Positions 1 to 64,000 of a stretch of 64,000 bases of DNA are shown here, one piece after another. Numbering within the stretch: the stretch's first letter is position 1; every line of letters starts with the position of its first letter. The notes beneath the pieces were generated by a model that was given only the letters and a program-made list of their open reading frames with translations, made no database searches and was not told where the DNA came from. The DNA lies in the NCBI GenBank assembly GCA_021802705.1, contig JAJZRL010000003.1, positions 14,142 to 78,141 of the forward strand. Direction: 5' to 3'. The stretch comes from a bacterium. Lineage in GTDB: Bacteria; Patescibacteriota; Minisyncoccia; Phycocordibacterales; Phycocordibacteraceae. Made by a program: the position numbers and the translations under genes.

Positions 1-27
1 ATCTGACGTGCTTTGGGAAGTATTCAT

Positions 28-99
28 TCCGCGGTAGCTCAGTGGTAGAGCGGCTCGCTGTTAACGAGTTGGTCGTAGGTTCGAATCCTACCCGCGGAG
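28..99 (+). tRNA. tRNA-Asn (anticodon GTT)
   Basis: Cloverleaf folds by eye: 7-bp acceptor TCCGCGG/CCGCGGA, D-arm GCTC-AGTGGTA-GAGC, anticodon arm GCTCG-CTGTTAA-CGAGT (GTT), T-arm GTAGG-TTCGAAT-CCTAC, discriminator G; CCA not encoded. Confidence 0.85.
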
Positions 100-111
100 C
101 TGGAACGAAAA

Positions 112-145
112 CGAAAGAGACCCGCAAGGGTCTCTTTCGTTTTAT
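112..145 (+). terminator. Rho-independent terminator after the tRNA
   Basis: Stem CGAAAGAGACCC / GGGTCTCTTTCG with GCAA loop, followed by TTTTAT. Confidence 0.7.
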
Positions 146-255
146 CGGGAGCGACAAACGCTGCGTACTGCCGGAGTACGATTGGACAAAGTCATCATAT
201 GATATGGTGGATAATGGATGGTGAATAGTTCACCATTGTCTTCACAACGTTAGGA

Positions 256-855
256 GTGAGAATCATGCAGATAGTGCAGCGTCAAGACCAAGTGCCACAG
301 GGTAAGACGAGGGGGACGCAAGTCAAATCCTCGTCGGTCATGCAACAACAAATGGCCCTCAGTCAGGGGATTATCCCTGCTGTGCGCGGAGAGTATTACA
401 GCTATGCTTCCGTGTTCACGGAAGAGCGACCACTTTACGCACTGATGAAGTGTAAGTCCAACAAGGCGCGTCTTATTGGCGAGCTTTCCGTCTTGGGTCC
501 GGAGGCCACCGCATTCTTCCAATTTAATGGGGCGGGTCCGCGCATCCTTTCCCTCAAGAAAGCGTTTGCCTCCGGTCTGTTGGAGAGCATGCAGCCAACA
601 GGTGCCTTCGGCGATGTCTGGTTCGCTCCGACCACGCTTACTGCCGAACAGTTCATGAAGCTGTGGACCAGCAAGAAGACGGGAGATCTCGTGAGCGCAT
701 GCCAACACGCGCTCTCGGGTCGCCAAGTCACAACCGAGTTGCGCGAAGAGTTAGTCGTGGCCATGATGACTGATAGCGGGAAATACGGCATGTTTCTCGT
801 CGAAGAGGTCACGATGTCCTCTGTCTTGATCGAGGCGTGCCACATCCAACATTGA
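256..855 (+). CDS. Hypothetical protein (199 aa)
   Basis: Long ORF with AGGAG 6 nt upstream of the ATG (ttaggagtgagaatcATG). No recognisable motif. The antisense ORF 250..726 has no RBS. Confidence 0.5.
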   Translation: MRIMQIVQRQDQVPQGKTRGTQVKSSSVMQQQMALSQGIIPAVRGEYYSYASVFTEERPLYALMKCKSNKARLIGELSVLGPEATAFFQFNGAGPRILSLKKAFASGLLESMQPTGAFGDVWFAPTTLTAEQFMKLWTSKKTGDLVSACQHALSGRQVTTELREELVVAMMTDSGKYGMFLVEEVTMSSVLIEACHIQH

Positions 856-868
856 GTACTATCTGCTC

Positions 869-1442
869 GTGACGGGAGCCGCGATTATCGCGCTATTTGG
901 CATTCTTCTCGACAGCATTCCGGTACTCATCGCCGCCATGATCGTGGCTCCGCTCATTCAGCCAGCCGATCATCGTGGCTGCGTATGGCCTCGTGAGCGG
1001 CAAATACATGTACATCGGGAGGGCAGTAAAAACGTTCGGACTTTCCATACTTGCGGTCGTTATTGTTGCCGTCATCGGGATACAGATTTTTCATTTTGTT
1101 GCCGTTCCGCTTGAGGACAGGGCGTTTATCTCGTTCGTTCCGGAACCGACATCAGCCCTGGTCATCGCCTTCGTCGGCGGGCTTTTTGCCACGCTCGGCA
1201 TTTTCTCCAAACGCATCGATAGCATTATCGTGGGCATCGGCATTGCCGTATCGCTCATGCCGCCGCTGGTCGCTTCGAGCATCGGGATAGTTGTCGGTTT
1301 GGGCGACCTCACGATTCGCGCCGCGACTATCTTTGGTCTCAATGTCGTCGGTATTTTTGCCGGCAGCGCGCTCATGCTTTTCCTCATGCGCAAGAATATT
1401 TTCAATTTCCGCAGATATTTGGAAGAACATCTAGCTGAGTAA
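869..1442 (+). pseudogene. DUF389-family membrane protein, split by an apparent +1 frameshift
   Basis: ORF 869..1114 reads ...AAMIVAPLIQP and ORF 975..1442 continues IIVAAYGLVSGKYMYIGRAV...VGIGIAVSLMPPLVASSIG in another frame. Deleting one G near 960-965 joins them into one DUF389-like protein with two hydrophobic repeats. The frameshift is either genuine or a sequencing error. Confidence 0.5.
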
Positions 1443-1543
1443 TCTATGAAATCGGACAAAATGACGACAGAGCGGTTCTTGCACACCCATGGCGATCGTC
1501 ATCGGCATCGTCTTGGTATGGCGAGGCATCTGGTACGTGGGGT

Positions 1544-1566
1544 GCTTGGCGGTGAAACCGCCAAGC
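1544..1566. repeat. Palindromic hairpin repeat, copy A (GCTTGGCGG-TGAAA-CCGCCAAGC)
   Basis: Perfect 9-bp stem with 5-nt loop in probable intergenic DNA. The same 21-nt core occurs at 33493..33515 and 56034..56072. Confidence 0.7.
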
Positions 1567-1663
1567 AAAAATCTCGATTCTTCGGTTTCGTCTTTATCCG
1601 TCTCACATTTTGCGGGTTTGAGGCGGATTTGAGCTAACCTGTATCGCACACGTAACAAAAACC

Positions 1664-1715
1664 CTCTGTTCCGGACCGCAAAAGCGATATGGAGACAGAG
1701 GGTGGAAGGCTCGAC
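1664..1715 (-). terminator. Putative terminator of the minus-strand gene 1732..2346
   Basis: On the minus strand, CCCTCTGT...ACAGAGGG stem (8 bp, large loop) followed by TTTTTGTT, immediately 3' of the stop. Confidence 0.4.
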
Positions 1716-1731
1716 TCGGAGCCGTAAAGGA

Positions 1732-2346
1732 TCAGTGAGAGATTATGTAGTTGCCGGGACACCACACGCGCGGATACGAAACCGGAGACGCTTTTATATT
1801 CCATCCTTTCCTGAACCAGAAAGCGTTGATGGCATACGCGAGACCTCTTGCATTTTCTACATAGAAAATGAAGTCTTTGGAGCGGTCCGCCACCTTCAAA
1901 AACTCGAAGACATGCGCAAAGGATACGCGAGCTTTCCTTATCTCCGGAAAGTTTCGGTCGCCAAGGTCGGCAAGGATCGATCTGTCCATCGACGACCTGA
2001 GCAGCCTGTGCTGTCTGACTGTCATAGCCGGGACATTCTCCTCAACAAGGTCGGGAAAACCGATCCTGAGTTCGCTGTCGAGGTAGATGATCGGCAATTC
2101 GCTGTTTACATCTATCCTGAGCTTGTCGCGTACCGCGAAGCGCTTGACCGACGGAAGACCGATCGGATCGCCTGTCTCTTTGAGAAAACCCCCAAGAACC
2201 GTATCCGAAGCGGATTTTCCGGTTTCGACTTCAACAGTCGCTTCACCGCACAGAAACGCGCGGACGGGGCTGCCCGCGCAACCGACCGTCCTGACGCTTG
2301 TTCCGTCATTGGTGAGGCCGGCCATTGCAAATCGATTTTGGGACAT
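1732..2346 (-). CDS. Hypothetical protein (204 aa)
   Basis: AGGAG 3 nt upstream of the ATG (ataggagcatATG) and a terminator-like hairpin plus T-run 3' of the stop. Chosen over the overlapping Arg-rich plus-strand ORF 1702..2502, which has no RBS. Family not recognised. Confidence 0.45.
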   Translation of the reverse strand: MSQNRFAMAGLTNDGTSVRTVGCAGSPVRAFLCGEATVEVETGKSASDTVLGGFLKETGDPIGLPSVKRFAVRDKLRIDVNSELPIIYLDSELRIGFPDLVEENVPAMTVRQHRLLRSSMDRSILADLGDRNFPEIRKARVSFAHVFEFLKVADRSKDFIFYVENARGLAYAINAFWFRKGWNIKASPVSYPRVWCPGNYIISH

Positions 2347-2550
2347 GACATATGCTCCTATGGGCTAACGCCCGTGAATGACTCCTCTCTCCCCGAGGCA
2401 TGGGGGCCTGGCGAGTCGTTCGCCACAGCAGGAAATGGCCGCGTTCAAGCCGCCGCTTCCTGCTGTGGCGAATACCTGTTTGTTCAAAGAGCTTCCAACT
2501 GAGAAAATATAGCCCATTTACGTATAAGTGTCAAATTCTCCAAAGTGGAT

Positions 2551-2579
2551 TTGACATCATAGTTCACCTGTGATATAAG
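2551..2579 (+). promoter_or_regulatory. Sigma-70-like promoter (TTGACA-17 nt-TATAAG)
   Basis: Near-consensus -35 and -10 with a 17-nt spacer, ~90 nt upstream of CDS 2668. Downstream, hairpins CGAGCT-TTTCT-AGCTCG and CCTTCACG...CGTGAAGG abut the RBS. Confidence 0.55.
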
Positions 2580-2667
2580 AGGAATCAGGTCGAGCTTTTC
2601 TAGCTCGTTTATGAACATTCACAACGTTCCTTCACGTCCTTCCCCGTGAAGGATGAGGAGAAACAGT

Positions 2668-3252
2668 ATGGACGCAAGCGTGCTGCAAAACCTGAGCATC
2701 GAGCAAATTATCGATGTTCTCAAAGAGAAAGTGGGCAAAGAAGAGACCGTGCGTTTTCTTCTTCGGGAAAAGATGGGCATCAGTACCGTAAGGCTCGGCA
2801 CAGGACCAAGGAACGCACGGGCGTTTTGCGAAGCTCTGAGTTCCGACGGTTTTTCCATCGATAAAGAGATAAGAGATATTCCCGACTCCCCCGCTCTTAT
2901 AGCGCTCGATAGAGGAATAAACGTCGATGTCGTCGATGTCTCGGTAAAAGATCTGGGATGCCCGGCTGGCGCGCGATACAAAGAAGTCTGCATGCGCGGG
3001 CTTGATCTGGGGTACAGACTCTGTCCTCCCGAGCTCGCTTATCAGTTACGCCGGCAATACGTAAACCAGCCGGTCGGCGAGCGCCTTTATCTTGCGATGA
3101 AGAGCGTTGTCGATTCGTATGGCAACCAAAGAATCTTCGCGGTTGGATGCGACGAGAACGGCCCTTATTTCGGGCTTGATCGCGGCGGTCTCGATGAATT
3201 CTGGTTCGCCAGTCGTCGCTTCGTCTTTATCCGCCCGCGTCGAATGAACTGA
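2668..3252 (+). CDS. Hypothetical protein (194 aa)
   Basis: ATG preceded by GGAGAAACAGT RBS (aggatgaggagaaacagtATG); earlier in-frame codons lack an RBS. No recognisable domain. Confidence 0.55.
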   Translation: MDASVLQNLSIEQIIDVLKEKVGKEETVRFLLREKMGISTVRLGTGPRNARAFCEALSSDGFSIDKEIRDIPDSPALIALDRGINVDVVDVSVKDLGCPAGARYKEVCMRGLDLGYRLCPPELAYQLRRQYVNQPVGERLYLAMKSVVDSYGNQRIFAVGCDENGPYFGLDRGGLDEFWFASRRFVFIRPRRMN

Positions 3253-3265
3253 AATCTTAACCAAG

Positions 3266-3304
3266 CCTCGTATCCGTTCTGTGTTTACGGATACGAGGTT
3301 TTTT
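3266..3304 (+). terminator. Rho-independent terminator
   Basis: CCTCGTATCCGT / ACGGATACGAGG 12-bp stem followed by TTTTTTG. Confidence 0.75.
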
Positions 3305-3415
3305 GTATCCTGTCCGCAGAATCCCACAAGGTGCCAATTTCGGATAAATTTGACTTCTATATGACTGTATGGTATTTGAACATCAGACTTGAACTCAACA
3401 AAAAAGGAGGTAGCT

Positions 3416-3676
3416 ATGGAGGAAGCGTTCTTGCAGCCGAGGTACGTAAACGGAGCAGAAATCGAGATCCGATTCAGCGGGGCCTGGTATGCCGCCACTG
3501 TCATCCGGACGCATGCTTATGTCATCGTATACCGTCTCGAAGAAGAGGGAAAGCGGCAAGCCGGCTTCACACGATACGCATTCGGATTGTTCGAGAAGCC
3601 CTGCTTTATCACGTACCCGAAAGGATACGAGGGGCAGATTAGCCGGTTCAGTCCGAATATCCGTCCCAGGAGATAA
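3416..3676 (+). CDS. Hypothetical small protein (86 aa)
   Basis: aaaaaaGGAGGtagctATG, a strong RBS. No recognisable motif. Confidence 0.55.
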   Translation: MEEAFLQPRYVNGAEIEIRFSGAWYAATVIRTHAYVIVYRLEEEGKRQAGFTRYAFGLFEKPCFITYPKGYEGQISRFSPNIRPRR

Positions 3677-3742
3677 TCCGTAATCAGCGATCATTTCATT
3701 TATCGTGCATCCTGCCTTTTGGCAGGAAAGAAAGGAGCTATC

Positions 3743-3931
3743 ATGGGAAACGCGTTGAGAGAATGCCTTGCAGAGCTTCTCGAACACATGGAAAACCTGA
3801 ATTCAACCTTCCCCGATACGGAGGAATTCTTGAGAAGGAGGGGGTTGGAGAATGTACGCGACCTGAACGAAAGGGAGAGAAAAGAGCTCTTCGAGTTTTT
3901 GGAAACAAGGTACAAAAAACTCTTGAATTAA
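3743..3931 (+). CDS. Hypothetical small acidic protein (62 aa)
   Basis: gaaAGGAGctatcATG RBS, with the hairpin TCCTGCC-TTTT-GGCAGGA just upstream. Confidence 0.5.
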   Translation: MGNALRECLAELLEHMENLNSTFPDTEEFLRRRGLENVRDLNERERKELFEFLETRYKKLLN

Positions 3932-3945
3932 AAACGAAACATGGC

Positions 3946-3974
3946 GCCGCCGGATCCTGGACCGGCGGTTTTTT
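3946..3974 (+). terminator. Rho-independent terminator
   Basis: GC-rich stem CCGCCGG...CCGGCGG followed by TTTTTTG. Confidence 0.7.
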
Positions 3975-4021
3975 GTTGCCGGTTGAAAGTAAAAAGAGCC
4001 ACGAGGGCTCTTTTGATGGAA

Positions 4022-4195
4022 TTACCTTTCACTGTTTTCTTTTTCGGCAAGGAATCGCTCTTCCAAGCGCGCGATCACTTGAGCCGGATCATCGCTTTCT
4101 CCTCTGAGGAAACTTCGGAATGATTCCTGCTCTACCGCAATGACAACTTCTTGCGAGCCATTCAATGAGACGGTATCTATGTTGTCTATCAACAT
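4022..4195 (-). CDS. Hypothetical small protein (57 aa), not in the supplied ORF track
   Basis: Own translation of the minus strand gives MLIDNIDTVSLNGSQEVVIAVEQESF...EKENSER with GAGGAG 7 nt upstream of the ATG. A bidirectional hairpin AGAGCC-ACGAG-GGCTCT flanked by A/T runs sits at 3991..4015. Confidence 0.35.
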   Translation of the reverse strand: MLIDNIDTVSLNGSQEVVIAVEQESFRSFLRGESDDPAQVIARLEERFLAEKENSER

Positions 4196-4445
4196 CACTA
4201 TTCTCCTCTAATTTAAAGAACGCATTGCGCTTGACTGTCCGATCTTTCCGGCCAGTCGTTCGGTACCATACACCCTTTATATGCAGGAGGCAATAGTCTC
4301 TGAGGATCAATATGGGGATTCCCCTACGTGACGCCATTCTGCGTTTCCAAACGTTCCGTTATGTTAGAATCAGCTCACCGGACTTCCCGGGGTCTTCAAT
4401 TGATTATACGTACTTATTATTTACAAGTTAAGTTCATCACACACT

Positions 4446-5102
4446 ATGCGCTTCCTTAAAAACCCTCGTTTCCTTTCCCTCGCGGTCGGTTCCGCCGTCG
4501 CGATGAGCCTTGTCGGAAACATTCCTGTCGCACAAGCGGCAACGCTCAGCACTGTCCAGATACAGGCCATCCTCAATCTCTTGCAGGCATTCAATGCGGA
4601 TGCGACGACGATCGCAAACGTACAAGCCGCGCTCGAAAACACCGCAACGTCCACGCAATCAGTGCTTCCACCGACCGGTTCGAGCTCGGAAGGACAAGCT
4701 TCTTCGTCACCGAGCGGAAGCCCTTGTTTCGTGTTTACGAACACGTTTAGCATCGGCTCTACCGACCGATCAACGGAAGGAGAAGTGTCCCGCCTGCAGG
4801 CCTTCCTCGGGAAATACAAGAGCATCTACCCCGAAGACGCCGTTACCGGCTTCTTCGGATCATCGACCCTGGCAGCCGTACAGAAATGGCAGGCCGAACA
4901 TGGCATCGTTTCATCCGGCAGCCCGGACTCTACCGGATTCGGAACTGTCGGACCATTGACCCGCGAAGACATGAATAAAGAGATGGAAAGAGAATGTGAG
5001 AATGGAGACATGTCCTCGTCTTCCTCCGACTCGACCGCATCCTCTTCTGACTCGTCAACGTCTTCTACGACATCCCAGGATTCGAGCTCGGGAGATAATT
5101 AA
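4446..5102 (+). CDS. Secreted peptidoglycan-binding-domain protein with Ser-rich C-terminus
   Basis: N-terminal signal peptide (AVGSAVAMSLVGNIPVAQA). PG_binding_1-like segment VSRLQAFLGKYKSIYPEDAVTGFFGSSTLAAVQKWQAEHGI. Low-complexity Ser/Thr/Asp tail. Confidence 0.65.
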   Translation: MRFLKNPRFLSLAVGSAVAMSLVGNIPVAQAATLSTVQIQAILNLLQAFNADATTIANVQAALENTATSTQSVLPPTGSSSEGQASSSPSGSPCFVFTNTFSIGSTDRSTEGEVSRLQAFLGKYKSIYPEDAVTGFFGSSTLAAVQKWQAEHGIVSSGSPDSTGFGTVGPLTREDMNKEMERECENGDMSSSSSDSTASSSDSSTSSTTSQDSSSGDN

Positions 5103-5121
5103 TCTTCTCTTCACCCTTAAA

Positions 5122-5158
5122 AACACACTCGCGACTATCGCGAGTGTGTTTTTTATTT
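5122..5158. terminator. Bidirectional rho-independent terminator
   Basis: AACACACTCGCG-ACTAT-CGCGAGTGTGTT, a 12-bp stem flanked by AAAA and TTTTTTATTTT. Serves the convergent genes 4446..5102 (+) and 5153..6745 (-). Confidence 0.8.
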
Positions 5159-6745
5159 TCCCGCCGGGATCGGTAACGTAACGACGAAAGTCGAGCCCTT
5201 CCCTTCCCCTTCGCTTTCAGCGTAGATGGTACCGCCATGAGCGATAACGATGTTCTTCGCGATAAAGAGCCCGTAACCGGTCGAATGGGTGTTTACCCTC
5301 TGCGAGTTTCTGCCATGGCCTCCTTCGGTAAAAAGCCGTTTTTTATCTTCGCCCGTGATGCCGACGCCGGTATCCTTTACGGCAAAGACGAAATTGCCGC
5401 TTTCTCGCTTGAGAGAAACGACGATGGAACCGGAGGGGGTGTAATTGATGGCATTGTCGATGAGATTGCGAAATACGTGATCGCCGATTTCTCCCTTATC
5501 ACCAACGAAAACAAAGGAAGCATCCGAACCGTCTGTAACGAAAGAGAGGTCGAGCCCCTTCTCTTCTGCGCTTGATCTTGCTTTTTCGACTTCTTCTGCC
5601 GCGAGTTGTGCGAGATCGAAAGGTTCTTTCTTATATTCCGTCGTCCCCTTCTTCTGATTCGACGCTTTGAGGATATCGGTAACCGCGACCAAATTCTCGC
5701 GCGATTGAGCGAGAGCGCGATCGACAAAAGGCCTCAATGCGTCCGGAAGAGCGCCGAGATCGCCCTCGGAAAGCGCGGCGAAGGCGCCCGTGTCTTTCGT
5801 GAGGAATCCCTTGACCTCATGCCCGATGAAATGAATGAGGCCTTCCTGCCGCTCGTTTATCTCCTTGAGCTCCTCCGCGAGTTTTTCAAGATTCAACGTA
5901 TCTTGCACGATTCTTACACTTCCAATTAAAACAACAGCAAACGCGGTAATGTTGATAACAATTTCGCTTACACTCGTTGAATATAAAACATTTATGAATG
6001 TAAATACCGTGACCATGAAACCCAAGAAGGCTGTTGTCACGACCTTGAGATTGAAAAGATGGTGGCGGTAGATCGCATACGAGGTTGCAACGACAAATGG
6101 GAGAAGAAATATGGCGCCGAGCGGGATGAAGCTTGAATTGTTAAAAATGACTGGGATAAATAAGTTGAAAATGAGAAGAAGTACGAATGTAATAATCGTT
6201 CCTGTGAGCATCATAGAATATGCTTGGCGTTGTTTTTTTGGCGCTTGAATTGTTTTGCGTATCAGTTTCAAAATTGCAAAAATGACAAGCAGCGAAACCA
6301 GTGTGCCGAAGAACGCGACAGCCGGGCCAGTTTGAACAGCGATAATTTCATTGCCTGTCCCAACAGAAGTCACGCGTTCAAATACATACGGAGTAAGTGT
6401 TAAGACGGATACCACACCGGTAATAGGTATAAGAATATAAGTGTGCCACCAAGGTTGATGGTAGTTGTCATCCGGAAATGCCGATGTTAGATGAAAGAAG
6501 GTAAATGCGTGCCACGTCGCAAAGAAAATCACGCCTCGGAGCAGCAAGAATGCGAAATTCCCATTGGGAAATTGGTAATAAGAATAATTCACTATGCTCC
6601 AAAAAATAGAAATGATTGCGAAGTAAAAAAACGAACGGTTCGTCGTCGAACGAGCATTATTAAAAACAATGACAAAACCAAGAAGACCCATGCTGGCAAC
6701 CGCTATACCGACAAAAAGAAGATCGAGATGAGAAGATAGCTGCAT
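5153..6745 (-). CDS. Sensor histidine kinase with multi-pass (about 7 TM) N-terminal domain
   Basis: ~300 aa of hydrophobic helices, then a HisKA-like H-box (FIGHEVKGF) and HATPase_c motifs (NLIDNAINYT, DTGVGI, GYGLFIAKNIVIAHGG). No response regulator adjacent. Last gene of the ThiF-like/nitroreductase operon (3-nt gaps). Confidence 0.8.
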   Translation of the reverse strand: MQLSSHLDLLFVGIAVASMGLLGFVIVFNNARSTTNRSFFYFAIISIFWSIVNYSYYQFPNGNFAFLLLRGVIFFATWHAFTFFHLTSAFPDDNYHQPWWHTYILIPITGVVSVLTLTPYVFERVTSVGTGNEIIAVQTGPAVAFFGTLVSLLVIFAILKLIRKTIQAPKKQRQAYSMMLTGTIITFVLLLIFNLFIPVIFNNSSFIPLGAIFLLPFVVATSYAIYRHHLFNLKVVTTAFLGFMVTVFTFINVLYSTSVSEIVINITAFAVVLIGSVRIVQDTLNLEKLAEELKEINERQEGLIHFIGHEVKGFLTKDTGAFAALSEGDLGALPDALRPFVDRALAQSRENLVAVTDILKASNQKKGTTEYKKEPFDLAQLAAEEVEKARSSAEEKGLDLSFVTDGSDASFVFVGDKGEIGDHVFRNLIDNAINYTPSGSIVVSLKRESGNFVFAVKDTGVGITGEDKKRLFTEGGHGRNSQRVNTHSTGYGLFIAKNIVIAHGGTIYAESEGEGKGSTFVVTLPIPAGK

Positions 6746-6748
6746 AAA

Positions 6749-7816
6749 TTACACGAATACAATATCAGGTGTACGGTGGCGATATGTTACAGCTGTCGGC
6801 TCATTGCCCACACCAATACGAAAGACAAGGACGGGCTCGTGGTCCTGATTGACGTGATTTTTAATGATCATGTAAGCTGCTCGGACACGCTCCTTTTCAC
6901 TCTCGCTGAAGATAGCACTGTTGTTTTCCATAGAACGTACGAGGAACGTGATGCCAGTCACGATTTGCATTGATAGTCCTCGCGCGGTTGCAAGAAGCCA
7001 TATACGCTCAAGCGCTTTACCTATCTCAAGATAGGTAACCCGATCCGTATGTGGCGCAGTGATTACACCCAATGCAGACGCCGCAGCATTTTGTTGCGCA
7101 TTCGTTTTTGCAACAATTTGTGAAAAGCCTATCTTGGTAAATAGCTTTGCAAAACTCCAATGTTTCAGAAGTCGGAATAATATTTGAGCAGGTGGCGGTA
7201 ATTCCAGCGTCTTGATGTAAAGTCCCTGTTTCCCCGATCGATTCTCTTTTTCGGACCAGAAGATGTTTTCAAAAAAAAGTTTGTGCAACGTGTGATTTCC
7301 AAGCGCTACTTCCTCCATTACCGTAAGCGCTTTTGCTACCTCTGACATCGAATCTCGAGACTCAATGAGCGAGAAATCCAATTCTGTACGCTCTGAGAGA
7401 AACGAATCAAGAATAGCGGTCCTCGTTTCTTTTGATAATGGAACCTTTTTATACGGTTTTCTGTTGGTGTGCCGTTTAAATATCGATTTCTGAAGAAACT
7501 CATCAGTTTTATCCAATCTTCCACCAACCTTAAGCTCCATCACAGCAACACAGGACCCATCTTCATGGAGTACAGTATGCGGCACGTATCCTTGTGCGCG
7601 TGCCTCAAGCTCAGCGTTCTGTAAGGCGGCGCCAAGCGCAATGAGAGTCCCTCCTTCTTTATAATTTAAGATCGGATTGTCTTTTTCGGGAAGGGCGTAA
7701 AATTCAATAGAGCTATCCTGTACGACAAAACGCCACGGCTGAGAATTATCTCCTGAAGGAGCGGCGGCTGCGGCAGTAAGTATCTTTGTTACTTTCTCTT
7801 TGTACGCCGTATCCAT
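6749..7816 (-). CDS. Nitroreductase-superfamily protein with a large internal insertion (two-domain, SagB/McbC- or Acg-like), 355 aa
   Basis: N-terminal hallmark AAAPSGDNSQPWRFVV (SxxNxQPW) and a C-terminal nitroreductase-like segment (ALGVITAPHTDRVTYLEIGKALERIWLLATARGLS), separated by ~150 aa. Translationally packed behind the ThiF-like gene. Confidence 0.65.
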   Translation of the reverse strand: MDTAYKEKVTKILTAAAAAPSGDNSQPWRFVVQDSSIEFYALPEKDNPILNYKEGGTLIALGAALQNAELEARAQGYVPHTVLHEDGSCVAVMELKVGGRLDKTDEFLQKSIFKRHTNRKPYKKVPLSKETRTAILDSFLSERTELDFSLIESRDSMSEVAKALTVMEEVALGNHTLHKLFFENIFWSEKENRSGKQGLYIKTLELPPPAQILFRLLKHWSFAKLFTKIGFSQIVAKTNAQQNAAASALGVITAPHTDRVTYLEIGKALERIWLLATARGLSMQIVTGITFLVRSMENNSAIFSESEKERVRAAYMIIKNHVNQDHEPVLVFRIGVGNEPTAVTYRHRTPDIVFV

Positions 7817-7819
7817 ATT

Positions 7820-8941
7820 CTAGAGACCTATTGCGGCAAAGAAACCCGCGCGCGCTTTTTCGCGAGCAATTTTCACGTGCGGTGCATGATATTCCGGATC
7901 AAGGAGCGCATCGAGACTAATCTCGCATTTCTCTTCGTTCACGATCTGCCCAAGCGCGAGCCGCTTCAAGATATAGGAGATGGCAACGCCCGAAAGCGTC
8001 GCGGCATCGCCGAGCTGCGGCCAGGAATAAATCTCGCGGCCGACCTGGAGGAGCGAGCTCATCATGCGTTCGGTCACAAGCTCGGGACCGGCGATCTTCG
8101 TCGCCAGTTTGGGCAAGTCAGACGGTATAAACGATTTGAACATCTCTATGTTTACATCGCCGATGACGCCATTGAAAAGCTGTTTCGTCTTGACCGTATC
8201 AAAGCGTTCCACCTCAACGATAATGTTGTCGCCGTTATCGGTCGCCATAACGACCGGAATGCCGCGCTCGCGAGCCGCGAGCCGCAACCGTATCTTCATC
8301 TCAAGATTGTCAGTCTCCTCAACGAGGACATCAGCATCCTCGAGGAAGGCACTCATGGTTTCTTCCGTAACGCCTGAATCGAATGTTTCGATCTCGGCAT
8401 AGGGATTCAGCTGATAAATATACTCACGCACCAGATCGGTCTTTTTCCGGCCGAGATCGAGAAAGTCAAAGCGAATGCGGTTTAAGTTTGAGGGTGAGAC
8501 CTCGTCCGGATCGGCAATTTTTATATGACGCGCGCCGCCCATGAGCGCGAACGTAAGGGCGCCATGACTGCCAACGCTTAGCCCTGCGTATGCGACCGTT
8601 AGGCCATACAGTTTCTTCTGTTCTTCTTTCGTAATAATGTTTCGGTTACGCGCGGTGCGTATTTCCTGATGCTCGTCGTGTGGCAGATAATGCACGAGGA
8701 TCTTGTTCCACGGAAAGAAAAACCATTCTCCCACTTCTTCAATCGGCTTCTCTCCGCAATACTCTTTCGTGAACGCTTCGACTTCAATCGCATGATCTTT
8801 GATGAATTTAAATCGCGGATTACGGATGAGAAACAAATCCTCCAAAAGGAGATTGTAGCGATCAATTACTTTTGACGGTTGAAGACGGTCGCGAAAGGCT
8901 GAAAACGATTCCTTTAATCGGTCAAGTCGTTCTGGCTGCAT
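7820..8941 (-). CDS. ThiF/MoeB (E1-like) family adenylyltransferase-like protein with N-terminal extension
   Basis: Nucleotide-binding region GLSVGSHGALTFALMGGARHIKIADPDEVSPSNLNRI (the D-x-D-x-V-x-x-SNLNR motif of the E1 superfamily) after a ~120-aa N-terminal region. No ThiS/MoaD-like or YcaO gene nearby. Confidence 0.65.
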   Translation of the reverse strand: MQPERLDRLKESFSAFRDRLQPSKVIDRYNLLLEDLFLIRNPRFKFIKDHAIEVEAFTKEYCGEKPIEEVGEWFFFPWNKILVHYLPHDEHQEIRTARNRNIITKEEQKKLYGLTVAYAGLSVGSHGALTFALMGGARHIKIADPDEVSPSNLNRIRFDFLDLGRKKTDLVREYIYQLNPYAEIETFDSGVTEETMSAFLEDADVLVEETDNLEMKIRLRLAARERGIPVVMATDNGDNIIVEVERFDTVKTKQLFNGVIGDVNIEMFKSFIPSDLPKLATKIAGPELVTERMMSSLLQVGREIYSWPQLGDAATLSGVAISYILKRLALGQIVNEEKCEISLDALLDPEYHAPHVKIAREKARAGFFAAIGL

Positions 8942-9020
8942 GTTGAAATAGTAGCACGGGAACTCACGTTATTAGAACGGAGGCTGAGAAACCCCTTGAA
9001 CTCAGACACCCTGTGCAGTG

Positions 9021-9054
9021 CACGGATAAAGAAACGCCCGACGAATCGGGCGTT
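9021..9054 (-). terminator. Terminator of the ClpP-like gene
   Basis: AACGCCCGA-CGAA-TCGGGCGTT stem followed on the minus strand by TCTTTAT. It separates 9073..9615 from the ThiF-like operon. Confidence 0.65.
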
Positions 9055-9072
9055 ACAAAAAGAACTCAATCA

Positions 9073-9615
9073 TTATGATTTTGGCAACGAGACTATCTCA
9101 TGTGCGAAACCTAACTTGATCGCCTGATCCGCATCGAGAGTCCTCTCGTTGCGAAGAATCAGCTTCGCCTCCTTCTTGCTCGTCTTGCCGCCAGTCCTTT
9201 CTTCAATGATTCGGAAATATTTCCCTTCCTCAACCAGAAGTTCTTTCTGCATCCGTTCGGCATCGAGAGTGTCGATCTTGACTTTTTCGTCAAAACTCTG
9301 ACTCATATGGTGAAACCATAGAGTCGTTTCTGGCGTGATCACTCGATGATCGCCCATTAGATACAACAGAGGCGCGATAGAGGCAAGCCTGCCGAGTGCT
9401 ACTGTTTGAAGCTTTGGGCGAAGAATGTGGCGAACAAGTTCATATATGGCAAAGGCAGGACTTACCTTGCCGCCACCCGAGCATATAAACAAAGAGATCC
9501 AGTTTCCGCGATTTTCAAGCATCGATTTGCTGAGATCCCCGCCGAGTTTCTCCATACTCCTTCCGTTGACTTCATCAAAGAAGGTTGTTATTTGCGACGG
9601 ACTGCATTGGTGCAT
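9073..9615 (-). CDS. ClpP-like (S14 family) serine peptidase homologue, stand-alone, 180 aa
   Basis: ICSGGGKVSPAFAIYELV resembles ClpP INSPGG-SVTAGLAIYDTM. Ser in GRLASIA, His in WFHHM and a candidate Asp are retained. AAGGAG RBS upstream. No clpX nearby. Confidence 0.55.
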   Translation of the reverse strand: MHQCSPSQITTFFDEVNGRSMEKLGGDLSKSMLENRGNWISLFICSGGGKVSPAFAIYELVRHILRPKLQTVALGRLASIAPLLYLMGDHRVITPETTLWFHHMSQSFDEKVKIDTLDAERMQKELLVEEGKYFRIIEERTGGKTSKKEAKLILRNERTLDADQAIKLGFAHEIVSLPKS

Positions 9616-9652
9616 GATTTCTCCTTAATCCGTGAGTGAAAGAACTGGGGAA

Positions 9653-9681
9653 AATATACATTAGATCTTATAATTTGTCCA
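9653..9681 (-). promoter_or_regulatory. Sigma-70-like promoter (TGGACA-17 nt-TATATT) for the ClpP-like gene
   Basis: On the minus strand, ggtaTGGACAaattataagatctaatgTATATTttcc lies ~40 nt upstream of the AAGGAG RBS. The -35 box is 9 bp from the IS30 terminal repeat. Confidence 0.45.
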
Positions 9682-9689
9682 TACCTTGT

Positions 9690-10647
9690 GGTGAATTCAA
9701 CCCGCTAAAGCACCACCCCAAGCTTCTGATGGCGTCTTCCAGCCGAGGCGTTTCCTCGGCCTCGTATTCAAAGCATACCCCACGACAGCGATTTCCTCCT
9801 CGGACACGAGATCGAAGTCAGTGCCCTTGGGAAAGAACCTGTGTACCAAACCGTTCGTATTCTCGTTCGTCCCACGCTCAAAGGAGGAATACGGGTGGGC
9901 GAAGTACACCTTTGCGTTCGTGAGCGCCTGAAGCTCCCGCCAGTATTGGTTCTCGCTTCCATTGTCGAGGGGTCAGTGTGTGCGCGTACGCTCTTGAGAC
10001 GTCGCGCGACCACGGCGGTTGTCGCTTCTGCCGTCTTCGCGGGCAGTTTCGACAGGAACAGGAGCCCGCTTCGGCGGTCGACGAGCGAATTGAGCCCTGG
10101 AGCGTGGTTCTTGCCTTCGATCGAGTCGCCCTCCCGGTCGCCGAGGCGGGTACGTTTCTCGACGACCGTCGGTCGTGTATCGATGCTCGGTCCTTTCGGG
10201 CGCAAAACACGGCGCGCCTTGCGACCGCCCATCCTCTGCCGGCGTGTATCTGCGCGTACACGAATTGGCATATGGCCTCGTGCGATATCGGCTCGGGCGC
10301 GGTGTTCGCGATCTGCTCGGGCGACCAGCCCGCCTTGAGTCGCTCCACGACGTATACCCTCAGCTCGGGGTACTTCAGGCGCTCTTCCGCGTTCCCGGGA
10401 TTTCCGCTTCGCAAGCGCCCGCTTGTGTGCGAGTCGCGGGGTGTACACCCGCCGTTCGGGAGGCAAGTTCTTGTTGATCTCCCGAACGATCGATGAGTGC
10501 GCCCGCCCCAGCCGCTTCACAATCGACCGTACCGATTCTTTTTCCCACAAGCCGCACTGTATTTCCTCCCGTTCCTCGACGCTCAACTGCCGGTATGCCA
10601 TATCCGCTCATGTTAGCGGAGTGGTGCTTTAGCGGGTTGAATTCACC
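9690..10647 (-). mobile_element. IS30-family insertion sequence (958 bp) with perfect 27-bp terminal inverted repeats and a disrupted transposase
   Basis: GGTGAATTCAACCCGCTAAAGCACCAC at 9690..9716 and its exact reverse complement at 10621..10647. IS30-transposase pieces lie in three frames between them. No clear target-site duplication. Confidence 0.8.
9697..10601 (-). pseudogene. IS30-family transposase, frameshifted or degraded
   Basis: N-terminal HTH (MAYRQLSVEEREEIQ...IVKRLGRAHSSIVREINKN) in ORF 9768..10601. Middle (LKAGWSPEQIANTA...HEAICQFVYAQIHAG) in ORF 9878..10414. C-terminus (ENTNGLVHRFFPKGTDFDLV...LNTRPRKRLGWKTPSEAWG) in ORF 9697..9909. No single intact reading frame; the DDE region is garbled. 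Confidence 0.75.
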
Positions 10648-10737
10648 TGAGGCGCGTTTGCCCGCAAGGAGATTTTATGGTAGGATTTCAGTGCACGATA
10701 CACATCGTGCCTCTTACTGCAAATGGAGAAGATACCG

Positions 10738-11949
10738 ATGAGCGAAACCCATAGATTGTCCGCTTTAAAAAGAGCGGAGCTTGAAGTAAATCGCGAGAGA
10801 ACGAGCGAGGGCTTTCTGAGATTTGAGGTCTCTTCTCCGGAAGCCATAGAGCGTGCATTGTCGGTGAGTGATCTCACCGCCGAAGATGCGCCTGAGCACA
10901 TTGTTAACATCATTAAGGATGAGGTAGTAAAAAACCTGCCCAGGTTGGGAATGGGTGAAGTGCGTATCGTCAGAGGCAATCCAATAGTTTCTGTCGAGGA
11001 TAACTTCGACAAGTTGTTATTCCCCGCGGACAACGCCGGCAGATCGTCTACTTACACTCGATATGTGGATGAGGACCATATCTTACGAACACACACTTCT
11101 GCACCTGTACCGGAAACCCTCAAGAGCTTTTATCAAGAATTCAAGGGCGATATTCCCGATACGGTTTTCGTTTTCCCGGGCTTAGTCTATAGAAGGGATG
11201 TCATTGACCGGAAACATCTTGATGTCTTTCATCAGCTGGATATTTGGACTTTACGGAAAAATGGTTCGAGAGAACCGGTCACGAGCGAAGATTTGTTAAG
11301 CTTAGTCAACATCATCTTCGAATCGGCCTTGCCTGGGAAGCGGCCTATCGTCTACCCCGCCGTTCATCCGTATACTCTCAAAGGAATCGAGGTATATGCG
11401 GAGTTCAACGGGGCGGAGCTTGAAGTTCTTGAAGCAGGACTGGCTCATCCCGAAGTGTTGCGCGGGGCAGGTTTTGATCCAGCTTTATATTCAGGACTTG
11501 CCTTGGGGATGGGCCTTGACCGGCTGGCGATGTCACTGAAAGGAATGTCTGACATTAGGTACCTGCGTTCTAAAGATCCGAGAATCTCCGCGCAGTTGTT
11601 GAATAGCGAAAAATTCAAGGAAGTGTCCAACCAGCCTCCCATTGCTCGTGATATGTCCTATTGTGTTCCAGAAAACTACACAGAGGAGGATATTTGCGAG
11701 GAAATAAAGGATGCGTTTGGAAAAGATGCTTACTTGGTCGAGGATGTAAAGATCGCAGCGAGGACGAAGTACAAAGACCTGCCCCAAGTTGCCAAAAATC
11801 GACTTGGCGCACTTGAAGGACAGGATAATGTTCTCGTTAAGATAACTCTCAGGCATCCCGACAAAACGCTGACGAGAAAAGAGGCTGACGGATTATATGA
11901 CCAGGCCTACCCAAAATTAAATAAGGGAACTAGGGGATACGTTCGCTAG
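10738..11949 (+). CDS. Monomeric phenylalanyl-tRNA-synthetase-like protein: PheS-type class II catalytic core fused to C-terminal FDX-ACB anticodon-binding domain (mitochondrial FARS2-like architecture)
   Basis: PheS motif 1 region NFDKLLFPADNAGRSSTYTRYVDEDHILRTHTSAPV. Motif 2 FPGLVYRRDVIDRKHLDVFHQLD. Motif 3 GLALGMGLDRLAM. C-terminal FDX-ACB-like IARDMSYCVPE...VLVKITLRHPDKTLTRKEADGLYD. GGAGAAG RBS before the second ATG (MSETHRL). Local GC (~48 %) is lower than the surrounding core. Confidence 0.7.
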   Translation: MSETHRLSALKRAELEVNRERTSEGFLRFEVSSPEAIERALSVSDLTAEDAPEHIVNIIKDEVVKNLPRLGMGEVRIVRGNPIVSVEDNFDKLLFPADNAGRSSTYTRYVDEDHILRTHTSAPVPETLKSFYQEFKGDIPDTVFVFPGLVYRRDVIDRKHLDVFHQLDIWTLRKNGSREPVTSEDLLSLVNIIFESALPGKRPIVYPAVHPYTLKGIEVYAEFNGAELEVLEAGLAHPEVLRGAGFDPALYSGLALGMGLDRLAMSLKGMSDIRYLRSKDPRISAQLLNSEKFKEVSNQPPIARDMSYCVPENYTEEDICEEIKDAFGKDAYLVEDVKIAARTKYKDLPQVAKNRLGALEGQDNVLVKITLRHPDKTLTRKEADGLYDQAYPKLNKGTRGYVR

Positions 11950-11999
11950 CGCGAACGACGTTGTTACCCTAAGGGAGTGGCAACATGAGCCGCTCCTTT

Positions 12000-13247
12000 T
12001 TATTTTTCTTCACTATCAAAATGCTTTTTTAAGAAAGCCTCTACCTCGAGTGTTTTTATTGGATCCGCGTATTCGCTTACATATAAATCTGACTCTTGTC
12101 GATGCCTAAGCTCAGACCAGTTTTCTTTTTCTCCAAAAATTCTTCGTGCCCCTTGCATGAGTGATAGCCCGAGATTCGGGTAGACATCGTCCACTCCGTG
12201 CGCGAGGTAATACATGAGGTTGCGTTGGAAAGTGCTTTGTTCCTCCGCCCTTTCATCGTAGTTTGACAAACTATATTTCGGGTAACAGGCGTCAAGAAGC
12301 GTTTTGGGGATATCCCACAATGGCATAAGGAGCTTTGTTCCTCCAAAGCTGCGTGTAGGAAATGAGAGCGGTTTTTGCCCATTTATAAGTGAGAACAAAA
12401 GATCGGCGAGAAGATCCTCTCGGTTAAACCCGAGTAGATATTCTGTTGCCCCAATCTCCCTGCATAATCTGCGCGCTACTAATGAAATGAGATATGTGCC
12501 AAAGAAGTGGTTCGTGTTGCTTCCGAATTTCTCACAATACTCTTCGTAAAACTCGCGAGAAGATCGCTTCATGCGAAGCAATCCCTTGAGATCTGTCTCG
12601 CTAAAAATCTTGTGCTCAAGACCATAAGTTTGACAGAGAAGAGCGGCTCGTTCAGCAGCTGAGGACGGCCAAATAGGATCAAAAATGATCGTAAAAAAGG
12701 TAATATTTACGTCCCTAATCTCTGAAAAATCTTTCAATGCCTGCGCCAGAGTATTGCTATCTCCGCCGCCTGAGATACCAACCACGAGTTTATTGCTTCT
12801 ACTCTCTCGTGTCATAAAGGATTGAACCTTTTCTTTTATGATCTCTCTAGCAGATTCCGGATTAAATTCCTGGATGGTCTCGACGCAACCCTTCTCGCCA
12901 AGAGTAACGCTAGGGATGGCGATAACGGAATTCTTCACATTTTTATATATGATCTTTTGCGGCACAATGCTCCGAAGGTCGGTGTTGCGAATGCAACGCA
13001 GTTCTATCTCTTGATCTTCCGGGATGGTGGATATTATGGTCGTTAGCGGAACTGGAGTTACATTTTTTTCTTTTTTCAAATAGCCCTGAAATAAACTGGG
13101 TGGAAGATGTTTGGCTCGCAAAATCTCTTGCAACGTCACGGCATCAGAGGATCGAATATTTATTTCCTCGGAAACTGTCTTTATAATAATACTTCTGACC
13201 ATGGCGAAGAAATTCCAACGGAAGTTGGCAATTTTATCGAGTCTCAA
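12000..13247 (-). CDS. PP-loop superfamily ATPase (N-type ATP pyrophosphatase, TilS/ThiI/TtcA-like) with uncharacterised ~150-aa N-terminal domain
   Basis: SGGxDS P-loop in KLVVGISGGGDSNTLAQAL at residue ~155. The ORF track start is a TTG; the first ATG (MVRSIIIKTV) gives 12000..13202. Very AT-rich (~40 % GC) relative to the core. Confidence 0.65.
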   Translation of the reverse strand: MRLDKIANFRWNFFAMVRSIIIKTVSEEINIRSSDAVTLQEILRAKHLPPSLFQGYLKKEKNVTPVPLTTIISTIPEDQEIELRCIRNTDLRSIVPQKIIYKNVKNSVIAIPSVTLGEKGCVETIQEFNPESAREIIKEKVQSFMTRESRSNKLVVGISGGGDSNTLAQALKDFSEIRDVNITFFTIIFDPIWPSSAAERAALLCQTYGLEHKIFSETDLKGLLRMKRSSREFYEEYCEKFGSNTNHFFGTYLISLVARRLCREIGATEYLLGFNREDLLADLLFSLINGQKPLSFPTRSFGGTKLLMPLWDIPKTLLDACYPKYSLSNYDERAEEQSTFQRNLMYYLAHGVDDVYPNLGLSLMQGARRIFGEKENWSELRHRQESDLYVSEYADPIKTLEVEAFLKKHFDSEEK

Positions 13248-13533
13248 CTGAAACTCTTAATTGAAAGCGCAGAGCGCCGAGGTACACAAAATATGCTCGA
13301 TTCGCGCATTGGTAAGGCAATCGAGACCCATGTCAGATAAAGAAGCAAACATGTTATTTACCACCTCATTAGATATGGTGCCCTGCCAGTCCATAATCGA
13401 ATTCACATGCATTTTGACGGATGCGACGCTAGACATTGTGGTGAGGTTAAGACCAATAAAGCCAGTAGGCTGGCTTAAACATAGTGTACTCTGGGATTTT
13501 TAAAGTGCAATATATCTAGCAAACCTGTGCAGG

Positions 13534-15102
13534 CTATGACGGACGCGCCACCCACGGCTGTTTGATTCCCGGCTTAAAATAAAGGGGGTCCTCGTATGGC
13601 CAAAAAACGAGTCTCGGCTCCGCACGTTTCCCGAGAAAGTCAGAAAGTTCTCTAAATTCTGAATTTTTTTCGCGCAGATTCTTGATGATTTCTGCAAGAA
13701 GCTCCGACGCAAGAACCTTTGCAATATCCTTCTTCGGTTTCTGTTCAAGATTGATCTCTAGGTATTGGTCGTGGTTTTCATCGTACTTCGTGATGAGCGT
13801 GAGCTTACCGGTCAGGCAGTCGACAAAGCTCTTGTTAAGCAAAACTTCCTTGATTGTCTCGGGATACACCTGGAGGCCGTAAATCGTTGTAGCGAGATCG
13901 ATGCGTTCGAAAACATATACGAATGGCAGCTTGTACACGGAATCACTGATGCCGGCAGCTTGCGCTTCTTTCAAGAGATCGACGCCGTGCGTTTTGTATC
14001 GCTCGATAAGTTCGTTAAATGTGTAGACTCCCCCATAGTCTCCGATGGAGTAGCGGAGAAGCGGCAGTGCACTGTCTCCTGACACGAGGATTTCTCCGTT
14101 GGGCGCTTCAAACGAAACGAATTGCGGTATGTACTGCGCAAACGTCGGCGTCTTTGTGATACCACCGAATACATCGGCAAACAGTTTTTTGTCAGACAGC
14201 GCAAGGCGCCGCGCGAGAATGGAGAAAGGGGTCTCGAACGCCATGGTGCCGATATCGGCGCTCCCATAGATATTAATCGCATCGGTAATAGGATTTTTTA
14301 TGCCAACGCGCTTCGCGACGTAATCACGAAAATGCTCCGTAAACGCCTCGGCCGCAAAAAGGAGGAGTGTGCGATTCTTATCAAAACGAATACCCTGCGC
14401 GAGCGCTTCGTCAATAACATCCTTGAGGAAAGGGGGATACCCTGCGAGAATGATTTGTTTGTATTGTGGCGCGATATTTTCGAGTGCTTTCAAGATTTCC
14501 GCTTTATTTATACCGGGCGTGAGAATGGAGACTGGGTATCCGCGACGGCCCATGAGTTCGAAGGCCTGATAGGTAATGACGCCACCGATCCATACGCCCA
14601 TGCCAAAACAAACAATGACTAACGTCGACTCATTCTTCTTCAGGGAGCTTGAGCGGAAAATGAGTTCGTGGATAAGTGACGACTGTTCGTCGATGCTGGG
14701 TGAACGGGCGAAGTATGTCGGCTTCCCCGTCGAGCCGGAGGTTGCGGTAAGGACATACGGTGATTGAACAGAGCCATGCCACAAGAGATCGGGAAACGGG
14801 TTCTTCCAAAGATAGTTCTTCTTTGTTATGACCGGCACAGAAGCAAGATCTTTCGTCGTACGAACGGCGTCATGACGAAGATGATTTGCACGAAGGAAAT
14901 CCCGATAGGCCGGCACATCGAGCGCCATGCGCTTAAAAAGTGAGTGGGCATGCGTCTTTTCAGCGCGAGACCAGTCGACGCCCTGAAAAGCACGCAAGGT
15001 ATTGAAAAAATTAGCTGGGGAGGAAAAGCCCGACTTGAAAGCCGTCGCCGACGTTTTATGGGACGTCGTTTTAACTGAACTCATGAAATTATATAATACC
15101 AT
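13534..15102 (-). CDS. Adenylate-forming enzyme of the phenylacetate-CoA ligase (PaaK)/coenzyme F390 synthetase family
   Basis: ANL-superfamily phosphate-binding loop LTATSGSTGKPTYF with PaaK-type N-terminal region (...DLASVPVITKKNYL...), 522 aa. Alternative start at the second ATG (MSSVKTTS, 15084). No SD upstream; an A/T-rich promoter-like region at 15103..15150. Confidence 0.7.
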   Translation of the reverse strand: MVLYNFMSSVKTTSHKTSATAFKSGFSSPANFFNTLRAFQGVDWSRAEKTHAHSLFKRMALDVPAYRDFLRANHLRHDAVRTTKDLASVPVITKKNYLWKNPFPDLLWHGSVQSPYVLTATSGSTGKPTYFARSPSIDEQSSLIHELIFRSSSLKKNESTLVIVCFGMGVWIGGVITYQAFELMGRRGYPVSILTPGINKAEILKALENIAPQYKQIILAGYPPFLKDVIDEALAQGIRFDKNRTLLLFAAEAFTEHFRDYVAKRVGIKNPITDAINIYGSADIGTMAFETPFSILARRLALSDKKLFADVFGGITKTPTFAQYIPQFVSFEAPNGEILVSGDSALPLLRYSIGDYGGVYTFNELIERYKTHGVDLLKEAQAAGISDSVYKLPFVYVFERIDLATTIYGLQVYPETIKEVLLNKSFVDCLTGKLTLITKYDENHDQYLEINLEQKPKKDIAKVLASELLAEIIKNLREKNSEFRELSDFLGKRAEPRLVFWPYEDPLYFKPGIKQPWVARPS

Positions 15103-15177
15103 ATATTGTGTGCTAATGTAAAGACTTCCGCGGGTATTCAGTGGCCAGAAGTACTTGAGAGGATTAGGATAGATTTG

Positions 15178-15864
15178 CTATTTATCTGATTTGTTTTGCG
15201 CGATTCCGATGAGCCCATAGTCGCGCGGGAAGAGCTTCTGGGCGATCCTGAATATGCCGTAGGCCATGAAAGGCGCCGCGAATACGTCGATCGAATAGTG
15301 GACGTGGGCTAAAAGCACCGCAACGGCGAAAACGAAAGAAAGCGATAGGAGCGTGGTTCGCAAGACGGGCTTCTGCCAGAAAATGAGCGCCATAAGAAAC
15401 GGGAGGCCGGTGTGCCCCGAGAAGAAGAATCCGGTCTGGAAATCGAGGTAGGTATAAATGCTGTCAAGAAAGCCAGACCCGGGATCTATCTGGCCCGGAT
15501 AGATGCCCACGTGCGTGAGGGAGGTGAAAAACGCGCGGGTCGCGATAAAGAGCGCCACAGCCTTGAGCGTAAAGAGGATGTAGCGTGGCTTTGAAAATAC
15601 GAGGATCGTTCCTGCCACGATACTGAAAAGCGCTCCCTCGACAATGATGAGGTTCAAATTGATACTAGGGATGTTATCGAGAAGGATGTCGCCCACGTAG
15701 ACGGATGTCGGGCGCGTAAGATACGAAAGCGCGTAAACGGAAGCGACATGCTCGAACGCAAACGCGATGACGAGAAGAAAGATAGCGACGGCAAACGAGT
15801 AGAGGTTCTCCTTCTTTAAAAGGTCCCGATAGGTGAAAGGATCCTGGTGAGACGGTGTTTCCAT
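15178..15864 (-). CDS. PAP2-superfamily membrane phosphatase-like protein
   Basis: Six TM helices. PAP2 motif 2 (FFFSGHTG) and motif 3 (LLAHVHYSIDV). Confidence 0.6.
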   Translation of the reverse strand: METPSHQDPFTYRDLLKKENLYSFAVAIFLLVIAFAFEHVASVYALSYLTRPTSVYVGDILLDNIPSINLNLIIVEGALFSIVAGTILVFSKPRYILFTLKAVALFIATRAFFTSLTHVGIYPGQIDPGSGFLDSIYTYLDFQTGFFFSGHTGLPFLMALIFWQKPVLRTTLLSLSFVFAVAVLLAHVHYSIDVFAAPFMAYGIFRIAQKLFPRDYGLIGIAQNKSDK

Positions 15865-15877
15865 TTGTTTACGGTGC

Positions 15878-16285
15878 CTACGGATTATTAAAGCATTTCA
15901 CGCAACGACATCCCCGCGGCTTGATGTGCTCGTCGAAATACTCTTCTCCATAGTCGTACGAGAACTCGTCGCCTGCTTTGATATTCCGAATGGCATCGAT
16001 GAAGATACGGCCCCGCACTATTTCCGGCCTGCAATTGGGACGACAGGAATGATTGATATACCGCGCGATATTCTCACGGGTCGCGCCATCGATCGTCTTG
16101 CGAGAGTTCACTTCGAAAAGATATTTGCTGCGGCTCGTATACGCCTCTTTAGCGGATATCGTCCGGCCGAAATATTCGATGATACGCTCGCCCTTCTTGA
16201 AGGGGCGAGCCGCGAAAAGTCCGAGCCCTGCGGTCGAACGCTTCACAATCACTCCCTCCGGATACGCCGGTTTCTTCTTTCGCAT
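15878..16285 (-). CDS. SET-domain protein (putative protein-lysine methyltransferase), 135 aa
   Basis: Hallmark SET motifs NHSCRPNC and EFSYDYG. Post-SET-like Cys pair CRCVKC at the C-terminus. Confidence 0.75.
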   Translation of the reverse strand: MRKKKPAYPEGVIVKRSTAGLGLFAARPFKKGERIIEYFGRTISAKEAYTSRSKYLFEVNSRKTIDGATRENIARYINHSCRPNCRPEIVRGRIFIDAIRNIKAGDEFSYDYGEEYFDEHIKPRGCRCVKCFNNP

Positions 16286-16299
16286 GTTTCTCCCGGCCC

Positions 16300-16689
16300 C
16301 TACGACTCCGTCGTGATGCCGTCGAAGTGCTCTTCGTGTTCATCGGCTTTCGTCGGCTCGACGAGACCGTCCTTATGCTCCGGCGGCGAGTAAACGGTGT
16401 AAAGCTTCAGGTGGTCCGAACCGGTATTGATAACGTTGTGCCGCGTACCCTCCGGTATGACAACCGCGTCATCCGCTCCGATCTCGTGTACGACGCCGTC
16501 AAGCACGACCTTCCCCTTCCCCGCCTCGAAGCGGATGAATTGGTCGAGATGGTGCACTTCCTCGCCTATCTCCTCGCCGGGAGCAAGGCTCATGAGCACG
16601 AGCTGGCTATGCGTAGCGGTATATAAAACACGGCGGTAATCCGTATTCTCTTTCGTCGCTTGTTCGATATTCGTCAGGTATCCTTTCAT
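16300..16689 (-). CDS. Cupin-domain protein
   Basis: Two-His cupin motifs (GEEIGEEVHHLDQFIRFEAG ... GTRHNVINTG) in 129 aa. Confidence 0.6.
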   Translation of the reverse strand: MKGYLTNIEQATKENTDYRRVLYTATHSQLVLMSLAPGEEIGEEVHHLDQFIRFEAGKGKVVLDGVVHEIGADDAVVIPEGTRHNVINTGSDHLKLYTVYSPPEHKDGLVEPTKADEHEEHFDGITTES

Positions 16690-16709
16690 AGTGCCCTTAT
16701 GATATCACG

Positions 16710-17456
16710 CTAGGAGGAGCTGTCGCGGACATCGATATAGGTCATGGTGAGCGGTTTGCCGCGGACGAGGGTATGGAAGTGATTCGCGGCGTATCGCAAC
16801 CCCATCGTGATGACGCCTTCTTTCGCGAGACGGCGACCGGATGCGTACATAGGGAGCCGGAACGTCCACTTTACCCTTCCGACCTTGCTGATACGCCGCG
16901 CGACATCGGTATCCTCGCCATAAAACTCAATCGTCGTATCGAATCCGCCCGCCTGCTCAAGATGCGTCCTGCGTACGATGAAATTGCCGCCCTGAAGCAT
17001 CGCTCCCGTACGGAAAATGTGGTGGCTTATGAGATGCGATATGTAGCCGAAGAAATAAAAGATGCGGACGAGCGCACGCTGCATGAGCGAGAGATCGTAA
17101 TAAATGAAGGGGCCGCTGAGAGCGGCAAGGCGATCGTTGCTTTCAAATTCGACGAGTACCGTATCGAGCCATCCTTCCGGAAGCATGGTGTCGGAATCGA
17201 TGTTCGCGATAATCTCGCCGGTAGCGGCCATAAGTCCGGCATGGCGCGCGCGCACGAGCCCTTTCCGCGGCTCGTCGACGACGCGTACCCACGGGAAACT
17301 CTTTGCGACCTTTCCCGTGCGGTCCGTGCTTGCGTTGTTGACGACGATGACTTCCGCGTCGCACGAAGCACGCGCAAGCTCCCGTTCCACCGCCGAAAGA
17401 CAGGCTGGGAGGCGCTCTTCCTCGTTATAAGCCGGAATAACGATACTGATGCGCAT
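16710..17456 (-). CDS. Family-2 glycosyltransferase (GT-A fold)
   Basis: MRISIVIPAYNEEERLP with DxD (NIDSD) typical of GT2. Start trimmed to the internal ATG that begins the GT2 fold; the ORF extends to 17540. Confidence 0.7.
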   Translation of the reverse strand: MRISIVIPAYNEEERLPACLSAVERELARASCDAEVIVVNNASTDRTGKVAKSFPWVRVVDEPRKGLVRARHAGLMAATGEIIANIDSDTMLPEGWLDTVLVEFESNDRLAALSGPFIYYDLSLMQRALVRIFYFFGYISHLISHHIFRTGAMLQGGNFIVRRTHLEQAGGFDTTIEFYGEDTDVARRISKVGRVKWTFRLPMYASGRRLAKEGVITMGLRYAANHFHTLVRGKPLTMTYIDVRDSSS

Positions 17457-17543
17457 AGGTAGGTCTATACTCGCACAAAAAGGCAAACAAAGAAAGCCGC
17501 GCGAGCGATGCTCGCGCGGCTGAAAGTGGTTTTGATCCACCGG

Positions 17544-18158
17544 TCAGAGAACAATGCGTGCGGTCCATCCGAACGTGAGCACGGCCGTAGCCGCGACAGG
17601 TATCCAGGTATCCCACAAGCTATGGAGCGGGTCTCCCGCGTACCACGTCGGCTTCACGATGCCGAGGACGACATGCGTACCGACCGCGACGTGAATCACG
17701 AGGAGCGCAGACACCATCCAGAGAAACCACGGCGGAGACAGAGGCGAGGTGCCGAAGTACAGCAAGAAGAGTGCGGCAAACGCTGCGGCCATGTAGAAGA
17801 CGTGGAAATATCCCGCAGCCGTCAGCTTTCCGAACTGCACATGCGCTTCAGGGTATTTAGCGCCAAGATATGTCAGATGCATGAGAATGCTACAGACGAA
17901 TCCGGCGAAAGCCGCCATGACAACGTTATATGACGACCATGCTGCACCATAGAGCGCCATAGTCGCTGCGACAAGCGGAGAGATGATGAAGACGTTACCC
18001 CACATGCCGCCATGGCAAAGAAATGGCAATCCCTTATCGTAGCCGGATGCACGCATTTGTGCCGGGGTAAGCATGCCATCGAACCATGAAAACAGTCCCT
18101 GTAACGCAACGAGTGACTCGCCTCCGGCGAGAACCTTCAAGAACGTTGTAGAGAACAC
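17544..18158 (-). CDS. Hypothetical polytopic membrane protein (GTG start)
   Basis: Hydrophobic throughout. GGAGG RBS 6 nt upstream of a GTG start codon, and a strong promoter at 18197..18225. Confidence 0.55.
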   Translation of the reverse strand: MFSTTFLKVLAGGESLVALQGLFSWFDGMLTPAQMRASGYDKGLPFLCHGGMWGNVFIISPLVAATMALYGAAWSSYNVVMAAFAGFVCSILMHLTYLGAKYPEAHVQFGKLTAAGYFHVFYMAAAFAALFLLYFGTSPLSPPWFLWMVSALLVIHVAVGTHVVLGIVKPTWYAGDPLHSLWDTWIPVAATAVLTFGWTARIVL

Positions 18159-18196
18159 GTGCTGCCTCCTTTCGAGGTTGGATCGATCTGAAATAA

Positions 18197-18225
18197 ATCA
18201 TACATCAAATGACTTTAAAAGTCAA
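18197..18225 (-). promoter_or_regulatory. Sigma-70-like promoter (TTGACT-17 nt-TATGAT)
   Basis: On the minus strand, TTGACTtttaaagtcatttgatgTATGAT lies ~45 nt upstream of the GGAGG RBS of 17544..18158. The palindromes TGACTTTAAAAGTCA and TGCACCCGGGTGCA overlap it. Confidence 0.55.
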
Positions 18226-18254
18226 ATGCACCCGGGTGCACCGTAAAACAAGAG

Positions 18255-18977
18255 TCAACGGACCGGCGTCCAATCGTCGGCGACGGCTTTGTCGAAAAGC
18301 GCGACGCTTATCGTGTTTATGGTCCAGATGAACCACAGCCGCGCCCAGCCGATGCGGTGCGCGCGGCGGGCGCCATGATAGATCTTGAGCTCGGGGTCGA
18401 AATACGTGCGGCCGACCTTCGAGATCCGATAGAAAAAATCGCCGTCCTCGCGCGTGACGAGATCCTCGCGGAAACCGCCGATCTTTTCGAAGGCGGTGCG
18501 CCGCACGAGCATGAATTTCCCCGACGCCTCCCCTTTCCGCAGGACGTTGTTCTGAAAGCGCAAGAGCGCGTTCAAGAAGCCGAAAGAAGCGCGATCGGCC
18601 CATGTCTCGACCGACGGCAAGGCATACTGCGGCCCGGTCACGCCGACGAGATCGGGATCCTTTTCAAAATGTGCAAACGCTCGTTCGAAAAAAACGTTCG
18701 GATCCGGAATGCGCGTGTCGGCATCGATGAAGGCGAGAAAGTCGCCATGCGCCGCCTTCGCCCCGTCGTTCCTGCCGATACCGGCGGTATGCTTCTTTCC
18801 CTCGAAAACGACGACCACGTGCGCGTGCTTGCGCGCTATTTCTGCCGTGCGGTCTTTGCTTCGGGCGTCCGAAACGACGACCTCGTGCGGCATCTTGAGC
18901 GCATCGCGCAGCTCGCGCAGGGTCTCGGCGATGGTTTTCTCTTCTTCGCGGGTGGGAATGATGACGGAGAGCAGCAT
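18255..18977 (-). CDS. Family-2 glycosyltransferase, dolichyl/polyprenyl-phosphate sugar synthase-like
   Basis: MLLSVIIPTREEE...AFIDADT... Start trimmed to the internal ATG; the ORF extends to 19025. Confidence 0.65.
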   Translation of the reverse strand: MLLSVIIPTREEEKTIAETLRELRDALKMPHEVVVSDARSKDRTAEIARKHAHVVVVFEGKKHTAGIGRNDGAKAAHGDFLAFIDADTRIPDPNVFFERAFAHFEKDPDLVGVTGPQYALPSVETWADRASFGFLNALLRFQNNVLRKGEASGKFMLVRRTAFEKIGGFREDLVTREDGDFFYRISKVGRTYFDPELKIYHGARRAHRIGWARLWFIWTINTISVALFDKAVADDWTPVR

Positions 18978-19005
18978 GTGCGGAGCGATTTCGGCGAGCG
19001 TACCA

Positions 19006-19590
19006 TTACCAATCGAGCGCCGCAAGCTTCTTGTTGATCGTCTTCAACGCGAAGAAGAAAGCGAACGGGACGGCGATGGCGATGGCGATCTGAAAGTCTT
19101 TCGGCACGTACTGCAGCAAGTTGCCGAAGTAGTAACCGATACCCATGAGGAAAAGGATCCAGACGATGCCCCCGAGCACGTTAATCGTGACGTACCGCAC
19201 GAAGGAGATGCGCAACATGCCGGCAACGGTCAAGATGACCGCCGCAAGCCCGAGTCCCATCGTGAGCTTCGAAATGACCAGGATACGCGTGTGGTAACGG
19301 TGGAAACGGCGCTCTATCCTCCCGATAACTTCGGGCGTCGCGTTGATAAGGTACCCCCAGCGGGCGAAAAACGGACGGGCGGCGAAATATCCGATGGCGT
19401 ACCACATGATATCCGAGAGGATGTCGCCCGCCATAAGAGCGAGGTACGCGGGCCAGAATCTGACGACGCCGATGTGCCAGAGAAGGCCGGTAGTCATCAT
19501 GACCGCCGAGCCTTCGAAGAAAGACCCGAGAAATATGAGGATGTATTTCGAACCCTCGAGAAACGCGATGAATGCGGCAAAGAGGCTCAT
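19006..19590 (-). CDS. DedA/SNARE-associated (TVP38) family membrane protein
   Basis: DedA signature region VMMTTGLL...YLALMAGDILSDIMWYAIGYF. Confidence 0.7.
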   Translation of the reverse strand: MSLFAAFIAFLEGSKYILIFLGSFFEGSAVMMTTGLLWHIGVVRFWPAYLALMAGDILSDIMWYAIGYFAARPFFARWGYLINATPEVIGRIERRFHRYHTRILVISKLTMGLGLAAVILTVAGMLRISFVRYVTINVLGGIVWILFLMGIGYYFGNLLQYVPKDFQIAIAIAVPFAFFFALKTINKKLAALDW

Positions 19591-19696
19591 AGAAACGCAT
19601 TCATCAGTATAGCAAAGGATGCCGTTGCGTTAACCGACGTAAGGCTGAAAGCTTCGGAGCCAAGGCTCGTCCTCTCTCGCCGCTAAGCCATCCGGA

Positions 19697-20266
19697 CTAT
19701 TTAAGAGCGATACCGGAACTGCCGTTCACGATCGCGGCGAGCTGCTCCTGCGTTTTCGGAAGATTGCCCGGATGGCTCAGATCGATGTGTCCGACGACAC
19801 GGATGCTTGTGCCGCCGCAGACGCCGAGGATCGTTCCCGCATTTTTCACGCTGCCGTCCCCCATGATGTAGTTCGATGCCGTGCTGAAAAGGACGTCAAC
19901 ACGGTCGGTGTAGCGCGCGTTCATCGTATCGGCGATGACACGGTAGCCGATGATCGGCTCCACGATGTTATATCCGCAGGGATATTCCGGCGAGGAAGGC
20001 CCGCGTATCTCGATGATGGTCCCGAACGGGAGCTCGCTTGCAAGATCGCGCGAACGCGCCGCGACGACCTCGGGGTTCGAGTAGGCGCCAGAGGCGGTTA
20101 CGAGCGGGTCGCTGTCAGTCTGTGCCGGTACCGCATTGTATGCGGTGAGCGTCACAGTGTAGCTTTTCTGTACGAAGGGAACCATCGGGGCGTCGGCCTG
20201 GGCCGGCAACGCCGCGATGGCGCTCGACAAAAAGAAAAAGCCCATAAGGGCTCCGAGAATAGGCAT
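19697..20266 (-). CDS. Secreted 3D-domain (MltA/YocH-like) cell-wall protein
   Basis: Signal peptide, then VTLTAYNAVPAQTDSDPLVTASGAYSNPEVVAARSRDLASELPFGTIIEI...YRVIADTMNARYTDRVDVLF (3D-domain pattern with conserved Asp residues). Confidence 0.65.
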   Translation of the reverse strand: MPILGALMGFFFLSSAIAALPAQADAPMVPFVQKSYTVTLTAYNAVPAQTDSDPLVTASGAYSNPEVVAARSRDLASELPFGTIIEIRGPSSPEYPCGYNIVEPIIGYRVIADTMNARYTDRVDVLFSTASNYIMGDGSVKNAGTILGVCGGTSIRVVGHIDLSHPGNLPKTQEQLAAIVNGSSGIALK

Positions 20267-20310
20267 TGGTTTTGTTTACCGAAACAGCATGCAACTGCCT
20301 CGTTATTTTC

Positions 20311-20339
20311 ATCTTAGCATACTATGCTTGCGGTGTCAA
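20311..20339 (-). promoter_or_regulatory. Sigma-70-like promoter (TTGACA-17 nt-TAAGAT) for the 3D-domain gene
   Basis: Minus strand: gcaTTGACAccgcaagcatagtatgcTAAGATgaaa, ~45 nt upstream of the ATG. Confidence 0.45.
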
Positions 20340-20354
20340 TGCTTTTCTATGCAA

Positions 20355-20849
20355 TTAGACGACCGGCGCGATAGCGCCGATGAGGACGCCGATGAGTATC
20401 GCCGAGCCTCCGAGAAGCGCCATTCTCGCGCCGCGCCAGATACGGGGAAGGTTGGCGAGCCGCGCGCTTATCATACCGACGACGAAAAGCACCAGGACGG
20501 AGACGGTGATGGAGACAGGAAGCGCGATGTGCGGGGAGAAAAGGAGATACGGGATGAGCGGGACAAAAGAAGAGAGCACGAAGGAAGCGAACATGATGGC
20601 GGCTGCGAATACGGAAGGGCCGTCGGCGACATCCGATCGGTTCGTATACTCCTCTGCCGATTCTTCGGAGAGGAAGTTCCCGACAGCCATCGAAAAGGCC
20701 TCGACGAAAGCATAGATGATGCCGGTAAGCGCGATGATCATGTGCGGAGTTCCGGCGACGGCGATGCCGGCAAGCAACCCGACGGTAGAGACGAGACTGT
20801 CGATGATTCCGAAAACTATCGTGCGCAGGTATAAGGCGCGGGTCTTCAT
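20355..20849 (-). CDS. VIT1/CCC1-family iron/manganese transporter (short form)
   Basis: GIIDSLVSTVGLLAGIAVAG..., five TM helices typical of the VIT family. Confidence 0.6.
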   Translation of the reverse strand: MKTRALYLRTIVFGIIDSLVSTVGLLAGIAVAGTPHMIIALTGIIYAFVEAFSMAVGNFLSEESAEEYTNRSDVADGPSVFAAAIMFASFVLSSFVPLIPYLLFSPHIALPVSITVSVLVLFVVGMISARLANLPRIWRGARMALLGGSAILIGVLIGAIAPVV

Positions 20850-20879
20850 GCGTTCATGGTAACACGCATAACAAAACCC

Positions 20880-20908
20880 CGAACCGTTACGGTTCGGGGC
20901 CTAAACGC
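20880..20908 (-). terminator. Rho-independent terminator of the PLP-enzyme gene
   Basis: CCCCGAACCG-TTA-CGGTTCGGGG, a 10-bp stem followed on the minus strand by TTTTGTT. Confidence 0.75.
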
Positions 20909-20914
20909 ACTCTG

Positions 20915-21904
20915 TCAACGCTCGGTTCCTTCAAATCCCTGATCGGGATCGAGTTCGCCGGTTGTCCGCTCAGTGTAGAAACGACCGTCGTCCGGGCATA
21001 TAAACGCTACGCGCTTCCCACGAAGGCTTTCAAGCGCATCCGGAGTAAGCGATCCAAGATGCTGCTCGAGCCCTCCCCATGCGAGCCCCGAAGTGGGGCC
21101 CGGCTGAGGCTCGACAGCGCTCCAGAGCTGCCGCATCCTGTTGAAAGATTCCTTGCGGCTTATCTCAACGACGGCATCAACCGCCTCCTTCCAGGGAAAG
21201 GTCACGACCTCTTCCATGCGCAGCCGATCGCGAGCTCCTGGAACCTGTTCACCGATAGCAGGCCGGACACCGATGACGACCGTTTCCGGATGTTTTCGCT
21301 TCAGGAAACGGCCGATGCCGGTAACCGTACCCCCGGAACCCATCGCGACGGCGATAACAGCGATGGAATCGCCAACCGAACGCAGCACTTCAGGACCCGT
21401 ATACAGCTCATGCGCGCGTACGTTGCCCATGTGGCTGTACTGGTTCAGGTGATAGTGGCCCGGCTTCTGCGCTTCTTCGAGCGCCTCTTGTGCGACGCTC
21501 TTGCCGCCGCGAACGCTGTGGACGTCTACCGAAGAGAGTGCCGCGAGGATGCCTTTTTTGCTTTCAGGGACATCGGCGGCCATTATCGTCTTGATCTCAC
21601 GGAAACCGAAAGCCGGAGCGATCCGCGCGACGGCATGGGCGGTATTGCCGCTTGAATCGACGACAATGGTGTGTTTGTCGTCATAGAGGCCGTTCTGAAA
21701 GTCCTCGAGCATCATCTGGAATGTCGGTATGCTCTTGATGTGAGGAAATGTTTTGAACGGGATCAATGCAGCGACCTCGATACCGTATGAAGCAAAGAGG
21801 TTAAGACGCGGCGGAAGCCACGCCACGCTTAAGAAGCGCTTTCCCCGTGGATCCAGGCTCTGAAAGATCGGATCCCCATAGACCTGTTCGAGAGTTCGTT
21901 TCAT
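20915..21904 (-). CDS. PLP-dependent enzyme of the cysteine synthase/tryptophan-synthase-beta (fold-type II) family
   Basis: VDSSGNTAHAVA (PLP-lysine region context) and the glycine-rich loop GSGGTVTGIGRF. AAAGGAG RBS before the internal ATG (MKRTLEQ). The upstream in-frame extension to 22012 has no RBS. Confidence 0.6.
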   Translation of the reverse strand: MKRTLEQVYGDPIFQSLDPRGKRFLSVAWLPPRLNLFASYGIEVAALIPFKTFPHIKSIPTFQMMLEDFQNGLYDDKHTIVVDSSGNTAHAVARIAPAFGFREIKTIMAADVPESKKGILAALSSVDVHSVRGGKSVAQEALEEAQKPGHYHLNQYSHMGNVRAHELYTGPEVLRSVGDSIAVIAVAMGSGGTVTGIGRFLKRKHPETVVIGVRPAIGEQVPGARDRLRMEEVVTFPWKEAVDAVVEISRKESFNRMRQLWSAVEPQPGPTSGLAWGGLEQHLGSLTPDALESLRGKRVAFICPDDGRFYTERTTGELDPDQGFEGTER

Positions 21905-22022
21905 CAGTATCTCCTTTCGAAAAAACAGAACAAATGTGCGCTTTTCCTGATACGGAAAAGCTTCTTCTAGGAGCATACGCCGGAAAACAAAAACGGCAAA
22001 TCCGCGCCGCACTGCCGTATGC

Positions 22023-22406
22023 CTACGCTGGCCGCCAACCTTTTTTTACTTCGGTAATCCGGTTCGCGTCGTCCATGAAAACGACGGTGGGGCTCATTTT
22101 TTCCGCTTCCTCCATCGAAACCCATGCTTCGCCGAGGATGATGACCTTGTCTCCTTTCTGAAAGATGCGGGCGGGCGGTCCGTTGAGGATGATCTCACCC
22201 TTCCCCTTCTCTCCCTTCACGATGTACGTCCGCCAAAGAACGGCATTCGAGACGTTCGTTATCTGCACCATCTGCCCCGGAACGAGGCCGGCAGCTTCAA
22301 GGAGCATCTCGTCGATGGTAATCGATCCGACATAATTCAAGTCGGCGTCAGTTACCGTCGCGCGGTGCAGTTTTGCAATACAGACGTTTACCAGCATGCG
22401 GTGCAT
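22023..22406 (-). CDS. panD: Aspartate 1-decarboxylase
   Basis: MHRMLVNVCIAKLHRATVTDADLNYVGSITID...NGPPARIFQKGDKVIILGEA matches the PanD N-terminal and pyruvoyl-processing region (G-S site in YVGSITID). Confidence 0.8.
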   Translation of the reverse strand: MHRMLVNVCIAKLHRATVTDADLNYVGSITIDEMLLEAAGLVPGQMVQITNVSNAVLWRTYIVKGEKGKGEIILNGPPARIFQKGDKVIILGEAWVSMEEAEKMSPTVVFMDDANRITEVKKGWRPA

Positions 22407-22410
22407 GGTA

Positions 22411-22425
22411 ACACACAATGTGTGT
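22411..22425. promoter_or_regulatory. Perfect 15-bp palindrome ACACACAATGTGTGT in the panD/GH130 divergent region (possible operator)
   Basis: Starts 5 bp beyond the panD start codon; the nearby CCCGC-CATA-GCGGG hairpin is followed by TGATATTCT. Confidence 0.3.
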
Positions 22426-22479
22426 ATTTCCCATGTTTTCCCGCCATAGCGGGTGATATTCTAAATAGAGCGTACGCTC

Positions 22480-23643
22480 ATGAGCTTCCTTTTCTTCGTC
22501 AACATCCTTGCACTGCTCTTTTCCTTCTTCGTCATCGGAGCTCTTTTGGGCGCCGCTTTCTCAAAACCTTTCCGGAAAAAGCTGCTCGGGCGCCTGCAAG
22601 AGTACCGTTTCCTCCTTACCCGATCCGTCCGCAACCCGATCCTTATGCCGGGCGCGACGCCATGGACCGCCGAGGCGGTCTTGAATCCGGCGGCTATCGT
22701 TCTCGGAGGCAGGACCCATCTCGTCTATCGTGCCATCGGCATGGACGGCGTATCGCGGCTCGGCTATGCCTCAAGCGGGGAAGGATTCATCTTCGATGAT
22801 CGGCCTCCCTACCCTGTCTATGTCGTTCAGAATCCGCGGAATAGCAAAGGCGGGGTGCGCCGGTATTCCCCCGTCCTTTATCCTTCAGGCGGAAGCTGGG
22901 GCGGCTGCGAAGATCCGCGCATGGTCGCTATAGACGGACAGATTTACGTCACCTACAACGCATTTGACGGATGGGACTTCATCCGCGTCGCTTTCACCTC
23001 CATTTCCGAGGAGGACTTCCTCGCAAAGCGTTTTTCGAGATGGAGCGCGCCAAAACTCCTTTCGCCGGAAGGCGAACGTCATAAGAACTGGGTCTTATTC
23101 CCTGAAAAAATAAACGGAAAGTTCGCCATTCTTCATAACCTGCACACCACTGACCCGAACCATGTTTGCGTCGAATATATCGACGACCTTGCAGCATACG
23201 ATCCGAAACGGAACCCCATCAAGAGCGCCGATCCGGCGGCGACTCCTCCCCGCGCGATCGCGTGGCACCACCGCATGCGCAGCGCCGGACCGCCGCCGGT
23301 AAAGACAGAGTACGGATGGCTCGTCCTCTATCATGCGACAAGCGAGAATGAGGGTCATCGTTACAAGCTCGGTGCGATGCTCCTCGACCTTCAAGACCCG
23401 ACAAAAGTGCGGGCGCGCGCGCAAGCTCCGATCCTCGCTCCGGACGAGCATTACGAGAACAACGGCAAACCGGGTATCGTCTATGCCTGTGGCGCTGTCG
23501 TACGAGACGATACCCTTTTCGTTTATTACGGAGGGGCCGATAAGGTCGTCTGCGTCGCGACTTCGCCGCTCAAGACGTTCCTCGATGCGCTCCTCGAAGA
23601 AGACAGTCCTTCGCTTTCCCCTCAGGCAGCTCGAATCAGCTGA
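22480..23643 (+). CDS. GH130-family (DUF377) glycoside hydrolase/phosphorylase-like protein with N-terminal TM helix
   Basis: GCEDPRMV motif, beta-propeller repeats, and LYHATSENEGHRYKLGAMLLDLQDP typical of GH130. Confidence 0.7.
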   Translation: MSFLFFVNILALLFSFFVIGALLGAAFSKPFRKKLLGRLQEYRFLLTRSVRNPILMPGATPWTAEAVLNPAAIVLGGRTHLVYRAIGMDGVSRLGYASSGEGFIFDDRPPYPVYVVQNPRNSKGGVRRYSPVLYPSGGSWGGCEDPRMVAIDGQIYVTYNAFDGWDFIRVAFTSISEEDFLAKRFSRWSAPKLLSPEGERHKNWVLFPEKINGKFAILHNLHTTDPNHVCVEYIDDLAAYDPKRNPIKSADPAATPPRAIAWHHRMRSAGPPPVKTEYGWLVLYHATSENEGHRYKLGAMLLDLQDPTKVRARAQAPILAPDEHYENNGKPGIVYACGAVVRDDTLFVYYGGADKVVCVATSPLKTFLDALLEEDSPSLSPQAARIS

Positions 23644-23652
23644 TCACGCTAT

Positions 23653-25563
23653 ATGTTCATCGTCCGCCGAGAACCGCATAACCCGATACTCTCCCCTCAG
23701 CACGAGCGGCCGTGGGAAGCTATCGCGACATTCAATCCTTCAGCCGTGAGAACGGGAGAAGGTGTGCGGCTTTATTATCGCGCGCTCGGTAACCCGGACG
23801 CGCTCCAGACGCCGCATGCCGGCCTTTCGACAGTCGGAACGGCTTTTGCCGAAGACGGCGTCCATTTCCACTCGCGACGGCAGGTGCTGGCGCCGGAAAC
23901 CGACTGGGACCGCTTCGGCTGTGAAGACCCGCGCGTGACGTTCTTCGAAGGCCGGTGGTATTGCTTCTATACGGCGCTTGGCGGCTATCCTTTCGGGCCG
24001 GAAAATATCAAGGTCGGTCTTGCTATCGGAGACGCTCCCGAGCATTTCATCGAACGCCACCTCATCACGCCGTTTAACGCGAAAGCGGCGACTCTTTTCC
24101 CCGAGCGCGTAGACGGCGACATCATCCTGCTCCTTACCGCGCACACCGACTGGACAGCCGAACATCCGCGTCCGACCATCGCGCTTGCCCGCGCGAAACG
24201 CATCGAGGACTTCTTCGATCCGAGCTACTGGCAACGCTTTCACGAACGGCTTGCCGAACACGCGCTTCCGGAACTGCGGCGTATCGACGGCGACCACATC
24301 GAGGTCGGCGCGTCGCCGGTCAAGACCGAAAAAGGATGGCTTCTCGTGTATTCCTACATTCAGGATTACTACGATGAACGGAAACGGCTCTTTTCCATCG
24401 AAGCGGCGCTGCTTGACGCGAACGATCCTCAAAAACTCATTTCGCGTACCGAATCGTTTCTCGTCCCCGAAGAGGCATATGAACGTTACGGCATCATACC
24501 GAACATCGTCTTCCCGGCGAGCGCGACCAGCAACGGCGACCGGCTGGATATCTGGTACGGAGCTGCTGATACCGTCTGTGCGAAAGCGAGCGTCCGGCTC
24601 GCCGACCTCTTACGCGCGCTTGATCCGGAGAAGCCGGCGCGCACCTTCACGCGCGCTCCAGAGAATCCCATCCTCAAGCCGCGCGATGGGTTCGAGAGCC
24701 GCGCGGTATTCAATGCCGCGGCGTTTGATCTTGACGGAGCCGTCCATATCCTCTATCGCGCGATGGATGCCGATAACACCTCAACCATAGGCCTTGCCAT
24801 CTCGAAGGACGGGATCACTGTCGACGAACGTCTTCCAAGCCCGATATACGCTCCACGCGCCGATTTCGAACAGAAGAAAGGCAGTCCGACAGGAAACTCC
24901 GGCTGCGAAGATCCGCGGATTGTCCGTATCGACGACACCCTTTATCTTACCTATACCGCGTACGACGGCGTGCATGCGCCCGCCGGGGCGTTTTCATCAA
25001 TAAGCGTGGAGGATTTCCGCGCGAGGCGGTTCGACCGCTGGAGCGCTCCGCTTCTCCTTACGCCAGAGGGGTTCGACGACAAGGACCTCGCCCTGCTTCC
25101 CGCGAAACTGGACGGGAACTATCTGCTCTACCACCGCATCAACAATCAGATTTGCGCCGACCTCGTGCCGGACCTCGCTTCGGGGAAACGCGTAAGCCGC
25201 TGCATCACGATCATCGAGCCTCGGCGCGGCATGTGGGACGGGGTCAAGGTCGGCAGTGCGGCGCCTCCCGTCAAGGTCGGCGACAACTGGCTCATGATCT
25301 ATCACGGGGTTTCGCGCCACGCGACCTACCGCCTCGGCGCGGCATTGCTCGACCCTTCGGGCATAGAAGTCCTCGCGCGTTCCGCCGATCCGCTTTTTGA
25401 ACCGCTCGAGCCTTACGAGAAGGAAGGCGAAGTCGCAAACGTCGTCTTCTCGTGCGGAACCGTCGTCCGGGGCGACGAGCTCCTCCTCTATTATGGCGGC
25501 GCCGACAAGGTTACGGGAGTGGCGACCGCTTCTCTTCATCATATCCTTGCTGCCCTCTCATGA
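23653..25563 (+). CDS. Tandem-duplicated GH130-family protein (two GH130 modules, 636 aa)
   Basis: Two copies of the GH130 signature: FGCEDPRVTFFEGRWY...KTEKGWLLVYSY... and NSGCEDPRIVRIDDTLYL...GDNWLMIYHGVS... Confidence 0.7.
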   Translation: MFIVRREPHNPILSPQHERPWEAIATFNPSAVRTGEGVRLYYRALGNPDALQTPHAGLSTVGTAFAEDGVHFHSRRQVLAPETDWDRFGCEDPRVTFFEGRWYCFYTALGGYPFGPENIKVGLAIGDAPEHFIERHLITPFNAKAATLFPERVDGDIILLLTAHTDWTAEHPRPTIALARAKRIEDFFDPSYWQRFHERLAEHALPELRRIDGDHIEVGASPVKTEKGWLLVYSYIQDYYDERKRLFSIEAALLDANDPQKLISRTESFLVPEEAYERYGIIPNIVFPASATSNGDRLDIWYGAADTVCAKASVRLADLLRALDPEKPARTFTRAPENPILKPRDGFESRAVFNAAAFDLDGAVHILYRAMDADNTSTIGLAISKDGITVDERLPSPIYAPRADFEQKKGSPTGNSGCEDPRIVRIDDTLYLTYTAYDGVHAPAGAFSSISVEDFRARRFDRWSAPLLLTPEGFDDKDLALLPAKLDGNYLLYHRINNQICADLVPDLASGKRVSRCITIIEPRRGMWDGVKVGSAAPPVKVGDNWLMIYHGVSRHATYRLGAALLDPSGIEVLARSADPLFEPLEPYEKEGEVANVVFSCGTVVRGDELLLYYGGADKVTGVATASLHHILAALS

Positions 25564-26309
25564 AGCTCCCGCCGCTCGTCGTCTTCGATCTTGACGGTAC
25601 GCTCGCCGAAAGCAAGCAAGCGCTTACGAACGAGATGGCGACCCTCCTTGCGCGGCTCCTCGAAGTTACGCGCGTTGCCATCGTTTCGGGAGGCGCGCTC
25701 CCGCAGTTCCTAAAACAGGTCGTCGAGCATCTGCCGAAAGACGCGGGACTTGCGCATCTATATCTTCTCCCGACCTCAGGCGGAGCGCTTTACGAATGGT
25801 CGGGGAACGGTTGGAATAAAGTGTACGAAGAACGTCTCTCGGAGAAAGAAACGAGGTCCGCCATGTCCGCAATCGATTCAGCCATGGCAGAAACGAAAGT
25901 GATCGACCTGTCCCGTCCGGCGTACGGAGACCGTGTCGAGCATCGCGGAAGCCAGATAACGCTGTCCGCGCTCGGCCAGCGCGCGCCGCTTACGCTGAAA
26001 AAAGAGTGGGACATCGATCATACGAAACGGCAAGCCCTTCAAGCGGCTCTCTCGGAAAGGCTTCCGGATTTCTCGGTCTCGATGGGCGGAACGACTTCGA
26101 TCGACATAACGAAACGTAATATCGACAAAGCCTACGGCATCCGCAAGCTCTGCGAGCGGCTCCGCGTGAGCGAGTCGGACGCGCTCTACATCGGCGACGA
26201 GCTCATCGCGAACGGCAACGACGAAGCCGTTTTCAAGACCGACGTACGCGTGCGCGCCGTATCGAGCCCGGAAGAAACCGCAGAGATCATACGGTCTCTC
26301 GTGCTCTGA
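25560..26309 (+). CDS. HAD-superfamily hydrolase, subfamily IIB (sugar-phosphate phosphatase-like)
   Basis: VVFDLDGTL (DxDGT motif I) and GDELIANGND (motif IV). ATGA start/stop overlap with the upstream GH130 gene. Confidence 0.7.
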   Translation: MKLPPLVVFDLDGTLAESKQALTNEMATLLARLLEVTRVAIVSGGALPQFLKQVVEHLPKDAGLAHLYLLPTSGGALYEWSGNGWNKVYEERLSEKETRSAMSAIDSAMAETKVIDLSRPAYGDRVEHRGSQITLSALGQRAPLTLKKEWDIDHTKRQALQAALSERLPDFSVSMGGTTSIDITKRNIDKAYGIRKLCERLRVSESDALYIGDELIANGNDEAVFKTDVRVRAVSSPEETAEIIRSLVL

Positions 26310-26329
26310 ACCTCAATCGTATCCCGCAA

Positions 26330-28723
26330 ATGCCCTATCCAACCGCCTCCGGCAATCCGACGAAAAAATCCCAAGGTCTCTCCGAGGACGAGGCGGCGCG
26401 TATCCTTGCGCAAGTCGGTCCGAATATCCTGGGTATACGGAAGAAGAGTTCCGTCGCGAAGTTTTTTCATTGGCTCGTTTCCCCCATCCCGCTCATGTTG
26501 ATAGCGGCTTCGACGCTTTCATACGTAAGCGGTCGAAGAGCGGATGGCGGGCTTATACTCTTCCTCCTCCTCGTCAATTACACGGTCCAGCTTTGGCATG
26601 AGCATAAAGCGGATCAGACGGTGGCAAAGCTCGAGAAACATCTCGCGATATTCGCAACCGCACGGCGCGACGGCGCTTGGAAAAAGGTAAGCGCCGCATC
26701 GCTTGTCCCGGGAGACGTCATCGCGCTGCGCGCCGGCTCGCTCATCGGCGCCGACGCGAAGCTTCTCGAAGCCTCAAACCTTTCGGTCAACGAATCGATG
26801 CTGACCGGAGAGTCGTTGCCGAAAGAGAAGCAGACGGGCGATACCGTCTATTCGGCGGCGTTCGTGACGACCGGCTCCGGTGAAGCGCTCGTCACGGCAA
26901 CCGGATCTCGCACCTATTTCGGAAAGGCGGTAAAGACGCTCGAGCTTGCGAAAAAGCGTTCGGCGCTCGAGACCGACATCCTTTCCATCTCAAAAATGCT
27001 CTCCATCTTTGCGCTCGTCGCGATAGCCGTCATGACGATCGTCCTTTCCCTCGACCACGGCGCGCTTATCGATATCATGACGCTCGGCATTTCCCTCCTC
27101 ATCGCGGGCATTCCGGTCGAACTGCCGACGGTCATGTCGCTCATCATAAGCGTCGGGGTTCTCAATCTCGCGAAAAACGGCGCTATCGTGCGCCGTCTCT
27201 CTGCGCTTGAGGATCTCGCGAACGTCAATCTCCTCCTCTCCGACAAGACCGGGACTTTGACTGAAAACAGGATACATATCGCATCCGTCGCCGCTTTCCC
27301 CGGATGGAGCAACGACGAGGCGTTGCGGCTTGCGGCAAGCGCGACTGACGCAGCGGAGTCGAATCCGCTCGAGACGGCTATCCGCGACGCTGCGGCAGTA
27401 CGCCGTTTTGCGCTCTTCCCGCAAATCTCGCTCGTCCCGGGCGATTCGGAGCGGAAGCGCAGTACCACGATCATCGAACGGGGCGGGACGTCGTGGACGG
27501 TCACTCTCGGAGCGCCGGAGACCGTCGCCGCGCTCTGCCGGTTCACCTCGGCGACGAGCGCCTTTTTCGCGACGATGACCGAGGCGGCGGCACGGCGAGG
27601 GGATCGGACGCTCCTTGTCGCCGTCGCGCGCCGGTCGCGCAAAGAACACAACCTCGAACCGGTCGCGCTCCTCTTCCTCGCGGACGCGCTCCGCGCTGAC
27701 GCGCCGCTTACGGTCGAAACGATGCGCAAGGAAGGCATCGAAGTGAAGATGCTCACCGGTGACGGGCTCCTCATCGCGCAGGAGGTCGCGCACACGCTCG
27801 GACTTCACGGCACCGTTTACAGTCGCGGTATCTTCGACGATCCCGCCGCGCTTGCGAAAGCGCTCCCGCACGCGGCAGGTTTCGCCGACGTCGTCCCGAA
27901 CGATAAATACCTCGCGGTCGAAGCGGCGAAAAGATATGCGCGCGTCGCGGTCACCGGGGACGGTGCGAACGACATTCCGTCCGTTTCGGACGCCGACGTC
28001 GGGATCGCTGTCACCAATTCAGTGGATGCGCTGCGCGAGACAGCCGATATCGTGCTCCTCTCGAACGGTCTCTCGGTCATCGGCGCCGCTATCCGCGAAG
28101 CGCGGACCGTCTTCATGCGCCTCTATCACTACTCTCTGTACCGCATATCAGAAAGCGCGCGCGTCATCCTCACCATCGTCATCATCGGCGTCACGGTCGG
28201 GAATTACCCGCTCGCGCCTATCCAGGTACTTCTCCTTGCCTTCCTCAATGACGTCCCCATCATCTCGACCGCATTCGATCGGGTGAAGATTCCGCGCGCT
28301 CCGGCATCGATCAATGCGAAACGCCGCGCGGCATCAAGCCTCACCTTCGGCTTCGTAGGAGTCCTTAACAGCGTTCTTATGTTCTTCCTCGCCTACAGCT
28401 TCCTTCACTTGCCGTGGGCATGGATCCAGACGCTCTTCTTCCTCAAGCTTGTCATATCGGGCCACATGCTCATCTATGTCGCACATACCGAAGACAGCTG
28501 GTTCCGCTGGTTGCCGAGCTGGCAGGTCATCACCGCGGTAACCGCAACGCAGTTCTTCGTAACCCTGTGGGCAGCCGTCGGCTTCTTCACGGCGCCTATA
28601 CCGCTCTGGATCATCGCATTTGTCTGGGTATGGTCGTTCTTCTGGATGCAAATCACTGCGCTCGGCAAGACGATATCGGCCATTCCCTTCGTAAAAAACG
28701 CGCCCGTACTCGTGCGCGCATGA
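26330..28723 (+). CDS. P-type cation-transporting ATPase (P3/H+- or Mg2+-pump-like)
   Basis: DKTGTLT phosphorylation motif, TGES, MLTGDG, VTGDGANDIPS. N-terminus resembles P3A pumps (GLSEDEAARILAQVGPN). Confidence 0.85.
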   Translation: MPYPTASGNPTKKSQGLSEDEAARILAQVGPNILGIRKKSSVAKFFHWLVSPIPLMLIAASTLSYVSGRRADGGLILFLLLVNYTVQLWHEHKADQTVAKLEKHLAIFATARRDGAWKKVSAASLVPGDVIALRAGSLIGADAKLLEASNLSVNESMLTGESLPKEKQTGDTVYSAAFVTTGSGEALVTATGSRTYFGKAVKTLELAKKRSALETDILSISKMLSIFALVAIAVMTIVLSLDHGALIDIMTLGISLLIAGIPVELPTVMSLIISVGVLNLAKNGAIVRRLSALEDLANVNLLLSDKTGTLTENRIHIASVAAFPGWSNDEALRLAASATDAAESNPLETAIRDAAAVRRFALFPQISLVPGDSERKRSTTIIERGGTSWTVTLGAPETVAALCRFTSATSAFFATMTEAAARRGDRTLLVAVARRSRKEHNLEPVALLFLADALRADAPLTVETMRKEGIEVKMLTGDGLLIAQEVAHTLGLHGTVYSRGIFDDPAALAKALPHAAGFADVVPNDKYLAVEAAKRYARVAVTGDGANDIPSVSDADVGIAVTNSVDALRETADIVLLSNGLSVIGAAIREARTVFMRLYHYSLYRISESARVILTIVIIGVTVGNYPLAPIQVLLLAFLNDVPIISTAFDRVKIPRAPASINAKRRAASSLTFGFVGVLNSVLMFFLAYSFLHLPWAWIQTLFFLKLVISGHMLIYVAHTEDSWFRWLPSWQVITAVTATQFFVTLWAAVGFFTAPIPLWIIAFVWVWSFFWMQITALGKTISAIPFVKNAPVLVRA

Positions 28724-28745
28724 GACTCCGCACGGGAAGCAGGAA

Positions 28746-30149
28746 TCAGAGCGTCAAGACAAAGAGCAGATTGGTCGAACCGCCGACACCGAAATTGAGT
28801 CCGGCGGCCACGACGACCCTGTCACCGCGTTTTGCGAAAGCGTTTTCGAGCAGGAAACACGAGACGAAGGTAACGACGTCGTCAATCGTCCTTCCCGCAT
28901 CGGCACGAAACGGGCAGACGCCGCGCACGAGTGCAAGCTGCTTGACGGTTTCTTCGTGCGGCGTAAACGCGACGATCGGGCAGCTCGGCTTGGCGCGCGC
29001 GACCATACGCGCCGTACTTCCCGACTCGGTAAGGGCGACGATGACCGAGGCACTGATGCGTCCGGCGGTCTGCACGACCGACTGGCTGACCGTATCGACG
29101 ATGCTCGCCGAAGCGGACGGCGGTCGCGGCAGACTCGCTTCGACCGTCTCAGCGATGCGAGCCATCATACGGACCGCCTCGACCGGATATTCCCCAAGCG
29201 CGCTCTCTTCGGAGAGCATTACCGCATCCGCCCCGTCAAAAATCGCATTCGCGACGTCCGATACCTCGGCGCGCGTGGGCACCGGGCTGTGCACCATCGA
29301 TTCGAGCATCTGTGTCGCGATAATGACCGGCTTTCCAAGCGTCGTCGCTTCCCGAACGATCTGTTTCTGAAGGAGCGGCACCTGTTCGGTCGGAACTTCT
29401 ATCGCGAGGTCGCCGCGCGCCACCATCACGCCATCGGCAACGGCGAGGATCGCCGACAGGTTCTCGATCGATTCCTGCGTCTCTATCTTTGCGATCACAG
29501 GAGTGGTCTTCCCTGCTTTCTTGAGAAGCTCCTTGAGCGTCTGCACGTCCTCAAAGCGACGGACGAACGAAAGCGCGATGAGATCGACGCCCTCTGCGAG
29601 GCCAAAGGCGAGATCGCGCTCATCTTTCTCCGTCACGGAAGAAATGGAGAGGTTGGCGCCCGGCAGGTTCACGCCGCGCCGCGGCTTAAGCTCGCCGCCG
29701 ACGACGACGCGGCAGTGCACATCAGAATCCGAAACGCGTTCCACGACGAGCTTCTTTTTCCCGTCATCGAGCATGATGACGGACCCTTCCCGAACCTCTT
29801 TCGGCAAGGCGGCATAATTCACGAAGATGCGCTCGGCTGTCCCTGCGACCTCTTCTGTCGTGAGGATGATCTCTTTCCCCGCTTCGATAGTGATGCGTTC
29901 GGTTGTATATTCGCCGGTCCGTATCTTCGGGCCTGAAAGGTCCTGCAGGATAGCGACGGGTAATGCGAGCTTTTGAGCGGTATTGCGGATGGCCGCAATC
30001 TGGGCGCGGTATTCGTCGTGATTGCCGTGGCTCATATTGATCCGCGCGACATTCATGCCCGCGTTCATGAGCGCTTCGAGCGTCTCCGGAGATTCGCTTC
30101 CGGGACCGATAGTAGCCACGATTTTCGTTCTTTTTGCCGGGAGATTCAT
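28746..30149 (-). CDS. pyk: Pyruvate kinase
   Basis: KIVATIGPGSESPETLEALMNAGMNVARINMSHGNHDEY... (canonical PK N-terminus) and a C-terminal PK domain. Confidence 0.9.
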   Translation of the reverse strand: MNLPAKRTKIVATIGPGSESPETLEALMNAGMNVARINMSHGNHDEYRAQIAAIRNTAQKLALPVAILQDLSGPKIRTGEYTTERITIEAGKEIILTTEEVAGTAERIFVNYAALPKEVREGSVIMLDDGKKKLVVERVSDSDVHCRVVVGGELKPRRGVNLPGANLSISSVTEKDERDLAFGLAEGVDLIALSFVRRFEDVQTLKELLKKAGKTTPVIAKIETQESIENLSAILAVADGVMVARGDLAIEVPTEQVPLLQKQIVREATTLGKPVIIATQMLESMVHSPVPTRAEVSDVANAIFDGADAVMLSEESALGEYPVEAVRMMARIAETVEASLPRPPSASASIVDTVSQSVVQTAGRISASVIVALTESGSTARMVARAKPSCPIVAFTPHEETVKQLALVRGVCPFRADAGRTIDDVVTFVSCFLLENAFAKRGDRVVVAAGLNFGVGGSTNLLFVLTL

Positions 30150-30156
30150 TCACTAT

Positions 30157-31875
30157 TCATGCTAGCGCACCCTGCGATAAAGGCAAACCGTCTATGGAAA
30201 AAGCGAGCCGCACAAGCCGTATCGTCTCAAACGAATACCGGCCGGCAAGCGCATGAAAAACCGGCGAGAGTTTCCCTCCGTTCTGAGCGGCGAGCGCCGT
30301 GCGTATCTTCTCGGCCGCCGCTTGGTCCGGCAAGAGATGGAAAAAATCCTTTCGCGAAAGCTTCCCGAGCATCGCCAATTCTTCAAGATGCTTCACGACG
30401 GTCGATGCCGTGAGCAACCGCATTCGAGCGATGCTAGAAAGCGTTTCCCCGTCCCGAACCGCCTGAAGCGTCCGTGCAAGACGGAGAGGGATGGCTGCCG
30501 AATCTCCGGAGAGATTCACGTCTCCGGATGCTGATCCTTCCTCGGACTCCGGGCGCACGATCGCTCCGCCAAGCGATCGCACGAACGCCTCATGCAGCTT
30601 CCGTACTTCCGGCTCCGGCATCTCCGCAAACGTTTCTCGAACCGCCTCCGAAGCGGCGCGGAATTCGCGGTCTTTTTGCAAGATGACCGGATTCACAAGG
30701 AGCGCACGCTCGTTGAGTCCTGCAAGATAGATGCCGGAGAGCCGCCGGACGCGTGAAAGCGCCACGTAGCCCTGTCCGTACTCAAACGCTCTCGAGAGAT
30801 CGATGACCGCCGCATCCATGCTCATCCCTTGGCTCTTATGCACCGTCATCGCATAAGCGAGCCGCAGCGGCACCTGCGTGATGCTTGCACGTATCACCCC
30901 TTGCTCTTCGAGCACCCATTCCATTCTTTCCGCGACGATCTCCGACCCCGTCCTCGTTTCGACGAGAGGAAGCCCTTCCTTGTCGAAGCCGCGCACGGTG
31001 CCAAGCGTCCCGTTGACGAATCTTCCTTGCGGAGAGTTCTTGGTGAACATCACCGCCGCACCCTCCTTAAGTTCGAGATATTCCGGCGAAAGGCAGCCGC
31101 GCTTTAATCCGTTCACAAGCGTCTCCCTGCCTTTCGCGTCCATGAGGAACGCTCGCGGCGTCCCGGGAAGCTTTTCGAGTTCTTGTGCGTTTATGCGGTC
31201 GACGTCCGCGTTATGCGAAAAAAGCTTCGGCAAGTCCGAAGGGAATGCTGCCAAGCTTACGAAACGCGCACGAAGCATCTCCCGATGCGTGTTCCCGACC
31301 GTTCCTGATCGGATAGCGGAAAGTATGTCGAGAAATTCCGCATCATCCTGCCGGTACTGCTCGGTGAGATAACAGGTAAGGAGGTTGAGGTCGCGCCAAA
31401 GCGTCGAGGCGTATGCGAACTCGGTTCCGGCAGCACGCGAGACCGGCGGCAACTGAAAAAAATCGCCGACAAGGATAACGGTGAGTCCGCCGAAAGGACG
31501 GTCATCGCGGCGGATATTCCGGCATATCCTGTCCGCAAGCTCGAATACCGAAGCTGAAAGCATCGAGACCTCCTCTATGATAAGGATGCTTGCCTTCCCT
31601 ACTCGCCGAGCAACAGGCTCCTTGCTTGCGATATGGTCCACATCGACATCCGATAGCGTTTCGGCAACACCGATACCGCTCCACGCATGGAGCGTCATGC
31701 CAGCGACGTGCGTCGCCGCGATACCCGTCGCCGCCGTTACCGACGGCTCTATGCCGGACGCGCGTAACCATCCTATGAACTCGTTTATGACATGCGTTTT
31801 CCCGCTTCCCGGCTCGCCGGTAAGGAAAACGTTCGCTCCTGTTTTGAGGATCGCAAGCGCTTCGCCCTGGGTCAT
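30157..31875 (-). CDS. PIF1/RecD-like superfamily-1 DNA helicase with C-terminal HTH-like domain
   Basis: Walker A TGEPGSGKTH in an AAA_30-type N-domain. LVGDFFQLPPV. UvrD_C_2-like region. 8-nt gap to pyk. Confidence 0.7.
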   Translation of the reverse strand: MTQGEALAILKTGANVFLTGEPGSGKTHVINEFIGWLRASGIEPSVTAATGIAATHVAGMTLHAWSGIGVAETLSDVDVDHIASKEPVARRVGKASILIIEEVSMLSASVFELADRICRNIRRDDRPFGGLTVILVGDFFQLPPVSRAAGTEFAYASTLWRDLNLLTCYLTEQYRQDDAEFLDILSAIRSGTVGNTHREMLRARFVSLAAFPSDLPKLFSHNADVDRINAQELEKLPGTPRAFLMDAKGRETLVNGLKRGCLSPEYLELKEGAAVMFTKNSPQGRFVNGTLGTVRGFDKEGLPLVETRTGSEIVAERMEWVLEEQGVIRASITQVPLRLAYAMTVHKSQGMSMDAAVIDLSRAFEYGQGYVALSRVRRLSGIYLAGLNERALLVNPVILQKDREFRAASEAVRETFAEMPEPEVRKLHEAFVRSLGGAIVRPESEEGSASGDVNLSGDSAAIPLRLARTLQAVRDGETLSSIARMRLLTASTVVKHLEELAMLGKLSRKDFFHLLPDQAAAEKIRTALAAQNGGKLSPVFHALAGRYSFETIRLVRLAFSIDGLPLSQGALA

Positions 31876-31899
31876 CCAGGAACTGTAGCAGATGGCGAG

Positions 31900-32193
31900 C
31901 TAGTCCGGCACGCAAATACCGCCCTTATCCGCAACTCGACCGAGCTTGCAGTGGAATCCGGAAGCGCAGACAGGCGCGTTCCGTATGAATCCGCCGCACG
32001 GCGCCCCTGATCCGCCGCTCACAGGCTGGCGGCTCGGATTCTCGGGTGAACCGGCCGTTTGGAAGAGCGCCATCTCGATATACGTCTGTTCCCAGAGAAC
32101 GCCGAGATCAAAAGCGATGATGAATGTGGCAAAGAAGACGATGACCGCCAGCAGCTTCGAGTACCACGTCACCTTTCTCCACTCGATCTTCAT
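31900..32193 (-). CDS. Small secreted/membrane-anchored Cys-rich protein
   Basis: Internal ATG (MKIEWRKVTWYSKLLAVIVFF...), one TM/signal helix, four Cys at the C-terminus. No RBS seen. Confidence 0.35.
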   Translation of the reverse strand: MKIEWRKVTWYSKLLAVIVFFATFIIAFDLGVLWEQTYIEMALFQTAGSPENPSRQPVSGGSGAPCGGFIRNAPVCASGFHCKLGRVADKGGICVPD

Positions 32194-32203
32194 GTGAACG
32201 ATG

Positions 32204-32470
32204 TTAGGCGCGCTGGGCTCGGTTCCACACGAGCGCGAAAGCATACCCGACAACATACCCGACAAGCGTCGTCACGACAACGAGCGCGGTAGCGGCAGCG
32301 AGATCGAAAGGCTCCGCCGTAAATGGCATGCTGACCATGTGCGCCCAGAGCGCGAACGAGACGAGAGCCGCAGACCACCCGAGTGCAACGAGAACGGACC
32401 AGACAAGATGAAGGCCGCCGACGAATACGCCGAAGACGAGGGCTGTCGTGCGGGGATTGAGATGAGCCAT
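32204..32470 (-). CDS. Small hydrophobic membrane protein (88 aa)
   Basis: Three predicted TM segments. No clear RBS. Confidence 0.35.
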   Translation of the reverse strand: MAHLNPRTTALVFGVFVGGLHLVWSVLVALGWSAALVSFALWAHMVSMPFTAEPFDLAAATALVVVTTLVGYVVGYAFALVWNRAQRA

Positions 32471-32528
32471 GATGATTGGATTATTTCTTATATACTAGCA
32501 CTTTGGTTTTGGTCTCTCTTGCGAGGAG

Positions 32529-33065
32529 TTACCGAATCCCGGTGTCGCAAGAGATGGTAGTCGAGGCGTACCCGTTTGCGGGAACGACGACATTCGTCTC
32601 GACGCATCGCGGGAATACCTTCCCGCCGACCGCCGCAAGGGTATAGGAACCGGGCGGGAGCTTGAATGCGAACGTCCCGTCTTCGTTTGAATTCCCCACG
32701 ATGAACGCTGAGGATGAACCGGCATGATACACGATTATCGCGGTCGCGTACGGCTTATCGGCACATTGCGGCGATGGCGGCTCGCGCATGACGGGACACG
32801 CCGGACCGAGCGAGACACTCCCGCGCACGCCAGAACCGTGCGAGGAGACGGGGCTGTCGCCGGCGGTGCTCGATGCACTCTCTCCCGCGCACGCGGTAAA
32901 TTCACAATGAGGGCCGGTGCGACCGACCGAAGAACCGTCCGGACAGAGTTCTGTGTCCTGCGGGCAGGCGGCATTCGGCGCGCGCGCGATACGCGTGTCC
33001 CACACCACCAAAACGATGATTATCGCCGCCCCAAGCAGCGCGACGGGCCATGCGTATTTCCTCAT
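32529..33065 (-). CDS. Secreted protein with carboxypeptidase-regulatory-like (Cna-B/PEGA-like) beta-sandwich region
   Basis: Signal peptide MRKYAWPVALLGAAIIIVLVVW. Cys pairs. NEDGTFAFKLPPGSYTL. Confidence 0.45.
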   Translation of the reverse strand: MRKYAWPVALLGAAIIIVLVVWDTRIARAPNAACPQDTELCPDGSSVGRTGPHCEFTACAGESASSTAGDSPVSSHGSGVRGSVSLGPACPVMREPPSPQCADKPYATAIIVYHAGSSSAFIVGNSNEDGTFAFKLPPGSYTLAAVGGKVFPRCVETNVVVPANGYASTTISCDTGIR

Positions 33066-33176
33066 GCTCGTAGCATACTCCGTACATTCGTCAGTCCGGC
33101 GGCTTTCCTTGAGACATGTGGAGAACGGGCCGGCAGCGCCCCTTGTCGCGAAATGCTGCTGCTATACTGGGATGTG

Positions 33177-34871
33177 ATGGACAATGCGGCTTCCCTTAAA
33201 AAAGAACTCGAGGACGTTTTGGCGGGCGAGGTATCGGATGACGAGACCGCACTCAAGAAAGCGAGCCGCGACACCTCTCTCTTCGTGCGGATGCCGAAAC
33301 TTGTGGTATGCCCGAAAGACACGGCGGATGTAAGCGTTCTCGTGAAAAAGGTCCGTGCGGCCGCGGATAACGGCGCAAGCATTGCGCTCGCGGCGCGCGC
33401 GGCCGGAACCGATATGTCGGGCGGACCGCTCACCACCGGTATCGTCGTCTCTTTTACCGAGCATATGAATCGCGTGCTCGAGGTTTCCTCCGACTTGGCG
33501 GTGAAACCGCCAAGTGGCTATGCGGTCACCGAACCCGGCGTCTATTACCGCGATTTCGAGAAGGCGACTCTCGAGAAAGGATATCTCCTGCCTTCCTACC
33601 CCGCGAGCCGCGAGCTCGCGGCGATGGGCGGCATCATCGCGAACAATTCCGGCGGCGAGCGAACGCTCGAATACGGCAAGACCGAAAAATATGTCGAGGA
33701 GCTCGATGTCGTTCTTTCGGACGGTTCGACGTGCACGTTCAAAGCGCTCACGCCGGATGAGCTTTCAGGAAAAAAGAAACTCGAGACGCTCGAAGGCGAT
33801 ATTTACCGGAAAATGGACACGCTGCTTAACGAACATGCCGAACTCATCGAAAAGCATCGCCCGAGCGTTTCAAAGAATTCCGCCGGCTATGCGCTCTGGA
33901 GCATACGGGACCGTGCAAAAGGAACCTTCAATCTCGCGAAGCTCATCTGCGGGTCGCAAGGCACGCTCGCGCTCTGGACAAAAGCGAGGCTCTCTCTGGT
34001 AAAACCGAAAGAACATCGGGCGATGCTGGTCATCTTCCTGTACGATCTCTCGCTTCTGCCTGAAATCGTAAAACGCGTCCTTCCCGAAAATCCCGAGTCG
34101 TTCGAGTCGTACGATAATCACACCTTCGAGCTTGCGGTGAGATTCCTTCCGGAAATGCTCATGCAGATGGGTTTTGCAAAAGCGGCCCGGCTCGGCATCG
34201 ACTTCGTCGCCGAAGCGGCCATGGTCGCGACCGGCGGCGTACCGAAAATGATTCTCATGGCCGAATTCGCCGAAGATACGCTCGAAGAAGCGGACCGGAA
34301 AGCGCTTTTGGCGCAGCAATCGCTTGCCGGCCTCCACGTGCAAACAAGGATAGAAAAAAATGAAAAGGAATCCGAGAAATACTGGATCGTACGCCGTGAA
34401 AGCTTCTCGCTTTTGCGGAAGAATCTTCGTGGCATGTACGCCGCGCCCTTTATTGACGATTTTGTCGTCCCTCCCGAACGCTATCCTGAATTCCTCCCGA
34501 AACTGGACGAGCTGCTCGATGAGTACAAATCGCATTTCGTCTATACGATTGCCGGTCACGTCGGCAACGGCAATTTCCATATCATCCCGCTCATGGATCT
34601 CTCCAAAGAAGAGAACAGGAACGTCATCCTTGAGCTTGCGCCGAAAGTCTACGAGCTTGTGATACGCGAGGGCGGCACGACGACCGGCGAGCACAACGAC
34701 GGGATCATACGTACGCCGTATCTTCCGATGCTTTTCGGGAGCGAGATGGTTGCTCTCTTCGCGGAAACGAAGGAGATCTTCGATCCGCAGAATATCTTCA
34801 ATCCCGGCAAGAAGGTGGGCGGCAGCTTCGCCGCGATAAAAGAAGATATGATTACGACGGTAACGCCATAA
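33177..34871 (+). CDS. FAD-linked oxidase (FAD_binding_4 / GlcD-D-lactate-dehydrogenase-like)
   Basis: PCMH FAD-binding domain (...RAAGTDMSGGPLTTGIVVSF...PSGYAVTEPGVYYRDFEKATLEKGYLLPSYPASRELAAMGGIIANNSGG) and C-terminal FAD-oxidase domain. Start placed at MDNAAS; an alternative MLLLYWDV lies 24 nt upstream. The 5' ORF extension to 32724 overlaps minus-strand genes and is rejected. Confidence 0.75.
   Translation: MDNAASLKKELEDVLAGEVSDDETALKKASRDTSLFVRMPKLVVCPKDTADVSVLVKKVRAAADNGASIALAARAAGTDMSGGPLTTGIVVSFTEHMNRVLEVSSDLAVKPPSGYAVTEPGVYYRDFEKATLEKGYLLPSYPASRELAAMGGIIANNSGGERTLEYGKTEKYVEELDVVLSDGSTCTFKALTPDELSGKKKLETLEGDIYRKMDTLLNEHAELIEKHRPSVSKNSAGYALWSIRDRAKGTFNLAKLICGSQGTLALWTKARLSLVKPKEHRAMLVIFLYDLSLLPEIVKRVLPENPESFESYDNHTFELAVRFLPEMLMQMGFAKAARLGIDFVAEAAMVATGGVPKMILMAEFAEDTLEEADRKALLAQQSLAGLHVQTRIEKNEKESEKYWIVRRESFSLLRKNLRGMYAAPFIDDFVVPPERYPEFLPKLDELLDEYKSHFVYTIAGHVGNGNFHIIPLMDLSKEENRNVILELAPKVYELVIREGGTTTGEHNDGIIRTPYLPMLFGSEMVALFAETKEIFDPQNIFNPGKKVGGSFAAIKEDMITTVTP
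33493..33515. repeat. Palindromic hairpin repeat, copy B (ACTTGGCGG-TGAAA-CCGCCAAGT), in-frame inside the FAD-oxidase CDS
   Basis: Same 21-nt core as 1544..1566 and 56034..56072; encodes LAVKPPS within the FAD-binding domain. Confidence 0.7.
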
Positions 34872-34917
34872 CACAGGCGGCTTCCCTGCTCGAAGTTTTT
34901 TTGCTATCCTTGCCGGA

Positions 34918-35010
34918 ATGAAACGCGTTTTCGCCATCATCGTCGTCGCGCTCCTGGCACTCGGCATGATAGGGCTCTTCTTCCCCGCCTTCGTTTCCGG
35001 CACGCGCTAG
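34918..35010 (+). CDS. Possible 30-aa single-TM micropeptide (MKRVFAIIVVALLALGMIGLFFPAFVSGTR)
   Basis: Own translation of an intergenic ATG-to-TAG frame; not in the ORF track. Weak T-run hairpin upstream, no clear RBS. Confidence 0.25.
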   Translation: MKRVFAIIVVALLALGMIGLFFPAFVSGTR

Positions 35011-35167
35011 AATAGGGCTGGCAATCAGCGCTATCCCCACGGCTTATTGTGTTTTTTCGTTATTCCTGTCATAATGTTTCATACTCGCAGAGTATGAGAG
35101 CTTCGCCCTCCTCAAGAGCAAGCAAAGTGTCCAGTTTCAGCGAGATTAATCAGCTAGACGTGTATTC

Positions 35168-35500
35168 ATGGATAACCAACAGCCCGTGCAGAAAAACAAA
35201 CTCTACGTGGGGGGCATACCCTACCGCTCGACAGAAGACGACCTTAAAAAAGCTTTCGGCGAGGCCGGAACAGTCGTTTCTGCAAGCATTATCAGCGATC
35301 GCATGACGGGCCGCTCACGCGGTTTCGGATTCGTCGAGATGGCTTCTGAAGCGGAGGCCCAGGCGGCTATAAGTCGCTGGGACGGCAAAGAGATGGACGG
35401 GCGTACGCTCTCTGTTTCCTTTGCACGCCCGCAGGGAGAACGCCCCGCGCGGCGCGAAGGAGGTTTCGATAGCGGCGATTACAATCGCGGCGGCTACTAG
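35168..35500 (+). CDS. RRM-type RNA-binding protein (glycine-rich Rbp-like)
   Basis: RNP-2 KLYVGGIPY and RNP-1 RGFGFVEM, with a Gly/Arg-rich tail. The 5' UTR carries the palindrome CATACTC-GCA-GAGTATG. Confidence 0.8.
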   Translation: MDNQQPVQKNKLYVGGIPYRSTEDDLKKAFGEAGTVVSASIISDRMTGRSRGFGFVEMASEAEAQAAISRWDGKEMDGRTLSVSFARPQGERPARREGGFDSGDYNRGGY

Positions 35501-35513
35501 TCTTCGAAACAAG

Positions 35514-35567
35514 CAAAGAAAATGCCCGGCATGAAGCCGGGCATTTTCTTTGCTATTTTATTTTTAT
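35514..35567 (+). terminator. Rho-independent terminator
   Basis: 17-bp stem AAAGAAAATGCCCGGC / GCCGGGCATTTTCTTTG followed by CTATTTTATTTTTAT. Confidence 0.8.
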
Positions 35568-35581
35568 GGTAGCGTTCATCA

Positions 35582-36340
35582 ATGACCAGAGATGAGCGGT
35601 GGCTCCTTGAGGAAAAATACGGCGGGAGAGAAACGGCGGGATTTGGAAAGGACAGACGCCGCCTTGAGCGTGGAGAGCCGCTTGCCTATGTCATCGGATG
35701 GCAACCCTTTCTCGGTTTGAATATCCGCCTTGATTCGAAGCCGCTCATCCCTCGCGGGGAAACGGAGTGGTGGGTCGGAGAAATGCTCGCGGAGATCAAG
35801 GAGGGGATGCTAGCGAAAACCGCCTCTGATTTCCATTTTCTCGATCTGTGTGCCGGCTCGGGCGCCATCGGCTGCGCGGCGCTCGCCCGACTGCCGGATA
35901 TCCATGTCTCTTTTGGCGAGAAAGAGTTACGGCACGAAGCGACGATCCGGGAAAACGTGCGTCAAAACGGCCTTGATGCGGCTCGGGCTCATATCCGTAC
36001 CGGCGATCTCTTCGCACCATTCGGCGGCATCCGGTTCGACGCTATCGCCGCGAATCCTCCGTATATTCCGGAAAGCCGCGGGCTCGCGAGATCCGTAGCG
36101 GCATGGGAGCCCGCCGAGGCATTACGGGCGGGTTCCGACGGCCTTGACCTCATTCGCCGCATCGCGAGCGGATTGCCGTCCTACCTTGCCCCAAGAGGCA
36201 TCGCGTGGATCGAATGCGACAGCGCGCACGCGGAAGACGCAAGAAACCTCTTCATCGCAAACGGGCTACACGCCGAAATACACGTCGACCAGTACGGAGC
36301 GAAACGGGTTATAGCCGCATCACGCGCGTCGTCGAACTGA
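35582..36340 (+). CDS. prmC: Release-factor glutamine N5-methyltransferase (HemK/PrmC family)
   Basis: SAM-binding FLDLCAGSGAIG and catalytic NPPY motif (AIAANPPYIP). Confidence 0.8.
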   Translation: MTRDERWLLEEKYGGRETAGFGKDRRRLERGEPLAYVIGWQPFLGLNIRLDSKPLIPRGETEWWVGEMLAEIKEGMLAKTASDFHFLDLCAGSGAIGCAALARLPDIHVSFGEKELRHEATIRENVRQNGLDAARAHIRTGDLFAPFGGIRFDAIAANPPYIPESRGLARSVAAWEPAEALRAGSDGLDLIRRIASGLPSYLAPRGIAWIECDSAHAEDARNLFIANGLHAEIHVDQYGAKRVIAASRASSN

Positions 36341-36405
36341 GCTTTGGGGCGCGTAAGCCGGAGAGGAGGAAGCGCCGAGAAGCGGTATCTGATACAATCG
36401 GAAAT

Positions 36406-37686
36406 ATGGCGGAGCCCGTTTCTTCCGAACCGTATAAGTATAAGGGGGTACGGGATTTCTATCCCGACGATTTCGCGCGGCAAGAAGCCATGTTCGCGCG
36501 CATAAGGGAAACGCTCAGTGCCTATGGATACGAAGAGTACGACGCTTCCCCTCTTGAACGCGCCGAGCTCTATGAATCAAAAACATCGGAAGAGATCGTA
36601 AACGAACAAACGTATACGTTCGTCGACCGCGGCGAACGACGCGTCACGCTGCGGCCTGAAATGACACCGACCCTGGCGCGAATGGTGGCTGCCAAACGAC
36701 GCGAACTCGTATTCCCGCTCCGATGGTTTTCTATCGGAAACCGTTTCCGCTACGAGCGCCCGCAACGGGGACGTTTGCGCGAATTCTACCAGGCGGATAT
36801 CGACATGGTCGGATTGCCCGAAGGCGAGGCGGATCTGGAAATCATCGCGCTCGCGGCACGCATCATGCGTGATTTCGGCGCAACTGAAAAAGATTTCGTT
36901 ATCCGCACGAATACGCGAACGCTCCTCGACGCCGCGTGCGAAGCGGCAGGGCTTAGCCGCGAAGAGAGCCGCCGCTATCTTCGGCTCCTTGATAAGAAAT
37001 CGAAGATGCCTCCCGAAGATTTCGCGGAAGCGCTCGCTTCAATAACGGCGAAAGACCCTCTCTCGTTCATAGAGAACGGGCAATCTTCGCAGGAAGTGTC
37101 CTCGGAGAAACGCGCGCTTGAAGAGCGTATTGACACGCTCCGGTCCCGCGGTATCCGCAACATCGTCTTCGACCCTTCGATTACGCGCGGTTTCGATTAC
37201 TATACCGGCATGATCTTCGAGGTGTTCGACACAAGCGCAGAGAACACCCGCGCCCTCTTCGGAGGCGGGCGTTATGATCGGCTTCTCGCCCTCTTCGGAG
37301 GCGAACCTATACCCGCGGTCGGTTTCGCGATCGGCGACGTTCCGCTCGCCGACTTTCTCAAGACGCACGGACTCGTGCAGACACCCTCCGCAAAAAGGAA
37401 GGCGCAGGTTTATCTCGGGACCCCGAGCGCGCGCGGTATCCCTTCCGCTCAGTCTTTCGCCGACGCTCTGCGAGATGAGGGGGTGCGGGTCTTTGTCAAT
37501 CTGACCGATAGAACGCTTGGTGAGCAGATCAGGGACGCGGTAAGACGGGATATTCCCCATTTTGTAGCGTACGGAGAGGACGAAATAACGCGCGGTACGG
37601 TCCGCATGAAGACGCTCGCGACAGGGGAAGAATCAGAACTCTCCCTGTCGGACCTTGCCAAACGGCTGCGCACCGACGATCGCTAA
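36406..37686 (+). CDS. hisS: Histidine--tRNA ligase
   Basis: Class II motifs KGVRDFYPDD, RYERPQRGRLREFYQ, FDPSITRGFDYYTGMIFE, GGGRYD. Start trimmed to MAEPVSS; the Arg-rich upstream extension overlaps prmC in another frame. Confidence 0.85.
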   Translation: MAEPVSSEPYKYKGVRDFYPDDFARQEAMFARIRETLSAYGYEEYDASPLERAELYESKTSEEIVNEQTYTFVDRGERRVTLRPEMTPTLARMVAAKRRELVFPLRWFSIGNRFRYERPQRGRLREFYQADIDMVGLPEGEADLEIIALAARIMRDFGATEKDFVIRTNTRTLLDAACEAAGLSREESRRYLRLLDKKSKMPPEDFAEALASITAKDPLSFIENGQSSQEVSSEKRALEERIDTLRSRGIRNIVFDPSITRGFDYYTGMIFEVFDTSAENTRALFGGGRYDRLLALFGGEPIPAVGFAIGDVPLADFLKTHGLVQTPSAKRKAQVYLGTPSARGIPSAQSFADALRDEGVRVFVNLTDRTLGEQIRDAVRRDIPHFVAYGEDEITRGTVRMKTLATGEESELSLSDLAKRLRTDDR

Positions 37687-37700
37687 CGCTTCCCTGTCGT

Positions 37701-38282
37701 ATGCGCGCCATCACGTTCGATATAGAATCCATCTCCGATTCCGTCGTGCGCGGGCGTCTCGATATACACGAGCAGGAGCTGACGGTCGTCGCCATCCATG
37801 ATTCAGAGACCGGTGAATACTCTTCATACACGAAAGAAGAGCTTCCCCGGCTCTGGCACATCCTCGAACGGGCTGACATGCTTATCGGCTTCAACTCCGA
37901 CGTGTTCGACATACCTCTCCTAAATCGCTACTATCCGGGCGATCTTTCGCGGCTACGGTCGCTCGATCTGCTGGTAGAGGTACAGAAAGCGCTCGGACGG
38001 CGTGTACGGCTGCAATCGCTCGCCGAAGCGACGCTCGGTAAAAGCAAATCCGGTGATGGGCTCAAGGCGGTCGAATGGTGGAGAGAAGGGAAAAAGGATA
38101 AAGTCCGGGCATACTGCATCGAAGATGTCCGTATTACGCGAGAACTCTATGAATATGCGCTCCTCAACGGCCTGCTCAAATACAAGGATCTGCGCGATAT
38201 CCGCGATATAAAGCTCGACACTTCCCTCTGGGAAACCAGGACGGGCTTACCCCCCGCCATGACGCACGCGCTCCCGCTATGA
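37701..38282 (+). CDS. DEDD-family 3'-5' exonuclease (RNase D/T-like)
   Basis: Exo I ITFDIES, Exo II-like GFNSDVFDIPLL, Exo III-like YCIEDVRITRELYEY. Confidence 0.55.
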   Translation: MRAITFDIESISDSVVRGRLDIHEQELTVVAIHDSETGEYSSYTKEELPRLWHILERADMLIGFNSDVFDIPLLNRYYPGDLSRLRSLDLLVEVQKALGRRVRLQSLAEATLGKSKSGDGLKAVEWWREGKKDKVRAYCIEDVRITRELYEYALLNGLLKYKDLRDIRDIKLDTSLWETRTGLPPAMTHALPL

Positions 38283-38953
38283 AACTCTCCCTTCCGCTCG
38301 CCATAATGCTCGGAGGCGTCATCGTCGCAAGCGCCGTATATTTTTCGATCGAGGCAAAGAAGCCGGAAACGAACATTCCCCACGGCAATCCGGCGCTCGT
38401 ACGGCCTGTCGGCGCGAGCGACCATATACTCGGGAATCCCAACGCGAGCGTCATGATCGTCGAATACTCCGATTTCGATTGCGCGTTCTGCAAGACGTTC
38501 AATGAGACGCTCCATGAGATCGTCGCGAACGAAGGGGCGACCGGAAAAGTCGCGTGGGTCTACCGCGAATTCCCGCTCATCGAGATACATCCGACAGCGA
38601 TGGCGGATGCCCGCGCGGCTGAATGCGTGGCAGAAACCGCCGGTAATGACGCTTTCTGGAAATTCGCAGACCTGCTTTTCGCGAACCAACCGGCTGATCC
38701 GGCGCGGTACGGCGAATTCGCACAGGCTGCCGGCGTTTCAGGTACCGCATTCGCATCCTGTTACGCCAACGCGTCGACAACCGTCGATGCCCGCATCCTT
38801 GCCGATCGGAAGAATGCTCTTGACATGGGAGCGCGCGGAACGCCGTACTCGCTCATCCTTGTTCCGGACGCCACGCCCGTTGTCATGGACGGAGCGTATC
38901 CTTACGACATCGTTAAGCAGCTTGTCGATCGAGCGCTCCAGAACGCGAAATAG
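38279..38953 (+). CDS. DsbA-like thiol:disulfide oxidoreductase (thioredoxin fold), membrane-anchored
   Basis: N-terminal TM helix, CxxC active site in YSDFDCAFCKTF, DsbA-type helical insertion. ATGA overlap with the upstream gene. Confidence 0.7.
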   Translation: MKLSLPLAIMLGGVIVASAVYFSIEAKKPETNIPHGNPALVRPVGASDHILGNPNASVMIVEYSDFDCAFCKTFNETLHEIVANEGATGKVAWVYREFPLIEIHPTAMADARAAECVAETAGNDAFWKFADLLFANQPADPARYGEFAQAAGVSGTAFASCYANASTTVDARILADRKNALDMGARGTPYSLILVPDATPVVMDGAYPYDIVKQLVDRALQNAK

Positions 38954-38973
38954 CCCCGAGGAAACGACGCTCA

Positions 38974-41895
38974 CTACGCTTCACTGACGATATACCCGAC
39001 AAGATCGCAGTAATCGCAGGCTGCAGGGTCGCAAGACGCGGTAAAAGCGGATCCCTGGACGATGGAGCGCGCCGCATCGGCGAGCTCCGTTTCAAGATCG
39101 GCGACTTCGGCTTCCGTGATGAGGAATCGCCGGGTAATGATATCGCCTTTCTCGTCCGGCTCGACGAAATGGAGCTCGGCCTCGTTCATGACGTAACGCC
39201 CGTCCCTCTCGAGAAGGAGCTTGTAAAAAACGAGCTGGCGATAGTAGTCACCGGTACTCTTTTTCGTAAGACCCTTGATCTCGTTTACGCTTCGTGCCGA
39301 ACCGGTCTTATAGTCAACGACCGTAACGGTTCTTCCATCCGCGTTTGCGTCGATCCGGTCAATTTTTCCGGTAAGCGGGAATTCGCCGACGCCGGGAACG
39401 CCGAAGGGCACCGTTATCGAAAGCTCCGATTCGCGCGTCTCACCGAAAGAATGACCATGCTTGAGAAGGTACGCCGTAAGCGCCGATACGCCGGTCTTTA
39501 TAAGATCGTCTTTTTCCGAAGGAGAGAGCGGCATCCCGGCGATCTCGGAACGGAAAGCGGAAATGGCATCTTCCGCTAAAGCTCCGCCCGCTTTCGCTTT
39601 GTCGGTATACGCTTTCAGACTCGAGTGGATGGCTGTGCCGAAAAGCGCCGGAAGAGAGGGTGTGTCGGGAAGATTGATAAGCGTCCGGAAGTAGTACTGC
39701 CACGGAGAAGCTTTGTAGTTGTTGAAACCGGTCGGAGAGAAACCGCGCGCAAGGAACCGCTCCCTGACGAATTCCGGATCGAGTATGGCGCGCGTCTCGT
39801 AACGAGCAGGCACAAGGCTTTGCGCCGGAGAAAAGTTCCGGGAATTGAGATGGGGCGCGATATCAGCAAGGAAACGCAACGGCGTCTGCACCCGATTTTC
39901 TTCGGTCATTTTCGAATGGATGATAAGAACGCTGTCCTGCGCGCGGGTGAGCGCTACGTACAGAAGCCGCCGGATATCGTGTTCGTCATCCTCCTTCTCA
40001 AGTAAGAGGGAGAATTCGTCGGTCCTCCCGCGCAGCCACTTCTCATCGGTGGCGTGCGCGATAATCACGTGGGGGAACTCGAGACCCTTCGCGGCATGCG
40101 CCGTCATAAGACGGACGCCTGAGTGCCTCGTCCGCGGCCGCTTCACGTCGAGAGAGTGCTTCTCAATGCGTTCGATATGCTCCAGGAAATGAAGCGCGGT
40201 CGCGCTTGGGTCTTCTTTCGCGAGTACGGCAGCTTCGTTCATGAGCCCCTGGTACGCTTCGTAGGCATCTTCGCTTTCCGCCAAGGAGAGGAGACCCTTC
40301 TCGAACCCGCTTACGCGCGCGAGCCGCACAAGCAGAGGAACGAGAGGCGTCGCCGGCGTTTCCTCCGCGATGCCCTTCATATCCCGGATCCATGAACGCA
40401 TCTCCTTATTGCCCTTCTCCGCCAGCACCTCGGCGAGCGGCCTGTCCCTTCTCGGCAACGCGAGGAGCCGCATGCGTTCTTTAAGCGTGCCGGGCATTCC
40501 CGGCATGAAAAGAGCGCGGGCGAGCGGAGCGTCTTCCAGAGAACGGGCGACCGCACGGATAAGTTCGATGAAAAGCAGGGTCGCGGGATGCGAGAGCGCA
40601 TCCATCTCCGCGCTCGCGTGATCTTCGGGGATCCCTGCGGCACGAAGCGCGTCAGCGAGCGCGAGGACGTCGGCGTTCTTCTTGGTCAGAACCGCTATTG
40701 CATCGTACGGCGTTCCGGAAGCGTGCAGCTGGCTTATGTGCGAACCTATCGCTTCCAGCTCTTCGCGGGGCGTAGAGCACTCGACCTCTTCGATCGTCCC
40801 TCCTTCGCCGCGCGCGGCATGAAGCATGGGGCGGAGCGCCGGATCCGGTATCGGGGCGGGCGCAATGAGGTCATGCGCGGCCGCGAGAATACCCGCGGTC
40901 GAACGGTAATTCTCATTGAGAGAGATGACTTTCGCGTCCGGATATTTCTCCTTGAAATAAAAAAACGACGCAAGCGATGCTCCCTGGAAACGATAGATCG
41001 CCTGCTTCTCGTCGCCGACGATAAAAAGGTTGGGCGCGCCGTCAAAATCGGTTACAAGCTCGAGGAGGCGGTTTTGGGCAGGATTCGCATCCTGGTGTTC
41101 GTCGGCAAGGACGAATTGCGACCGCTCGCCCACATACGAGCGGAACTCTTCATCGGTCTCGAGCCCGCGAATGGCCTCGCTGATGAGATCTTCGTAGTCA
41201 TAGAGCGACTCGCGCTCAAGCGCCATCTCGTATGCCGAAAAAAGACGTGCGACTTCGATATGCTTCTCGATGCGTTCGCGCCGGCGGGCATGCTCGCCCT
41301 TTTCCCGGCCTGCGTATTGCCCGGCCGCATGAATGCGGTCGGGGTCGGCAAGCACGCTTTCGTGCTCGCGCGTAAGATCGGAAAGATACCGCTCCGGCGT
41401 GTAGTGCTCTTGTTTGAGCTTGGCCATGAAAGCAAAGAGGCTTTTTGCCGCGCGGTACGGATCTTTCGGGTTGCGTATTTTTGCGTATGATCCCTCGTCA
41501 AGGAGCTTTTCCATAAGCGCGATGCCGCGCACCGGAGAGAGGTGGGTACCGAGCGCGACGCGCGGGAAAAGGTCCGGGCGCAGCTCGAGTATCGAACGGG
41601 CAAAGCCGTGGAACGTGTTGATGCGGACACGGTATGCGGCCGTACCGATAAAATGAACGAGCCGCGCGCGGAGCGCGGCTGCCGCGCCGTCAGTAAAAGT
41701 GAGCGCAAGGATCTCGTCCGGCTTCGCTCCGGTTGCTTTGAGCAGGATATTCCCTATGCGGAGCGCGAGCACCTGCGTTTTCCCCGTACCGGGGCCCGCG
41801 ATGACGAGTACCGGGCCATAGAGAGCGTCTACCGCTTCTTTCTGCTTCGCATTCAGTTTCCGGTATGCTTCTTCGAAAACGGGCGTTGTGATCAT
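38974..41895 (-). CDS. UvrD/PcrA-like SF1 helicase fused to C-terminal PD-(D/E)xK RecB-family nuclease domain (AddA/RecB-like)
   Basis: Walker A AGPGTGKTQ, UvrD motifs (DEHQD, TAHAAKGLEF). C-terminal nuclease GKIDRIDANADGRTVTVVDYKTG and Cys cluster CDPAACDYC. 973 aa. Confidence 0.8.
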   Translation of the reverse strand: MITTPVFEEAYRKLNAKQKEAVDALYGPVLVIAGPGTGKTQVLALRIGNILLKATGAKPDEILALTFTDGAAAALRARLVHFIGTAAYRVRINTFHGFARSILELRPDLFPRVALGTHLSPVRGIALMEKLLDEGSYAKIRNPKDPYRAAKSLFAFMAKLKQEHYTPERYLSDLTREHESVLADPDRIHAAGQYAGREKGEHARRRERIEKHIEVARLFSAYEMALERESLYDYEDLISEAIRGLETDEEFRSYVGERSQFVLADEHQDANPAQNRLLELVTDFDGAPNLFIVGDEKQAIYRFQGASLASFFYFKEKYPDAKVISLNENYRSTAGILAAAHDLIAPAPIPDPALRPMLHAARGEGGTIEEVECSTPREELEAIGSHISQLHASGTPYDAIAVLTKKNADVLALADALRAAGIPEDHASAEMDALSHPATLLFIELIRAVARSLEDAPLARALFMPGMPGTLKERMRLLALPRRDRPLAEVLAEKGNKEMRSWIRDMKGIAEETPATPLVPLLVRLARVSGFEKGLLSLAESEDAYEAYQGLMNEAAVLAKEDPSATALHFLEHIERIEKHSLDVKRPRTRHSGVRLMTAHAAKGLEFPHVIIAHATDEKWLRGRTDEFSLLLEKEDDEHDIRRLLYVALTRAQDSVLIIHSKMTEENRVQTPLRFLADIAPHLNSRNFSPAQSLVPARYETRAILDPEFVRERFLARGFSPTGFNNYKASPWQYYFRTLINLPDTPSLPALFGTAIHSSLKAYTDKAKAGGALAEDAISAFRSEIAGMPLSPSEKDDLIKTGVSALTAYLLKHGHSFGETRESELSITVPFGVPGVGEFPLTGKIDRIDANADGRTVTVVDYKTGSARSVNEIKGLTKKSTGDYYRQLVFYKLLLERDGRYVMNEAELHFVEPDEKGDIITRRFLITEAEVADLETELADAARSIVQGSAFTASCDPAACDYCDLVGYIVSEA

Positions 41896-41981
41896 ATCGT
41901 TAGTCTAACGTATCTCTTTCTTTTAGACGGAGGGGGCAGAACGGCATGCCGCCGCACACGGAAAGGCCGATAGGCAGTTTT

Positions 41982-43241
41982 TTAATATGACTTCAGGTGC
42001 CTCGCCTTGTCATGGAAGCGGATCTTTTCAAGCGCTTTCGATTCGATCTGCCGGATGCGTTCGCGCGTGACACCGAACTCTTTTCCGACTTCTTCGAGAG
42101 TGTGGTAGATGCCGTCCATGAGGCCGTGGCGCATCTCGAGGATCTTACGCTCTTTCGGAGAAAGGTCGTTCAGGATGGAGCGCACCTGTTCCGCGAGGAT
42201 GCGCTCGGAAGACTCCTGTATAGGCGACGGGATCTTGTCGTCGGGGATGAAATCCCCGAGAGTCGACTTCTCGTCGTCGTCGGAGCCGATGGGGTTCTCG
42301 AGAGAAAGCGTGTCCTGGTTGATCTTCTCGATCTGGTAAACCTTCTCGGGCTCCACTCCCATTTCGACGGCGATCTCTTCCGGCTGGGGATCACGGCCGA
42401 GCACCTGAGCGAGACGGCGCGAGACCTGCTTGTATTTTGCGATGGTTTCCACCATATGCACAGGGATGCGGATGGTGCGGGACTGGTCTGCAAGAGCGCG
42501 CGTGATCGCCTGGCGGATCCACCAGGTCGCATAGGTTGAGAATTTGTATCCCTTTTTCCAGTCGAACTTGTCCACTGCGCGGAAAAGACCAAGATTGCCT
42601 TCCTGGATGAGGTCGAGGAGCGTGAGGTCGGGACTGCGGCCGACGTATTTCTTCGCTATAGAAACCACGAGACGGAGATTGCTGCGTGCAAGGATGTTGC
42701 GCGCTTCCGCGTCGCCTTTCTCTATGCGTTTCGCGAGCTCGCGCTCTTCGGCGGCGACAAGGAGCGGGTACTGGCCGATCTCGCGAAGATATATCTGTAT
42801 GGAATCGTAACTTGATGAGTGGCGGTCTTTGATGTTGCGCGCCGCGAGATACTCGTCAGCGGTGTCCTCGAGCATGCCGCCTTCGAGCACGTCAACGCCG
42901 GCTGCGGAAAACCGCTCGTAGAGCGATTCGAGGAAATCGACATCGTTCTCCACATGAGGGAACGATTTCAATATTTCGCTATAGGTTACATATCCGCGCT
43001 CCTTCCCCTTCTCTATGAGCTGCTCCGCCGAGAGGACCTTCTGCGATAATTCTTTCGCTTTCGCGCTTCGCACGGCGGTGCGGACAATGCGCTTCGTCCG
43101 TACGGTTTTCGCTTTTGCCGTCTTCGTCCGTGCGGCACGGACGGTTTTCGTCGCCGTCTTCTTTTTCTTAAGCGGGCGCCGTACAACGGCCTTTTTCAAG
43201 GTCTTCTGAACGCTCTTTTTCTTTTTCGCGTGCATCGTCAT
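41982..43241 (-). CDS. rpoD: RNA polymerase sigma-70 factor with Lys/Ala/Thr-rich histone-like N-terminus
   Basis: Regions 1.2-4.2 conserved ([11 protein letters not shown], rpoD box [33 protein letters not shown], region 4 HTH) after an ~80-aa K-rich tail. Confidence 0.9.
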
Positions 43242-43280
43242 ATAAAAATGAAATGATGGTGATAAAAGGGTACGGAAGTA

Positions 43281-44990
43281 TCAGCGCCCGAGCGCAGCGA
43301 GACGCGTAGAAAGCTTTGCACATGCCGCCTGGGCATCTTCGATCGCGGATGCATCCCTCCCCGTTTCGGCCATGCGCAGGGTTCCCACTGCTTGTTGATA
43401 CGCTTCGCGAACAACCGCTTCTTCAAAAGCGCGAAGAAGCTCGTCCGCAGCATCCTCGTGAGGATCCGCACCGAATGTCTGCTCCGCCATAAAGAGAGCC
43501 GACTCCGGGGGTGTGTCAAGCGGAAATTGGTGAGCTTCGGTAATTCGACAATACTCTGATTCTATGCGATGCGCAAGCGGGGTATCGGGATAGGCGTGGA
43601 AAACGGCGAGGAGCTGCTCGGAACGGATATCCCTGGAGGAGCGTGCGACGGTCGCCGGAGAGACGTCGTATCTCTGCGGTATTTTCGCGGATACCGAGCC
43701 CGACGACTTCCTCAATGATTCTCCGACCGTCTCGCTTGAAAGCCCGAGCGCGCGCGCGGTGATCTGTATGAAATGTTCGCGCTCCATCGGGCTCTGGATA
43801 GCCGAGATGAGCGGGAGCACCGTCTGTTCGACAACGCGCAAAAGCCGGTGAGGATCACGCTCGCTCTCGGTAAGCTCGGCAAGGAAAAACTCGATGATCG
43901 ATTCCGCCGAGGCTATGCAGCGTGAAAAGGATTTCGGATCGTCGGCGACGAGATCCGCGGGATCCTTCCCTTTCGGAAGCCGGGCCGCTTTGACCTGCAG
44001 TCCGTTTCGGAGCGCTAATGCGGCTGATTTCGCTGTCGCGGCAAGACCGGCCTTATCGGCGTCAAGGACAAGCATGAGGTTTCCGCTGTAACGTTTGAAT
44101 ATCGCGATATGCTTCTCGGAAAGCGCCGTTCCGGAGAGCGCGACGACGTTTGAAAATCCGGCCTGATGCGCGAGCAATACGTCCATCTGTCCTTCGACGA
44201 GTATGCCAAAACCGCGAACGCGTATCGCGTCCTTTGCGGTATCCATGCCGAAGAGAATCTCGGACTTCCTGTACAACTCCGTTTCCGGGCTGTTGAGGTA
44301 TTTTGCCGGTTCAGGCTCCGACCCTTCCGGCTCCGGCTTCGGAGAAGGTATGGTGCGGCCGGTAAATCCGACGACACGGCCGGCCGTATCGCGTATCGGA
44401 AACATGAGCCGATTGCGGAACCGGTCATAGAATGTCCCCCGTTTCCCGTCAGCTTCTTTCACGAGCCCCGCCTCCGCGAGTTCGGCTACCGTAAAGCCTT
44501 CTGATGAGAGAGCGGTGAGGAGCTCGCGCCACGCGGGCGGAGCGTAACCGATGCGCCATTGGGCGAGGGTTTCATCGCGGAGCCCTCGCTGCACGGCATA
44601 CGCGTGAGCCGGGCTTCCGGAAAGCCGTCCGGCGTACCACTCGCTCGCCCGGCTGAGCGCTTCACGCAACCGCTCGGCGTGTGAGCGGCTTGCGCTGTCG
44701 AAACCGCTCTTGAGTTCGACACCTGCCTTTTCGGCAAGGATCTTTAAGCTCCCCTTGAAATCGACTCCTTCGATCTTCTCTATGAAAGAGAATCCGTCGC
44801 CGCCAAGCCCGCAACCGAAACAGTGCCACGTGCCGCGCTCGGGACTCACGTGGAAGGACGGGGTTTTCTCCTTATGAAAAGGACAAAGCCCGCGAAGCGA
44901 CTTCCCTGCCCGCGAAAGCTTGACATACGGGCTTATGATATCCTGGATACTCAATCGCTCCTTAATCTCTGTGGCCGTGTCGGTTGCCAT
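43281..44990 (-). CDS. dnaG: DNA primase
   Basis: CHC2 zinc finger CPFHKEKTPSFHVSPERGTWHCFGCGLGGD and TOPRIM motifs (LVEGQMDVL, DADKAG). Start taken at MATDTATE; the classical dnaG-rpoD order is kept. Confidence 0.9.
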   Translation of the reverse strand: MATDTATEIKERLSIQDIISPYVKLSRAGKSLRGLCPFHKEKTPSFHVSPERGTWHCFGCGLGGDGFSFIEKIEGVDFKGSLKILAEKAGVELKSGFDSASRSHAERLREALSRASEWYAGRLSGSPAHAYAVQRGLRDETLAQWRIGYAPPAWRELLTALSSEGFTVAELAEAGLVKEADGKRGTFYDRFRNRLMFPIRDTAGRVVGFTGRTIPSPKPEPEGSEPEPAKYLNSPETELYRKSEILFGMDTAKDAIRVRGFGILVEGQMDVLLAHQAGFSNVVALSGTALSEKHIAIFKRYSGNLMLVLDADKAGLAATAKSAALALRNGLQVKAARLPKGKDPADLVADDPKSFSRCIASAESIIEFFLAELTESERDPHRLLRVVEQTVLPLISAIQSPMEREHFIQITARALGLSSETVGESLRKSSGSVSAKIPQRYDVSPATVARSSRDIRSEQLLAVFHAYPDTPLAHRIESEYCRITEAHQFPLDTPPESALFMAEQTFGADPHEDAADELLRAFEEAVVREAYQQAVGTLRMAETGRDASAIEDAQAACAKLSTRLAALGR

Positions 44991-45354
44991 CCCTTTTATT
45001 CTACCGTCAATAGAGCTTTTTCGTAATAAATGGCGTCCTCGGGGCAATAGACAACGAAATTGACATTGATATCAACTTGTTTCTCTTCAAGAAAATGCCT
45101 TACTGTACCAATCGCAATTTGTGCGGCTTCGGTTTACTGACTAGCTACGATCAAGGAATTTCTGTAGCAATTGGCGGGAACGCGTGACTCCTCACCTGCC
45201 ATTTCCCCCATAAACGGGCCCGACTGTATGAATCACGTATTTTGCAGGCAATCTGTAGCCCTTGGTGATTTTTACCTCGCCAGTCTCATACAAGGAATTG
45301 TTGGCAGCATTATTCTTGATAGTGCGACGCCGAAAGACGAGTGTCGGGGCAAAG

Positions 45355-45380
45355 AAAAACGCCCCGTTAGGGGCATTTTT
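45355..45380. terminator. Bidirectional terminator 3' of rpoC
   Basis: GCCCC-GTTA-GGGGC hairpin flanked by AAAAAC and ATTTTT. Confidence 0.65.
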
Positions 45381-45405
45381 CGCTGTCTGATTTTACTGCG
45401 AGCGA

Positions 45406-49137
<3,732 letters not shown>

Positions 49138-49167
49138 AGGGATGTGAAAAGGTTGCGGATAATAACG

Positions 49168-52100
49168 TTATGCGTCCGACGTATCGGCCGGCGGCAGGTT
49201 CATAGGCTCGACATCGAGCGCGAGGCCTCGGATCTGGTTGGTAAGGACGGAGAACGACGCGGGCGTGCCGGTATGGCTTATCGTCTCGTCTTTCACGATC
49301 GCGTCGAATGCGGCCGAACGGCCCTGTATATCGTCTGATTTTATGGTGAGCATCTCGCGAAGCGTATATGCGGCGCCGTAGCCGAGAAGCGCCCATACTT
49401 CCATTTCGCCGAAGCGCTGGCCTCCGTTTTGCGCCTTCCCTCCCAAGGGCTGCTGGGTGATGAGGCTGTAGGGACCGATGGAACGCATGTGGATCTTGTC
49501 TTCCACCATGTGATGGAGCTTGAGGATGTACATGTAACCGACCGCTATCTCCTGAGCGAACGCGTCGCCCGTGCGGCCATCGTAAAGCTTCATTTTTCCG
49601 CTCCGGGAAAAACCGGCAGCCTGGAGTTCATCGCGTATCTCGTCCGCGGTCGCTCCCGCAAACGGCGGTACGATCGCCTGATAGCCGAGCGTGTGCGCGG
49701 CAAGGCCGAGATGCATCTCGAGAATCTGCCCGAGATTCATACGGGAAGGAACGCCGAGCGGGGTGAGAAGGATATCGACCGGATTGCCGTCCTTGTCATA
49801 GGGCATGTCGGCAACCGGCAGGACGCGGCTGATAACGCCCTTGTTGCCGTGGCGGCCGGCGAGCTTGTCGCCGACAGAGACGTTCCGCACCTGAGCGACC
49901 GTAACGATTATCTTCTTGATGATGCCGCTTTCGAGCTGATCGCCTTTTTCTCTCGAGAAGACGCGTACCCCGATGACGCGTCCGCGCTTCCCGCCTTCCA
50001 TGCGAAGGCTCGTGTCTTTCACGTCTTTCGCCTTATCTCCGAAAATGGAACGGAGAAGACGCTCTTCGGGCGTAAGCTGCGTTTCGCCCTTCGGGGTTAC
50101 CTTGCCGACGAGAATGTCACCCGGACGAACCTCTGCGCCGATGCGGATGACCCCTTCTTCGTCGAGATTCTTCAGCCGCAGTTCGCCGACGTTCGGTATG
50201 TCGTGCGTCGTCGTCTCAGGACCGAGCTTCGTGTCGCGGACGATGCAGTCGAAATCTTCGATATGGACCGTTGTGAATTTTGCGTCCTCGACGAGCCGTT
50301 CGGAGATGACGATAGCGTCCTCGTAATTCGCGCCGTTCCAGCTCATGAACGCTACGCGCACGTTCTGGCCCAAGGCGAGCTGTCCCTGGTCGGTCGAAGA
50401 GTTGTCGGCGAGCACGTCGCCCTTCTTCACCTTCTCGCCTACGCGTACGCTCGGTCGCTGCATGAACGCCGAGTTCTGGTTGGTTTGAGTGAGCCCTTGA
50501 AGCCGGTATTCTTTCGCCTTCTCGTCTTTGTTCTTCACGACGATTGCGCGCGCGTCGACATAGGTGACCTCGCCGGCCTCTTCGGCGAGGATGAGGCGGC
50601 CGGTGCTGCGTGCGGCATGCGCTTCAACGCCTGTCGCGACAAGGGGAGCCTCGGGGATAAGAACCGGCGTCGCCTGCTTCTGCATGTTGCTGCCCATGAG
50701 CGCGCGGTTCGCGTCGTCATGATTGACGAACGGGATCATCGACGTCGCGATAGAGAACATCTGGTATGTGGACGCGTCCATGAGCGTGACGGCCTCGCGC
50801 GCGACGATGACCGGCTCGCCTTTATGGCGCGCCTCGACGGAGTCAGGGACGATGCGACCGTCGTCATCGAGCTTGGTCGCACCGTGCGCGATGATCTCGT
50901 TCTCTTCATCGAGCGCGTTTAGATAAACGATGTCGCCGCTCGCCTTGCCGTTCTTTACCCGGACATACGGCGTTTCGATGACGCCAAAATCGTTCGTACG
51001 CGCATGCGTCGCCATGTGCAGGATAAGGCCGATATTCTGGCCCTCCGGCGTATGGATAGGACAGAGGCGTCCGTAATGAGAGGGATGGACGTCACGCACC
51101 TCGAAACCGGCGCGCTCGCGCGTAAGCCCTCCTGGGCCGAGCGCCGAGAACGTACGCATGTTTTCCAGTTCGGCAAGGATGTTCTGCTGATCCATGAACT
51201 GCGAGAGCTGGTTCGCCGTGAAGAACTCGTGGACTGATGCCTGGAAAGGACGCGGGTTCACGAGCGCCATGGGGAGCGTTGTCTCGCTCTCGATGGTCGA
51301 CATGCGATCCTGGATGTTGCGTTTCATTCGGCTCATGCCGATACGCATGCGCGACTGGAGCAGCTCGCCGACAAACCGCACGCGACGGAAGCCGAGGTGG
51401 TCGATATCGTCGGGACGCGCGGACGGATCCTCGTTCAGCGCCGTGATCTCCTTTATGATGCGTACAAAGTCCGCAAGTGAGAGCGTGCGCTTCTCGAGCG
51501 CCTTCTCTGATGTCGGAAGACCGAATCGCGCATTCAGCCGGTGCCGGCCCACCTTGCCCAGGTCATACCGTTCGGCGGAGAAAAGCGCCTGTACGAAGTT
51601 CTTCGCGTTCTCCGGAGTCGTGAGATCGCCGTCGCGCATGCGGCGGTGGATCTCGATGTACGCCTCTTCGATCGACTTCGCTTCGTCATGCACGAGCGTC
51701 GCCTGCAGTGCCGCGAGCGCGCGCGGATCGTCTTCAAAATGCTTGAGCGCCGCTTCTCTTATGCCGCCGCCGAAAACCGTGAGGAGTTCGGTAATAGGAA
51801 ACTTCCGTTTCCGATCGATCCTCACGAAAATGGCTCCGTCGGCCTCCGAGTCGATCTCGATCCAGACGCCCCGAAGCGGGATGATTTTTGCGCCGAAATA
51901 CTGTCTGCCGCGTATGATCTCGGAAACAAAGAATGCTCCGAAAGAACGGGCGAGCTGCGGCACGATGGCGCGCTCGACGCCCGAGACGATGAAAGAGCCG
52001 TGCGGCGTCATGATTGGCATGTCCGCAAGGAATAATTCTTGTGATTTCTCAGACCCGAGCGTCTTGTTGATGAGTTTGATCGAAGCTTTTATCGGCGCTT

Positions 52101-52350
52101 CATACGTGCGCATGTTTTCGCGGGCAAACCCCTCATCGTACTTCGGCTCGCCCATTTCGAGATTTTCGAAATGAAGCTCGAACTTCCTCCCGGAATAGTC
52201 GGTAATCGGCGAGAACTCTTTCAACAGCTCCTTAAAACCATCCTTGAGGAGCCAGTCGAACGAGACGCGCTGATGTCCCACGAGATCAGGAAATGACACG
52301 AGTGGTGCTCGATAAGCGCCGAACGTTTTTTGGACGAGGTTCTTATGCAT
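49168..52350 (-). CDS. rpoB: DNA-directed RNA polymerase subunit beta
   Basis: ~1060 aa with conserved beta-subunit blocks (GRHGNKGV, rifampicin-cluster region, C-terminal MLTIKSDD). The ORF-track start is a TTG; the first ATG (MHKNLVQ) is at 52350. Confidence 0.95.
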   Translation of the reverse strand: MHKNLVQKTFGAYRAPLVSFPDLVGHQRVSFDWLLKDGFKELLKEFSPITDYSGRKFELHFENLEMGEPKYDEGFARENMRTYEAPIKASIKLINKTLGSEKSQELFLADMPIMTPHGSFIVSGVERAIVPQLARSFGAFFVSEIIRGRQYFGAKIIPLRGVWIEIDSEADGAIFVRIDRKRKFPITELLTVFGGGIREAALKHFEDDPRALAALQATLVHDEAKSIEEAYIEIHRRMRDGDLTTPENAKNFVQALFSAERYDLGKVGRHRLNARFGLPTSEKALEKRTLSLADFVRIIKEITALNEDPSARPDDIDHLGFRRVRFVGELLQSRMRIGMSRMKRNIQDRMSTIESETTLPMALVNPRPFQASVHEFFTANQLSQFMDQQNILAELENMRTFSALGPGGLTRERAGFEVRDVHPSHYGRLCPIHTPEGQNIGLILHMATHARTNDFGVIETPYVRVKNGKASGDIVYLNALDEENEIIAHGATKLDDDGRIVPDSVEARHKGEPVIVAREAVTLMDASTYQMFSIATSMIPFVNHDDANRALMGSNMQKQATPVLIPEAPLVATGVEAHAARSTGRLILAEEAGEVTYVDARAIVVKNKDEKAKEYRLQGLTQTNQNSAFMQRPSVRVGEKVKKGDVLADNSSTDQGQLALGQNVRVAFMSWNGANYEDAIVISERLVEDAKFTTVHIEDFDCIVRDTKLGPETTTHDIPNVGELRLKNLDEEGVIRIGAEVRPGDILVGKVTPKGETQLTPEERLLRSIFGDKAKDVKDTSLRMEGGKRGRVIGVRVFSREKGDQLESGIIKKIIVTVAQVRNVSVGDKLAGRHGNKGVISRVLPVADMPYDKDGNPVDILLTPLGVPSRMNLGQILEMHLGLAAHTLGYQAIVPPFAGATADEIRDELQAAGFSRSGKMKLYDGRTGDAFAQEIAVGYMYILKLHHMVEDKIHMRSIGPYSLITQQPLGGKAQNGGQRFGEMEVWALLGYGAAYTLREMLTIKSDDIQGRSAAFDAIVKDETISHTGTPASFSVLTNQIRGLALDVEPMNLPPADTSDA

Positions 52351-52540
52351 GATCGTTGACGGGTGAAGCAAACCGAATAATGAATGAAAATCTTATATAA
52401 ATACAAACGCACGGACACGAATCCGCTCTCGCGTTTTTCCAGCTCACTTATATGCAAGTTGTCGCCCTCCGTGACTCACTCGTATCTGATGCCTGTAGTG
52501 TACCAGACCACCCCTCCCGAGCGCAAGCGGTTGGGGATAA

Positions 52541-53191
52541 TCACTTCTTGGATCGCCAGGAATCGATCTTCGCGTGATGGCCGGTCTTAAGGACGGCGGG
52601 AATCTTGTACTTTTTCTTTTTATACAAAATAGTTTCGGGGCGGGTGTAGACGGCGGCGGAGGCGATGCGACGCTCTTCGACGGAAGCGTCCTTGCCGAGG
52701 ACGCCCGGGAGGCGGCGGGTCACCGCGTCGACGACCGCCATTGCCGGGAGCTCGCCGCCGGTATAGACAGCTTCGCCGACCGCATATTCTTTCACCGGCG
52801 CGACGGTCTTTAGGATTTTTTTCGCGCGTTCATCGATGCCTTCGTACCGCCCGCAGACAAGCACGATATCGTGATATCGCGCGAGCCTGTCGGCTTCTTT
52901 GTTGGTAAATTGCTTCGCGCTCGGGCTAAACCAGACGATGACGCTCTTTTCTTTCTTCTTGCCTCCAAGCGCCTTTGTGACCGCTCTCACCACCGGCATA
53001 GCCTGCATCACCATGCCCGGCCCGCCGCCATACGGACGTTCATCGACTTTCCCCCACGCGTTATCGACGAAATCGCGCGGATTCCGATACGCTATCGATA
53101 CTTTCTTCCCTTTTCGGGCACGACCGAGAATGGACGCCGAAAGATATGCTTCGCACGCCTCCTCGAAAAGAGTGATGATGTGGAGTTTCAC
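52541..53191 (-). CDS. trmD: tRNA (guanine37-N1)-methyltransferase
   Basis: SPOUT knot motifs (VWFSPSAKQF, LVCGRYEGIDER, YTRPE). Confidence 0.85.
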   Translation of the reverse strand: MKLHIITLFEEACEAYLSASILGRARKGKKVSIAYRNPRDFVDNAWGKVDERPYGGGPGMVMQAMPVVRAVTKALGGKKKEKSVIVWFSPSAKQFTNKEADRLARYHDIVLVCGRYEGIDERAKKILKTVAPVKEYAVGEAVYTGGELPAMAVVDAVTRRLPGVLGKDASVEERRIASAAVYTRPETILYKKKKYKIPAVLKTGHHAKIDSWRSKK

Positions 53192-53193
53192 GC

Positions 53194-53490
53194 TTACAGC
53201 TCGTCGACTACCTGATCGACGGTTTTCTCATGCTCGCGAGGGCTACCGACCGGCTCATTGATCTTCAGATTGACGCGAGCGCTGCTTTTCATCCCGACAA
53301 CCCTCAAGAGGATACGGAGCGCCTCGGCGGTCTTGCCGCTCTTCCCGATGATCTTGCCCATGTCGTCCGGATGCACGGTGAGCGTGAGGAGTACGCCCAT
53401 CTGATCAATGGTGCGAGTCGTCTCGACCGCTTCGGGATGATCGACAAGCGCACGCACTGCGTATTCGAGAAATGCTTGGTCTGGTTCCAT
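53194..53490 (-). CDS. KH-domain RNA-binding protein (YlqC/UPF0109-like)
   Basis: GKIIGKSGKTAEALRILL (KH GxxG loop). Conserved position between rpsP and trmD. Confidence 0.7.
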   Translation of the reverse strand: MEPDQAFLEYAVRALVDHPEAVETTRTIDQMGVLLTLTVHPDDMGKIIGKSGKTAEALRILLRVVGMKSSARVNLKINEPVGSPREHEKTVDQVVDEL

Positions 53491-53556
53491 GGTGAAGATT
53501 TTAACACTTCTGACCTCTCCTCTGTATGCGTGGAGGGGCGGGCGGCCCCTCTCCGC

Positions 53557-54000
53557 TTAAACCGCCTCGGGTTCAACCGGCACCTCTTGTTCGGCCGGAA
53601 CGGGCGCGTCGGCGGTTTCTTGCGACGCTTCCGCAGCTTCCTCTGCCGGAGCCGTTTCCGTTGCGGAAGACGCCTTTTCTGGCATAGGCGCCGGCGCCTG
53701 GGCCGCCGGCTCTTCCTTCTTTTTGAGCGGGGTCTTTTTCGGAAGAGCGTTCACTTTTTTCCCTTCGGTAATCCCCTTGCTTATAAGAAGGTTGTGGATC
53801 GAATCGGTCGGCTGGGCGCCATGAGAAATCAGCTCCTTCACGCGCGCTTCGTTCAAGGTAAGCGCCTTGCTTTTCGGATTGTAGGTGCCAAGCAGCTCGG
53901 TGATGCCGCCGGCCTTCGCCGCCCGCGCTTTTTCCAAAAGCACGATGCGAAACGCCGGATCATTGGTCCGGCCGATGCGTTGAAATCGGATCCTCAACAT
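53557..54000 (-). CDS. rpsP: 30S ribosomal protein S16 with ~65-aa Ala/Pro/Glu-rich C-terminal extension
   Basis: MLRIRFQRIGRTNDPAFRIVLLEKARA...LGTYNP matches the S16 core; low-complexity tail. Confidence 0.85.
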   Translation of the reverse strand: MLRIRFQRIGRTNDPAFRIVLLEKARAAKAGGITELLGTYNPKSKALTLNEARVKELISHGAQPTDSIHNLLISKGITEGKKVNALPKKTPLKKKEEPAAQAPAPMPEKASSATETAPAEEAAEASQETADAPVPAEQEVPVEPEAV

Positions 54001-54083
54001 GGAGGCGACTATAGCAGAAGCTTCGTAATATTGCTAGAGTAGCTATCGTGACAAGCAAACGACTCTACGAAGGACCGATAACG

Positions 54084-56036
54084 ATGACCAAGAAAGGTAT
54101 CGGGTTTTTCTCTTTCGACGAAGAGAAAGAAGACCTCATTATCCCGCCGGAATGGACGAACCATGCTCTCGCGGGCGACATCGTGAAGGTAGAGCCTGTC
54201 GGGGATTACCGCGATCCGTTCGGTCGCATGCCGCCTCGCTCTGCAGGAAAGGTCGTTGCGATAGTCTCCCGCGCCCGTGAGACATTCGTCGGTACGCTCA
54301 TGGAAGAAGCCGGGAAGGCGCTGCTCGCGCCCGATTACAAAAAGATGCATGTTCCGCTCGAAATTCGGGACTGGAAAGTCAGACTTTCCGAACTCGGAAA
54401 GTCTGACTTTCCAGCCGGTTACAAGGTGCTCGTGCGTATGAAAGGCTGGGAAGAGGGCGCGGCGTATCCGTGGGGCGTCATCGAGGATATTATCGGCAAG
54501 GCTGGCGTGCATGAGACCGAGATGCGTGCTCTCGCCTTGGGTCAGGGATTCTCAAGCGACTTCCCTCCTGGCGTTAAGAGCGAAGCAAAACGCCTTGAGG
54601 AAAATGGCGCCGCGTTGCTTGAAGCGGAAATCACGGATGCCGCTCGATCCGGGCGGCGCCGCGATTTCAGAAACGTTACCACCTGCACCATCGACCCCTT
54701 CGATGCGAAGGACTTCGACGATGCGCTTTCGGTCCGGAAACTCGATGCCGACATGGTCGAAGTCGGCGTGCATATCGCCGATGTTTCCTTTTTCGTGAAG
54801 CCCGACAGCGCGCTTGATAAAGAGGCGCGGGAACGCGCGACGAGCGTCTACCTCGTCGACCGCACTATCCCGATGCTCCCTGAAATCCTCTCGAACGATC
54901 TCTGCTCGCTTAAGCCGGAAGAAGACCGGCTCGCCGTCTCCGCCGTCTTCACGCTCGACCGCGACGCCAACATAAAAGAAGCGTGGTTCGGCGAAACCGT
55001 CATTCATTCTGACAAGCGCTTCACCTACGAAAACGCGCAGGAGGTGCTTGATGCCGGTTCCGGTAGTCTCCACGAAGAGCTTGCGACGCTTCTCGATCTC
55101 TCGAAGAAGATCCGTGCGCGACGCCAGGCGAAGGGCGCTATCGAATTCGATACCGCCGAAGTGAAGGTCGAGCTCGACGAGGCGGGCAAGCCCGTCGCTA
55201 TCCGTCTCAAAGAACGCAAGGCGACCAACCTTCTTATCGAAGACTTCATGCTCCTCGCGAATGAAGCCGTGGCGAAGCATCTCTCCGAACTTACCGCAAA
55301 CGGCGGTCCGCACTTCTCGTCGCTCTATCGCGTCCACGACGAACCCGACGCCGACCGTATCGAAAACCTCGCGAACCTCCTGCGCGTTATGGGCTACCGC
55401 TTGGAAACCTCGGGCAGAGGGAAGGTCACCGGAGCCGAGCTGAACAAGCTTCTCGAGACGGTGAGAGGCACGCCTGAGGAATACCTCGTAAAGACAGCGA
55501 CGCTGCGCTCGATGAGCAAGGCTATCTACGCGACACGCAATATAGGCCACTTCGGTCTTGCCTTCGAGTATTACACCCACTTTACCTCGCCGATCCGCCG
55601 CTACCCCGACCTCATCATTCACCGGCTCGTGAAAGCGCACACGGGCGGCAGCCCGATTACTGAACGTGAGATGCGGGAGTTCGATGCGCTTGCGATCCAC
55701 TCCTCCGAACGCGAAGTCGCCGCGGCGGACGCCGAACGCGACTCGGTCAAGATGAAACAAGTCGAATTCCTCGCAGGCCGCATCGGAGAAGAGTTTAATG
55801 CGGTTATCTCCGGCGTCACCGAACGCGGCCTCTATGTCGAAGAGCAAACGACGCATGCCGACGGCATGATCCGCATCAAAGACGTCGGCGACGATTATTT
55901 CGAATACGACGAAAAACATTACCGGCTTGTCGGACGCCGTACGAAAAAAACGTACCGGCTCGGCGACCCTGTCAAAGTGAAGCTCATCGCCGCCCGTATC
56001 CCTGAAAAGGAACTGGATTTCGTGCCGGTGCCGTAA
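54084..56036 (+). CDS. rnr: Ribonuclease R (RNB family 3'-5' exoribonuclease)
   Basis: Cold-shock-like N-domains, RNB catalytic domain (DDALSVRKL..., HFGLAFEYYTHFTSPIRRYPDLIIHR), C-terminal S1 domain. Start at MTKKGIGFF with GAAGGA RBS. Confidence 0.9.
   Translation: MTKKGIGFFSFDEEKEDLIIPPEWTNHALAGDIVKVEPVGDYRDPFGRMPPRSAGKVVAIVSRARETFVGTLMEEAGKALLAPDYKKMHVPLEIRDWKVRLSELGKSDFPAGYKVLVRMKGWEEGAAYPWGVIEDIIGKAGVHETEMRALALGQGFSSDFPPGVKSEAKRLEENGAALLEAEITDAARSGRRRDFRNVTTCTIDPFDAKDFDDALSVRKLDADMVEVGVHIADVSFFVKPDSALDKEARERATSVYLVDRTIPMLPEILSNDLCSLKPEEDRLAVSAVFTLDRDANIKEAWFGETVIHSDKRFTYENAQEVLDAGSGSLHEELATLLDLSKKIRARRQAKGAIEFDTAEVKVELDEAGKPVAIRLKERKATNLLIEDFMLLANEAVAKHLSELTANGGPHFSSLYRVHDEPDADRIENLANLLRVMGYRLETSGRGKVTGAELNKLLETVRGTPEEYLVKTATLRSMSKAIYATRNIGHFGLAFEYYTHFTSPIRRYPDLIIHRLVKAHTGGSPITEREMREFDALAIHSSEREVAAADAERDSVKMKQVEFLAGRIGEEFNAVISGVTERGLYVEEQTTHADGMIRIKDVGDDYFEYDEKHYRLVGRRTKKTYRLGDPVKVKLIAARIPEKELDFVPVP
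54371..54414. repeat. 44-bp perfect palindrome (21-bp arms, 2-nt centre) inside the rnr coding sequence
   Basis: CTGGAAAGTCAGACTTTCCGA-ac-TCGGAAAGTCTGACTTTCCAG. Each arm is itself palindromic. The same peptide WKVRLSE(L/F)GKSDFP is encoded on both strands (see antisense ORF 54009..54512). Confidence 0.8.
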
Positions 56037-56072
56037 ACCCAACTTGGCGGTGAAACCGCCAAGTTGGGTTTA
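56034..56072 (+). repeat. Palindromic hairpin repeat, copy C (17-bp stem AACCCAACTTGGCGG-TGAAA-CCGCCAAGTTGGGTT), overlapping the rnr stop codon
   Basis: Contains the same CTTGGCGGTGAAACCGCCAAG core as copies A and B, extended to a 17-bp stem. No T-run follows. Confidence 0.75.
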
Positions 56073-56078
56073 AGAAAG

Positions 56079-56107
56079 ACCGCTACGCTTTGCGCGTAGC
56101 GGTTTTA
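56079..56107 (+). terminator. Rho-independent terminator of rnr
   Basis: ACCGCTACGC-TTTGC-GCGTAGCGGT followed by TTTTA. Confidence 0.75.
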
Positions 56108-56113
56108 TGAACA

Positions 56114-56371
56114 CTAGACATAAAAATAATTCTTCAGGAGATCCTCTTGCAGGTTGCGGCCCTGTGTAACAGAGAGAACTTTCCCGTCCCGAATACTCAG
56201 GATATCTCCGTCATAGACCCATCCGCCTTTTCTCCATCTGCGTTTCAGCACACAGAGAAAACATGTATACCTGCTGGTGGACATCGACGGGATTTCGTAC
56301 GTGTGCCAAAGCCGGTATTTCGGCTCCGGTCGCGGACTGAATAACTGTTCTACAACATTCGCAAAGAACAT
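56114..56371 (-). CDS. Hypothetical small protein (85 aa) in an AT-rich pocket
   Basis: Excellent RBS (ggaaGAGGAGGtaaaaATG). Basic, with a CxxC pair (YTCFLCVLKRRWRKGGW). No family recognised. Confidence 0.5.
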   Translation of the reverse strand: MFFANVVEQLFSPRPEPKYRLWHTYEIPSMSTSRYTCFLCVLKRRWRKGGWVYDGDILSIRDGKVLSVTQGRNLQEDLLKNYFYV

Positions 56372-56458
56372 TTTTACCTCCTCTTCCTAAAAAGCACGGG
56401 GAACAGCACTCTAGCAAAAAATCCTCGAATACGGAACTGTCCGTTTGCCCTCTTGGCC

Positions 56459-58657
56459 CTATTTCGCCACGGCGACAGCCTCGTCGAATTTGACGGAGAG
56501 GAGCTTGCTCATCCCGTCGCCGCCCATGGTAACGCCGTAGAGAATGCCGGCGCGGCTCATGGTTTCGCGATTATGGGTGATGACGATGAGCTGCGATTTC
56601 CTCGCGAGATTCTCGATCATGTCGCCATAGCGGCGGCTGTTCGCTTCGTCGAGCGCGGCATCGGTCTCATCCAGTATCAGGAAAGGTGGCGGGTTCACCT
56701 GGCTCATCGCAAAGATGAGCGCGATCGACGTAAGCGCGCGCTCCCCGCCTGAGAGCTGCATGAGAGAACGCACTTTCTTCTTCGGAAGATTGACGGTGAT
56801 TTCGATCCCCGACCGTTCTTCTCCCGTTCCGGCGGGCACGCCCTCTTCCCCCTCCTCGATATCGAGCGGTTCCGGTTCTTCAAGCGCGAGTCGCGCCGAA
56901 CCCCCGTCGAACATGAGTGTGAAGTATTCGTTGAACGACGCGTTCACTTGCGCGAGCCCGTCAGAAAAGTGCTTGGCGAGTTCGGCGTTCAGGTCGTCGA
57001 TAAGTTCGTTCAACCCCGTCGCGGATTTCGTCAGATCCTCGAGCTCTTTCGCAAAAAATGCCTCGCGTAAGGCGACCTCCTTGTGTTCTTTCTGGATGTC
57101 CTCGCCCATCCCGCCGGCTTCTTCGAGACGGATCTTCAAACGCTCGATCGCCCGGCTGCGCTCTTCCTGTGCCTGTCGGTCTTCATGAACCGGAGAGGAT
57201 AGGGGCTCATAAGAAAGCGCTTCCGCTCCGCCCACCGCAAACGCCTCGGCTTTGCCGCGTTCGAGCGCCTCTTCGCGGAGCGTCCGTTCGTGTTCGCGCG
57301 CCTCGCTTAACGAGAGTGCGCTTTCCTCATGCGCTTTCGCCTGTGCGAGCTCGAGGATGCGGCGCTGAAGCTCTTTGCCGGTCTCGTCGTGCGCGGTAAG
57401 CGCCTCCCGAGCCCGAGTAAGAGCAGATTTTGCCCGTTCGAGCCGCTCGGCAAGCGCCGTTTCTTTCGCGGCGAGCTCGGTGCGCTCGTTCTCAAGCACG
57501 TAGACGGCATGTTCTTCTTCGGAGAGGACATCGTCGGTCGGAACGATAAAACGATCGATGAACGCCCGAATCGCGGTTCCTATCGCGTGAAGCGCCGCGA
57601 GGACGGCATCGGGATTCTCTGCGTGTGCCGCCTGTTTTTGAGACTCTTCGGCGAGAGCGATAAGGTCTTCGCGAGGCACCTTTACGTACGGCTCATGCGC
57701 CGTTTTCGCGTGATGGTGTTTGGCGGCGGAAAGCGCTCCTTCGATGCGTCCGATTTCCCGCAGGAGCGGGGTTCGTTCGTTTGAGATGCTCTCGACAGCG
57801 GCTTCGGCTGCGCGCGCCGCCTCAAGGCGCTTCATGCCTTCGGCATCGGTCGTCGCGCGCTCTTCTATGAAGGAGAGTTCGGCGGCAACGGTGGCGAGAC
57901 GTTCCGCCGCTTTCCGTTTCTCTTCCGAAGCGGAGCGCTTCTCATGCTCGAGATAAGCGTCTTCGACCGCGAAATAGGTCCGCGCGAGCGTAACGAATTC
58001 TTCTCGGAGCGCACGAGAACGTTCTATTTTCTCGACCTGTCTCTCAAGAAACCGCAGGTGCGGAGCTATCTCCCGCCGGAGCGAGTTCACCTGAGCGATA
58101 TTCTCTTCGGTCTTTACGAGTTTCCGCTGCGCTTCCTGCTTTTTGAATTCGTACACCTTGAGCCCGAGAGCGTCTTCGAGCATCGCCCGGCGTTCGCGCG
58201 GCGAGGAGAGCAGGATGCGATCCGCTTCGCCCTGAGAGATGATGTGATGGCTCGTGCCGCCGATGTTCGCACCGGAGAGCAGCTCCTCGACATCGCGCAG
58301 ACGCACGCGCGACCCGTTGATGGAATACTCGCTCGTTCCGTCGCGAAAGACCGCGCGCTCGATGACGACTTCATCAAAATCGATGTTGAAAGACCGCCGG
58401 GTATTGTCGAACGCGACGGCGACCGAGGCGCGCGAAGCGCGAGGCATCGAGTGCGATCCGCCCCAGATGAGATCTTCGGTACGCTTGCCGCGCATGCTCT
58501 TCATCGACTGTTCTCCGAGCGCGAAGCGAAACGCTTCGGCGAGATTGCTTTTCCCCGAACCGTTCGGCCCCACGATAGCCGTGGTCGCGTTGCCGAAATC
58601 CAAAACCGTCTTCTTGGCGAACGATTTGAATCCGACGATCTCCAATCGTTTGAGCAT
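56459..58657 (-). CDS. smc: SMC-family chromosome-segregation ATPase, short (732 aa) variant
   Basis: N-terminal MLKRLEIVGFKSF...GPNGSGKSN (Walker A), long coiled-coil, C-terminal LSGGERALTSIAL...LILDETDAALD (signature and Walker B). About 450 aa shorter than canonical SMC. Confidence 0.75.
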   Translation of the reverse strand: MLKRLEIVGFKSFAKKTVLDFGNATTAIVGPNGSGKSNLAEAFRFALGEQSMKSMRGKRTEDLIWGGSHSMPRASRASVAVAFDNTRRSFNIDFDEVVIERAVFRDGTSEYSINGSRVRLRDVEELLSGANIGGTSHHIISQGEADRILLSSPRERRAMLEDALGLKVYEFKKQEAQRKLVKTEENIAQVNSLRREIAPHLRFLERQVEKIERSRALREEFVTLARTYFAVEDAYLEHEKRSASEEKRKAAERLATVAAELSFIEERATTDAEGMKRLEAARAAEAAVESISNERTPLLREIGRIEGALSAAKHHHAKTAHEPYVKVPREDLIALAEESQKQAAHAENPDAVLAALHAIGTAIRAFIDRFIVPTDDVLSEEEHAVYVLENERTELAAKETALAERLERAKSALTRAREALTAHDETGKELQRRILELAQAKAHEESALSLSEAREHERTLREEALERGKAEAFAVGGAEALSYEPLSSPVHEDRQAQEERSRAIERLKIRLEEAGGMGEDIQKEHKEVALREAFFAKELEDLTKSATGLNELIDDLNAELAKHFSDGLAQVNASFNEYFTLMFDGGSARLALEEPEPLDIEEGEEGVPAGTGEERSGIEITVNLPKKKVRSLMQLSGGERALTSIALIFAMSQVNPPPFLILDETDAALDEANSRRYGDMIENLARKSQLIVITHNRETMSRAGILYGVTMGGDGMSKLLSVKFDEAVAVAK

Positions 58658-58675
58658 CAGTGCAGATTATAGCGC

Positions 58676-58704
58676 ATATAAAAAGCTCCCCGTGCTTGGG
58701 GAGC
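58676..58704 (-). terminator. Terminator of the small membrane-protein gene
   Basis: AGCTCCCC-GTGCTT-GGGGAGCT followed on the minus strand by TTTTATAT. Confidence 0.6.
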
Positions 58705-58723
58705 TCGAAGGCCGCTTGGCTAT

Positions 58724-58963
58724 TCACCACACATCAACCGCTTCTGAGCACAAGAAATAAATGAGGGCAGCGATGCTGATGAAGACCATGCCGACAAGGG
58801 CGAGGATCGTTGCTAGCGTATAAATGCCGATCGACACGATAAGTACGATTCCAATCAAACAAAGTATGGTGAGGAAACCGGACACTATATCCAGGACGAG
58901 AACAACGTCAGAAGGCAAGGCTCTTTGCAGACGCGATACGCCTTTTTTCAGAAACTTTTTCAC
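58724..58963 (-). CDS. Small two-TM membrane protein (79 aa, GTG start)
   Basis: AGGAGG 8 nt upstream of a GTG start codon; two hydrophobic helices. Confidence 0.5.
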   Translation of the reverse strand: MKKFLKKGVSRLQRALPSDVVLVLDIVSGFLTILCLIGIVLIVSIGIYTLATILALVGMVFISIAALIYFLCSEAVDVW

Positions 58964-59023
58964 GACTATCCTCCTATAAGTAAGGGATTTGGAACGAGCG
59001 GGAACTCTAAAAAAATAATAAAC

Positions 59024-59713
59024 CTATAAACCTAGTTTGTCAAGAGCTGCAACGGCGGCGGCCTGCTCCGCTTCCTGTTTGCTCTGCCCTTCTCCGCGGG
59101 CCGCTTCGTCGTCGCCGACGAAAACGCCGACGGTAAAACGTTTTGCATGATCGGGTCCTTCCTCCGAAAGCGTCTTGTAGAAAGGGGTGAGGCCGCGCCT
59201 TTCTTGTACGACTTCCTGGAAACGGCTCTTGGCGTCCTGGTAGGATCCTTCCGCGATCACTTCGTCGATCTTGCCATAGAGATGTTTTGCGACAAACGCT
59301 TCGGCCGCGTCGTACCCCTGGTCGAGATAGAGAGCGCCGATAATCGCCTCGAACGCGTCTGCGAGAATGACTTCGCGCGCCCGGCCGGTGTCTTTTGCCT
59401 CACCCTTCGAAAGCAGCAGGAAGGTGTTGAGATCAAGCGAACGGGCCGCTTCGGCAAGCGAGACGGTATTCACGAGCGCGGCACGGTAGCTCGTAAGCTC
59501 GCCTTCCGGAGTAATCGGAAATTTCCTGAATAGGAAATCGGTCGCCGCTAACTCAAGGACCGCATCGCCGAGAAATTCGAGCCTCTCGTTATGGTTCCCC
59601 GCATAATCGCGGTGTTCATTCAGATATGAGCGGTGCGTAAGAGCCTCGACGAGGATGCCGAGATCGTTGAACGTGATACCGAGCCTGGAGGCGAGAGAAG
59701 CGAAGTCAGGCAT
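59024..59713 (-). CDS. rnc: Ribonuclease III
   Basis: RNase III signature ERLEFLGDAVLELAAT and a C-terminal dsRBD. Confidence 0.9.
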   Translation of the reverse strand: MPDFASLASRLGITFNDLGILVEALTHRSYLNEHRDYAGNHNERLEFLGDAVLELAATDFLFRKFPITPEGELTSYRAALVNTVSLAEAARSLDLNTFLLLSKGEAKDTGRAREVILADAFEAIIGALYLDQGYDAAEAFVAKHLYGKIDEVIAEGSYQDAKSRFQEVVQERRGLTPFYKTLSEEGPDHAKRFTVGVFVGDDEAARGEGQSKQEAEQAAAVAALDKLGL

Positions 59714-60605
59714 GAACGTGCTCGCCCGTGAGGAGGATCTGGACAGCTTGAGTCACAATGGGGAGCATATCATCATAGAAATTGAGGTCAATGATGTCCT
59801 GGAGACGGAACCATTTCGCATCGTCGAGCCCTCCGCTCTTTTTGAGCGTGATCGGCTCGAAGCTGGTTGAGGCGAGGAAAAACCAGACATGCTTGCGGAT
59901 CTTCCCCTTTTCCGGATGCGATGCGACATACTCGTTTTCTCCCACCTGGCTTTCCACGCGCGCCTCAAGACCGAGTTCCTCCTTGATGATGCGCGCAACG
60001 CCCTCTTCCGGCGTCGCGTCATGCTCGATATGGCCTTTCGAGAGAGTCCATCGCCCGAAAACATCGTGGACGAGCGCAAGGTAGTACTGTCCGTCGTGTT
60101 TGGCGTAGACGATAGCGCCACCCATCTTCTCCAAAGGAAGCTCTTCCTGCTTGAGCTTCTTGGAACCCTGCTCATCCTTCCCCGGCTCGCCAAGCTCCTT
60201 GTATACCGCTCCCAATACGCCGTTCACGAACCGCCCGGAAGAATCGCCTCCGAAAGTCTTCGCGAGCTCGATAGCCTCGTTGATGGCGACCTTGGCTGGC
60301 ACCTGCGTACGGTCGGAAAACAAGAGCTCGAAAAGACCGAGGCGCAAGATGTTGCGGTCGACCGGAGCGATGCGGTCGAGCGGCCATTCGGGAGCGGCTT
60401 TCCCGATGACGAGATCGATATCGTTTCTTTTCGCGAGAACGCCGGAGAGCAGCTGTTCCATGAACGGGTAGTCGGTGTCATCGCTGCCGAATTCCGTCCG
60501 GTTGCGCGCAAGGATAGCGGTGGCATCGTTATCAGATGCATGGGTGGTATCCCACTCGAAAAGCGTCTGTAAAACGATAGAGCGCGCCAAATGTCGATTC
60601 GCCAT
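59706..60605 (-). CDS. nusB: NusB (transcription antitermination) domain fused to C-terminal NUDIX hydrolase domain
   Basis: NusB fold residues 1-150 (ARSIVLQTLFEWD...INEAIELAKTFGGDSSGRFVNGVLGAV), then Nudix box GHIEHDATPEEGVARIIKEELGL (Gx5Ex7REUxEExGU). Overlaps the rnc start by 8 nt. Confidence 0.75.
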   Translation of the reverse strand: MANRHLARSIVLQTLFEWDTTHASDNDATAILARNRTEFGSDDTDYPFMEQLLSGVLAKRNDIDLVIGKAAPEWPLDRIAPVDRNILRLGLFELLFSDRTQVPAKVAINEAIELAKTFGGDSSGRFVNGVLGAVYKELGEPGKDEQGSKKLKQEELPLEKMGGAIVYAKHDGQYYLALVHDVFGRWTLSKGHIEHDATPEEGVARIIKEELGLEARVESQVGENEYVASHPEKGKIRKHVWFFLASTSFEPITLKKSGGLDDAKWFRLQDIIDLNFYDDMLPIVTQAVQILLTGEHVHA

Positions 60606-60693
60606 GGAAAGATCTGTGCGCGTAAGTATAGCAAATATTGCGCTGACGCAATGTTTATATGTGCAAAATAAAAAGAAAACGAGACCTGTCCGC

Positions 60694-61050
60694 TTAGGCG
60701 CCTCCGCCCATGCCCCTCCTTGCTTTAGGGAGAGAAGTACCGGTTATCTTTCCGAGAACGCCTTTCGAACCTTTCAAGCCGGCATGGACATGTTCGGCAG
60801 AAGCGGGTTCGTGCGCGTGCTGTTCATACGGAAGTTCCTGCGAAGGTCCTTTCACTTTCGGCTCATGCGAACGCTTCTCTTTGAGCGAGGAGATCTGCTT
60901 GCCACGATACATGCCGGTCGTCTCATCAAGACGGTGAGGAAGGCGAAGCGCGCCGCTTTCGGCATCCTTGACCGCCTTCACGCCCGAGAGCGCGTGATGC
61001 GACCGGCGATTGCCGGTATGACCTCTGGTATGACGCATGCGAACTGACAT
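60694..61050 (-). CDS. rpmF: 50S ribosomal protein L32 with ~60-aa basic C-terminal extension
   Basis: MSVRMRHTRGHTGNRRSHHALSGVKAV...YRGKQI matches the L32 core (RxxRRSHxAL...GxYRGK). The upstream in-frame extension is rejected. Confidence 0.7.
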   Translation of the reverse strand: MSVRMRHTRGHTGNRRSHHALSGVKAVKDAESGALRLPHRLDETTGMYRGKQISSLKEKRSHEPKVKGPSQELPYEQHAHEPASAEHVHAGLKGSKGVLGKITGTSLPKARRGMGGGA

Positions 61051-61161
61051 GACTTCACCATACCACCGATATCCGAGAAAAGCAAAGCGCCGCTTCCTGT
61101 GGAGCGGCGCAGGCACAAAGAACGACTTTCATGTGCGGTGAGCAAAACCTTTTGGGTACGT

Positions 61162-61181
61162 TTTACGTTAGTTTACGTTAG
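61162..61181. repeat. Tandem direct repeat 2 x TTTACGTTAG
   Basis: Overlaps the stop codon of 61173..61424. Confidence 0.4.
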
Positions 61182-61424
61182 TCCTTGGATGTATTCCTGG
61201 ATACGGCACTCGACGAGTTCAAGCGGTTCCCCGTTGAAATCATAGCGGGCGCAATATCCTTGTTTTTGTTTCTGAGTCCCGTGGTTTGGGCACGCTAGCT
61301 GCCCGTTCCAACGGCAAAACGGACAGAGGGAGTGTTTATCCCAATCTCCGCTTGAAGACAGGATGTCCAGAACGAATTCCGGGTTCTGCATCCCTGTAGA
61401 AAAAAAACTTTGCTCTTTTTCCAT
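61173..61424 (-). CDS. Small Cys-rich (zinc-ribbon-like) protein, 83 aa
   Basis: AGGAG RBS 7 nt upstream of the ATG. Five Cys: CPFC...CPNH...C...C. Confidence 0.5.
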   Translation of the reverse strand: MEKEQSFFSTGMQNPEFVLDILSSSGDWDKHSLCPFCRWNGQLACPNHGTQKQKQGYCARYDFNGEPLELVECRIQEYIQGLT

Positions 61425-61478
61425 TCGTTATCTCCTGAGAACATGTCCGGACCACTTGACCGGACATGAGGAGTACTT

Positions 61479-62078
61479 TTACATCGTTTCGCTGATAAAA
61501 GCAAGATGGAGGAAAGACCGCCGGTGGATAGCACACGGGCCGTGTTCCTGAAGCGCCGCATAGTGAGCTGCCGTACCGTAGCCTTTGTGACGCTCGAAAC
61601 CGTACAGCGGATATCGGTCCGAAAGGTCTACCATAAGCCGGTCGCGCATGACCTTCGCCGCGATAGAAGCAAGCGATATGACAGGAACGCGCTCGTCGCC
61701 TTTCACGATTGTCTCCTGGCGGTACTCGGGCGGAGCGCGAAGCGCCCCGTCAAGCTGCACGAAAACGCGCGACGCGTCCGGTGTAAGCGCACGGAGCGCG
61801 CGCGTAAGCGCCGCGTAAACCGACGGGACAATGCCGTCGCGGTCAATCGCCTCCGCGCTCTCGAACTCCACGACAAAGCGAAGGTCGCCCTGCTTGACGC
61901 GCGTTTCAAGAAGCGCGAAAAGTGCCGCGCGCTTATTGCTCGTGAGCTGTTTGGAATCCGCGACTCCGGGGAATTCGCGTGCGACGTCGAACCCTTCCGC
62001 CACGCTTACGGCGCCAACGGCCACCGGTCCGGCGAGCGGCCCCCGCCCGGCTTCATCAACCCCAAGCACGAATCGCAT
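61479..62078 (-). CDS. rnhB: Ribonuclease HII
   Basis: MRFVLGVDEAGRGPLAGPV (DEAGRG catalytic motif). Confidence 0.9.
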   Translation of the reverse strand: MRFVLGVDEAGRGPLAGPVAVGAVSVAEGFDVAREFPGVADSKQLTSNKRAALFALLETRVKQGDLRFVVEFESAEAIDRDGIVPSVYAALTRALRALTPDASRVFVQLDGALRAPPEYRQETIVKGDERVPVISLASIAAKVMRDRLMVDLSDRYPLYGFERHKGYGTAAHYAALQEHGPCAIHRRSFLHLAFISETM

Positions 62079-62098
62079 ACAGAAAGTATACTAAACCC

Positions 62099-64000
62099 AT
62101 GGCCTCGCGCTTCATCCATCTGCATACGCACAGCCACTATTCATTCCTCCACGCGCTCCCGAAGGTGAGCGAGCTTGTCGAGAAAGCGAAGAAAGAGGGC
62201 ATGGACGCGCTCGCTCTGACCGACGCAGGCAACATGCACGGCGCAATCGAATTCTATAAAGCGGCAAAGGCAGAGGGGGTGAACCCCGTTCTCGGCGTCG
62301 ACGCGTACCTTGCGCCGCGTTCGCGGCACGAACGGGATCGGAACGTCGACGCGAAATATTCGCGTATCGTGCTCCTTGCGGAAACGACTGAAGGATATGA
62401 GAACCTTCTCGCGCTCGTCACCGCCTCGTGGGTGGAAGGTTTTTTCGAACGTCCGCGCATGGATAAGGAGCTGCTCCGCGCAAGAGCGCGGGGCTTGATC
62501 GCGATACTTCCCTCTTTCTCAAGCGACGTCGCGCAGCTGCTCCGCGCCGGGGATGCGAACGGCGCCGCGGCGGCGCTTGCGGAAACCAAGGATATTTTCG
62601 GCGAAGGAAACGTGTTCCTCGAGATTACCCACCACCCGAAGGTCGAAGGACACGAGGCGCTCATGAAAAAGATCGTCGCGCTCTCGCACGAAAGCGCGAC
62701 ACGGCTCGTCGCCCAGCACGACGTTTATTATCTCGAACCGGAAGACCGGGAAGCGACCGAGATCATGCGCCGCATCCAGCAAGGCGGCCGCGGAAGGAAT
62801 GAACGCGAGGACTTCTCATTCATAAGCGAAGCGCGTGCGATCTCTCTGTTCAAGGACCACCCCGAAGCCATAGCGGCGACGCGAGAGATAGCCGACCGCT
62901 GCAAGGTGTCTTTCGAGCTTGGGAAATGGACGTTTCCCGCGGTTCCCGTCTCCCCCGGTTTCACTACTCATGACGAGGAGCTCCGTGCGAAAGCGTATGC
63001 CGGCATGGAGGCGCGCGACATCCGGCCGTCAAAAGACGTCACAGACCGCATCGAGTACGAGCTCGCCATCATCATCAGCAAAGGATTCGCCGTCTACTAT
63101 CTCATCGTCGCCGATCTTCTCGCCTTCGCCCGCGAAGCCGGCATCCTCACGACCACGCGCGGTTCGGCAGCCGGCTCGCTCGTCGCGTACCTTGTCGGGA
63201 TCACGAACGTGAATCCGCTTTTCTACAAGCTTCCTTTCGAGCGGTTCCTCAATCCGGAGCGGCCGAAGGCGCCGGACATCGACATGGATATCGCCGACAA
63301 CCGGCGCGACGAGATGATCGCGTACACGAAGCGGAAATACGGCGAAGACCACGTCGCGCAAATAGGCACCTTCGGCACGATGATGGCGCGCGCGGCGGTG
63401 CGCGATGTCGCGCGTGCGCTCGGACACTCGTACACAACCGGCGATCGCATCGCGAAACTCATCCCTATGGGCGCGCAAGGGTTCCCTATGACCATCGAAC
63501 GGGCGCTCGAGCTCGAGCCCGACCTGAAAGAGCTCTACAACGAGGACGAAGAGGTGCGCGAGATCGTCGATCTCGCGCGACGTATCGAAGGCTGCGTACG
63601 GCATGTCGGCGTTCATGCGGCGGGAGTCGTCGTTGCGCCGACACCGCTTGTCGAATGGGCGCCGATCCAACCGGACCCGAAAGGAACCGGCAAGCTCATC
63701 ACGCAATACGACATGTACTCCATAACCGACGAGTATGGCGGCGTGGGGCTCTTGAAGTTCGATTTCCTCGGTATCAAGAACCTTGCCATCCTCGCTGACG
63801 CGATCGCGCGCGTAAAGGAGACGCGCGGCGTCCTCATCGATATCGAACGCGTCCCCATCGATGACGAGAAGACCTATGCCATGCTCGCTCGAGGCGAAAC
63901 GGAAGGCGTCTTCCAGCTAAACGGATCCGGCATGACCCGTTGGCTTAAAGAGCTCAAACCGTCGACGATTCACGACATAAACGCGATGGTCGCGCTCTAT
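62099..64000 (+). CDS. dnaE: DNA polymerase III alpha subunit, N-terminal ~634 aa (truncated by the window end); not in the ORF track because it has no stop
   Basis: Own translation: MASRFIHLHTHSHYSFLHALPKVSE...ALTDAGNMHGAIEFY (PHP domain), continuing through pol-III alpha palm motifs (GSAAGSLVAYLVGITNVNP, PDIDMD) in frame to position 64000. Only 20 bp (including the palindrome AGTATACT) separate it from divergent rnhB. Confidence 0.85.
   Translation, partial: MASRFIHLHTHSHYSFLHALPKVSELVEKAKKEGMDALALTDAGNMHGAIEFYKAAKAEGVNPVLGVDAYLAPRSRHERDRNVDAKYSRIVLLAETTEGYENLLALVTASWVEGFFERPRMDKELLRARARGLIAILPSFSSDVAQLLRAGDANGAAAALAETKDIFGEGNVFLEITHHPKVEGHEALMKKIVALSHESATRLVAQHDVYYLEPEDREATEIMRRIQQGGRGRNEREDFSFISEARAISLFKDHPEAIAATREIADRCKVSFELGKWTFPAVPVSPGFTTHDEELRAKAYAGMEARDIRPSKDVTDRIEYELAIIISKGFAVYYLIVADLLAFAREAGILTTTRGSAAGSLVAYLVGITNVNPLFYKLPFERFLNPERPKAPDIDMDIADNRRDEMIAYTKRKYGEDHVAQIGTFGTMMARAAVRDVARALGHSYTTGDRIAKLIPMGAQGFPMTIERALELEPDLKELYNEDEEVREIVDLARRIEGCVRHVGVHAAGVVVAPTPLVEWAPIQPDPKGTGKLITQYDMYSITDEYGGVGLLKFDFLGIKNLAILADAIARVKETRGVLIDIERVPIDDEKTYAMLARGETEGVFQLNGSGMTRWLKELKPSTIHDINAMVALY

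Follow-up and report, generated by a model that had tools for sequence, protein, structure and literature searches.

A 21-nt palindrome that recurs three times in a 64,000-nt stretch of a Patescibacteria genome (the window) is very likely a REP-type miniature palindromic element of the Patescibacteria (Paceibacteria/Parcubacteria lineages) and the partner hairpin of a Y1/HUH transposase of the RAYT type. The first-pass annotation had suggested a REP- or RPE-like element that tolerates in-frame insertion, and this suggestion is supported by the distribution of the 21-mer, by a 21-nt indel at an orthologous site, and by a RAYT gene that is both flanked by the hairpin and contains it. The copies, labelled REP under this reading, and their surroundings in the window are as follows.

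1446..1536, plus strand: remnant of a 72-aa membrane-protein gene, with homology to an orthologue (L172:3634-3852)
1545..1565, plus strand: REP copy 1, the exact 21-mer, its stem lengthened to 11 bp (1543-1567) by flanking bases
33153..34871, plus strand: FAD-linked oxidase gene (572 aa; FAD_binding_4 and FAD-oxidase_C domains), host of copy 2
33494..33514, plus strand: REP copy 2, a 21-nt in-frame insertion encoding LAVKPPS, residues 115-121 of the oxidase (P0001)
54048..56036, plus strand: RNase R gene (rnr; RNB, OB, CSD2 and S1 domains), with copy 3 immediately after it
56034..56072, plus strand: REP copy 3, the 21-mer at 56043-56063 between palindromic flanks TAAACCCAA and TTGGGTTTA, together an 18-bp stem
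56079..56103, no strand assigned: terminator-type hairpin, not a REP, between the convergent rnr and SMC-like genes

The repeat, CTTGGCGGTGAAACCGCCAAG, is present in the window as three exact copies, all singlets, at a density of about one per 20 kb. The three identical hairpins first reported are therefore genuine: 100 shuffles of the window gave no match (chance expectation of 0), and the 64-kb window holds no further site at up to three mismatches. Their sites had been placed correctly, although one extra flanking base had been included on each side. The 21-mer folds into a 9-bp stem with a 3-nt GAA loop (-13.8 kcal/mol as RNA, -9.8 as DNA; stability z of -5 to -7). The TGAAA loop of the earlier description is correct in sequence but not in size, since its outer T and A pair and close the loop. 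It was also said to lie always on the plus strand; GAA does so in all three window copies, but the remark carries no weight as evidence because both orientations are common in other genomes.

An absence of copies beyond the window had been named as a point that would count against a mobile element, and the opposite was found. Exact matches to the 21-mer were found in 84 stretches, which come from 38 other species-representative genomes, all of them Patescibacteria with GC contents of 32-60%, against a chance expectation of about 0.3 matches in 596 Gb; these related genomes hold 97 further exact copies, 1-12 in each. Identity of the 21-mer across this GC range, and among genomes whose RAYT proteins are only about 57% identical, indicates a strong sequence-specific constraint. 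Such a constraint would also be expected of a recognition signal with no link to transposition, such as a DNA-uptake sequence or the operator of a conserved DNA-binding protein. This explanation is extremely unlikely: typical DNA-uptake sequences are far denser than one per 20 kb, indels at orthologous sites indicate insertion and not evolution in place, the stem has many compensatory variants, and the hairpin is tightly linked to an HUH transposase.

Nearly half of the copies (49 of 100) lie inside reading frames that stay open for 150 codons or more. They occur there in both orientations and in two frames, and are translated as LGGETAK (22), LGGFTAK (5), LAVKPPS (9) or LAVSPPS (13). Because the 21-nt unit is exactly seven codons long and five of its six reading frames are open, its insertion always leaves the frame intact and seldom adds a stop codon, and it can therefore reside within working genes. 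The edges of the unit are similarly regular. Across 100 copies, base -1 is A in 94% and base +1 is T in 96%, the flank consensus being Y-C-A / T-G-R; the stem begins CTTG.

Copy 2 encodes LAVKPPS within the FAD domain of the oxidase, as originally noted; the protein reads D-LAVKPPS-G inside FAD_binding_4, and in an AF2 model of the oxidase the segment falls in a loop, modelled with low confidence, that lies between a pair of strands. A separate, independent assembly (Logan, SRR13189623) has an identical oxidase, LAVKPPS included, and copy 2 is therefore no assembly artefact. The segment is missing from most orthologous oxidases, the closest ones among them, and P0001 alone is filled within its clade of the oxidase tree. 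At the DNA level, the empty site 'ggc GA^T GGT tac' (L085) compares with 'tcc tcc GA[21-mer]T GGC tat' in the window, a difference of exactly 21 nt, placed cleanly between the A and the T. This is the one clean filled/empty pair obtained. The comparison with orthologues that had been proposed earlier thus yielded a 21-nt indel, and not the same residues aligned without one. In other lineages, the same oxidase loop carries flipped, variant, double or unrelated hairpin insertions. At least two other hairpin families, GTAGGAC... and GTGGGAC..., also 21-nt units, are present in the same protein loops in related genomes.

The first-pass annotation described copy 1 as intergenic, which is not borne out: the repeat starts 8 nt past the end of homology to the decayed membrane-protein gene, in which an additional C near 1487 shifts the frame and which breaks off just ahead of the repeat. 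Copy 3 does overlap the rnr stop codon, as had been claimed, TAA being the first three bases of its stem. That stem is a perfect 18 bp (arms 56034-56051 and 56055-56072) and not the 17 bp previously given. Palindromic flanks of at least 4 bp beyond the 21-mer occur in 27% of copies, copy 3 included, versus 0.5% of controls; a simple cut-and-paste model does not predict such flanks. This REP was present at none of about 75 3ʹ ends of rnr orthologues with readable downstream sequence.

The position of copy 3 just past the rnr stop and the high stability of its stem (-53.6 kcal/mol over the region, z of -9.5) would suit host-selected structural elements, namely intrinsic terminators or stabilisers of mRNA 3ʹ ends, whose association with RAYT is incidental. 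Consistent with such selection, of 100 copies elsewhere, 10 lie between an A-run and a T-run, as a bidirectional terminator would, and another 16 have such a run on a single side. Moreover, the 18 stem bases are identical at orthologous filled sites, even though the flanks are just 75-84% identical, a pattern that also accords with the REP reading. As the main explanation this is nonetheless quite improbable, given that about half of the copies lie within open frames without regard to orientation and that in many genomes the hairpin sequence is found both beside and within a transposase gene, with which it co-varies. Furthermore, rnr has a terminator-type hairpin of its own, a separate 13-bp structure 7 nt downstream of copy 3. 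None of the three window copies is directly followed by a T-run, in agreement with the first observation, and none has the form of an intrinsic terminator, a GC-rich stem with an immediate T-run. A structural-RNA role is best seen as secondary and exapted, and limited to some of the copies. The same applies to the earlier ideas of an RNA-processing or stability element and of a protein-binding site: they may describe secondary functions (about a quarter of copies have terminator-like A/T-runs) but leave the distribution unexplained.

The assignment of the 21-mer to a RAYT system draws on a gene of 210-230 aa that adjoins the hairpin in related genomes (L007, L009, L011, L029, L032, L045, L048, L054, L081 and L082). 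The hairpin stands on both flanks of this gene in L007, L011, L048, L054, L081, L173 and L174 and on at least one flank in L029, L032 and L082, about 24-36 nt before the start and 3-7 nt past the stop. Within the gene there are as many as two further copies, both in frame, at about codons 60 and 152. Among the 8-kb pieces fetched, one RAYT locus was seen per genome; fragments in L009 and L045 resemble one RAYT gene divided by an assembly break. The encoded protein matches Pfam Y1_Tnp (precomputed for most homologues), and all 24 members tested match the NCBIfam model REP_Tyr_transpos (best E 2e-12), each scoring under its 80-bit equivalog cut-off; the IS200 model matches 3 of the 24. Homologues are annotated by JGI as 'REP element-mobilizing transposase RayT'. 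The motifs YHxYNRG, NH[FY]H and SAY[IV]NLN are kept, with NH[FY]H and the Tyr invariant. In a Foldseek search with the AF2 model (pLDDT 85), the best PDB match was 4ER8 (E 9.5e-7), a complex of E. coli RAYT with a REP hairpin; the TnpA proteins of IS608 and ISDra2 came next. In motifs and predicted fold the transposase is of the Y1/HUH type, and it resembles RAYT more than IS200 TnpA. No RAYT homologue was found in the 64-kb window by tblastn, and we infer that the gene lies elsewhere in this genome.

Identical hairpins bracket the transposase gene as the ends of an insertion sequence would, and the neighbourhood of the gene varies among genomes. Both features would be expected if the dispersed hairpins were not mobile and represented solo ends or footprints of an excised autonomous IS200-like element (hairpin-transposase-hairpin). 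This origin is very unlikely. L007 and L029, with 11-12 hairpin copies, showed only one RAYT locus each in the hairpin-bearing stretches fetched. Excision of IS200/IS605 elements is normally seamless and leaves no hairpin, whereas the filled and empty oxidase sites differ by exactly the 21-mer. In addition, copies are nested or adjacent in L006, L030, L036, L046, L047, L066 and L067, and the nesting of hairpin within hairpin indicates that the hairpin itself inserts.

The pairing of hairpin and transposase is also evident from sequence variants, since hairpin and RAYT vary together from genome to genome. Distinct variants are found at the RAYT loci of L081, L173, L174 and L029. Four copies each were recovered of CTTGGAGGCC[C/G]GGCCTCCAAG in L081, of CTTGGACGTCCGAC[G/A]TCCAAG in L173 (the codon-61 copy being one base different) and of CTTGGGAGT(TCC/GGA)ACTCCCAAG in L174, the four sites being the two flanks and the two internal positions of the RAYT gene. 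The stem changes are compensatory, and pairs 6-16 and 9-13 covary. In the Kaiserbacteria genome (L081 = L087), the RAYT-locus variant is also present in the oxidase, in the same loop that holds the main variant in the window; the L173 and L174 variants occur at the RAYT locus only, within the 20 kb looked at.

By analogy with E. coli TnpA-REP and the TnpA of IS200/IS605, RAYT would recognise the hairpin in single-stranded DNA, and the hairpin is very probably its binding site. The enzyme would then cut at the stem foot and re-join the 21-nt unit elsewhere, preferably in (C)A^T(G)-like targets, at the A/T junction; we infer on this basis that the hairpin is mobilised. In gene-dense genomes, copies would survive in permissive protein loops (copy 2 in the oxidase), just past stop codons (copy 3 at rnr) and in decaying genes (copy 1). 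A broader proposal, plausible but tentative, is a Patescibacteria-wide RAYT system whose hairpins have been moulded into codon-neutral units, spread mainly via protein loops and undergo concerted evolution within the RAYT gene. With almost no intergenic space and a codon-neutral unit, spread would proceed mainly through such loops, and the same permissive ones (in the oxidase, TrmD, TsaD and RNase R) would be struck repeatedly. The copies at the two fixed in-frame positions of the RAYT gene would change together with those on its flanks, and this may reflect self-recognition or autoregulation, or else ongoing RAYT-driven replacement of old copies.

The Proteobacterial REP/RAYT systems (E. coli REP-BIME with YafM, PDB 4ER8; Pseudomonas REPIN-RAYT) likewise combine a short, GC-rich, dispersed hairpin with an IS200-like Y1/HUH transposase gene flanked by its own hairpin (REPtron). 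They also show RAYT-specific hairpin variants in each genome and copies often just past stop codons, and they supply the best structural match of the Patescibacteria transposase. However, classical REPs bear a GTAG/CGTC tag at the hairpin foot that is absent from the 21-mer, number tens to hundreds per genome as opposed to 1-12 exact copies, and are mostly extragenic with many REPIN/BIME inverted doublets, whereas the 21-mer occurs mainly as singlets and about half the time within open frames. The fixed 21-nt, seven-codon unit and a RAYT open frame with two in-frame copies also set the Patescibacteria system apart from these; one identical REP is common to divergent RAYTs, and the protein falls below the equivalog cut-off. 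Some GTAG/CGTC REPs are likewise intragenic, sitting entirely within genes of known proteins and adding a short translated insert to the product. In the families described by Di Nocera et al. (2013, PMC3733652), which are mainly extragenic, such copies are the minority. Their tags differ from the 21-mer, which is about half intragenic. IS200/IS605 elements (IS608, ISDra2), the second-best structural matches, also have an HUH/Y1 transposase that recognises DNA hairpins; these hairpins terminate a multi-copy element, which moves as one piece, whereas in Patescibacteria the gene is apparently single and the hairpin alone is dispersed.

Two further groups of repeats are similar in behaviour. Rickettsia palindromic elements (RPEs, among them RPE-4 and RPE-6) are selfish palindromic repeats of about 100-150 bp from an alphaproteobacterial lineage that lie in frame in conserved protein genes and are tolerated in surface loops; to our knowledge, no transposase has been identified for them. 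The 21-mer shares their in-frame insertion but neither their length nor their sequence, and the likeness is functional only. Small dispersed repeats (SDRs) of heterocystous cyanobacteria are reportedly palindromic, mobile and about 21-27 nt long, and are said to include nested insertions and insertions into conserved genes; we know of no cognate transposase. SDRs thus resemble the 21-mer in tiny size, nesting and in-gene insertion but belong to another phylum and have other sequences.

REP/RAYT systems are understood mostly from Proteobacteria, in which the repeats lie between genes, and our literature search found no paper describing such a system in Patescibacteria. A REP family built on a seven-codon unit would illustrate how a repeat, whether selfish or semi-domesticated, becomes adapted to ultra-compact genomes. 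It would account for a class of short loop insertions with patchy occurrence among conserved CPR proteins, which might otherwise be taken for lineage-specific protein features or alignment noise, as well as for some contig breaks in MAGs. Moreover, so small and well defined a pair of hairpin and transposase would be well suited to testing the specificity of HUH enzymes.

The hairpin-forming 21-mer CTTGGCGGTGAAACCGCCAAG is present in exactly three copies in the window, as the first-pass annotation had claimed, and all three carry the GAA loop on the plus strand:

1545-1565, plus strand: copy 1 of the 21-mer, next to a frameshifted membrane-protein gene
33494-33514, plus strand: copy 2, inside the gene for a 572-aa FAD-linked oxidase
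56043-56063, plus strand: copy 3, between the stop codon of rnr, the RNase R gene, and the next hairpin
56079-56103: separate 13-bp terminator-type hairpin, shared with a convergent SMC-like gene

No further site with three or fewer mismatches was found in the window, no other hairpin recurs in it, and 100 dinucleotide-preserving shuffles yielded no match. The unit folds into a 9-bp stem closed by the 3-nt GAA loop (-13.8 kcal/mol as RNA, -9.8 as DNA). With flanking bases included, the stem reaches 11 bp at copy 1, 10 bp at copy 2 and a perfect 18 bp at copy 3 (arms 56034-56051 and 56055-56072), where it opens with the TAA stop codon of the RNase R gene; the extended stem of copy 3 does span the rnr stop as had been described, with a length of 18 bp rather than 17. 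A scan against Rfam at gathering threshold returned tRNA-Asn alone, and the hairpin matched no known RNA family. Direct repeats spaced 1998 bp apart (families D2 and D4) were also seen at 22480-25563, where they arise from two tandem paralogous Glyco_hydro_130-type genes; this gene pair also occurs in a related locus, L085.

At copy 2 the element bears the signature of an insertion. Close homologues of the oxidase number in the hundreds and come from Patescibacteria metagenome-assembled genomes (MAGs) with the labels Minisyncoccota, Kaiserbacteria or Paceibacterota. The 572-aa protein recurs unchanged on DAHVXN010000001.1 (286 kb) of GCA_027356665.1 and in a separate Logan assembly of SRR13189623, which rules out an assembly artefact as the source of the in-gene hairpin. 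Among the 120 closest orthologues, 66 lack the insert and read LEVG-x-[DGSNT][YF]A, the nearest relatives (83-84% identity) among them. In DNA, the filled site of the window (gtt tcc tcc GA[21-mer]T GGC tat) departs from the empty one of L085 (gtt ggc GA^T GGT tac) by 21 nt cleanly inserted between A and T, which bears out the suggestion that the hairpin had been inserted; a further difference of one codon upstream is unrelated. In a tree built without the segment, the window's oxidase is the sole filled member of its own clade. Other lineages carry in the same loop the flipped reading LAVSPPS, the loop and stem variants LAVEPPS, LEARPPS and LGVRPPS, tandem doubles (proteins P0080 and P0083), and VGRTTSYM, which back-translates compatibly with GTAGGACGT-ACG-ACGTCCTAC, a hairpin of a different 21-nt family whose sequence is present in the fetched loci. 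Because flipped, variant, double and other-family insertions share it, this loop is a recurrent landing site. AlphaFold2 places the seven element-encoded residues of the oxidase between two strands, in a loop modelled with low confidence.

More copies exist beyond the window. When a single genome for each of 185,579 species (596 Gb) was scanned, the exact 21-mer turned up in 84 stretches from 38 assemblies, with approximately 0.3 matches expected by chance. All 38 assemblies belong to Patescibacteria, range in GC content from 32% to 60% and carry 1-12 copies each. Among 100 copies, the preceding base is A in 94% and the following base T in 96%, within a wider consensus of Y-C-A / T-G-R. Copies are nested or adjoining in seven loci (L006, L030, L036, L046, L047, L066 and L067), and palindromic flanks reaching at least 4 bp past the 21-mer, as at copy 3, occur in 27% of copies versus 0.5% of controls. 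About a quarter of the copies elsewhere are flanked by A-runs or T-runs, and these may double as terminators. An orthologous intergenic pair (L043:3014 and L060:2992) lies between an A-run and a T-run in a bidirectional terminator-like arrangement.

At orthologous filled sites, 18 of 18 stem bases are identical while the flanks are merely 75-84% identical, and the pair adjoining the 21-mer has gone from A:T to G:C between L043 and L060 with the extended stem preserved. Copies are thus either under selection or continually renewed. The loop is inverted (GAA versus TTC) between identical stems at two orthologous sites, one in TsaD (L001:2511 and L004:6179) and one in the oxidase (window 33494 and L028:1237, the latter locus used in place of DNA for protein P0024). 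Such inverted loops could reflect independent insertions in opposite orientations or inversion of the loop by template switching.

The make-up of the unit accounts for its tolerance within genes: its 21 nt equal seven codons, and of the six reading frames five are open. Nearly half of the exact copies (49/100) fall in open frames 150 or more codons long, a few of which could be spurious; the copy in L043, for instance, has terminator-like flanks. The intragenic copies are read as LGGETAK (22), LAVSPPS (13), LAVKPPS (9) and LGGFTAK (5), with a weak orientation bias (31 GAA-sense versus 18 TTC-sense). A selected peptide motif, LGGETAK or LAVKPPS, was considered and rejected: these are among four frame and orientation readings of the same DNA, and copies also occur outside ORFs. 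In TsaD, two genomes have the element at a shared site but with opposite loop orientation, and a loop of TrmD is likewise a recurrent landing site, used by two hairpin families. Two further families with 21-nt units were recognized, GTAGGAC... (in the oxidase and TrmD loops) and GTGGGAC.... Stems of the GTAGGAC type, with variable inner bases and loop and the classical GTAG tag, are seen in the TrmD loop of L111 (GTAGGACGT-ACC-ACGTCCTAC) and L100, and oxidase peptides such as VGRTTSYM in P0015, P0099, P0111 and P0120 are compatible with this family.

A perfect 44-nt palindrome also lies inside the RNase R ORF at 54371-54414. It consists of two adjoining inverted hairpins, GGAAAGTC[A/T]GACTTTCC, and is translated as WKVRLSELGKSDFP, at a position where the orthologous RNase R proteins are shorter by 9 aa. 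It thus resembles a second in-frame palindromic insertion, distinct from the 21-mer and of REPIN-like doublet form; neither the window nor 172 loci contained a further copy.

Among approximately 75 orthologous rnr 3ʹ ends whose downstream sequence could be read, none carried the element seen at copy 3. A different hairpin (...GGACAT-loop-ATGTCC...), related to the GTAGGAC-type stems and without the GTAG start, comes soon after the rnr stop at three loci (L110, L133 and L139; L134 duplicates L133). No pre-existing palindrome explaining the flanks of copy 3 was found at orthologous rnr 3ʹ ends, whose intergenic regions are not alignable. Copy 1 starts 8 nt past the end of homology to a 72-aa membrane-protein gene. 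An intact small ORF reading it as LAVKPPS was considered and rejected, because comparison with the orthologue reveals a frameshift in the window gene (extra C near 1487) and its truncation at approximately 1536. The mscL gene that follows in L171 and L172 is absent from the window, and the DUF389 gene upstream is frameshifted and split over two frames (848-1018 and 963-1439). On these grounds copy 1 lies in decaying sequence, with the region 848-1700 representing either local gene decay or MAG consensus errors, and copy 1 is possibly at a deletion junction.

In several loci, copies of the 21-mer cluster around one gene. In L011 this is a 220-aa ORF (3961-4623) with an exact 21-mer 24 nt upstream of its frame, another 3 nt past its stop and two more in frame inside it, read FGGETAK and LGGETAK; by tblastn, close homologues adjoin the hairpin in ten fetched loci, and none is encoded in the 64-kb window. 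The protein retains YHxYNRG, the HUH motif NH[FY]H, Y..YFN..R.G.LFQG.F and SAY[IV]NLN, and matches Pfam Y1_Tnp; the invariant Tyr of SAY[IV]NLN, Y142 in protein P0123, is a candidate catalytic residue. All 24 members tested match the NCBIfam model "REP-associated tyrosine transposase" (RAYT), all under the model's strict cut-off, and 3 of the 24 match the IS200 model. Database homologues exceed 1,000, several of them named "REP element-mobilizing transposase RayT" by JGI. PDB searches by sequence or profile gave marginal matches only; the fold search, with an AlphaFold2 model (pLDDT 85), returned as best match 4ER8 (E 9.5e-7), the E. coli REP-associated tyrosine transposase in complex with a REP hairpin, followed by the TnpA proteins of IS608 and ISDra2. 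The first intragenic hairpin peptide falls within a disordered segment of this model. Internal copies occupy two fixed positions, at approximately codons 60 and 152, in addition to two flanking copies (L007, L011, L048, L081, L173 and L174); the L054 gene is without both internal copies. In JAHJXC01, a contig start (L009) and a contig end (L045) carry complementary pieces of one RAYT gene ending at the hairpin, a repeat that probably breaks short-read assemblies.

The hairpin co-varies with its RAYT. Occasional single-base differences aside, copies at each RAYT locus have a common genome variant. Four copies, at both flanks and both internal positions, carry CTTGGAGGCC[C/G]GGCCTCCAAG in L081, CTTGGACGTCCGACGTCCAAG in L173 (the codon-61 copy, ...GACATCCAAG, has one stem mismatch) and CTTGGGAGT(TCC/GGA)ACTCCCAAG in L174, with outer CTTGG/CCAAG retained and inner stem changes compensated; in L029 and L048, CTTGGAGGC/T... 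variants are mixed with the main 21-mer at one locus. One or two hairpin peptides occur in 58 of 120 RAYT homologues, and two within one protein are usually the same variant (LGGEASK, LGRPTSK or LGSSTPK, each twice). L081 and L087 belong to one Kaiserbacteria genome, whose RAYT-type variant is found in the oxidase loop used by the main variant in the window. Older intragenic copies match the current variant of their own genome, and the presence of four copies with the genome's own variant in most genomes points to concerted evolution or self-recognition.

The observations comprise the dispersal of the hairpin, a RAYT gene with copies on its flanks and inside it, compensated genome-specific variants, precise 21-nt presence or absence, and nesting. 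By analogy with E. coli TnpA-REP and IS200/IS605, RAYT would recognize the folded single strand of the hairpin and cut at the stem foot, and the 21-nt unit would then be re-joined, in either orientation, at (C)A^T(G)-like sites. The biology of RAYTs has been well characterized (PMC5581495), and REPs inside genes are known from other phyla (PMC3733652); a literature search covering part of the journals turned up no account of REP/RAYT in Patescibacteria and no paper with the 21-mer. The Patescibacteria system shares with REP/RAYT the hairpin, the flanked RAYT gene, the RAYT fold and the co-variation of hairpin and RAYT, whereas it lacks the GTAG tag, the predominantly extragenic placement and the doublet arrangement, and its copy number is low. 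The hairpin and its RAYT work like a REP/RAYT system in Patescibacteria.

What the first reader, a model, noticed from the sequence alone, without database searches (positions are those of the whole stretch)
5153..8941. E1-like (ThiF family) plus insertion-bearing nitroreductase plus 7-TM orphan histidine kinase in one tightly packed operon
Three genes with 3-nt spacers. E1-like and SagB/McbC-type nitroreductase-like partners are the dehydrogenase and scaffold pair of TOMM/azoline RiPP pathways. No YcaO, precursor peptide or ThiS/MoaD gene is present. Instead the operon ends in a membrane sensor kinase with no response regulator. A stand-alone ClpP-like peptidase lies immediately upstream behind its own terminator. 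This could be a minimal peptide- or cofactor-modification module coupled to signalling.
Basis: partly seen in the sequence, partly recalled or inferred. Interest (0 to 1): 0.6.

Follow-up and report, generated by a model that had tools for sequence, protein, structure and literature searches.

The report
Oxazolone-like synthetase operon with sensor kinase
The three tightly packed genes are real and belong to a four-to-five-gene module conserved across many ultra-small Patescibacteria; its two enzymes resemble the recently discovered makers of oxazolone lipids, not peptide-antibiotic enzymes, and they are hard-wired to a membrane sensor kinase, which hints that these poorly understood molecules act as signals.

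Summary
Three minus-strand genes encode a ThiF-like protein (7820-8941), an Acg-fold nitroreductase (6749-7816) and a polytopic histidine kinase (5153-6745), separated by exactly 3 nt.

The TOMM/RiPP reading is not supported. No YcaO, SagB-type or ocin_ThiF_like match was found. There is no room for a precursor gene and no ThiS-like partner.

The two enzymes match, colinearly, the two halves of the Rv1355c (TrzS) family. [quoted passage not shown] One Doudnabacteria orthologue is fused in the same way.

In 80 Patescibacteria genomes the module keeps one order: PaaK-family ligase, ThiF, oxidase, kinase. Often an aminotransferase or an amino-acid dehydrogenase sits just upstream. Some lineages add CheY-like receivers, a methyltransferase-like gene or an ABC exporter.

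No N-acyl amino acid synthase is present, so the ligase probably replaces it. In this window the ligase (13534-15102) is split from ThiF by a lineage-specific insertion that carries the ClpP-like gene.

Best reading: a new variant of oxazolone or N-acyl-dehydroamino-acid biosynthesis, coupled to two-component signalling. The chemistry and the kinase's ligand are inferred.

The parts
13534..15102 (-). PaaK-family (ANL superfamily) adenylate-forming ligase ('X'). It is the conserved first enzyme of the module and is displaced here by an insertion.
   Evidence: It is 59% identical to the gene directly upstream of ThiF in L001. A homologue was present in 64/64 loci with enough upstream DNA. NCBIfam PaaK gives E 3.5e-14, far below its cut-off. 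The AF2 model has pLDDT 84.9, and its top Foldseek hits are PaaK1/2, BT_0428, NatL2, AjiA1 and ClxA. The ANL-type motifs TSTSGSTGKP, YGSAD, ER.D and PGIK are invariant or nearly so in A2.
7820..8941 (-). ThiF-like adenylating cyclase, homologous to the N-terminal half of Rv1355c/TrzS.
   Evidence: It scores 258 bits against NF005901 positions 36-347/722. It is 36% identical over 287 aa (E 4e-56) to an annotated Rv1355c family protein. Residues R95, R98, D144, D146, N152, R155, K167 and D211 are invariant in A1. The protein has only two Cys and no CxxC motif (read from the sequence).
6749..7816 (-). Flavin-dependent oxidase of the nitroreductase superfamily: a single-chain Acg-like fold, homologous to the C-terminal half of Rv1355c/TrzS.
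   Evidence: It scores 168 bits against NF005901 positions 373-716/722, 177 bits against PRK14851 and 139 bits against the Acg family (cut-off 199). It is 25% identical over 281 aa (E 7e-19) to an Rv1355c family protein. The AF2 model has pLDDT 93, and its top hit is 2ymv at E 7e-16 with TM 0.74/0.80.
5153..6745 (-). Polytopic membrane histidine kinase: the HisKA_7TM region, two further hydrophobic segments, then DHp and the catalytic domain.
   Evidence: Pfam domains are. The H-box residue H309 and the N, G1, F and G2 box residues are at least 90% conserved in 61 orthologues. A homologue was present in 57/63 loci with enough downstream DNA.
5119..5153 (.). Palindromic, bidirectional terminator-like hairpin that closes the operon.
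   Evidence: It has a 16-bp stem flanked by an A-tract and a T-tract.
9033..9054 (-). Terminator-like hairpin after the ClpP-like gene, upstream of ThiF.
   Evidence: It has a 9-bp stem with 6 GC pairs and a T-rich tail.
9073..13247 (.). Lineage-specific inserted block that separates the ligase from ThiF and is not part of the module. It holds a ClpP-like gene (9073-9615, -), an IS30-like remnant (9768-10601, -), SrmL, the 'PheS-related mystery ligase' (10723-11949, +), and a PP-loop ATPase-like gene (12000-13247, -).
   Evidence: None of these genes has a homologue in the 80 related loci. In most relatives, including ones with 83-88% identical ThiF, the ligase abuts ThiF. GC rises to 0.58 over the IS remnant. 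The remnant matches HTH_38 only. SrmL scores 393 bits against a cut-off of 300.

Best explanation
**Proposal.** The three genes are the core of a conserved Patescibacteria module that makes an amino-acid-derived small molecule of the oxazolone or N-acyl-dehydroamino-acid class. The module is genetically coupled to a two-component signalling pathway.

**Shown here.**
- The ThiF-like and nitroreductase-fold proteins are homologous, colinearly, to the two halves of the fused oxazolone synthetase TrzS (Rv1355c).
- They are always preceded by a PaaK-family adenylating ligase.
- They are usually followed by this polytopic histidine kinase.

**Inferred pathway.**
1. Where present, the upstream aminotransferase or Leu/Phe/Val-type dehydrogenase supplies the amino acid or the 2-oxo-acid-derived partner.
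2. The PaaK-family ligase activates a free carboxylic acid as an acyl-AMP and passes it to the amino group of an amino acid. This makes an N-acyl amino acid without acyl-CoA and replaces the N-acyl amino acid synthase of all known pathways.
3. The ThiF-like enzyme adenylates the amino-acid carboxylate, so that the amide oxygen closes the oxazol-5-one ring.
4. The FMN oxidase desaturates C-alpha/C-beta.
5. The product, or a related ligand, is sensed within the membrane bundle of the kinase. The kinase signals to stand-alone CheY-like receivers, which are encoded next to the module in some lineages and not within this 64-kb window.
For: **Homology to TrzS.**
- The two proteins score 258 and 168 bits against the N and C halves of NF005901.
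- The fused orthologue in L078 aligns end-to-end (24-713/722) at 452 bits.
- Identity to an annotated Rv1355c family protein is 36% for the ThiF half and 25% for the oxidase half.
- The oxidase model matches MsAcg 2ymv. The TrzS authors report the same closest solved structure for its oxidase domain.

**Biochemistry of the known relatives, from papers.** These are TrzAS (PMC12856293), TyzACB (PMC10404671), OxzAB and the Stieleria clusters of NAS, methyltransferase, ThiF and nitroreductase.

**Module conservation.**
- 195 species genomes hold a relative, and the best 80 loci were analysed.
- The ligase is present in 64/64 loci.
- The nitroreductase is present in 72/76 by blastp, plus two divergent copies and one fused copy.
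- The kinase is present in 57/63.
- The order is the same in most loci, on one strand, and flanking genes differ.
- Called genes overlap by 4 bp in relatives. The spacers here are 3 nt.

**Amino-acid link.** An aminotransferase or an ELFV dehydrogenase, never both, occupies the slot directly upstream of the ligase in 33/57 loci.

**The ligase.**
- Its fold and motifs are PaaK-type.
- Its structural neighbours include NatL2, AjiA1 and ClxA, PaaK-family ligases crystallised with aromatic-acid substrates or their adenylates (entry titles).
- My own knowledge, not tested here, is that these enzymes form ester or amide bonds without CoA in benzoxazole pathways.
- An ANL-type GH3-like enzyme is implicated in ornithine-lipid formation in planctomycetes, where OlsB-type acyltransferases normally act (title and abstract of PMC12493201).

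**Signalling.**
- The kinase catalytic boxes are conserved.
- Receiver genes cluster beside the module: 18 of 24 lie within 2.5 kb, against 37% expected, in 11 loci.
- An ABC exporter follows the kinase in 6 loci.
- In L041 an FtsX-type ABC pair stands where the kinase would be.
Against: - No product is known. Everything downstream of homology is inference.
- Neither protein reaches the curated cut-off of the Rv1355c family, and identity to it is only 25-36%. The substrate could differ.
- The amide-forming role of the ligase is unproven. PaaK-type enzymes normally make CoA thioesters, and an aminotransferase plus a PaaK-like ligase could instead reflect aryl-acid or amino-acid salvage.
- Known oxidases of this type need O2. 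By my own knowledge, many Patescibacteria live in anoxic groundwater.
- In this window the module looks partly eroded. The ligase lies 4.6 kb away, and there is no aminotransferase, dehydrogenase, receiver or exporter within 64 kb.
- Nothing shows that the kinase binds the product. Co-transcription with a regulator of the operon would look the same.
- The 80 loci are phylogenetically related, so the counts are not independent.
Confidence: 0.5

Rival explanations
1. The chemistry is the same (N-acyl-dehydroamino acid or oxazolone), but the product is a membrane, stress or antimicrobial lipid. The kinase only regulates the operon in response to some other cue and does not sense the product.
For: In Mycobacterium, oxazolones are found mainly in cells and are linked to stress phenotypes. 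N-acyl tyrosine derivatives of Stieleria are antimicrobial. Kinases are often co-transcribed with the genes they control. There is no receiver in this window.
Against: The kinase has a sensor made almost entirely of membrane helices, with conserved polar residues such as N53, Y54, Y57 and R70. By my own knowledge, this design is typical of receptors for lipophilic autoinducers. The kinase is retained next to the enzymes in 57/63 loci, and exporters and receivers join the same operon in some lineages.
Confidence: 0.25
2. This is the first reader's model: a minimal TOMM/azoline-type RiPP or peptide-modification module in which the E1-like protein docks a peptide and the nitroreductase oxidises azolines.
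For: E1-like and nitroreductase-fold proteins do cooperate in TOMM pathways (own knowledge; review). In one relative (L010) an MvdD-type ATP-grasp gene and an S9 peptidase gene lie between the ligase and ThiF.
Against: There is no YcaO in the window. No SagB or ocin_ThiF_like family appears even at E <= 10. No McbC- or ThcOx-like fold match appears in the top 50. The 3-nt spacers and overlapping genes leave no room for a precursor. No small conserved neighbour gene exists. The ThiF keeps its adenylation residues. The characterised relatives act on small molecules.
Confidence: 0.04
3. An ordinary MoeB/ThiF-type E1 activates a ThiS/MoaD/ubiquitin-like protein for sulfur transfer or conjugation, next to an unrelated Acg-type flavoprotein.
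For: There are generic ThiF-fold hits to ThiF, MoeB, UbaA and defence E1-E2 models.
Against: All those scores lie far below their cut-offs, at 20-82 bits against 150-750. The protein has no CxxC zinc site and no conserved Cys. No beta-grasp partner gene is in the module. The N-terminal extension and C-terminal region specific to the Rv1355c family are shared. The fusion with the oxidase in L078 argues for one pathway.
Confidence: 0.04
4. The ligase and the aminotransferase or dehydrogenase form an aryl-acid or amino-acid salvage route (for example phenylacetate to phenylalanine). ThiF and the oxidase carry out an unrelated, still unknown modification such as a cofactor or nucleoside cyclisation.
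For: BT_0428-type PaaK-like ligases are among the best structural matches. TcdA-type ThiF enzymes cyclise a tRNA nucleoside to an oxazolone.
Against: Salvage would need an indolepyruvate- or 2-oxoacid-ferredoxin oxidoreductase, which is absent from the module. The ligase is present in 64/64 loci and overlaps or abuts ThiF in most of them. The TcdA model scores only 27 bits against a cut-off of 304.
Confidence: 0.1

Closest known systems
TrzA/TrzS (Rv1356c/Rv1355c), the N-acyl tryptazolone pathway of Mycobacterium and Rhodococcus
   Same: It has a ThiF-like ATP-dependent cyclase and an Acg-fold FMN oxidase in the same order, and shares the N-terminal extension and C-terminal region of the ThiF part. 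It is the best curated family match for both window proteins. A Doudnabacteria orthologue is fused like TrzS. It also sits near signalling genes (c-di-GMP enzymes in Mtb; a GGDEF gene in L089).
   Different: The window genes are split, and their scores fall below the family cut-off (258+168 bits, or 452 for the fused orthologue, against 476). Identity is 25-36%. There is no TrzA-type N-acyltransferase; a PaaK-family ligase takes its place. A 7TM histidine kinase sits in the same operon. The host is a Patescibacteria organism, not an actinobacterium.
TyzA/TyzB/TyzC (Rv2336-2338c) and the Stieleria/Thalassotalea NAS-ThiF-nitroreductase clusters
   Same: They have the split architecture, with separate ThiF and oxidase genes in an operon with short or overlapping junctions. 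An optional methyltransferase is present, as in 9 of the Patescibacteria loci (weak methyltransferase hits).
   Different: Those clusters always contain an N-acyl amino acid synthase that uses acyl-CoA or acyl-ACP. None is found here. They carry no kinase, aminotransferase or dehydrogenase.
OxzA/OxzB oxazolone synthetase of Pseudoalteromonas rubra
   Same: Its domain pair and proposed chemistry are the same: ThiF adenylation and cyclisation plus nitroreductase-type desaturation.
   Different: It is a fused enzyme found in Proteobacteria and partnered with the N-acyltransferase OxzA.
TOMM cyclodehydratase/dehydrogenase (ocin_ThiF_like or C protein, YcaO, SagB/McbC)
   Same: It pairs an E1-like fold with a nitroreductase fold for heterocycle formation and oxidation.
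   Different: Here there is no YcaO, no precursor and no SagB-type signature. The E1-like protein is an intact adenylating enzyme, and the oxidase is of the Acg/FDO type.
Autoinducer synthase and polytopic receptor-kinase operons (LuxM/LuxN, CqsA/CqsS, AgrBDCA); comparison from my own knowledge
   Same: In these operons the genes that make a small amphipathic signal are co-transcribed with a kinase whose sensor is a bundle of membrane helices. Sometimes an exporter and a response regulator are included.
   Different: No sequence relationship was tested. The ligand of this kinase is unknown, and there is no receiver in this window.
PaaK-family AMP-ligases (PaaK1/2, BT_0428, NatL2, AjiA1, ClxA)
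   Same: They share the fold (Foldseek E 1e-21 to 1e-13) and the adenylation motifs.
   Different: The window protein is about 90 residues longer and only 13-18% identical. It scores 52 bits against the PaaK equivalog cut-off of 646. Its acceptor (CoA or amine) is unknown.

Membership tests
Rv1355c/TrzS family (NCBIfam NF005901) | Score at or above the curated cut-off of 476 bits. | tested here: not met
   The window ThiF scores 258 bits and the nitroreductase 168 bits, 426 in total. The fused orthologue in L078 scores 452 bits.
Rv1355c/TrzS family (NCBIfam NF005901) | Colinear ThiF-like N-terminal half and flavin-dependent-oxidase C-terminal half. | tested here: met
   Model positions 36-347 are matched by the ThiF ORF and positions 373-716 by the next ORF. 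The L078 fusion aligns over positions 24-713/722.
Oxazolone synthetase systems (OxzAB, TyzACB, TrzAS) | Intact ThiF adenylation site, including the motif Asp mutated in TrzS (D217A). | tested here: met
   R95, R98, D144, D146, N152, R155, K167 and D211 are invariant in 12 orthologues. D211 aligns with the Asp of the ECD motif in an Rv1355c family protein. Equating D211 with TrzS D217 rests on motif position, not on a direct alignment.
Oxazolone synthetase systems (OxzAB, TyzACB, TrzAS) | Single-chain Acg-like FMN oxidase (FDO). | tested here: met
   The AF2 model has pLDDT 93. Its top hit is 2ymv at E 7e-16 with TM 0.74/0.80, and the next hits are at E >= 7e-6. The APSGDNSQPW and RHTNR motifs are conserved. 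FMN binding itself was not tested.
Oxazolone synthetase systems (OxzAB, TyzACB, TrzAS) | Adjacent N-acyl amino acid synthase (OxzA, TyzA, TrzA or NasY). | tested here: not met
   No acyltransferase Pfam hit occurred in the window ORFs scanned. No such recurrent family flanks the 80 loci. A PaaK-family ligase holds the slot in 64/64 loci.
Oxazolone synthetase systems (OxzAB, TyzACB, TrzAS) | The product is an N-acyl oxazolone or dehydro-N-acyl amino acid. | not testable with these tools
   This needs expression and LC-MS.
TOMM / azoline RiPP pathway | YcaO cyclodehydratase present. | tested here: not met
   No YcaO Pfam hit occurred in any scanned window ORF, including every ORF of at least 300 aa in 1-20 kb. 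The rest of the genome was not searched.
TOMM / azoline RiPP pathway | SagB-type dehydrogenase and ocin_ThiF_like signatures. | tested here: not met
   Neither family is listed even at E <= 10. I did not verify that both models are in the library copy. Independently, no McbC or ThcOx fold match appears in the top 50.
TOMM / azoline RiPP pathway | A precursor peptide gene in the cluster. | tested here: not met
   The 3-nt spacers and 4-bp overlaps in relatives leave no room. No conserved small neighbour gene exists.
MoeB/ThiF sulfur-carrier adenylyltransferases | Equivalog-level score, CxxC zinc site and a ThiS/MoaD partner. | tested here: not met
   Scores are 44-79 bits against cut-offs of 152-449. 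The protein has only C62 and C339, with no CxxC, and neither Cys is conserved. There is no beta-grasp gene in the module.
Acg family FMN-binding oxidoreductase (NF047509, FDO-B type) | Score at or above 199 bits. | tested here: not met
   The window protein scores 139 bits, below its scores against the ThiF-fused families (168-177 bits). In L063 the corresponding gene does pass, at 224 bits.
Two-component sensor histidine kinase (HisKA_7TM type) | H-box His and N, G1, F and G2 boxes, plus the N-terminal 7TM region. | tested here: met
   Pfam PF16927 scores 33.1 against a cut-off of 28.6, and HATPase_c scores 83 bits. H309, N427, D430, N431, D458, G460, G462, F472, G490, G492 and L493 are at least 90% conserved.
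Two-component sensor histidine kinase (HisKA_7TM type) | A cognate response regulator. | tested here: inconclusive
   None is present in the 64-kb window. Stand-alone receivers lie within 2.5 kb of the module in 11 related loci. The rest of this genome was not available.
PaaK-family ANL adenylate-forming enzymes | Two-domain PaaK fold with the P-loop-like motif, hinge and C-terminal catalytic Lys. | tested here: met
   Foldseek gives E 1e-21 to PaaK1/2, and the motifs are conserved. The PaaK equivalog score of 52 bits, against 646, shows it is not phenylacetate-CoA ligase itself.

The most novel reading that the evidence does not exclude
The module is a self-contained chemical signalling circuit of Patescibacteria. 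A CoA-independent synthase line (aminotransferase or dehydrogenase, PaaK-type amide ligase, ThiF cyclase, flavin oxidase) makes an oxazolone-type autoinducer. The signal is exported, by the ABC transporter in some lineages, and read by the co-transcribed polytopic receptor kinase, which phosphorylates CheY-like receivers. This would be the first physiological role assigned to bacterial oxazolones and the first defined small-molecule signalling system of these episymbiotic bacteria.
Probability: 0.22. Interest if true: 0.85.

Novelty: new variant of a known kind. Interest (0 to 1): 0.62.

Why it matters
Oxazolone and N-acyl-dehydroamino-acid pathways were discovered only in 2021-2025. Their authors state that the physiological role is the main open question and suggest signalling.

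Here homologues of the two key enzymes are locked into one operon with a membrane receptor kinase. In sister lineages the operon also holds receivers and an exporter. This is the kind of genomic evidence that turns the signalling hypothesis into an experiment with four or five genes.

It also points to a new way of making the N-acyl amino acid: an ATP-dependent PaaK-type ligase instead of an acyl-CoA transferase. That would suit organisms with almost no lipid or CoA metabolism.

Finally, it shows that genome-reduced Patescibacteria keep a dedicated specialised-metabolite module in at least about 200 species. This bears on how they communicate with hosts or with each other.

Tried and rejected
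- **RiPP/TOMM membership.** NCBIfam scans at E <= 0.01 and E <= 10 gave no SagB or ocin_ThiF_like family. The fold search gave no McbC- or ThcOx-like match. Pfam on all large window ORFs gave no YcaO.
- **Anti-phage defence.** PADLOC gave only generic E1 hits of 16-40 bits, and nothing for the other proteins.
- **ClpP-like gene as a partner.** It has no homologue in the 80 related loci and sits in a window-specific insert beside an IS30 remnant.
- **An N-acyltransferase in the flanks.** All-versus-all clustering of the flanking ORFs found none. It found the aminotransferase and dehydrogenase instead.
- **The hypothetical gene beside a Rhodococcus Rv1355c family gene (L089).** It has no Pfam hit, so it could not serve as a TrzA probe.
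- **Literature.** Searches for SrmL and for oxazolones in Candidate Phyla Radiation bacteria found nothing relevant. A search for quorum sensing in Patescibacteria found nothing about this module.
- **Direct comparison with TrzS of M. smegmatis, TyzB/TyzC and OxzB.** This was not possible because their sequences were not retrievable. An annotated Rv1355c family protein from a Rhodococcus plasmid was used instead.
- **Streptomyces plasmid ThiF relatives.** They are 32-37% identical and sit next to a GNAT or a KAS III gene, with no oxidase annotated. I did not pursue them.

Full report
**Observation**

The window carries three minus-strand ORFs: 7820-8941 (373 aa), 6749-7816 (355 aa) and 5153-6745 (530 aa). 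The junctions read TAG-AAT-ATG and TAA-TTT-ATG, so both spacers are exactly 3 nt.

Pfam assigns the three proteins as follows:
- ThiF: 80 bits.
- Nitroreductase: 49 bits.
- Kinase: HisKA_7TM at 33 bits (cut-off 28.6) plus HATPase_c at 83 bits.

Upstream lies a 180-aa ClpP-like ORF (9073-9615), followed by a terminator-like hairpin at 9054-9033. A 16-bp palindromic hairpin at 5119-5153 closes the kinase gene. The description is therefore accurate.

Names attached to close homologues, and the loci recovered, place the organism in Patescibacteria (Paceibacterota or Kaiserbacteria-like).

**What the two enzymes are**

NCBIfam gave the decisive lead.
- The ThiF ORF matches positions 36-347 of the 722-position model NF005901, 'Rv1355c family protein', at 258 bits.
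- The next ORF matches positions 373-716 of the same model at 168 bits. It also scores 177 bits against the C-terminal half of PRK14851 and 139 bits against the Acg family.
- MoeB, ThiF, UbaA and TcdA models score only 27-82 bits, against cut-offs of 150-650.

The pair is therefore a split version of a known fusion protein. Further results support this:
- A Doudnabacteria orthologue in the same module (L078) is a single 738-aa protein. It aligns end-to-end with NF005901 at 452 bits, just under the cut-off of 476.
- Against an annotated Rv1355c family protein from a Rhodococcus plasmid, the window ThiF is 36% identical over 287 aa (E 4e-56). The match includes family-specific motifs outside the Rossmann core. 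The nitroreductase is 25% identical over 281 aa (E 7e-19).
- An AlphaFold model of the nitroreductase (pLDDT 93) matches MsAcg (2ymv) at E 7e-16 with TM 0.74/0.80. Every other solved structure is at least ten orders of magnitude worse, and no McbC- or ThcOx-type protein is in the top 50.

**What that family does**

Rv1355c is TrzS. [quoted passage not shown] The steps are ATP-dependent ring closure followed by O2-dependent desaturation. The substrate is made by the acyl-CoA N-acyltransferase TrzA (PMC12856293).

Related systems:
- TyzB (ThiF), TyzC (oxidase) and TyzA form the split version (PMC10404671).
- OxzA/OxzB is the founding example.
- Planctomycete clusters combine an N-acyl amino acid synthase, a methyltransferase, a ThiF and a nitroreductase to make N-acyl dehydrotyrosines.

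However, the relatives act on small molecules, not peptides.

The specific RiPP tests all failed:
- No SagB-type or ocin_ThiF_like family appears, even at E <= 10.
- No YcaO, ThiS or MoaD hit occurs in the window ORFs scanned.
- There is no space for a precursor gene.
- The adenylation site is intact rather than a degenerate docking scaffold. R95, R98, D144, D146, N152, R155, K167 and D211 are invariant.

**The real extent of the unit**

I looked up the contigs that encode three distant ThiF homologues. I then scanned one genome per species. That scan found 195 genomes with a relative, and I analysed the best 80 loci, in which ThiF identity ranges from 89% to 44%.

| Gene | Presence in loci with enough flanking DNA |
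|---|---|
| ~500-aa upstream gene ('X') | 64/64 |
| Nitroreductase | 72/76 by blastp, plus divergent copies in L063 and L079 and the L078 fusion |
| 7TM kinase | 57/63 |

In all but a few loci the order is X, ThiF, nitroreductase, kinase on one strand. In L049 and L084, X lies downstream of ThiF. Genes are often called with 4-bp overlaps, and the flanking genes differ between lineages.

The window's copy of X is 13534-15102, which is 59% identical to the copy in L001. Here it is separated from ThiF by about 4.6 kb. This insert holds:
- a PP-loop ATPase-like gene;
- SrmL, the 'PheS-related mystery ligase';
- an IS30-like remnant with raised GC;
- the ClpP-like gene.

None of these has a homologue in the other 80 loci. 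The ClpP-like gene is therefore a passenger of a lineage-specific insertion and not a partner. Other genomes carry different insertions at the same junction.

**The fourth enzyme**

X has no Pfam hit, but it is a PaaK-family adenylate-forming enzyme.
- NCBIfam PaaK gives E 3.5e-14.
- A PDB profile search hits PaaK at E 2e-12.
- The AlphaFold model has pLDDT 84.9. Its top Foldseek hits are PaaK1/2 (E 1e-21) and BT_0428, followed by NatL2, AjiA1 and ClxA.
- The ANL-type motifs, including the C-terminal lysine, are invariant or nearly so across 27 homologues.

No N-acyl amino acid synthase occurs in the window or recurs in the flanks. I therefore infer that X replaces it, making the N-acyl amino acid by acyl-adenylate chemistry.

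For precedent, the NatL2, AjiA1 and ClxA entries are PaaK-family ligases bound to aromatic acids or their adenylates. That they form ester or amide bonds without CoA is my own knowledge and was not tested here. A GH3-like ANL enzyme is also implicated in ornithine-lipid formation in planctomycetes (abstract).

**Accessory genes in relatives**

Clustering all flanking ORFs gave these results:
- The slot directly upstream of X, on the same strand and usually within about 40 nt, holds a class I/II aminotransferase in 15 loci or a Leu/Phe/Val-type (ELFV) amino-acid dehydrogenase in 18 loci. Together that is 33 of 57 loci, and the two never occur together.
- Two non-homologous enzymes that share one chemistry (2-oxo acid to amino acid and back) occupy the same slot. 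This is strong evidence that the pathway works on amino acids.
- A methyltransferase-like gene sits between the oxidase and the kinase in eight loci, and after the oxidase in L041. Its Pfam hits are below threshold.
- An ABC exporter directly follows the kinase in six loci.
- In L041 an FtsX-type ABC pair stands where the kinase would be.

The window itself has none of these accessory genes.

**The kinase**

In 61 orthologues the H-box histidine and the N, G1, F and G2 boxes are at least 90% conserved, so the kinase is likely active. The sensor is the 7TM region plus two more hydrophobic segments. It has no sizeable extracytoplasmic domain, and several polar residues within the bundle are conserved.

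No receiver is encoded in the 64-kb window. In 11 related loci, however, one to three stand-alone CheY-like receivers lie within 2.5 kb of the module. In Wolfebacteria- and Liptonbacteria-type genomes they sit directly upstream of X on the same strand. Of 24 receiver ORFs in all flanks, 18 lie within 2.5 kb, against 37% expected (p about 2e-4, not corrected for relatedness).

The link between the enzymes and two-component signalling is thus a conserved feature and not an accident of this genome.

**Mechanism**

*Shown:* homology of the pair to oxazolone synthetases; an intact adenylation site; the Acg-type flavoprotein fold; the PaaK-type ligase; conserved operon linkage with a competent kinase.

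*Inferred:*
1. The ligase makes an N-acyl amino acid.
2. ThiF adenylates its carboxylate and the ring closes.
3. The oxidase desaturates it.
4. The product is sensed by the kinase.

I put about 0.5 on the overall statement. That splits into roughly 0.6 for the biosynthetic part and 0.25-0.3 for the product being the kinase's ligand.

The main rival keeps the chemistry but treats the kinase as an ordinary regulator. The RiPP and MoeB-type readings are each below 0.05.

Weak points:
- Identity to characterised enzymes is low, and scores fall below the family cut-off.
- The ligase acceptor is unknown.
- Known oxidases of this type depend on O2.
- In this genome the module is partly dispersed.

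**Novelty**

The enzyme pair belongs to a kind that is already known. Three things are new:
- the host group;
- the replacement of the N-acyltransferase by a PaaK-type ligase, with an aminotransferase or dehydrogenase feeding it;
- the fixed coupling to a polytopic histidine kinase, with receivers and an exporter in some lineages.

Full-text searches for these combinations found no description of the module. I classify it as a new variant of a known kind.

Noticed in passing
window 10723-11949 (+): This ORF is a full-length member of NCBIfam NF051887, the 'PheS-related mystery ligase SrmL' (393 bits against a cut-off of 300). It lies inside the inserted block. Homologues about 40% identical occur as isolated, unannotated genes among mobile-element genes on Glutamicibacter and Azotobacter plasmids. 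I found no literature on it.
   Followed up: partly
window 12000-13247 (-): This 415-aa ORF has only weak PP-loop ATPase similarity (TilS N-domain and TtcA, E about 1e-6) and an unassigned N-terminal region of about 140 aa. It sits next to SrmL and converges on it. Whether the two work together is unknown.
   Followed up: no
window 9768-10601 (-), with overlapping frames 9878-10414 and 9841-10496: This is a degraded IS30-like element. Only the HTH_38 domain is recognisable, the reading frame is broken, and GC is 0.58 against about 0.48-0.50 in the flanks. It marks the insertion that separates the ligase from ThiF.
   Followed up: partly
window 9073-9615 (-): The short ClpP-like protein also resembles ClpP-related phage head-maturation proteases (NF045542, E 3e-10). 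It has no homologue next to the module in the 80 related genomes.
   Followed up: partly
L078 9992-12205; L063 11117-12130: Within the same conserved module, one Doudnabacteria genome has the ThiF and oxidase genes fused. Another genome has swapped the oxidase for a true Acg-family (FDO-B type) protein that passes its cut-off (224 bits against 199).
   Followed up: yes
L005/L036 (between ThiF and the oxidase); L010 5552-9992; L008, L026, L039 and L048 (between the ligase and ThiF): The junctions inside the module accept foreign genes. A GmrSD-type nuclease gene sits between ThiF and the oxidase in L005/L036. In L010, an S9 prolyl-oligopeptidase gene, an MvdD-type ATP-grasp gene and a further 219-aa ORF (not scanned) sit between the ligase and ThiF. 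Other, different inserts occur elsewhere. The ligase-ThiF junction looks like an insertion hot spot.
   Followed up: partly
L010 3099-3890; L018 4384-5226: The gene directly upstream of the ligase in these two close relatives reads like an ApbE-type flavin transferase. I judged this from its motifs by eye and did not test it with an HMM.
   Followed up: no
window 4446-5102 (+): This convergent neighbour of the kinase appears to be a secreted protein. It has a peptidoglycan-binding domain (PG_binding_1) and a long Ser/Thr/Asp-rich tail.
   Followed up: no
L087 and L088 (Streptomyces plasmids): Stand-alone ThiF relatives share the N-terminal extension and are 32-37% identical to the Patescibacteria type. 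They sit next to a GNAT gene (L087) or a KAS III gene (L088), with no oxidase annotated. This may be another acyl-amino-acid cyclase arrangement.
   Followed up: no
window 22480-25563 (+): Two adjacent GH130 (mannoside phosphorylase family) genes lie here. The second is a 636-aa protein whose GH130 match has two stretches. This is unrelated to the finding.
   Followed up: no

Follow-up and report, generated by a model that had tools for sequence, protein, structure and literature searches.

In the microcin C system, the C-terminus of a ribosomal peptide, a heptapeptide, is activated with ATP by the ThiF-like enzyme MccB, which yields a mimic of an aminoacyl-adenylate, and the last residue of the peptide sets the target, AspRS. 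In tRNA modification, TtuA works with the small partner protein TtuB (~65 aa), the C-terminal tail of which enters the active site of TtuA (cf. PDB 5gha). Tiarins are trifolitoxin-like RiPP inhibitors of aminoacyl-tRNA synthetases, and the synthetase encoded in a tiarin cluster always matches the residue before the modified Gln and has been read as a resistant immunity copy (bioRxiv 10.64898/2025.12.02.691738). PheRS, HisRS, SerRS, PP-loop enzymes, and Patescibacteria are not mentioned in the tiarin paper (bioRxiv 10.64898/2025.12.02.691738). The mitochondrial PheRS (FARS2) has been stated to be the only monomeric class II synthetase (PMC3275996). Here, we describe a bacterial single-chain relative of this enzyme, SrmL, the gene of which forms a compact cassette with those of a small peptide (ending in ...A-F-N) and a PP-loop ATPase. 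The combination of peptide, PP-loop ATPase, and synthetase is apparently undescribed. The features of the locus are collected in Table 1; the window referred to throughout is the whole stretch of DNA that was analyzed (64 kb).

Table 1. Position and nature of the features around srmL in the window.
Feature	Coordinates	Strand	Description	Basis
srmL	10738..11949	+	403 aa, single-chain PheRS-like class IIc synthetase	Pfam, NCBIfam, AlphaFold2/Foldseek, family alignments
Terminator-like hairpin	11971..11999	+	GC-rich, T run after; between convergent srmL and PP-loop gene	Consensus scan
PP-loop ATPase	12000..13202	-	400 aa, SGGGDSN motif; TtuA/NcsA/TilS-like core	
Small ORF, candidate precursor peptide	13257..13436	-	59 aa, MSSVASVKMHVNSIMDWQGTISNEVVNNMFASLSDMGLDCLTNARIEHILCTSALCAFN	Conserved position, homologues
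PaaK-like adenylate-forming enzyme	13534..15102	-	522 aa, directly upstream of small ORF	Weak PaaK and F390-synthetase matches

The open reading frame of srmL extends from an upstream ATG (10723-11949, +) and would encode 408 aa; the start that gives the 403-aa product is Met6 of this frame and is the choice of gene callers on identical DNA. In the 408-aa numbering, the motifs quoted in the preliminary description lie at 121 (LRTHTS), 155 (VYRRD), 169 (FHQLD), and 258 (GLALGMG). Pfam assigns tRNA-synt_2d to aa 54-291 (E 5.9e-34) and FDX-ACB to aa 302-402, the latter with 29.9 bits, slightly below the gathering score of 31.1. In Foldseek searches with the AlphaFold2 model (pLDDT 91.7, pTM 0.89) the best PDB matches are the human mitochondrial PheRS structures 3cmq, 5mgh, and 8p8x, which cover the whole chain (E ~1e-27, TM 0.71-0.74 over ~400 columns), and bacterial PheS alpha chains match the catalytic half only (TMq ~0.5). 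Because of this structure match, the C-terminal domain is settled as FDX-ACB-like despite its sub-threshold Pfam score. SrmL is thus a single-chain, FARS2-like relative of PheRS with intact class II motifs, and the architecture proposed in the preliminary description, a PheS core joined to an FDX-ACB domain as in FARS2, is borne out by Pfam, the AlphaFold2 model, and Foldseek, with tRNA-synt_2d found by the domain scan and FDX-ACB confirmed by structure. One further locus, L087, shares 99.994% nucleotide identity with the window; it was rejected as an independent SrmL relative because it represents the same organism, which made a dN/dS comparison void, and this comparison was dropped.

SrmL and FARS2 (3cmq, 3tup) both carry a class IIc catalytic module and an FDX-ACB anticodon-binding domain in one chain, and in both, motif 2 is one residue longer (YRRDxID) than in E. 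coli (YRND-YD). The sequence RDMSY of the long SrmL form aligns with NDISF of the human mitochondrial enzyme and is kept. However, the two proteins share only ~24-26% identity, the substrate pocket is HPY plus Glu237 in SrmL and FPF plus Gly in FARS2, and SrmL has an additional N-terminal helical extension of ~45 aa; it is moreover bacterial, accessory, and cassette-linked. With bacterial PheS alpha, SrmL shares the catalytic fold, the class II motifs, and ~30-35% core identity, but its extension of ~45 residues cannot be aligned with the N-terminal region (~90 residues) of E. coli PheS, and its own chain includes the anticodon-binding domain, which is normally found at the end of PheT.

Judged by its profile score, the protein is already a member of a curated family and is not unrecognized: it passes the NCBIfam model NF051887, "PheS-related mystery ligase SrmL," with 393.5 bits (cut-off 300, E 8.2e-118; aa 49-402 on model positions 2-349 of 349). 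It fails both TIGR00469 (pheS_mito; 148 bits, cut-off 258.35) and TIGR00468 (bacterial PheS; 105 bits, cut-off 237.45). The long and short SrmL paralogues of CPR genomes pass NF051887 as well. The name given by the NCBI curators leaves the function open; NF051887 supplies a name without a function, and neither NCBIfam nor Pfam reflects the association with a PP-loop ATPase and a small peptide. A literature search on SrmL, PheS paralogues, monomeric bacterial PheRS, and PP-loop enzymes with RiPPs yielded no description of SrmL or of the cassette.

Neither of the other two cassette proteins has a specific model in NCBIfam or Pfam. The PP-loop ATPase matches Pfam ATP_bind_3 and, weakly, TilS/TtcA, phmmer against the PDB finds NcsA (6scy), and the Foldseek matches of its AlphaFold2 model (pLDDT 93.8) are TtuA, NcsA, and TilS. 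The tRNA-modifying enzymes TtuA and TilS are the best structural matches, but the cassette protein lacks their Fe-S cysteine triad and zinc fingers, has C190 and C306 as its only conserved cysteines, and possesses an extra beta-rich N-terminal domain (aa 1-113) for which no match was obtained. The family is rare, with 100 representatives at E<=1e-30 among 1.84 billion. The small ORF matches no family in Pfam or NCBIfam; it shares the strand of the PP-loop gene and precedes it by 54 nt. The peptide ends in ...CTSALCAFN, with Phe at position -2, and its last ~30 residues are conserved across phyla, from CPR to Actinomycetota, with a variable N-terminal half. In contrast to TtuB, it has no Gly-Gly end; together with the variable N-terminal half, this makes the peptide look like a substrate and not like a ubiquitin-like carrier. 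srmL and the PP-loop gene are convergent, the end of srmL being 50 nt from the PP-loop stop codon. The hairpin between them, a consensus match, has an 11-bp stem with 6 GC pairs followed by TTATTTTT, and from its position it would serve both genes.

It had been suggested that SrmL is a paralogue that charges a non-canonical substrate for the neighboring enzymes. The neighbors of relevance to this idea are the conserved 59-aa ORF and the PP-loop ATPase, and not those that had been seen at first. The ThiF, nitroreductase, ClpP-like, histidine kinase, and PaaK-like genes were rejected as members, as none recurs in other cassettes. The PaaK-like protein has no homologue in any other cassette locus, and its gene is regarded as a lineage-specific neighbor, the membership of which is uncertain. 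The histidine kinase family recurs near SrmL in five loci, not consistently. PADLOC, run on SrmL, the PP-loop protein, and the PaaK-like protein, gave no match to anti-phage defense systems.

The cassette recurs in other genomes. In at least 12 cases, a PP-loop homologue is on the same contig as an SrmL homologue or has a neighboring locus tag, and the small ORF immediately precedes the PP-loop gene in the window, in L002, L018, L045, L093, L095, and L097, and in 34 metagenome loci. A homologous small ORF occupies this position in every cassette for which the upstream DNA is present, and it was never found in SrmL loci without a PP-loop gene; peptide and PP-loop gene always occur together. A synthetase adjoins the pair in ~32 loci besides the window, and its gene lies downstream, divergent, or convergent relative to the small ORF. 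The peptides measure 51-95 aa, and their last residue varies (N, F, I, L, E, V, M).

Across ~45 cassettes from Patescibacteria and Actinomycetota, the type of the neighboring synthetase follows residue -2 of the peptide. Peptides with Phe at this position (...AFN or ...AFF) are accompanied by SrmL or another single-chain PheRS in 15/15 cases, at distances of <=81 nt in the metagenome loci. With His (...AHI or ...AHL) the partner is a HisRS in 15/17, the other two being contigs of <2 kb without a flank, and with Ser (...ASE) it is a SerRS in both cases (2/2). The cassette HisRS reaches 347 bits on TIGR00442 (cut-off 287) and the SerRS 474 bits on TIGR00414 (cut-off 302). No synthetase lies near the high-GC cassettes in which residue -2 is Gln, Asn, or Ser (...ASV). 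The pairing of His with HisRS occurs in two very distant PP-loop clades (CPR-like and Actinomycetota), and Phe pairs with two distinct clades of single-chain PheRS, one of which has a fully canonical FPFT pocket. The loci share ancestry, which makes this rule a matter of about six to eight independent lineages and not of 32, and the Phe specificity of SrmL itself is assumed from homology.

By analogy with tiarins and microcin C, SrmL may be the immunity PheRS of a peptide-derived PheRS inhibitor, a proposal to which we give an even chance. The PP-loop enzyme would use ATP to activate the C-terminus of the peptide, as those two systems suggest; together, residue -2 and the modified final residue would resemble an aminoacyl-adenylate, and the synthetase specific for residue -2, in this case PheRS, would be blocked. 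SrmL would be the producer's insensitive replacement PheRS, charging tRNA-Phe while the alpha2beta2 enzyme is inhibited. In the single-chain format, one mobile gene would do the work of pheS and pheT, and the SrmL genes outside cassettes, of which there are many, would represent orphan genes for immunity. Among the roles proposed in the preliminary description, an antibiotic-resistance decoy was one, and its resistance part gains most, since the synthetase tracks one peptide residue as in tiarins; for the same reason, a working replacement enzyme fits better than a decoy.

The cassette resembles tiarin clusters in that a small precursor peptide lies beside a synthetase gene and the specificity corresponds to the residue before the presumed modified one. 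However, the tiarin hallmarks TfxB and TfxC (FMN dehydrogenases) are absent from the cassette core, the nitroreductase-like gene of the window (6749-7816) being ~4 kb away and absent from all other cassettes. Furthermore, the conserved Gln of tiarins has no counterpart in the peptide alignment, the defining enzyme is a PP-loop ATPase, the key residue is counted as -2 from the C-terminus, and the synthetases are class II enzymes (Phe, His, Ser). The likeness to microcin C lies in the many Phe-type peptides that end in Asn, which is the last residue in only part of them, and in genes for S66/MccF-like peptidases, GNAT proteins, and methyltransferases near some loci. In contrast to microcin C, the cassette uses a PP-loop ATPase and a much longer peptide, the synthetase corresponds to residue -2, and the terminal residue varies; no ThiF-like gene is conserved with the cassette, that of the window (7820-8941) being unique to this locus. 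S66/MccF-like peptidase, GNAT, and NUDIX hydrolase genes recur near the loci and are gene types used in immunity to such inhibitors.

Several observations count against a role of SrmL in immunity. Most SrmL genes are cassette-less, and one clade sits in housekeeping synteny. The His/Tyr/Glu changes in the SrmL pocket could mean a different substrate and not drug insensitivity, and the shorter second SrmL of CPR genomes is left unexplained. The closest structural relatives of the PP-loop enzyme act on tRNA and not on peptides, and a nearby synthetase is missing where the peptide of a high-GC cassette has Gln, Asn, or Ser (...ASV) at -2.

A biosynthetic role is rather unlikely, in which SrmL makes Phe-tRNA-Phe or Phe-AMP and the PP-loop enzyme uses either to modify or extend the small peptide. 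This can be likened to the PEARL enzymes and to the tRNA-dependent step of the valanimycin SerRS VlmL. The nearest structural relatives of the PP-loop protein, TtuA, NcsA, and TilS, bind tRNA, the packing is tight (PP-loop-SrmL gaps of 0-81 nt in many loci), and aromatic amino-acid genes occur near some SrmL loci. Synthetases in gene clusters are known both for tRNA-dependent steps and for resistance (bioRxiv 10.64898/2025.12.02.691738; cf. PMC11962472 on PEARL enzymes). However, if an amino acid were added from tRNA, there would be no reason to expect this very amino acid at -2 of the encoded peptide. His-tRNA and Ser-tRNA should normally come from the HisRS and SerRS of the host, which leaves little need for an additional standard copy. 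A PP-loop partner is, moreover, missing for most SrmL genes, and in a search of ~95 loci with ARAGORN no consistent tRNA gene and no dedicated tRNA gene in any cassette was found. In one locus, a tRNA-Phe gene lies 44 nt downstream of SrmL, which is an anecdotal observation.

SepRS and PylRS illustrate that this subclass of synthetases can evolve new substrates. With this precedent, SrmL might charge a tRNA, or a modified nucleoside like GluQRS, with an amino acid other than Phe, the PP-loop enzyme might alter the same tRNA, and the small ORF might be regulatory or an adaptor; we consider such a tRNA-centered module improbable. It is the active site that speaks for it. The Phe-sandwich reads HPY in SrmL where PheS has FPF, and in the alignment His215, Tyr217, and Glu237 take the positions of E. 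coli F248, F250, and G271. H215, P216, Y217, T218, and E237 are invariant in 77/78 SrmL sequences from three phyla, the exception being a degenerate paralogue in L059. The quoted PheS motifs are present in SrmL, as had been noted, but "near-identical" overstates the likeness, with FPF replaced by HPY and one of the glycines in the LEVLGCG strand by Glu. Weak SepRS matches were seen, the PP-loop fold matches enzymes that modify the anticodon and the T-loop, and the name "mystery ligase" commits SrmL to no substrate.

Other residues speak for catalytic competence or for Phe. The family-invariant residues of SrmL comprise HPYT and LE(A/C)G, and Arg157 of motif 2, Phe169 (E. coli F206), and Arg267 of motif 3 are likewise invariant in the SrmL alignments. 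The pocket alignment proposed in the preliminary description finds the ring-size gate of E. coli PheS kept, with T218 for T251 and A260 for A294. In human mitochondrial PheRS, F232 and F234 pack against the substrate ring (PMC3275996); they align to H215 and Y217, and SrmL thus has no two-Phe pocket. In eukaryotic cytosolic PheRS, however, Asn and Tyr stand in place of the two Phe residues (PMC3275996), which means that HPY does not exclude Phe, and the pocket changes were withdrawn as proof of a non-Phe substrate since a genuine PheRS differs there as well. Furthermore, the sister cassettes contain HisRS and SerRS that pass equivalog cut-offs and a single-chain PheRS with the canonical FPFT pocket; what the cassettes have in common is therefore an ordinary synthetase with the specificity that matches. 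Conservation of the peptide as amino acids across phyla is also not what is expected of a mere regulator. Many CPR genomes contain a second, shorter SrmL, which lacks Asp310 of RDMSY.

The absence of a pheT gene nearby, mentioned in the preliminary description, holds for the whole window: tblastn with E. coli PheT finds no match in the 64 kb at E<1e-2, and all ten tested ORFs of ~570 aa or more have other Pfam assignments (RpoB, RpoC, DnaG, UvrD-type helicase, and others). E. coli PheS matches srmL only, and within the window neither a split pheST pair nor a C-terminal domain other than FDX-ACB was found. In ~1.3 Mb of CPR DNA from SrmL loci, the E. coli PheT query gave no match at E<1e-2 either, but as only ~1 match is expected there by chance, this result is uninformative.

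The absence of pheS and pheT from the 64 kb, together with intact catalytic and anticodon-domain motifs and a CPR clade in which SrmL lies beside gyrB, thrS, and dnaE, could be taken to mean that SrmL is a housekeeping enzyme, a monomeric PheRS that replaced pheST and is the only one of the organism. However, 64 kb are a small part of a genome, and cultured Actinomycetota and Proteobacteria, in which SrmL also occurs, have ordinary pheST. The family is found in only 262/185,579 species genomes, cultured Actinomycetota included, and is thus not a general CPR solution, and PheRS beta subunits have been reported from CPR bacteria (PMC5370408). A genuine sole monomeric PheRS, as had been considered, is for these two reasons very unlikely. 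In addition, srmL sits on a low-GC island beside an IS30 remnant, and the patchy distribution, the low GC content, and the IS30 remnant fit a mobile accessory gene. An att-site repeat of the tRNA-Asn 3' end was sought as the boundary of the island and not found. Most SrmL genes have no cassette within 10 kb, and those linked to a PP-loop gene are scattered among the orphan ones in the tree. Clustering of the ORFs within ±10 kb of 75 SrmL loci gave no partner conserved in all of them. The recurring blocks around these loci reflect synteny of close relatives, and the actinobacterial contexts (ZnuA/ABC-3, LysR, DegV, glycosyltransferase) are variable and uninformative.

Control by a leader peptide, in which the Phe, His, or Ser codon near the stop of the small ORF responds to the level of charged tRNA and thereby controls the genes downstream, like pheM in the case of pheST, would also explain the match of codon and synthetase and has a precedent in the annotated leader of E. 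coli pheST, but is hardly credible given a single sensing codon, ~30 residues conserved as amino acids from CPR to Actinomycetota, a synthetase gene that is downstream, divergent, or convergent and hence often not co-transcribed with the small ORF, and, in the window, a convergent srmL with a terminator-like hairpin between it and the PP-loop gene.

Whatever its role, SrmL, labeled a mystery by NCBI, gains a concrete and testable genomic context, and three genes with a peptide the sequence of which predicts the target form a small set for standard assays. Should SrmL indeed be the immunity PheRS of such an inhibitor, the cassette would provide, independently of tiarins and microcin C, a second natural scaffold that can be re-aimed at different synthetases by changing one residue, which would be directly useful for antibiotic design. 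It would also provide a bacterial PheRS encoded by one gene, which could serve as a compact enzyme that is orthogonal or insensitive to drugs, and would point to chemical warfare by Patescibacteria, from which, to our knowledge, very few natural products are known. The view that no class II synthetase other than mitochondrial PheRS is monomeric (PMC3275996) would then need qualifying. Even if SrmL has no part in immunity, the perfect agreement of synthetase type with peptide residue calls for an explanation in terms of mechanism.

Tentatively, and with less confidence than in the immunity role alone, the observations can be joined into one picture. The cassettes might represent a new class of programmable synthetase inhibitors that derive from ribosomal peptides and are produced by a PP-loop enzyme of the TtuA/TilS-like kind; residue -2 would set the target (PheRS, HisRS, SerRS, and perhaps more), and the adjacent synthetase would confer immunity. 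Single-chain PheRS, that is SrmL and its FARS2-like sister in Patescibacteria, might have spread as one-gene replacements of pheST in an arms race, and the orphan SrmL genes of Actinomycetota might be acquired resistance to inhibitors that their Patescibacteria epibionts produce. The same protein clade might be the closest bacterial relative of mitochondrial PheRS. A CPR protein different from SrmL is far closer to FARS2 (L056:17973-19115, 189-191 bits).

The protein at 10738-11949, SrmL, had been described as a single-chain, mitochondrial-type phenylalanyl-tRNA synthetase (PheRS) with no pheT nearby, and this is correct, because its architecture is that of such an enzyme and the window holds no other PheS or PheT. 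Pfam places the PheS class II core (tRNA-synt_2d) at residues 54-291 (E 5.9e-34) and an FDX-ACB domain at residues 302-402, the latter at a sub-threshold 29.9 bits (gathering score 31.1). The AlphaFold2 model, with 51 homologues in the alignment, is confident (pLDDT 91.7, pTM 0.89), and its top PDB matches are human mitochondrial PheRS (FARS2; 3cmq, 5mgh, and 8p8x), fitted over the whole chain (E ~1e-27, TM 0.71-0.74), whereas bacterial PheS alpha chains align to the catalytic half only. No PheT-like sequence or second PheS-like gene was found in the 64-kb window, where the ten tested ORFs of at least about 570 aa all encode other proteins, such as RpoB, RpoC, DnaG, and a UvrD-type helicase. 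The start at 10738 is Met6 of the ORF and yields the 403-aa product that gene callers give for identical DNA from other samples. Comparison locus L087 is 99.994% identical to the window across 16.7 kb, and is therefore the same organism and no independent relative.

The protein passes the NCBIfam model NF051887, "PheS-related mystery ligase SrmL" (393.5 bits, cut-off 300), and falls below the curated models for mitochondrial PheRS (148 vs 258 bits) and bacterial PheS (105 vs 237 bits). By itself, srmL is thus another member of a family already catalogued, its function unexplained; our literature search found neither the name SrmL nor bacterial PheS paralogues of this type. The nearest homologues (54-92% identity) are nearly all in assemblies of Patescibacteria (CPR). 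With each species represented by one genome, a scan detected relatives in 262 of 185,579 species, which form two groups: CPR genomes, and cultured Actinomycetota (including Microbacterium, Brevibacterium, Pseudonocardia, and Tessaracoccus) with some Proteobacteria, which carry a shorter form (~360-375 aa, 40-42% identity). Many CPR genomes contain two neighboring paralogues, a long one like that of the window and a short one, ~45% identical and both above the SrmL cut-off. At L059, a degenerate third paralogue adjoins a short SrmL; it is probably catalytically dead, since the motif 2 acidic residues (D159K, D162G) and the motif 3 glycines are gone.

The ATP-side class II residues are invariant in SrmL (motif 2 Arg157, Phe169, motif 3 Arg267), as are LRTHTS and Gln171, and on this sequence evidence we read SrmL as a competent adenylate-forming enzyme. 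The amino acid pocket was compared with those of E. coli PheS and human mitochondrial PheRS by alignment. The Ala gate, singled out for inspection in the preliminary description, is retained as A260 (E. coli A294; Ala of human GWAFGLG), and T218 (T251; T235) is also kept. Mutation of A294 in E. coli PheS loosens ring-size selectivity, and T251 is the other position with this effect. Changed are H215 (E. coli F248, human F232), Y217 (F250, F234), E237 (G271, Gly of LEVLGCG), and D173 (E210, E159). The two Phe residues of the PheRS pocket pack edge-to-face on the substrate ring, and the eukaryotic cytosolic PheRS, a genuine enzyme, has Asn and Tyr in their place, so that the HPY of SrmL is compatible with Phe (PMC3275996). 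Probably, SrmL still binds a Phe-like ring. In the C-terminal domain, RDMSY is retained in the long form, where it lines up with NDISF of the human mitochondrial enzyme; its Asp and Tyr are the counterparts of the residues that bind G34 in the Thermus B8 domain. The short CPR form has lost the Asp. SrmL probably binds a tRNA anticodon.

Clustering the ORFs of 75 SrmL loci revealed no universal neighbor, and three contexts recur. In one CPR clade, SrmL lies directly upstream of gyrB, thrS, and dnaE, a housekeeping synteny. In seven related loci (L051 and matching parts of L053-L056, L058, and L061), the short SrmL accompanies a block of a divergent LysRS-like gene (238 bits, cut-off 468), two dCTP-deaminase-like genes, a methyltransferase, a LysA-like decarboxylase, and an S66 (LdcA/MccF-like) peptidase. 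A related set occurs at a single long-form locus, L094, and comprises a methyltransferase, an AsnRS-core-like gene, an S66 peptidase, and ProRS. These could be biosynthetic or immunity sets, or lineage synteny only. In the third context, which is that of the window, a TtuA/TilS-like PP-loop ATPase gene directly adjoins SrmL. Single loci showed further neighbors: in an 83%-identical relative, chorismate mutase, prephenate dehydratase, and a class IV aminotransferase lie 4-6 kb upstream; in a Nomurabacteria locus (L005), SrmL is followed immediately by a branched-chain aminotransferase, with a Tyr-decarboxylase-like PLP enzyme between the two paralogues; and a tRNA-Phe(GAA), seen at no other locus, lies 44 nt downstream of one orphan SrmL.

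Features of the window and of comparison loci (L numbers: loci from other genomes or metagenome contigs)
Feature	Location	Strand	Remark
tRNA-Asn(GTT)	window 28-100		low-GC stretch begins after it
7TM-type histidine kinase	window 5153-6745	-	
Nitroreductase-like protein	window 6749-7816	-	
ThiF-like E1	window 7820-8941	-	
ClpP-like protease	window 9073-9615	-	
IS30-family transposase remnant	window 9768-10601	-	directly upstream of srmL
srmL ORF	window 10723-11949	+	408 aa
Hairpin and T run	window 11971-11999		
PP-loop ATPase	window 12000-13202	-	
Small peptide ORF	window 13436..13257	-	59 aa; 54 nt ahead of PP-loop start
Third SrmL-like paralogue	L059:11252-12379	+	
Short-SrmL block	L051:7180-14358		
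Long-form set	L094:247-6917		
Aromatic amino acid genes	L093:2249-4306		
Aromatic genes	L005:11268-12185, 4737-6353		
tRNA-Phe(GAA)	L012:11268-11340	-	
Membrane protein, ~165 aa, multi-pass	L002:12785-13279; L012:11813-12463; L045:14084-14590		
NUDIX hydrolase	L105:1757-2257; L106:4288-4733; L107:3119-3553; L109:1291-1833		
HisRS cassette	L095:9792-12628; L097:7788-10587		Amycolatopsis sp. cg5; Saccharopolyspora
Distant PP-loop locus	L096:7911-12766		Pseudomonas sp. CGJS7
FARS2-like PheRS	L056:17973-19115; L090:10001-11143; L092:9123-10265	-; +; +	380 aa, Patescibacteria

The PP-loop family is small (112 homologues in a word-indexed search; 100 at E<=1e-30 when a full profile search was run on 1.84 billion cluster representatives), and its spread over CPR, Actinomycetota, and a few Proteobacteria parallels that of SrmL; at least 12 homologues apparently share a contig with, or have a locus tag neighboring, an SrmL homologue. 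PP-loop enzymes adenylate carboxylates or carbonyls. The model of the window protein is confident (pLDDT 93.8), and its nearest structures are TtuA and NcsA, then TilS. Unlike these tRNA-modifying enzymes, it lacks the Fe-S cysteine triad, with C190 and C306 its only conserved cysteines, and has an additional N-terminal beta-rich domain. In the window, srmL and the PP-loop gene are convergent, and a strong hairpin plus T run separates the two.

In every cassette locus, the PP-loop gene is immediately preceded by a small same-strand ORF; that of the window encodes MSSVASVKMHVNSIMDWQGTISNEVVNNMFASLSDMGLDCLTNARIEHILCTSALCAFN. An HMM built from seven such ORFs was run on 80 metagenome contigs collected with the PP-loop alignment and recovered the ORF in 34, each time just upstream of the PP-loop gene; it found none in SrmL loci without a PP-loop gene. 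The N-terminal half of the peptide is variable, while CPR and Actinomycetota versions alike conserve the last ~30 residues (lF.sL.e.Gld.lT...iE.i.C[TA]S[AS]L.A-X-Z); Pfam and NCBIfam hold no model for it. A NUDIX hydrolase adjoins four cassettes and a membrane protein lies near SrmL in three loci; these recurring genes could serve detoxification or export.

The type of synthetase that adjoins the peptide and PP-loop pair depends on residue -2, the second-to-last of the peptide. Peptides ending in ...AFN or ...AFF are joined by SrmL or another single-chain PheRS (15/15; at most 81 nt away in metagenome loci), those ending in ...AHI or ...AHL by HisRS (15/17, the two exceptions being contigs <2 kb with no flank), and those ending in ...ASE by SerRS (2/2). 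The HisRS scores 347 bits against TIGR00442 (cut-off 287) and the SerRS 474 bits against TIGR00414 (cut-off 302). The His rule applies in two PP-loop clades that are very distant from one another, one CPR-like (~52% identity to that of the window) and one from actinomycetes (~38%; Amycolatopsis, Saccharopolyspora), and the Phe rule in two different single-chain PheRS clades, the partner at L103 and L113 being of a FARS2-like clade with a fully canonical pocket (FPFT, LEVLGGG, GWAFGFG). For each of the three synthetase families, the matching residue is the chemically identical one and stands at a single fixed position of the peptide. Because the loci are phylogenetically related, the independent observations may amount to 6-8 lineages; the chance of this covariation is roughly estimated at 1 in 1000, allowing for a choice among ~9 conserved positions. 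High-GC metagenome cassettes (L129-L137) with Gln, Asn, or Ser at -2 (...AQM, ...AQV, ...ANV, ...ASV) have no synthetase in the contig and instead carry a truncated P450-like gene, a TauD-like gene, a NodU-like carbamoyltransferase, and an aldo-keto reductase. The two actinomycete cassettes (peptide ...AHL or ...GHI, PP-loop gene, HisRS) are arranged compactly on a single strand, that of Amycolatopsis within a prophage-like stretch (Lsr2, resolvase, GH25 lysin, and DUF397/HTH_31 genes). Among the PP-loop homologues examined, the most distant (Pseudomonas, 28% identity) has no synthetase or recognizable peptide beside it; with TauD, a 241-aa unknown protein, a GNAT acetyltransferase, a methyltransferase, and an MFS transporter, its locus looks like a small biosynthetic cluster.

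In clusters of tiarins, trifolitoxin-like RiPP synthetase inhibitors, the specificity of the synthetase is invariably that of the residue preceding a modified Gln; producers also have a housekeeping copy at another genomic site, and the cluster-borne one is interpreted as a resistant immunity enzyme (bioRxiv 10.64898/2025.12.02.691738). The SrmL cassette is not a tiarin cluster, since the tiarin hallmark enzymes and conserved Gln are absent and none of its components is mentioned in the tiarin paper (bioRxiv 10.64898/2025.12.02.691738). By analogy, the tiarin logic carries over to it, and the cassettes would make peptide-derived synthetase inhibitors alongside an immunity synthetase. What the analysis demonstrates is the architecture, the cassette, and the covariation; for the chemistry, inhibition, and immunity we infer that the PP-loop enzyme would use ATP to activate the peptide C-terminus, and that residue -2 with the modified last residue would mimic an aminoacyl-adenylate. 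SrmL would be an insensitive PheRS guarding the producer, its single-chain format letting one gene substitute for pheS and pheT, and the orphan copies of SrmL would confer immunity on their own. The presence, near some loci, of genes for S66/MccF-like peptidases, GNAT, and NUDIX proteins is consistent with this theme. We favor SrmL as the immunity synthetase of a peptide-derived PheRS inhibitor with evenly divided confidence. Several observations sit poorly with it. Orphans make up the majority of SrmL genes, and some of these lie in housekeeping synteny; the model assigns nothing to the second, short paralogue; the same pocket substitutions occur throughout the family; and the PP-loop fold is tRNA-like. 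A biosynthetic, tRNA-dependent role of SrmL is a much less likely alternative, and a tRNA-centered module, or one with a non-canonical substrate, is slightly less likely again. That SrmL is the sole housekeeping PheRS of its organism is very improbable, given its rarity and its occurrence in organisms certain to have pheST, such as the cultured Actinomycetota and Proteobacteria. Furthermore, PheRS beta subunits are reported from CPR bacteria (PMC5370408). Leader-peptide control by the small ORF is the least probable of all.

A second single-chain PheRS of Patescibacteria, FARS2-like, has an FPYT pocket and a strong FDX-ACB domain, and resembles human mitochondrial PheRS (189-191 bits) much more than bacterial PheS (135 bits). 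It falls narrowly below both the pheS_mito and SrmL cut-offs, and its best 120 database clusters, all at least 78% identical, are named hypothetical by NCBI. At L090, its gene lies just upstream of gyrB, the slot held by SrmL in another CPR clade. The peptide/PP-loop/synthetase cassette and the residue -2 rule are absent from the literature searched and from Pfam, NCBIfam, and PADLOC models. A bacterial FARS2-like enzyme family bound to this rule is unexpected for specialists, and the SrmL "mystery ligase" is now directly testable.

The window resembles a CPR chromosome; its RpoB (1067 aa) and RpoC (1243 aa) are both short. Within it, srmL lies with the rest of the cassette in a ~15 kb stretch of lower GC (~1000-16000; 0.43-0.54 vs 0.56-0.60), at whose far edge no repeat of the tRNA-Asn 3' end was found. 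The IS30 remnant, apparently frameshifted because it is read in two overlapping frames, has a GC of 0.58 inside this stretch (0.43-0.50). Between the island edge and srmL lies a gene set (5153-9615) in which the nitroreductase-like and ThiF-like proteins together resemble a split Rv1355c-family protein; none of its kinase, nitroreductase-like, ThiF-like, and ClpP-like genes recurs in other cassettes. The histidine kinase family recurs near SrmL in five loci, and a tRNA-Asn is also found near the related loci L059 and L108.
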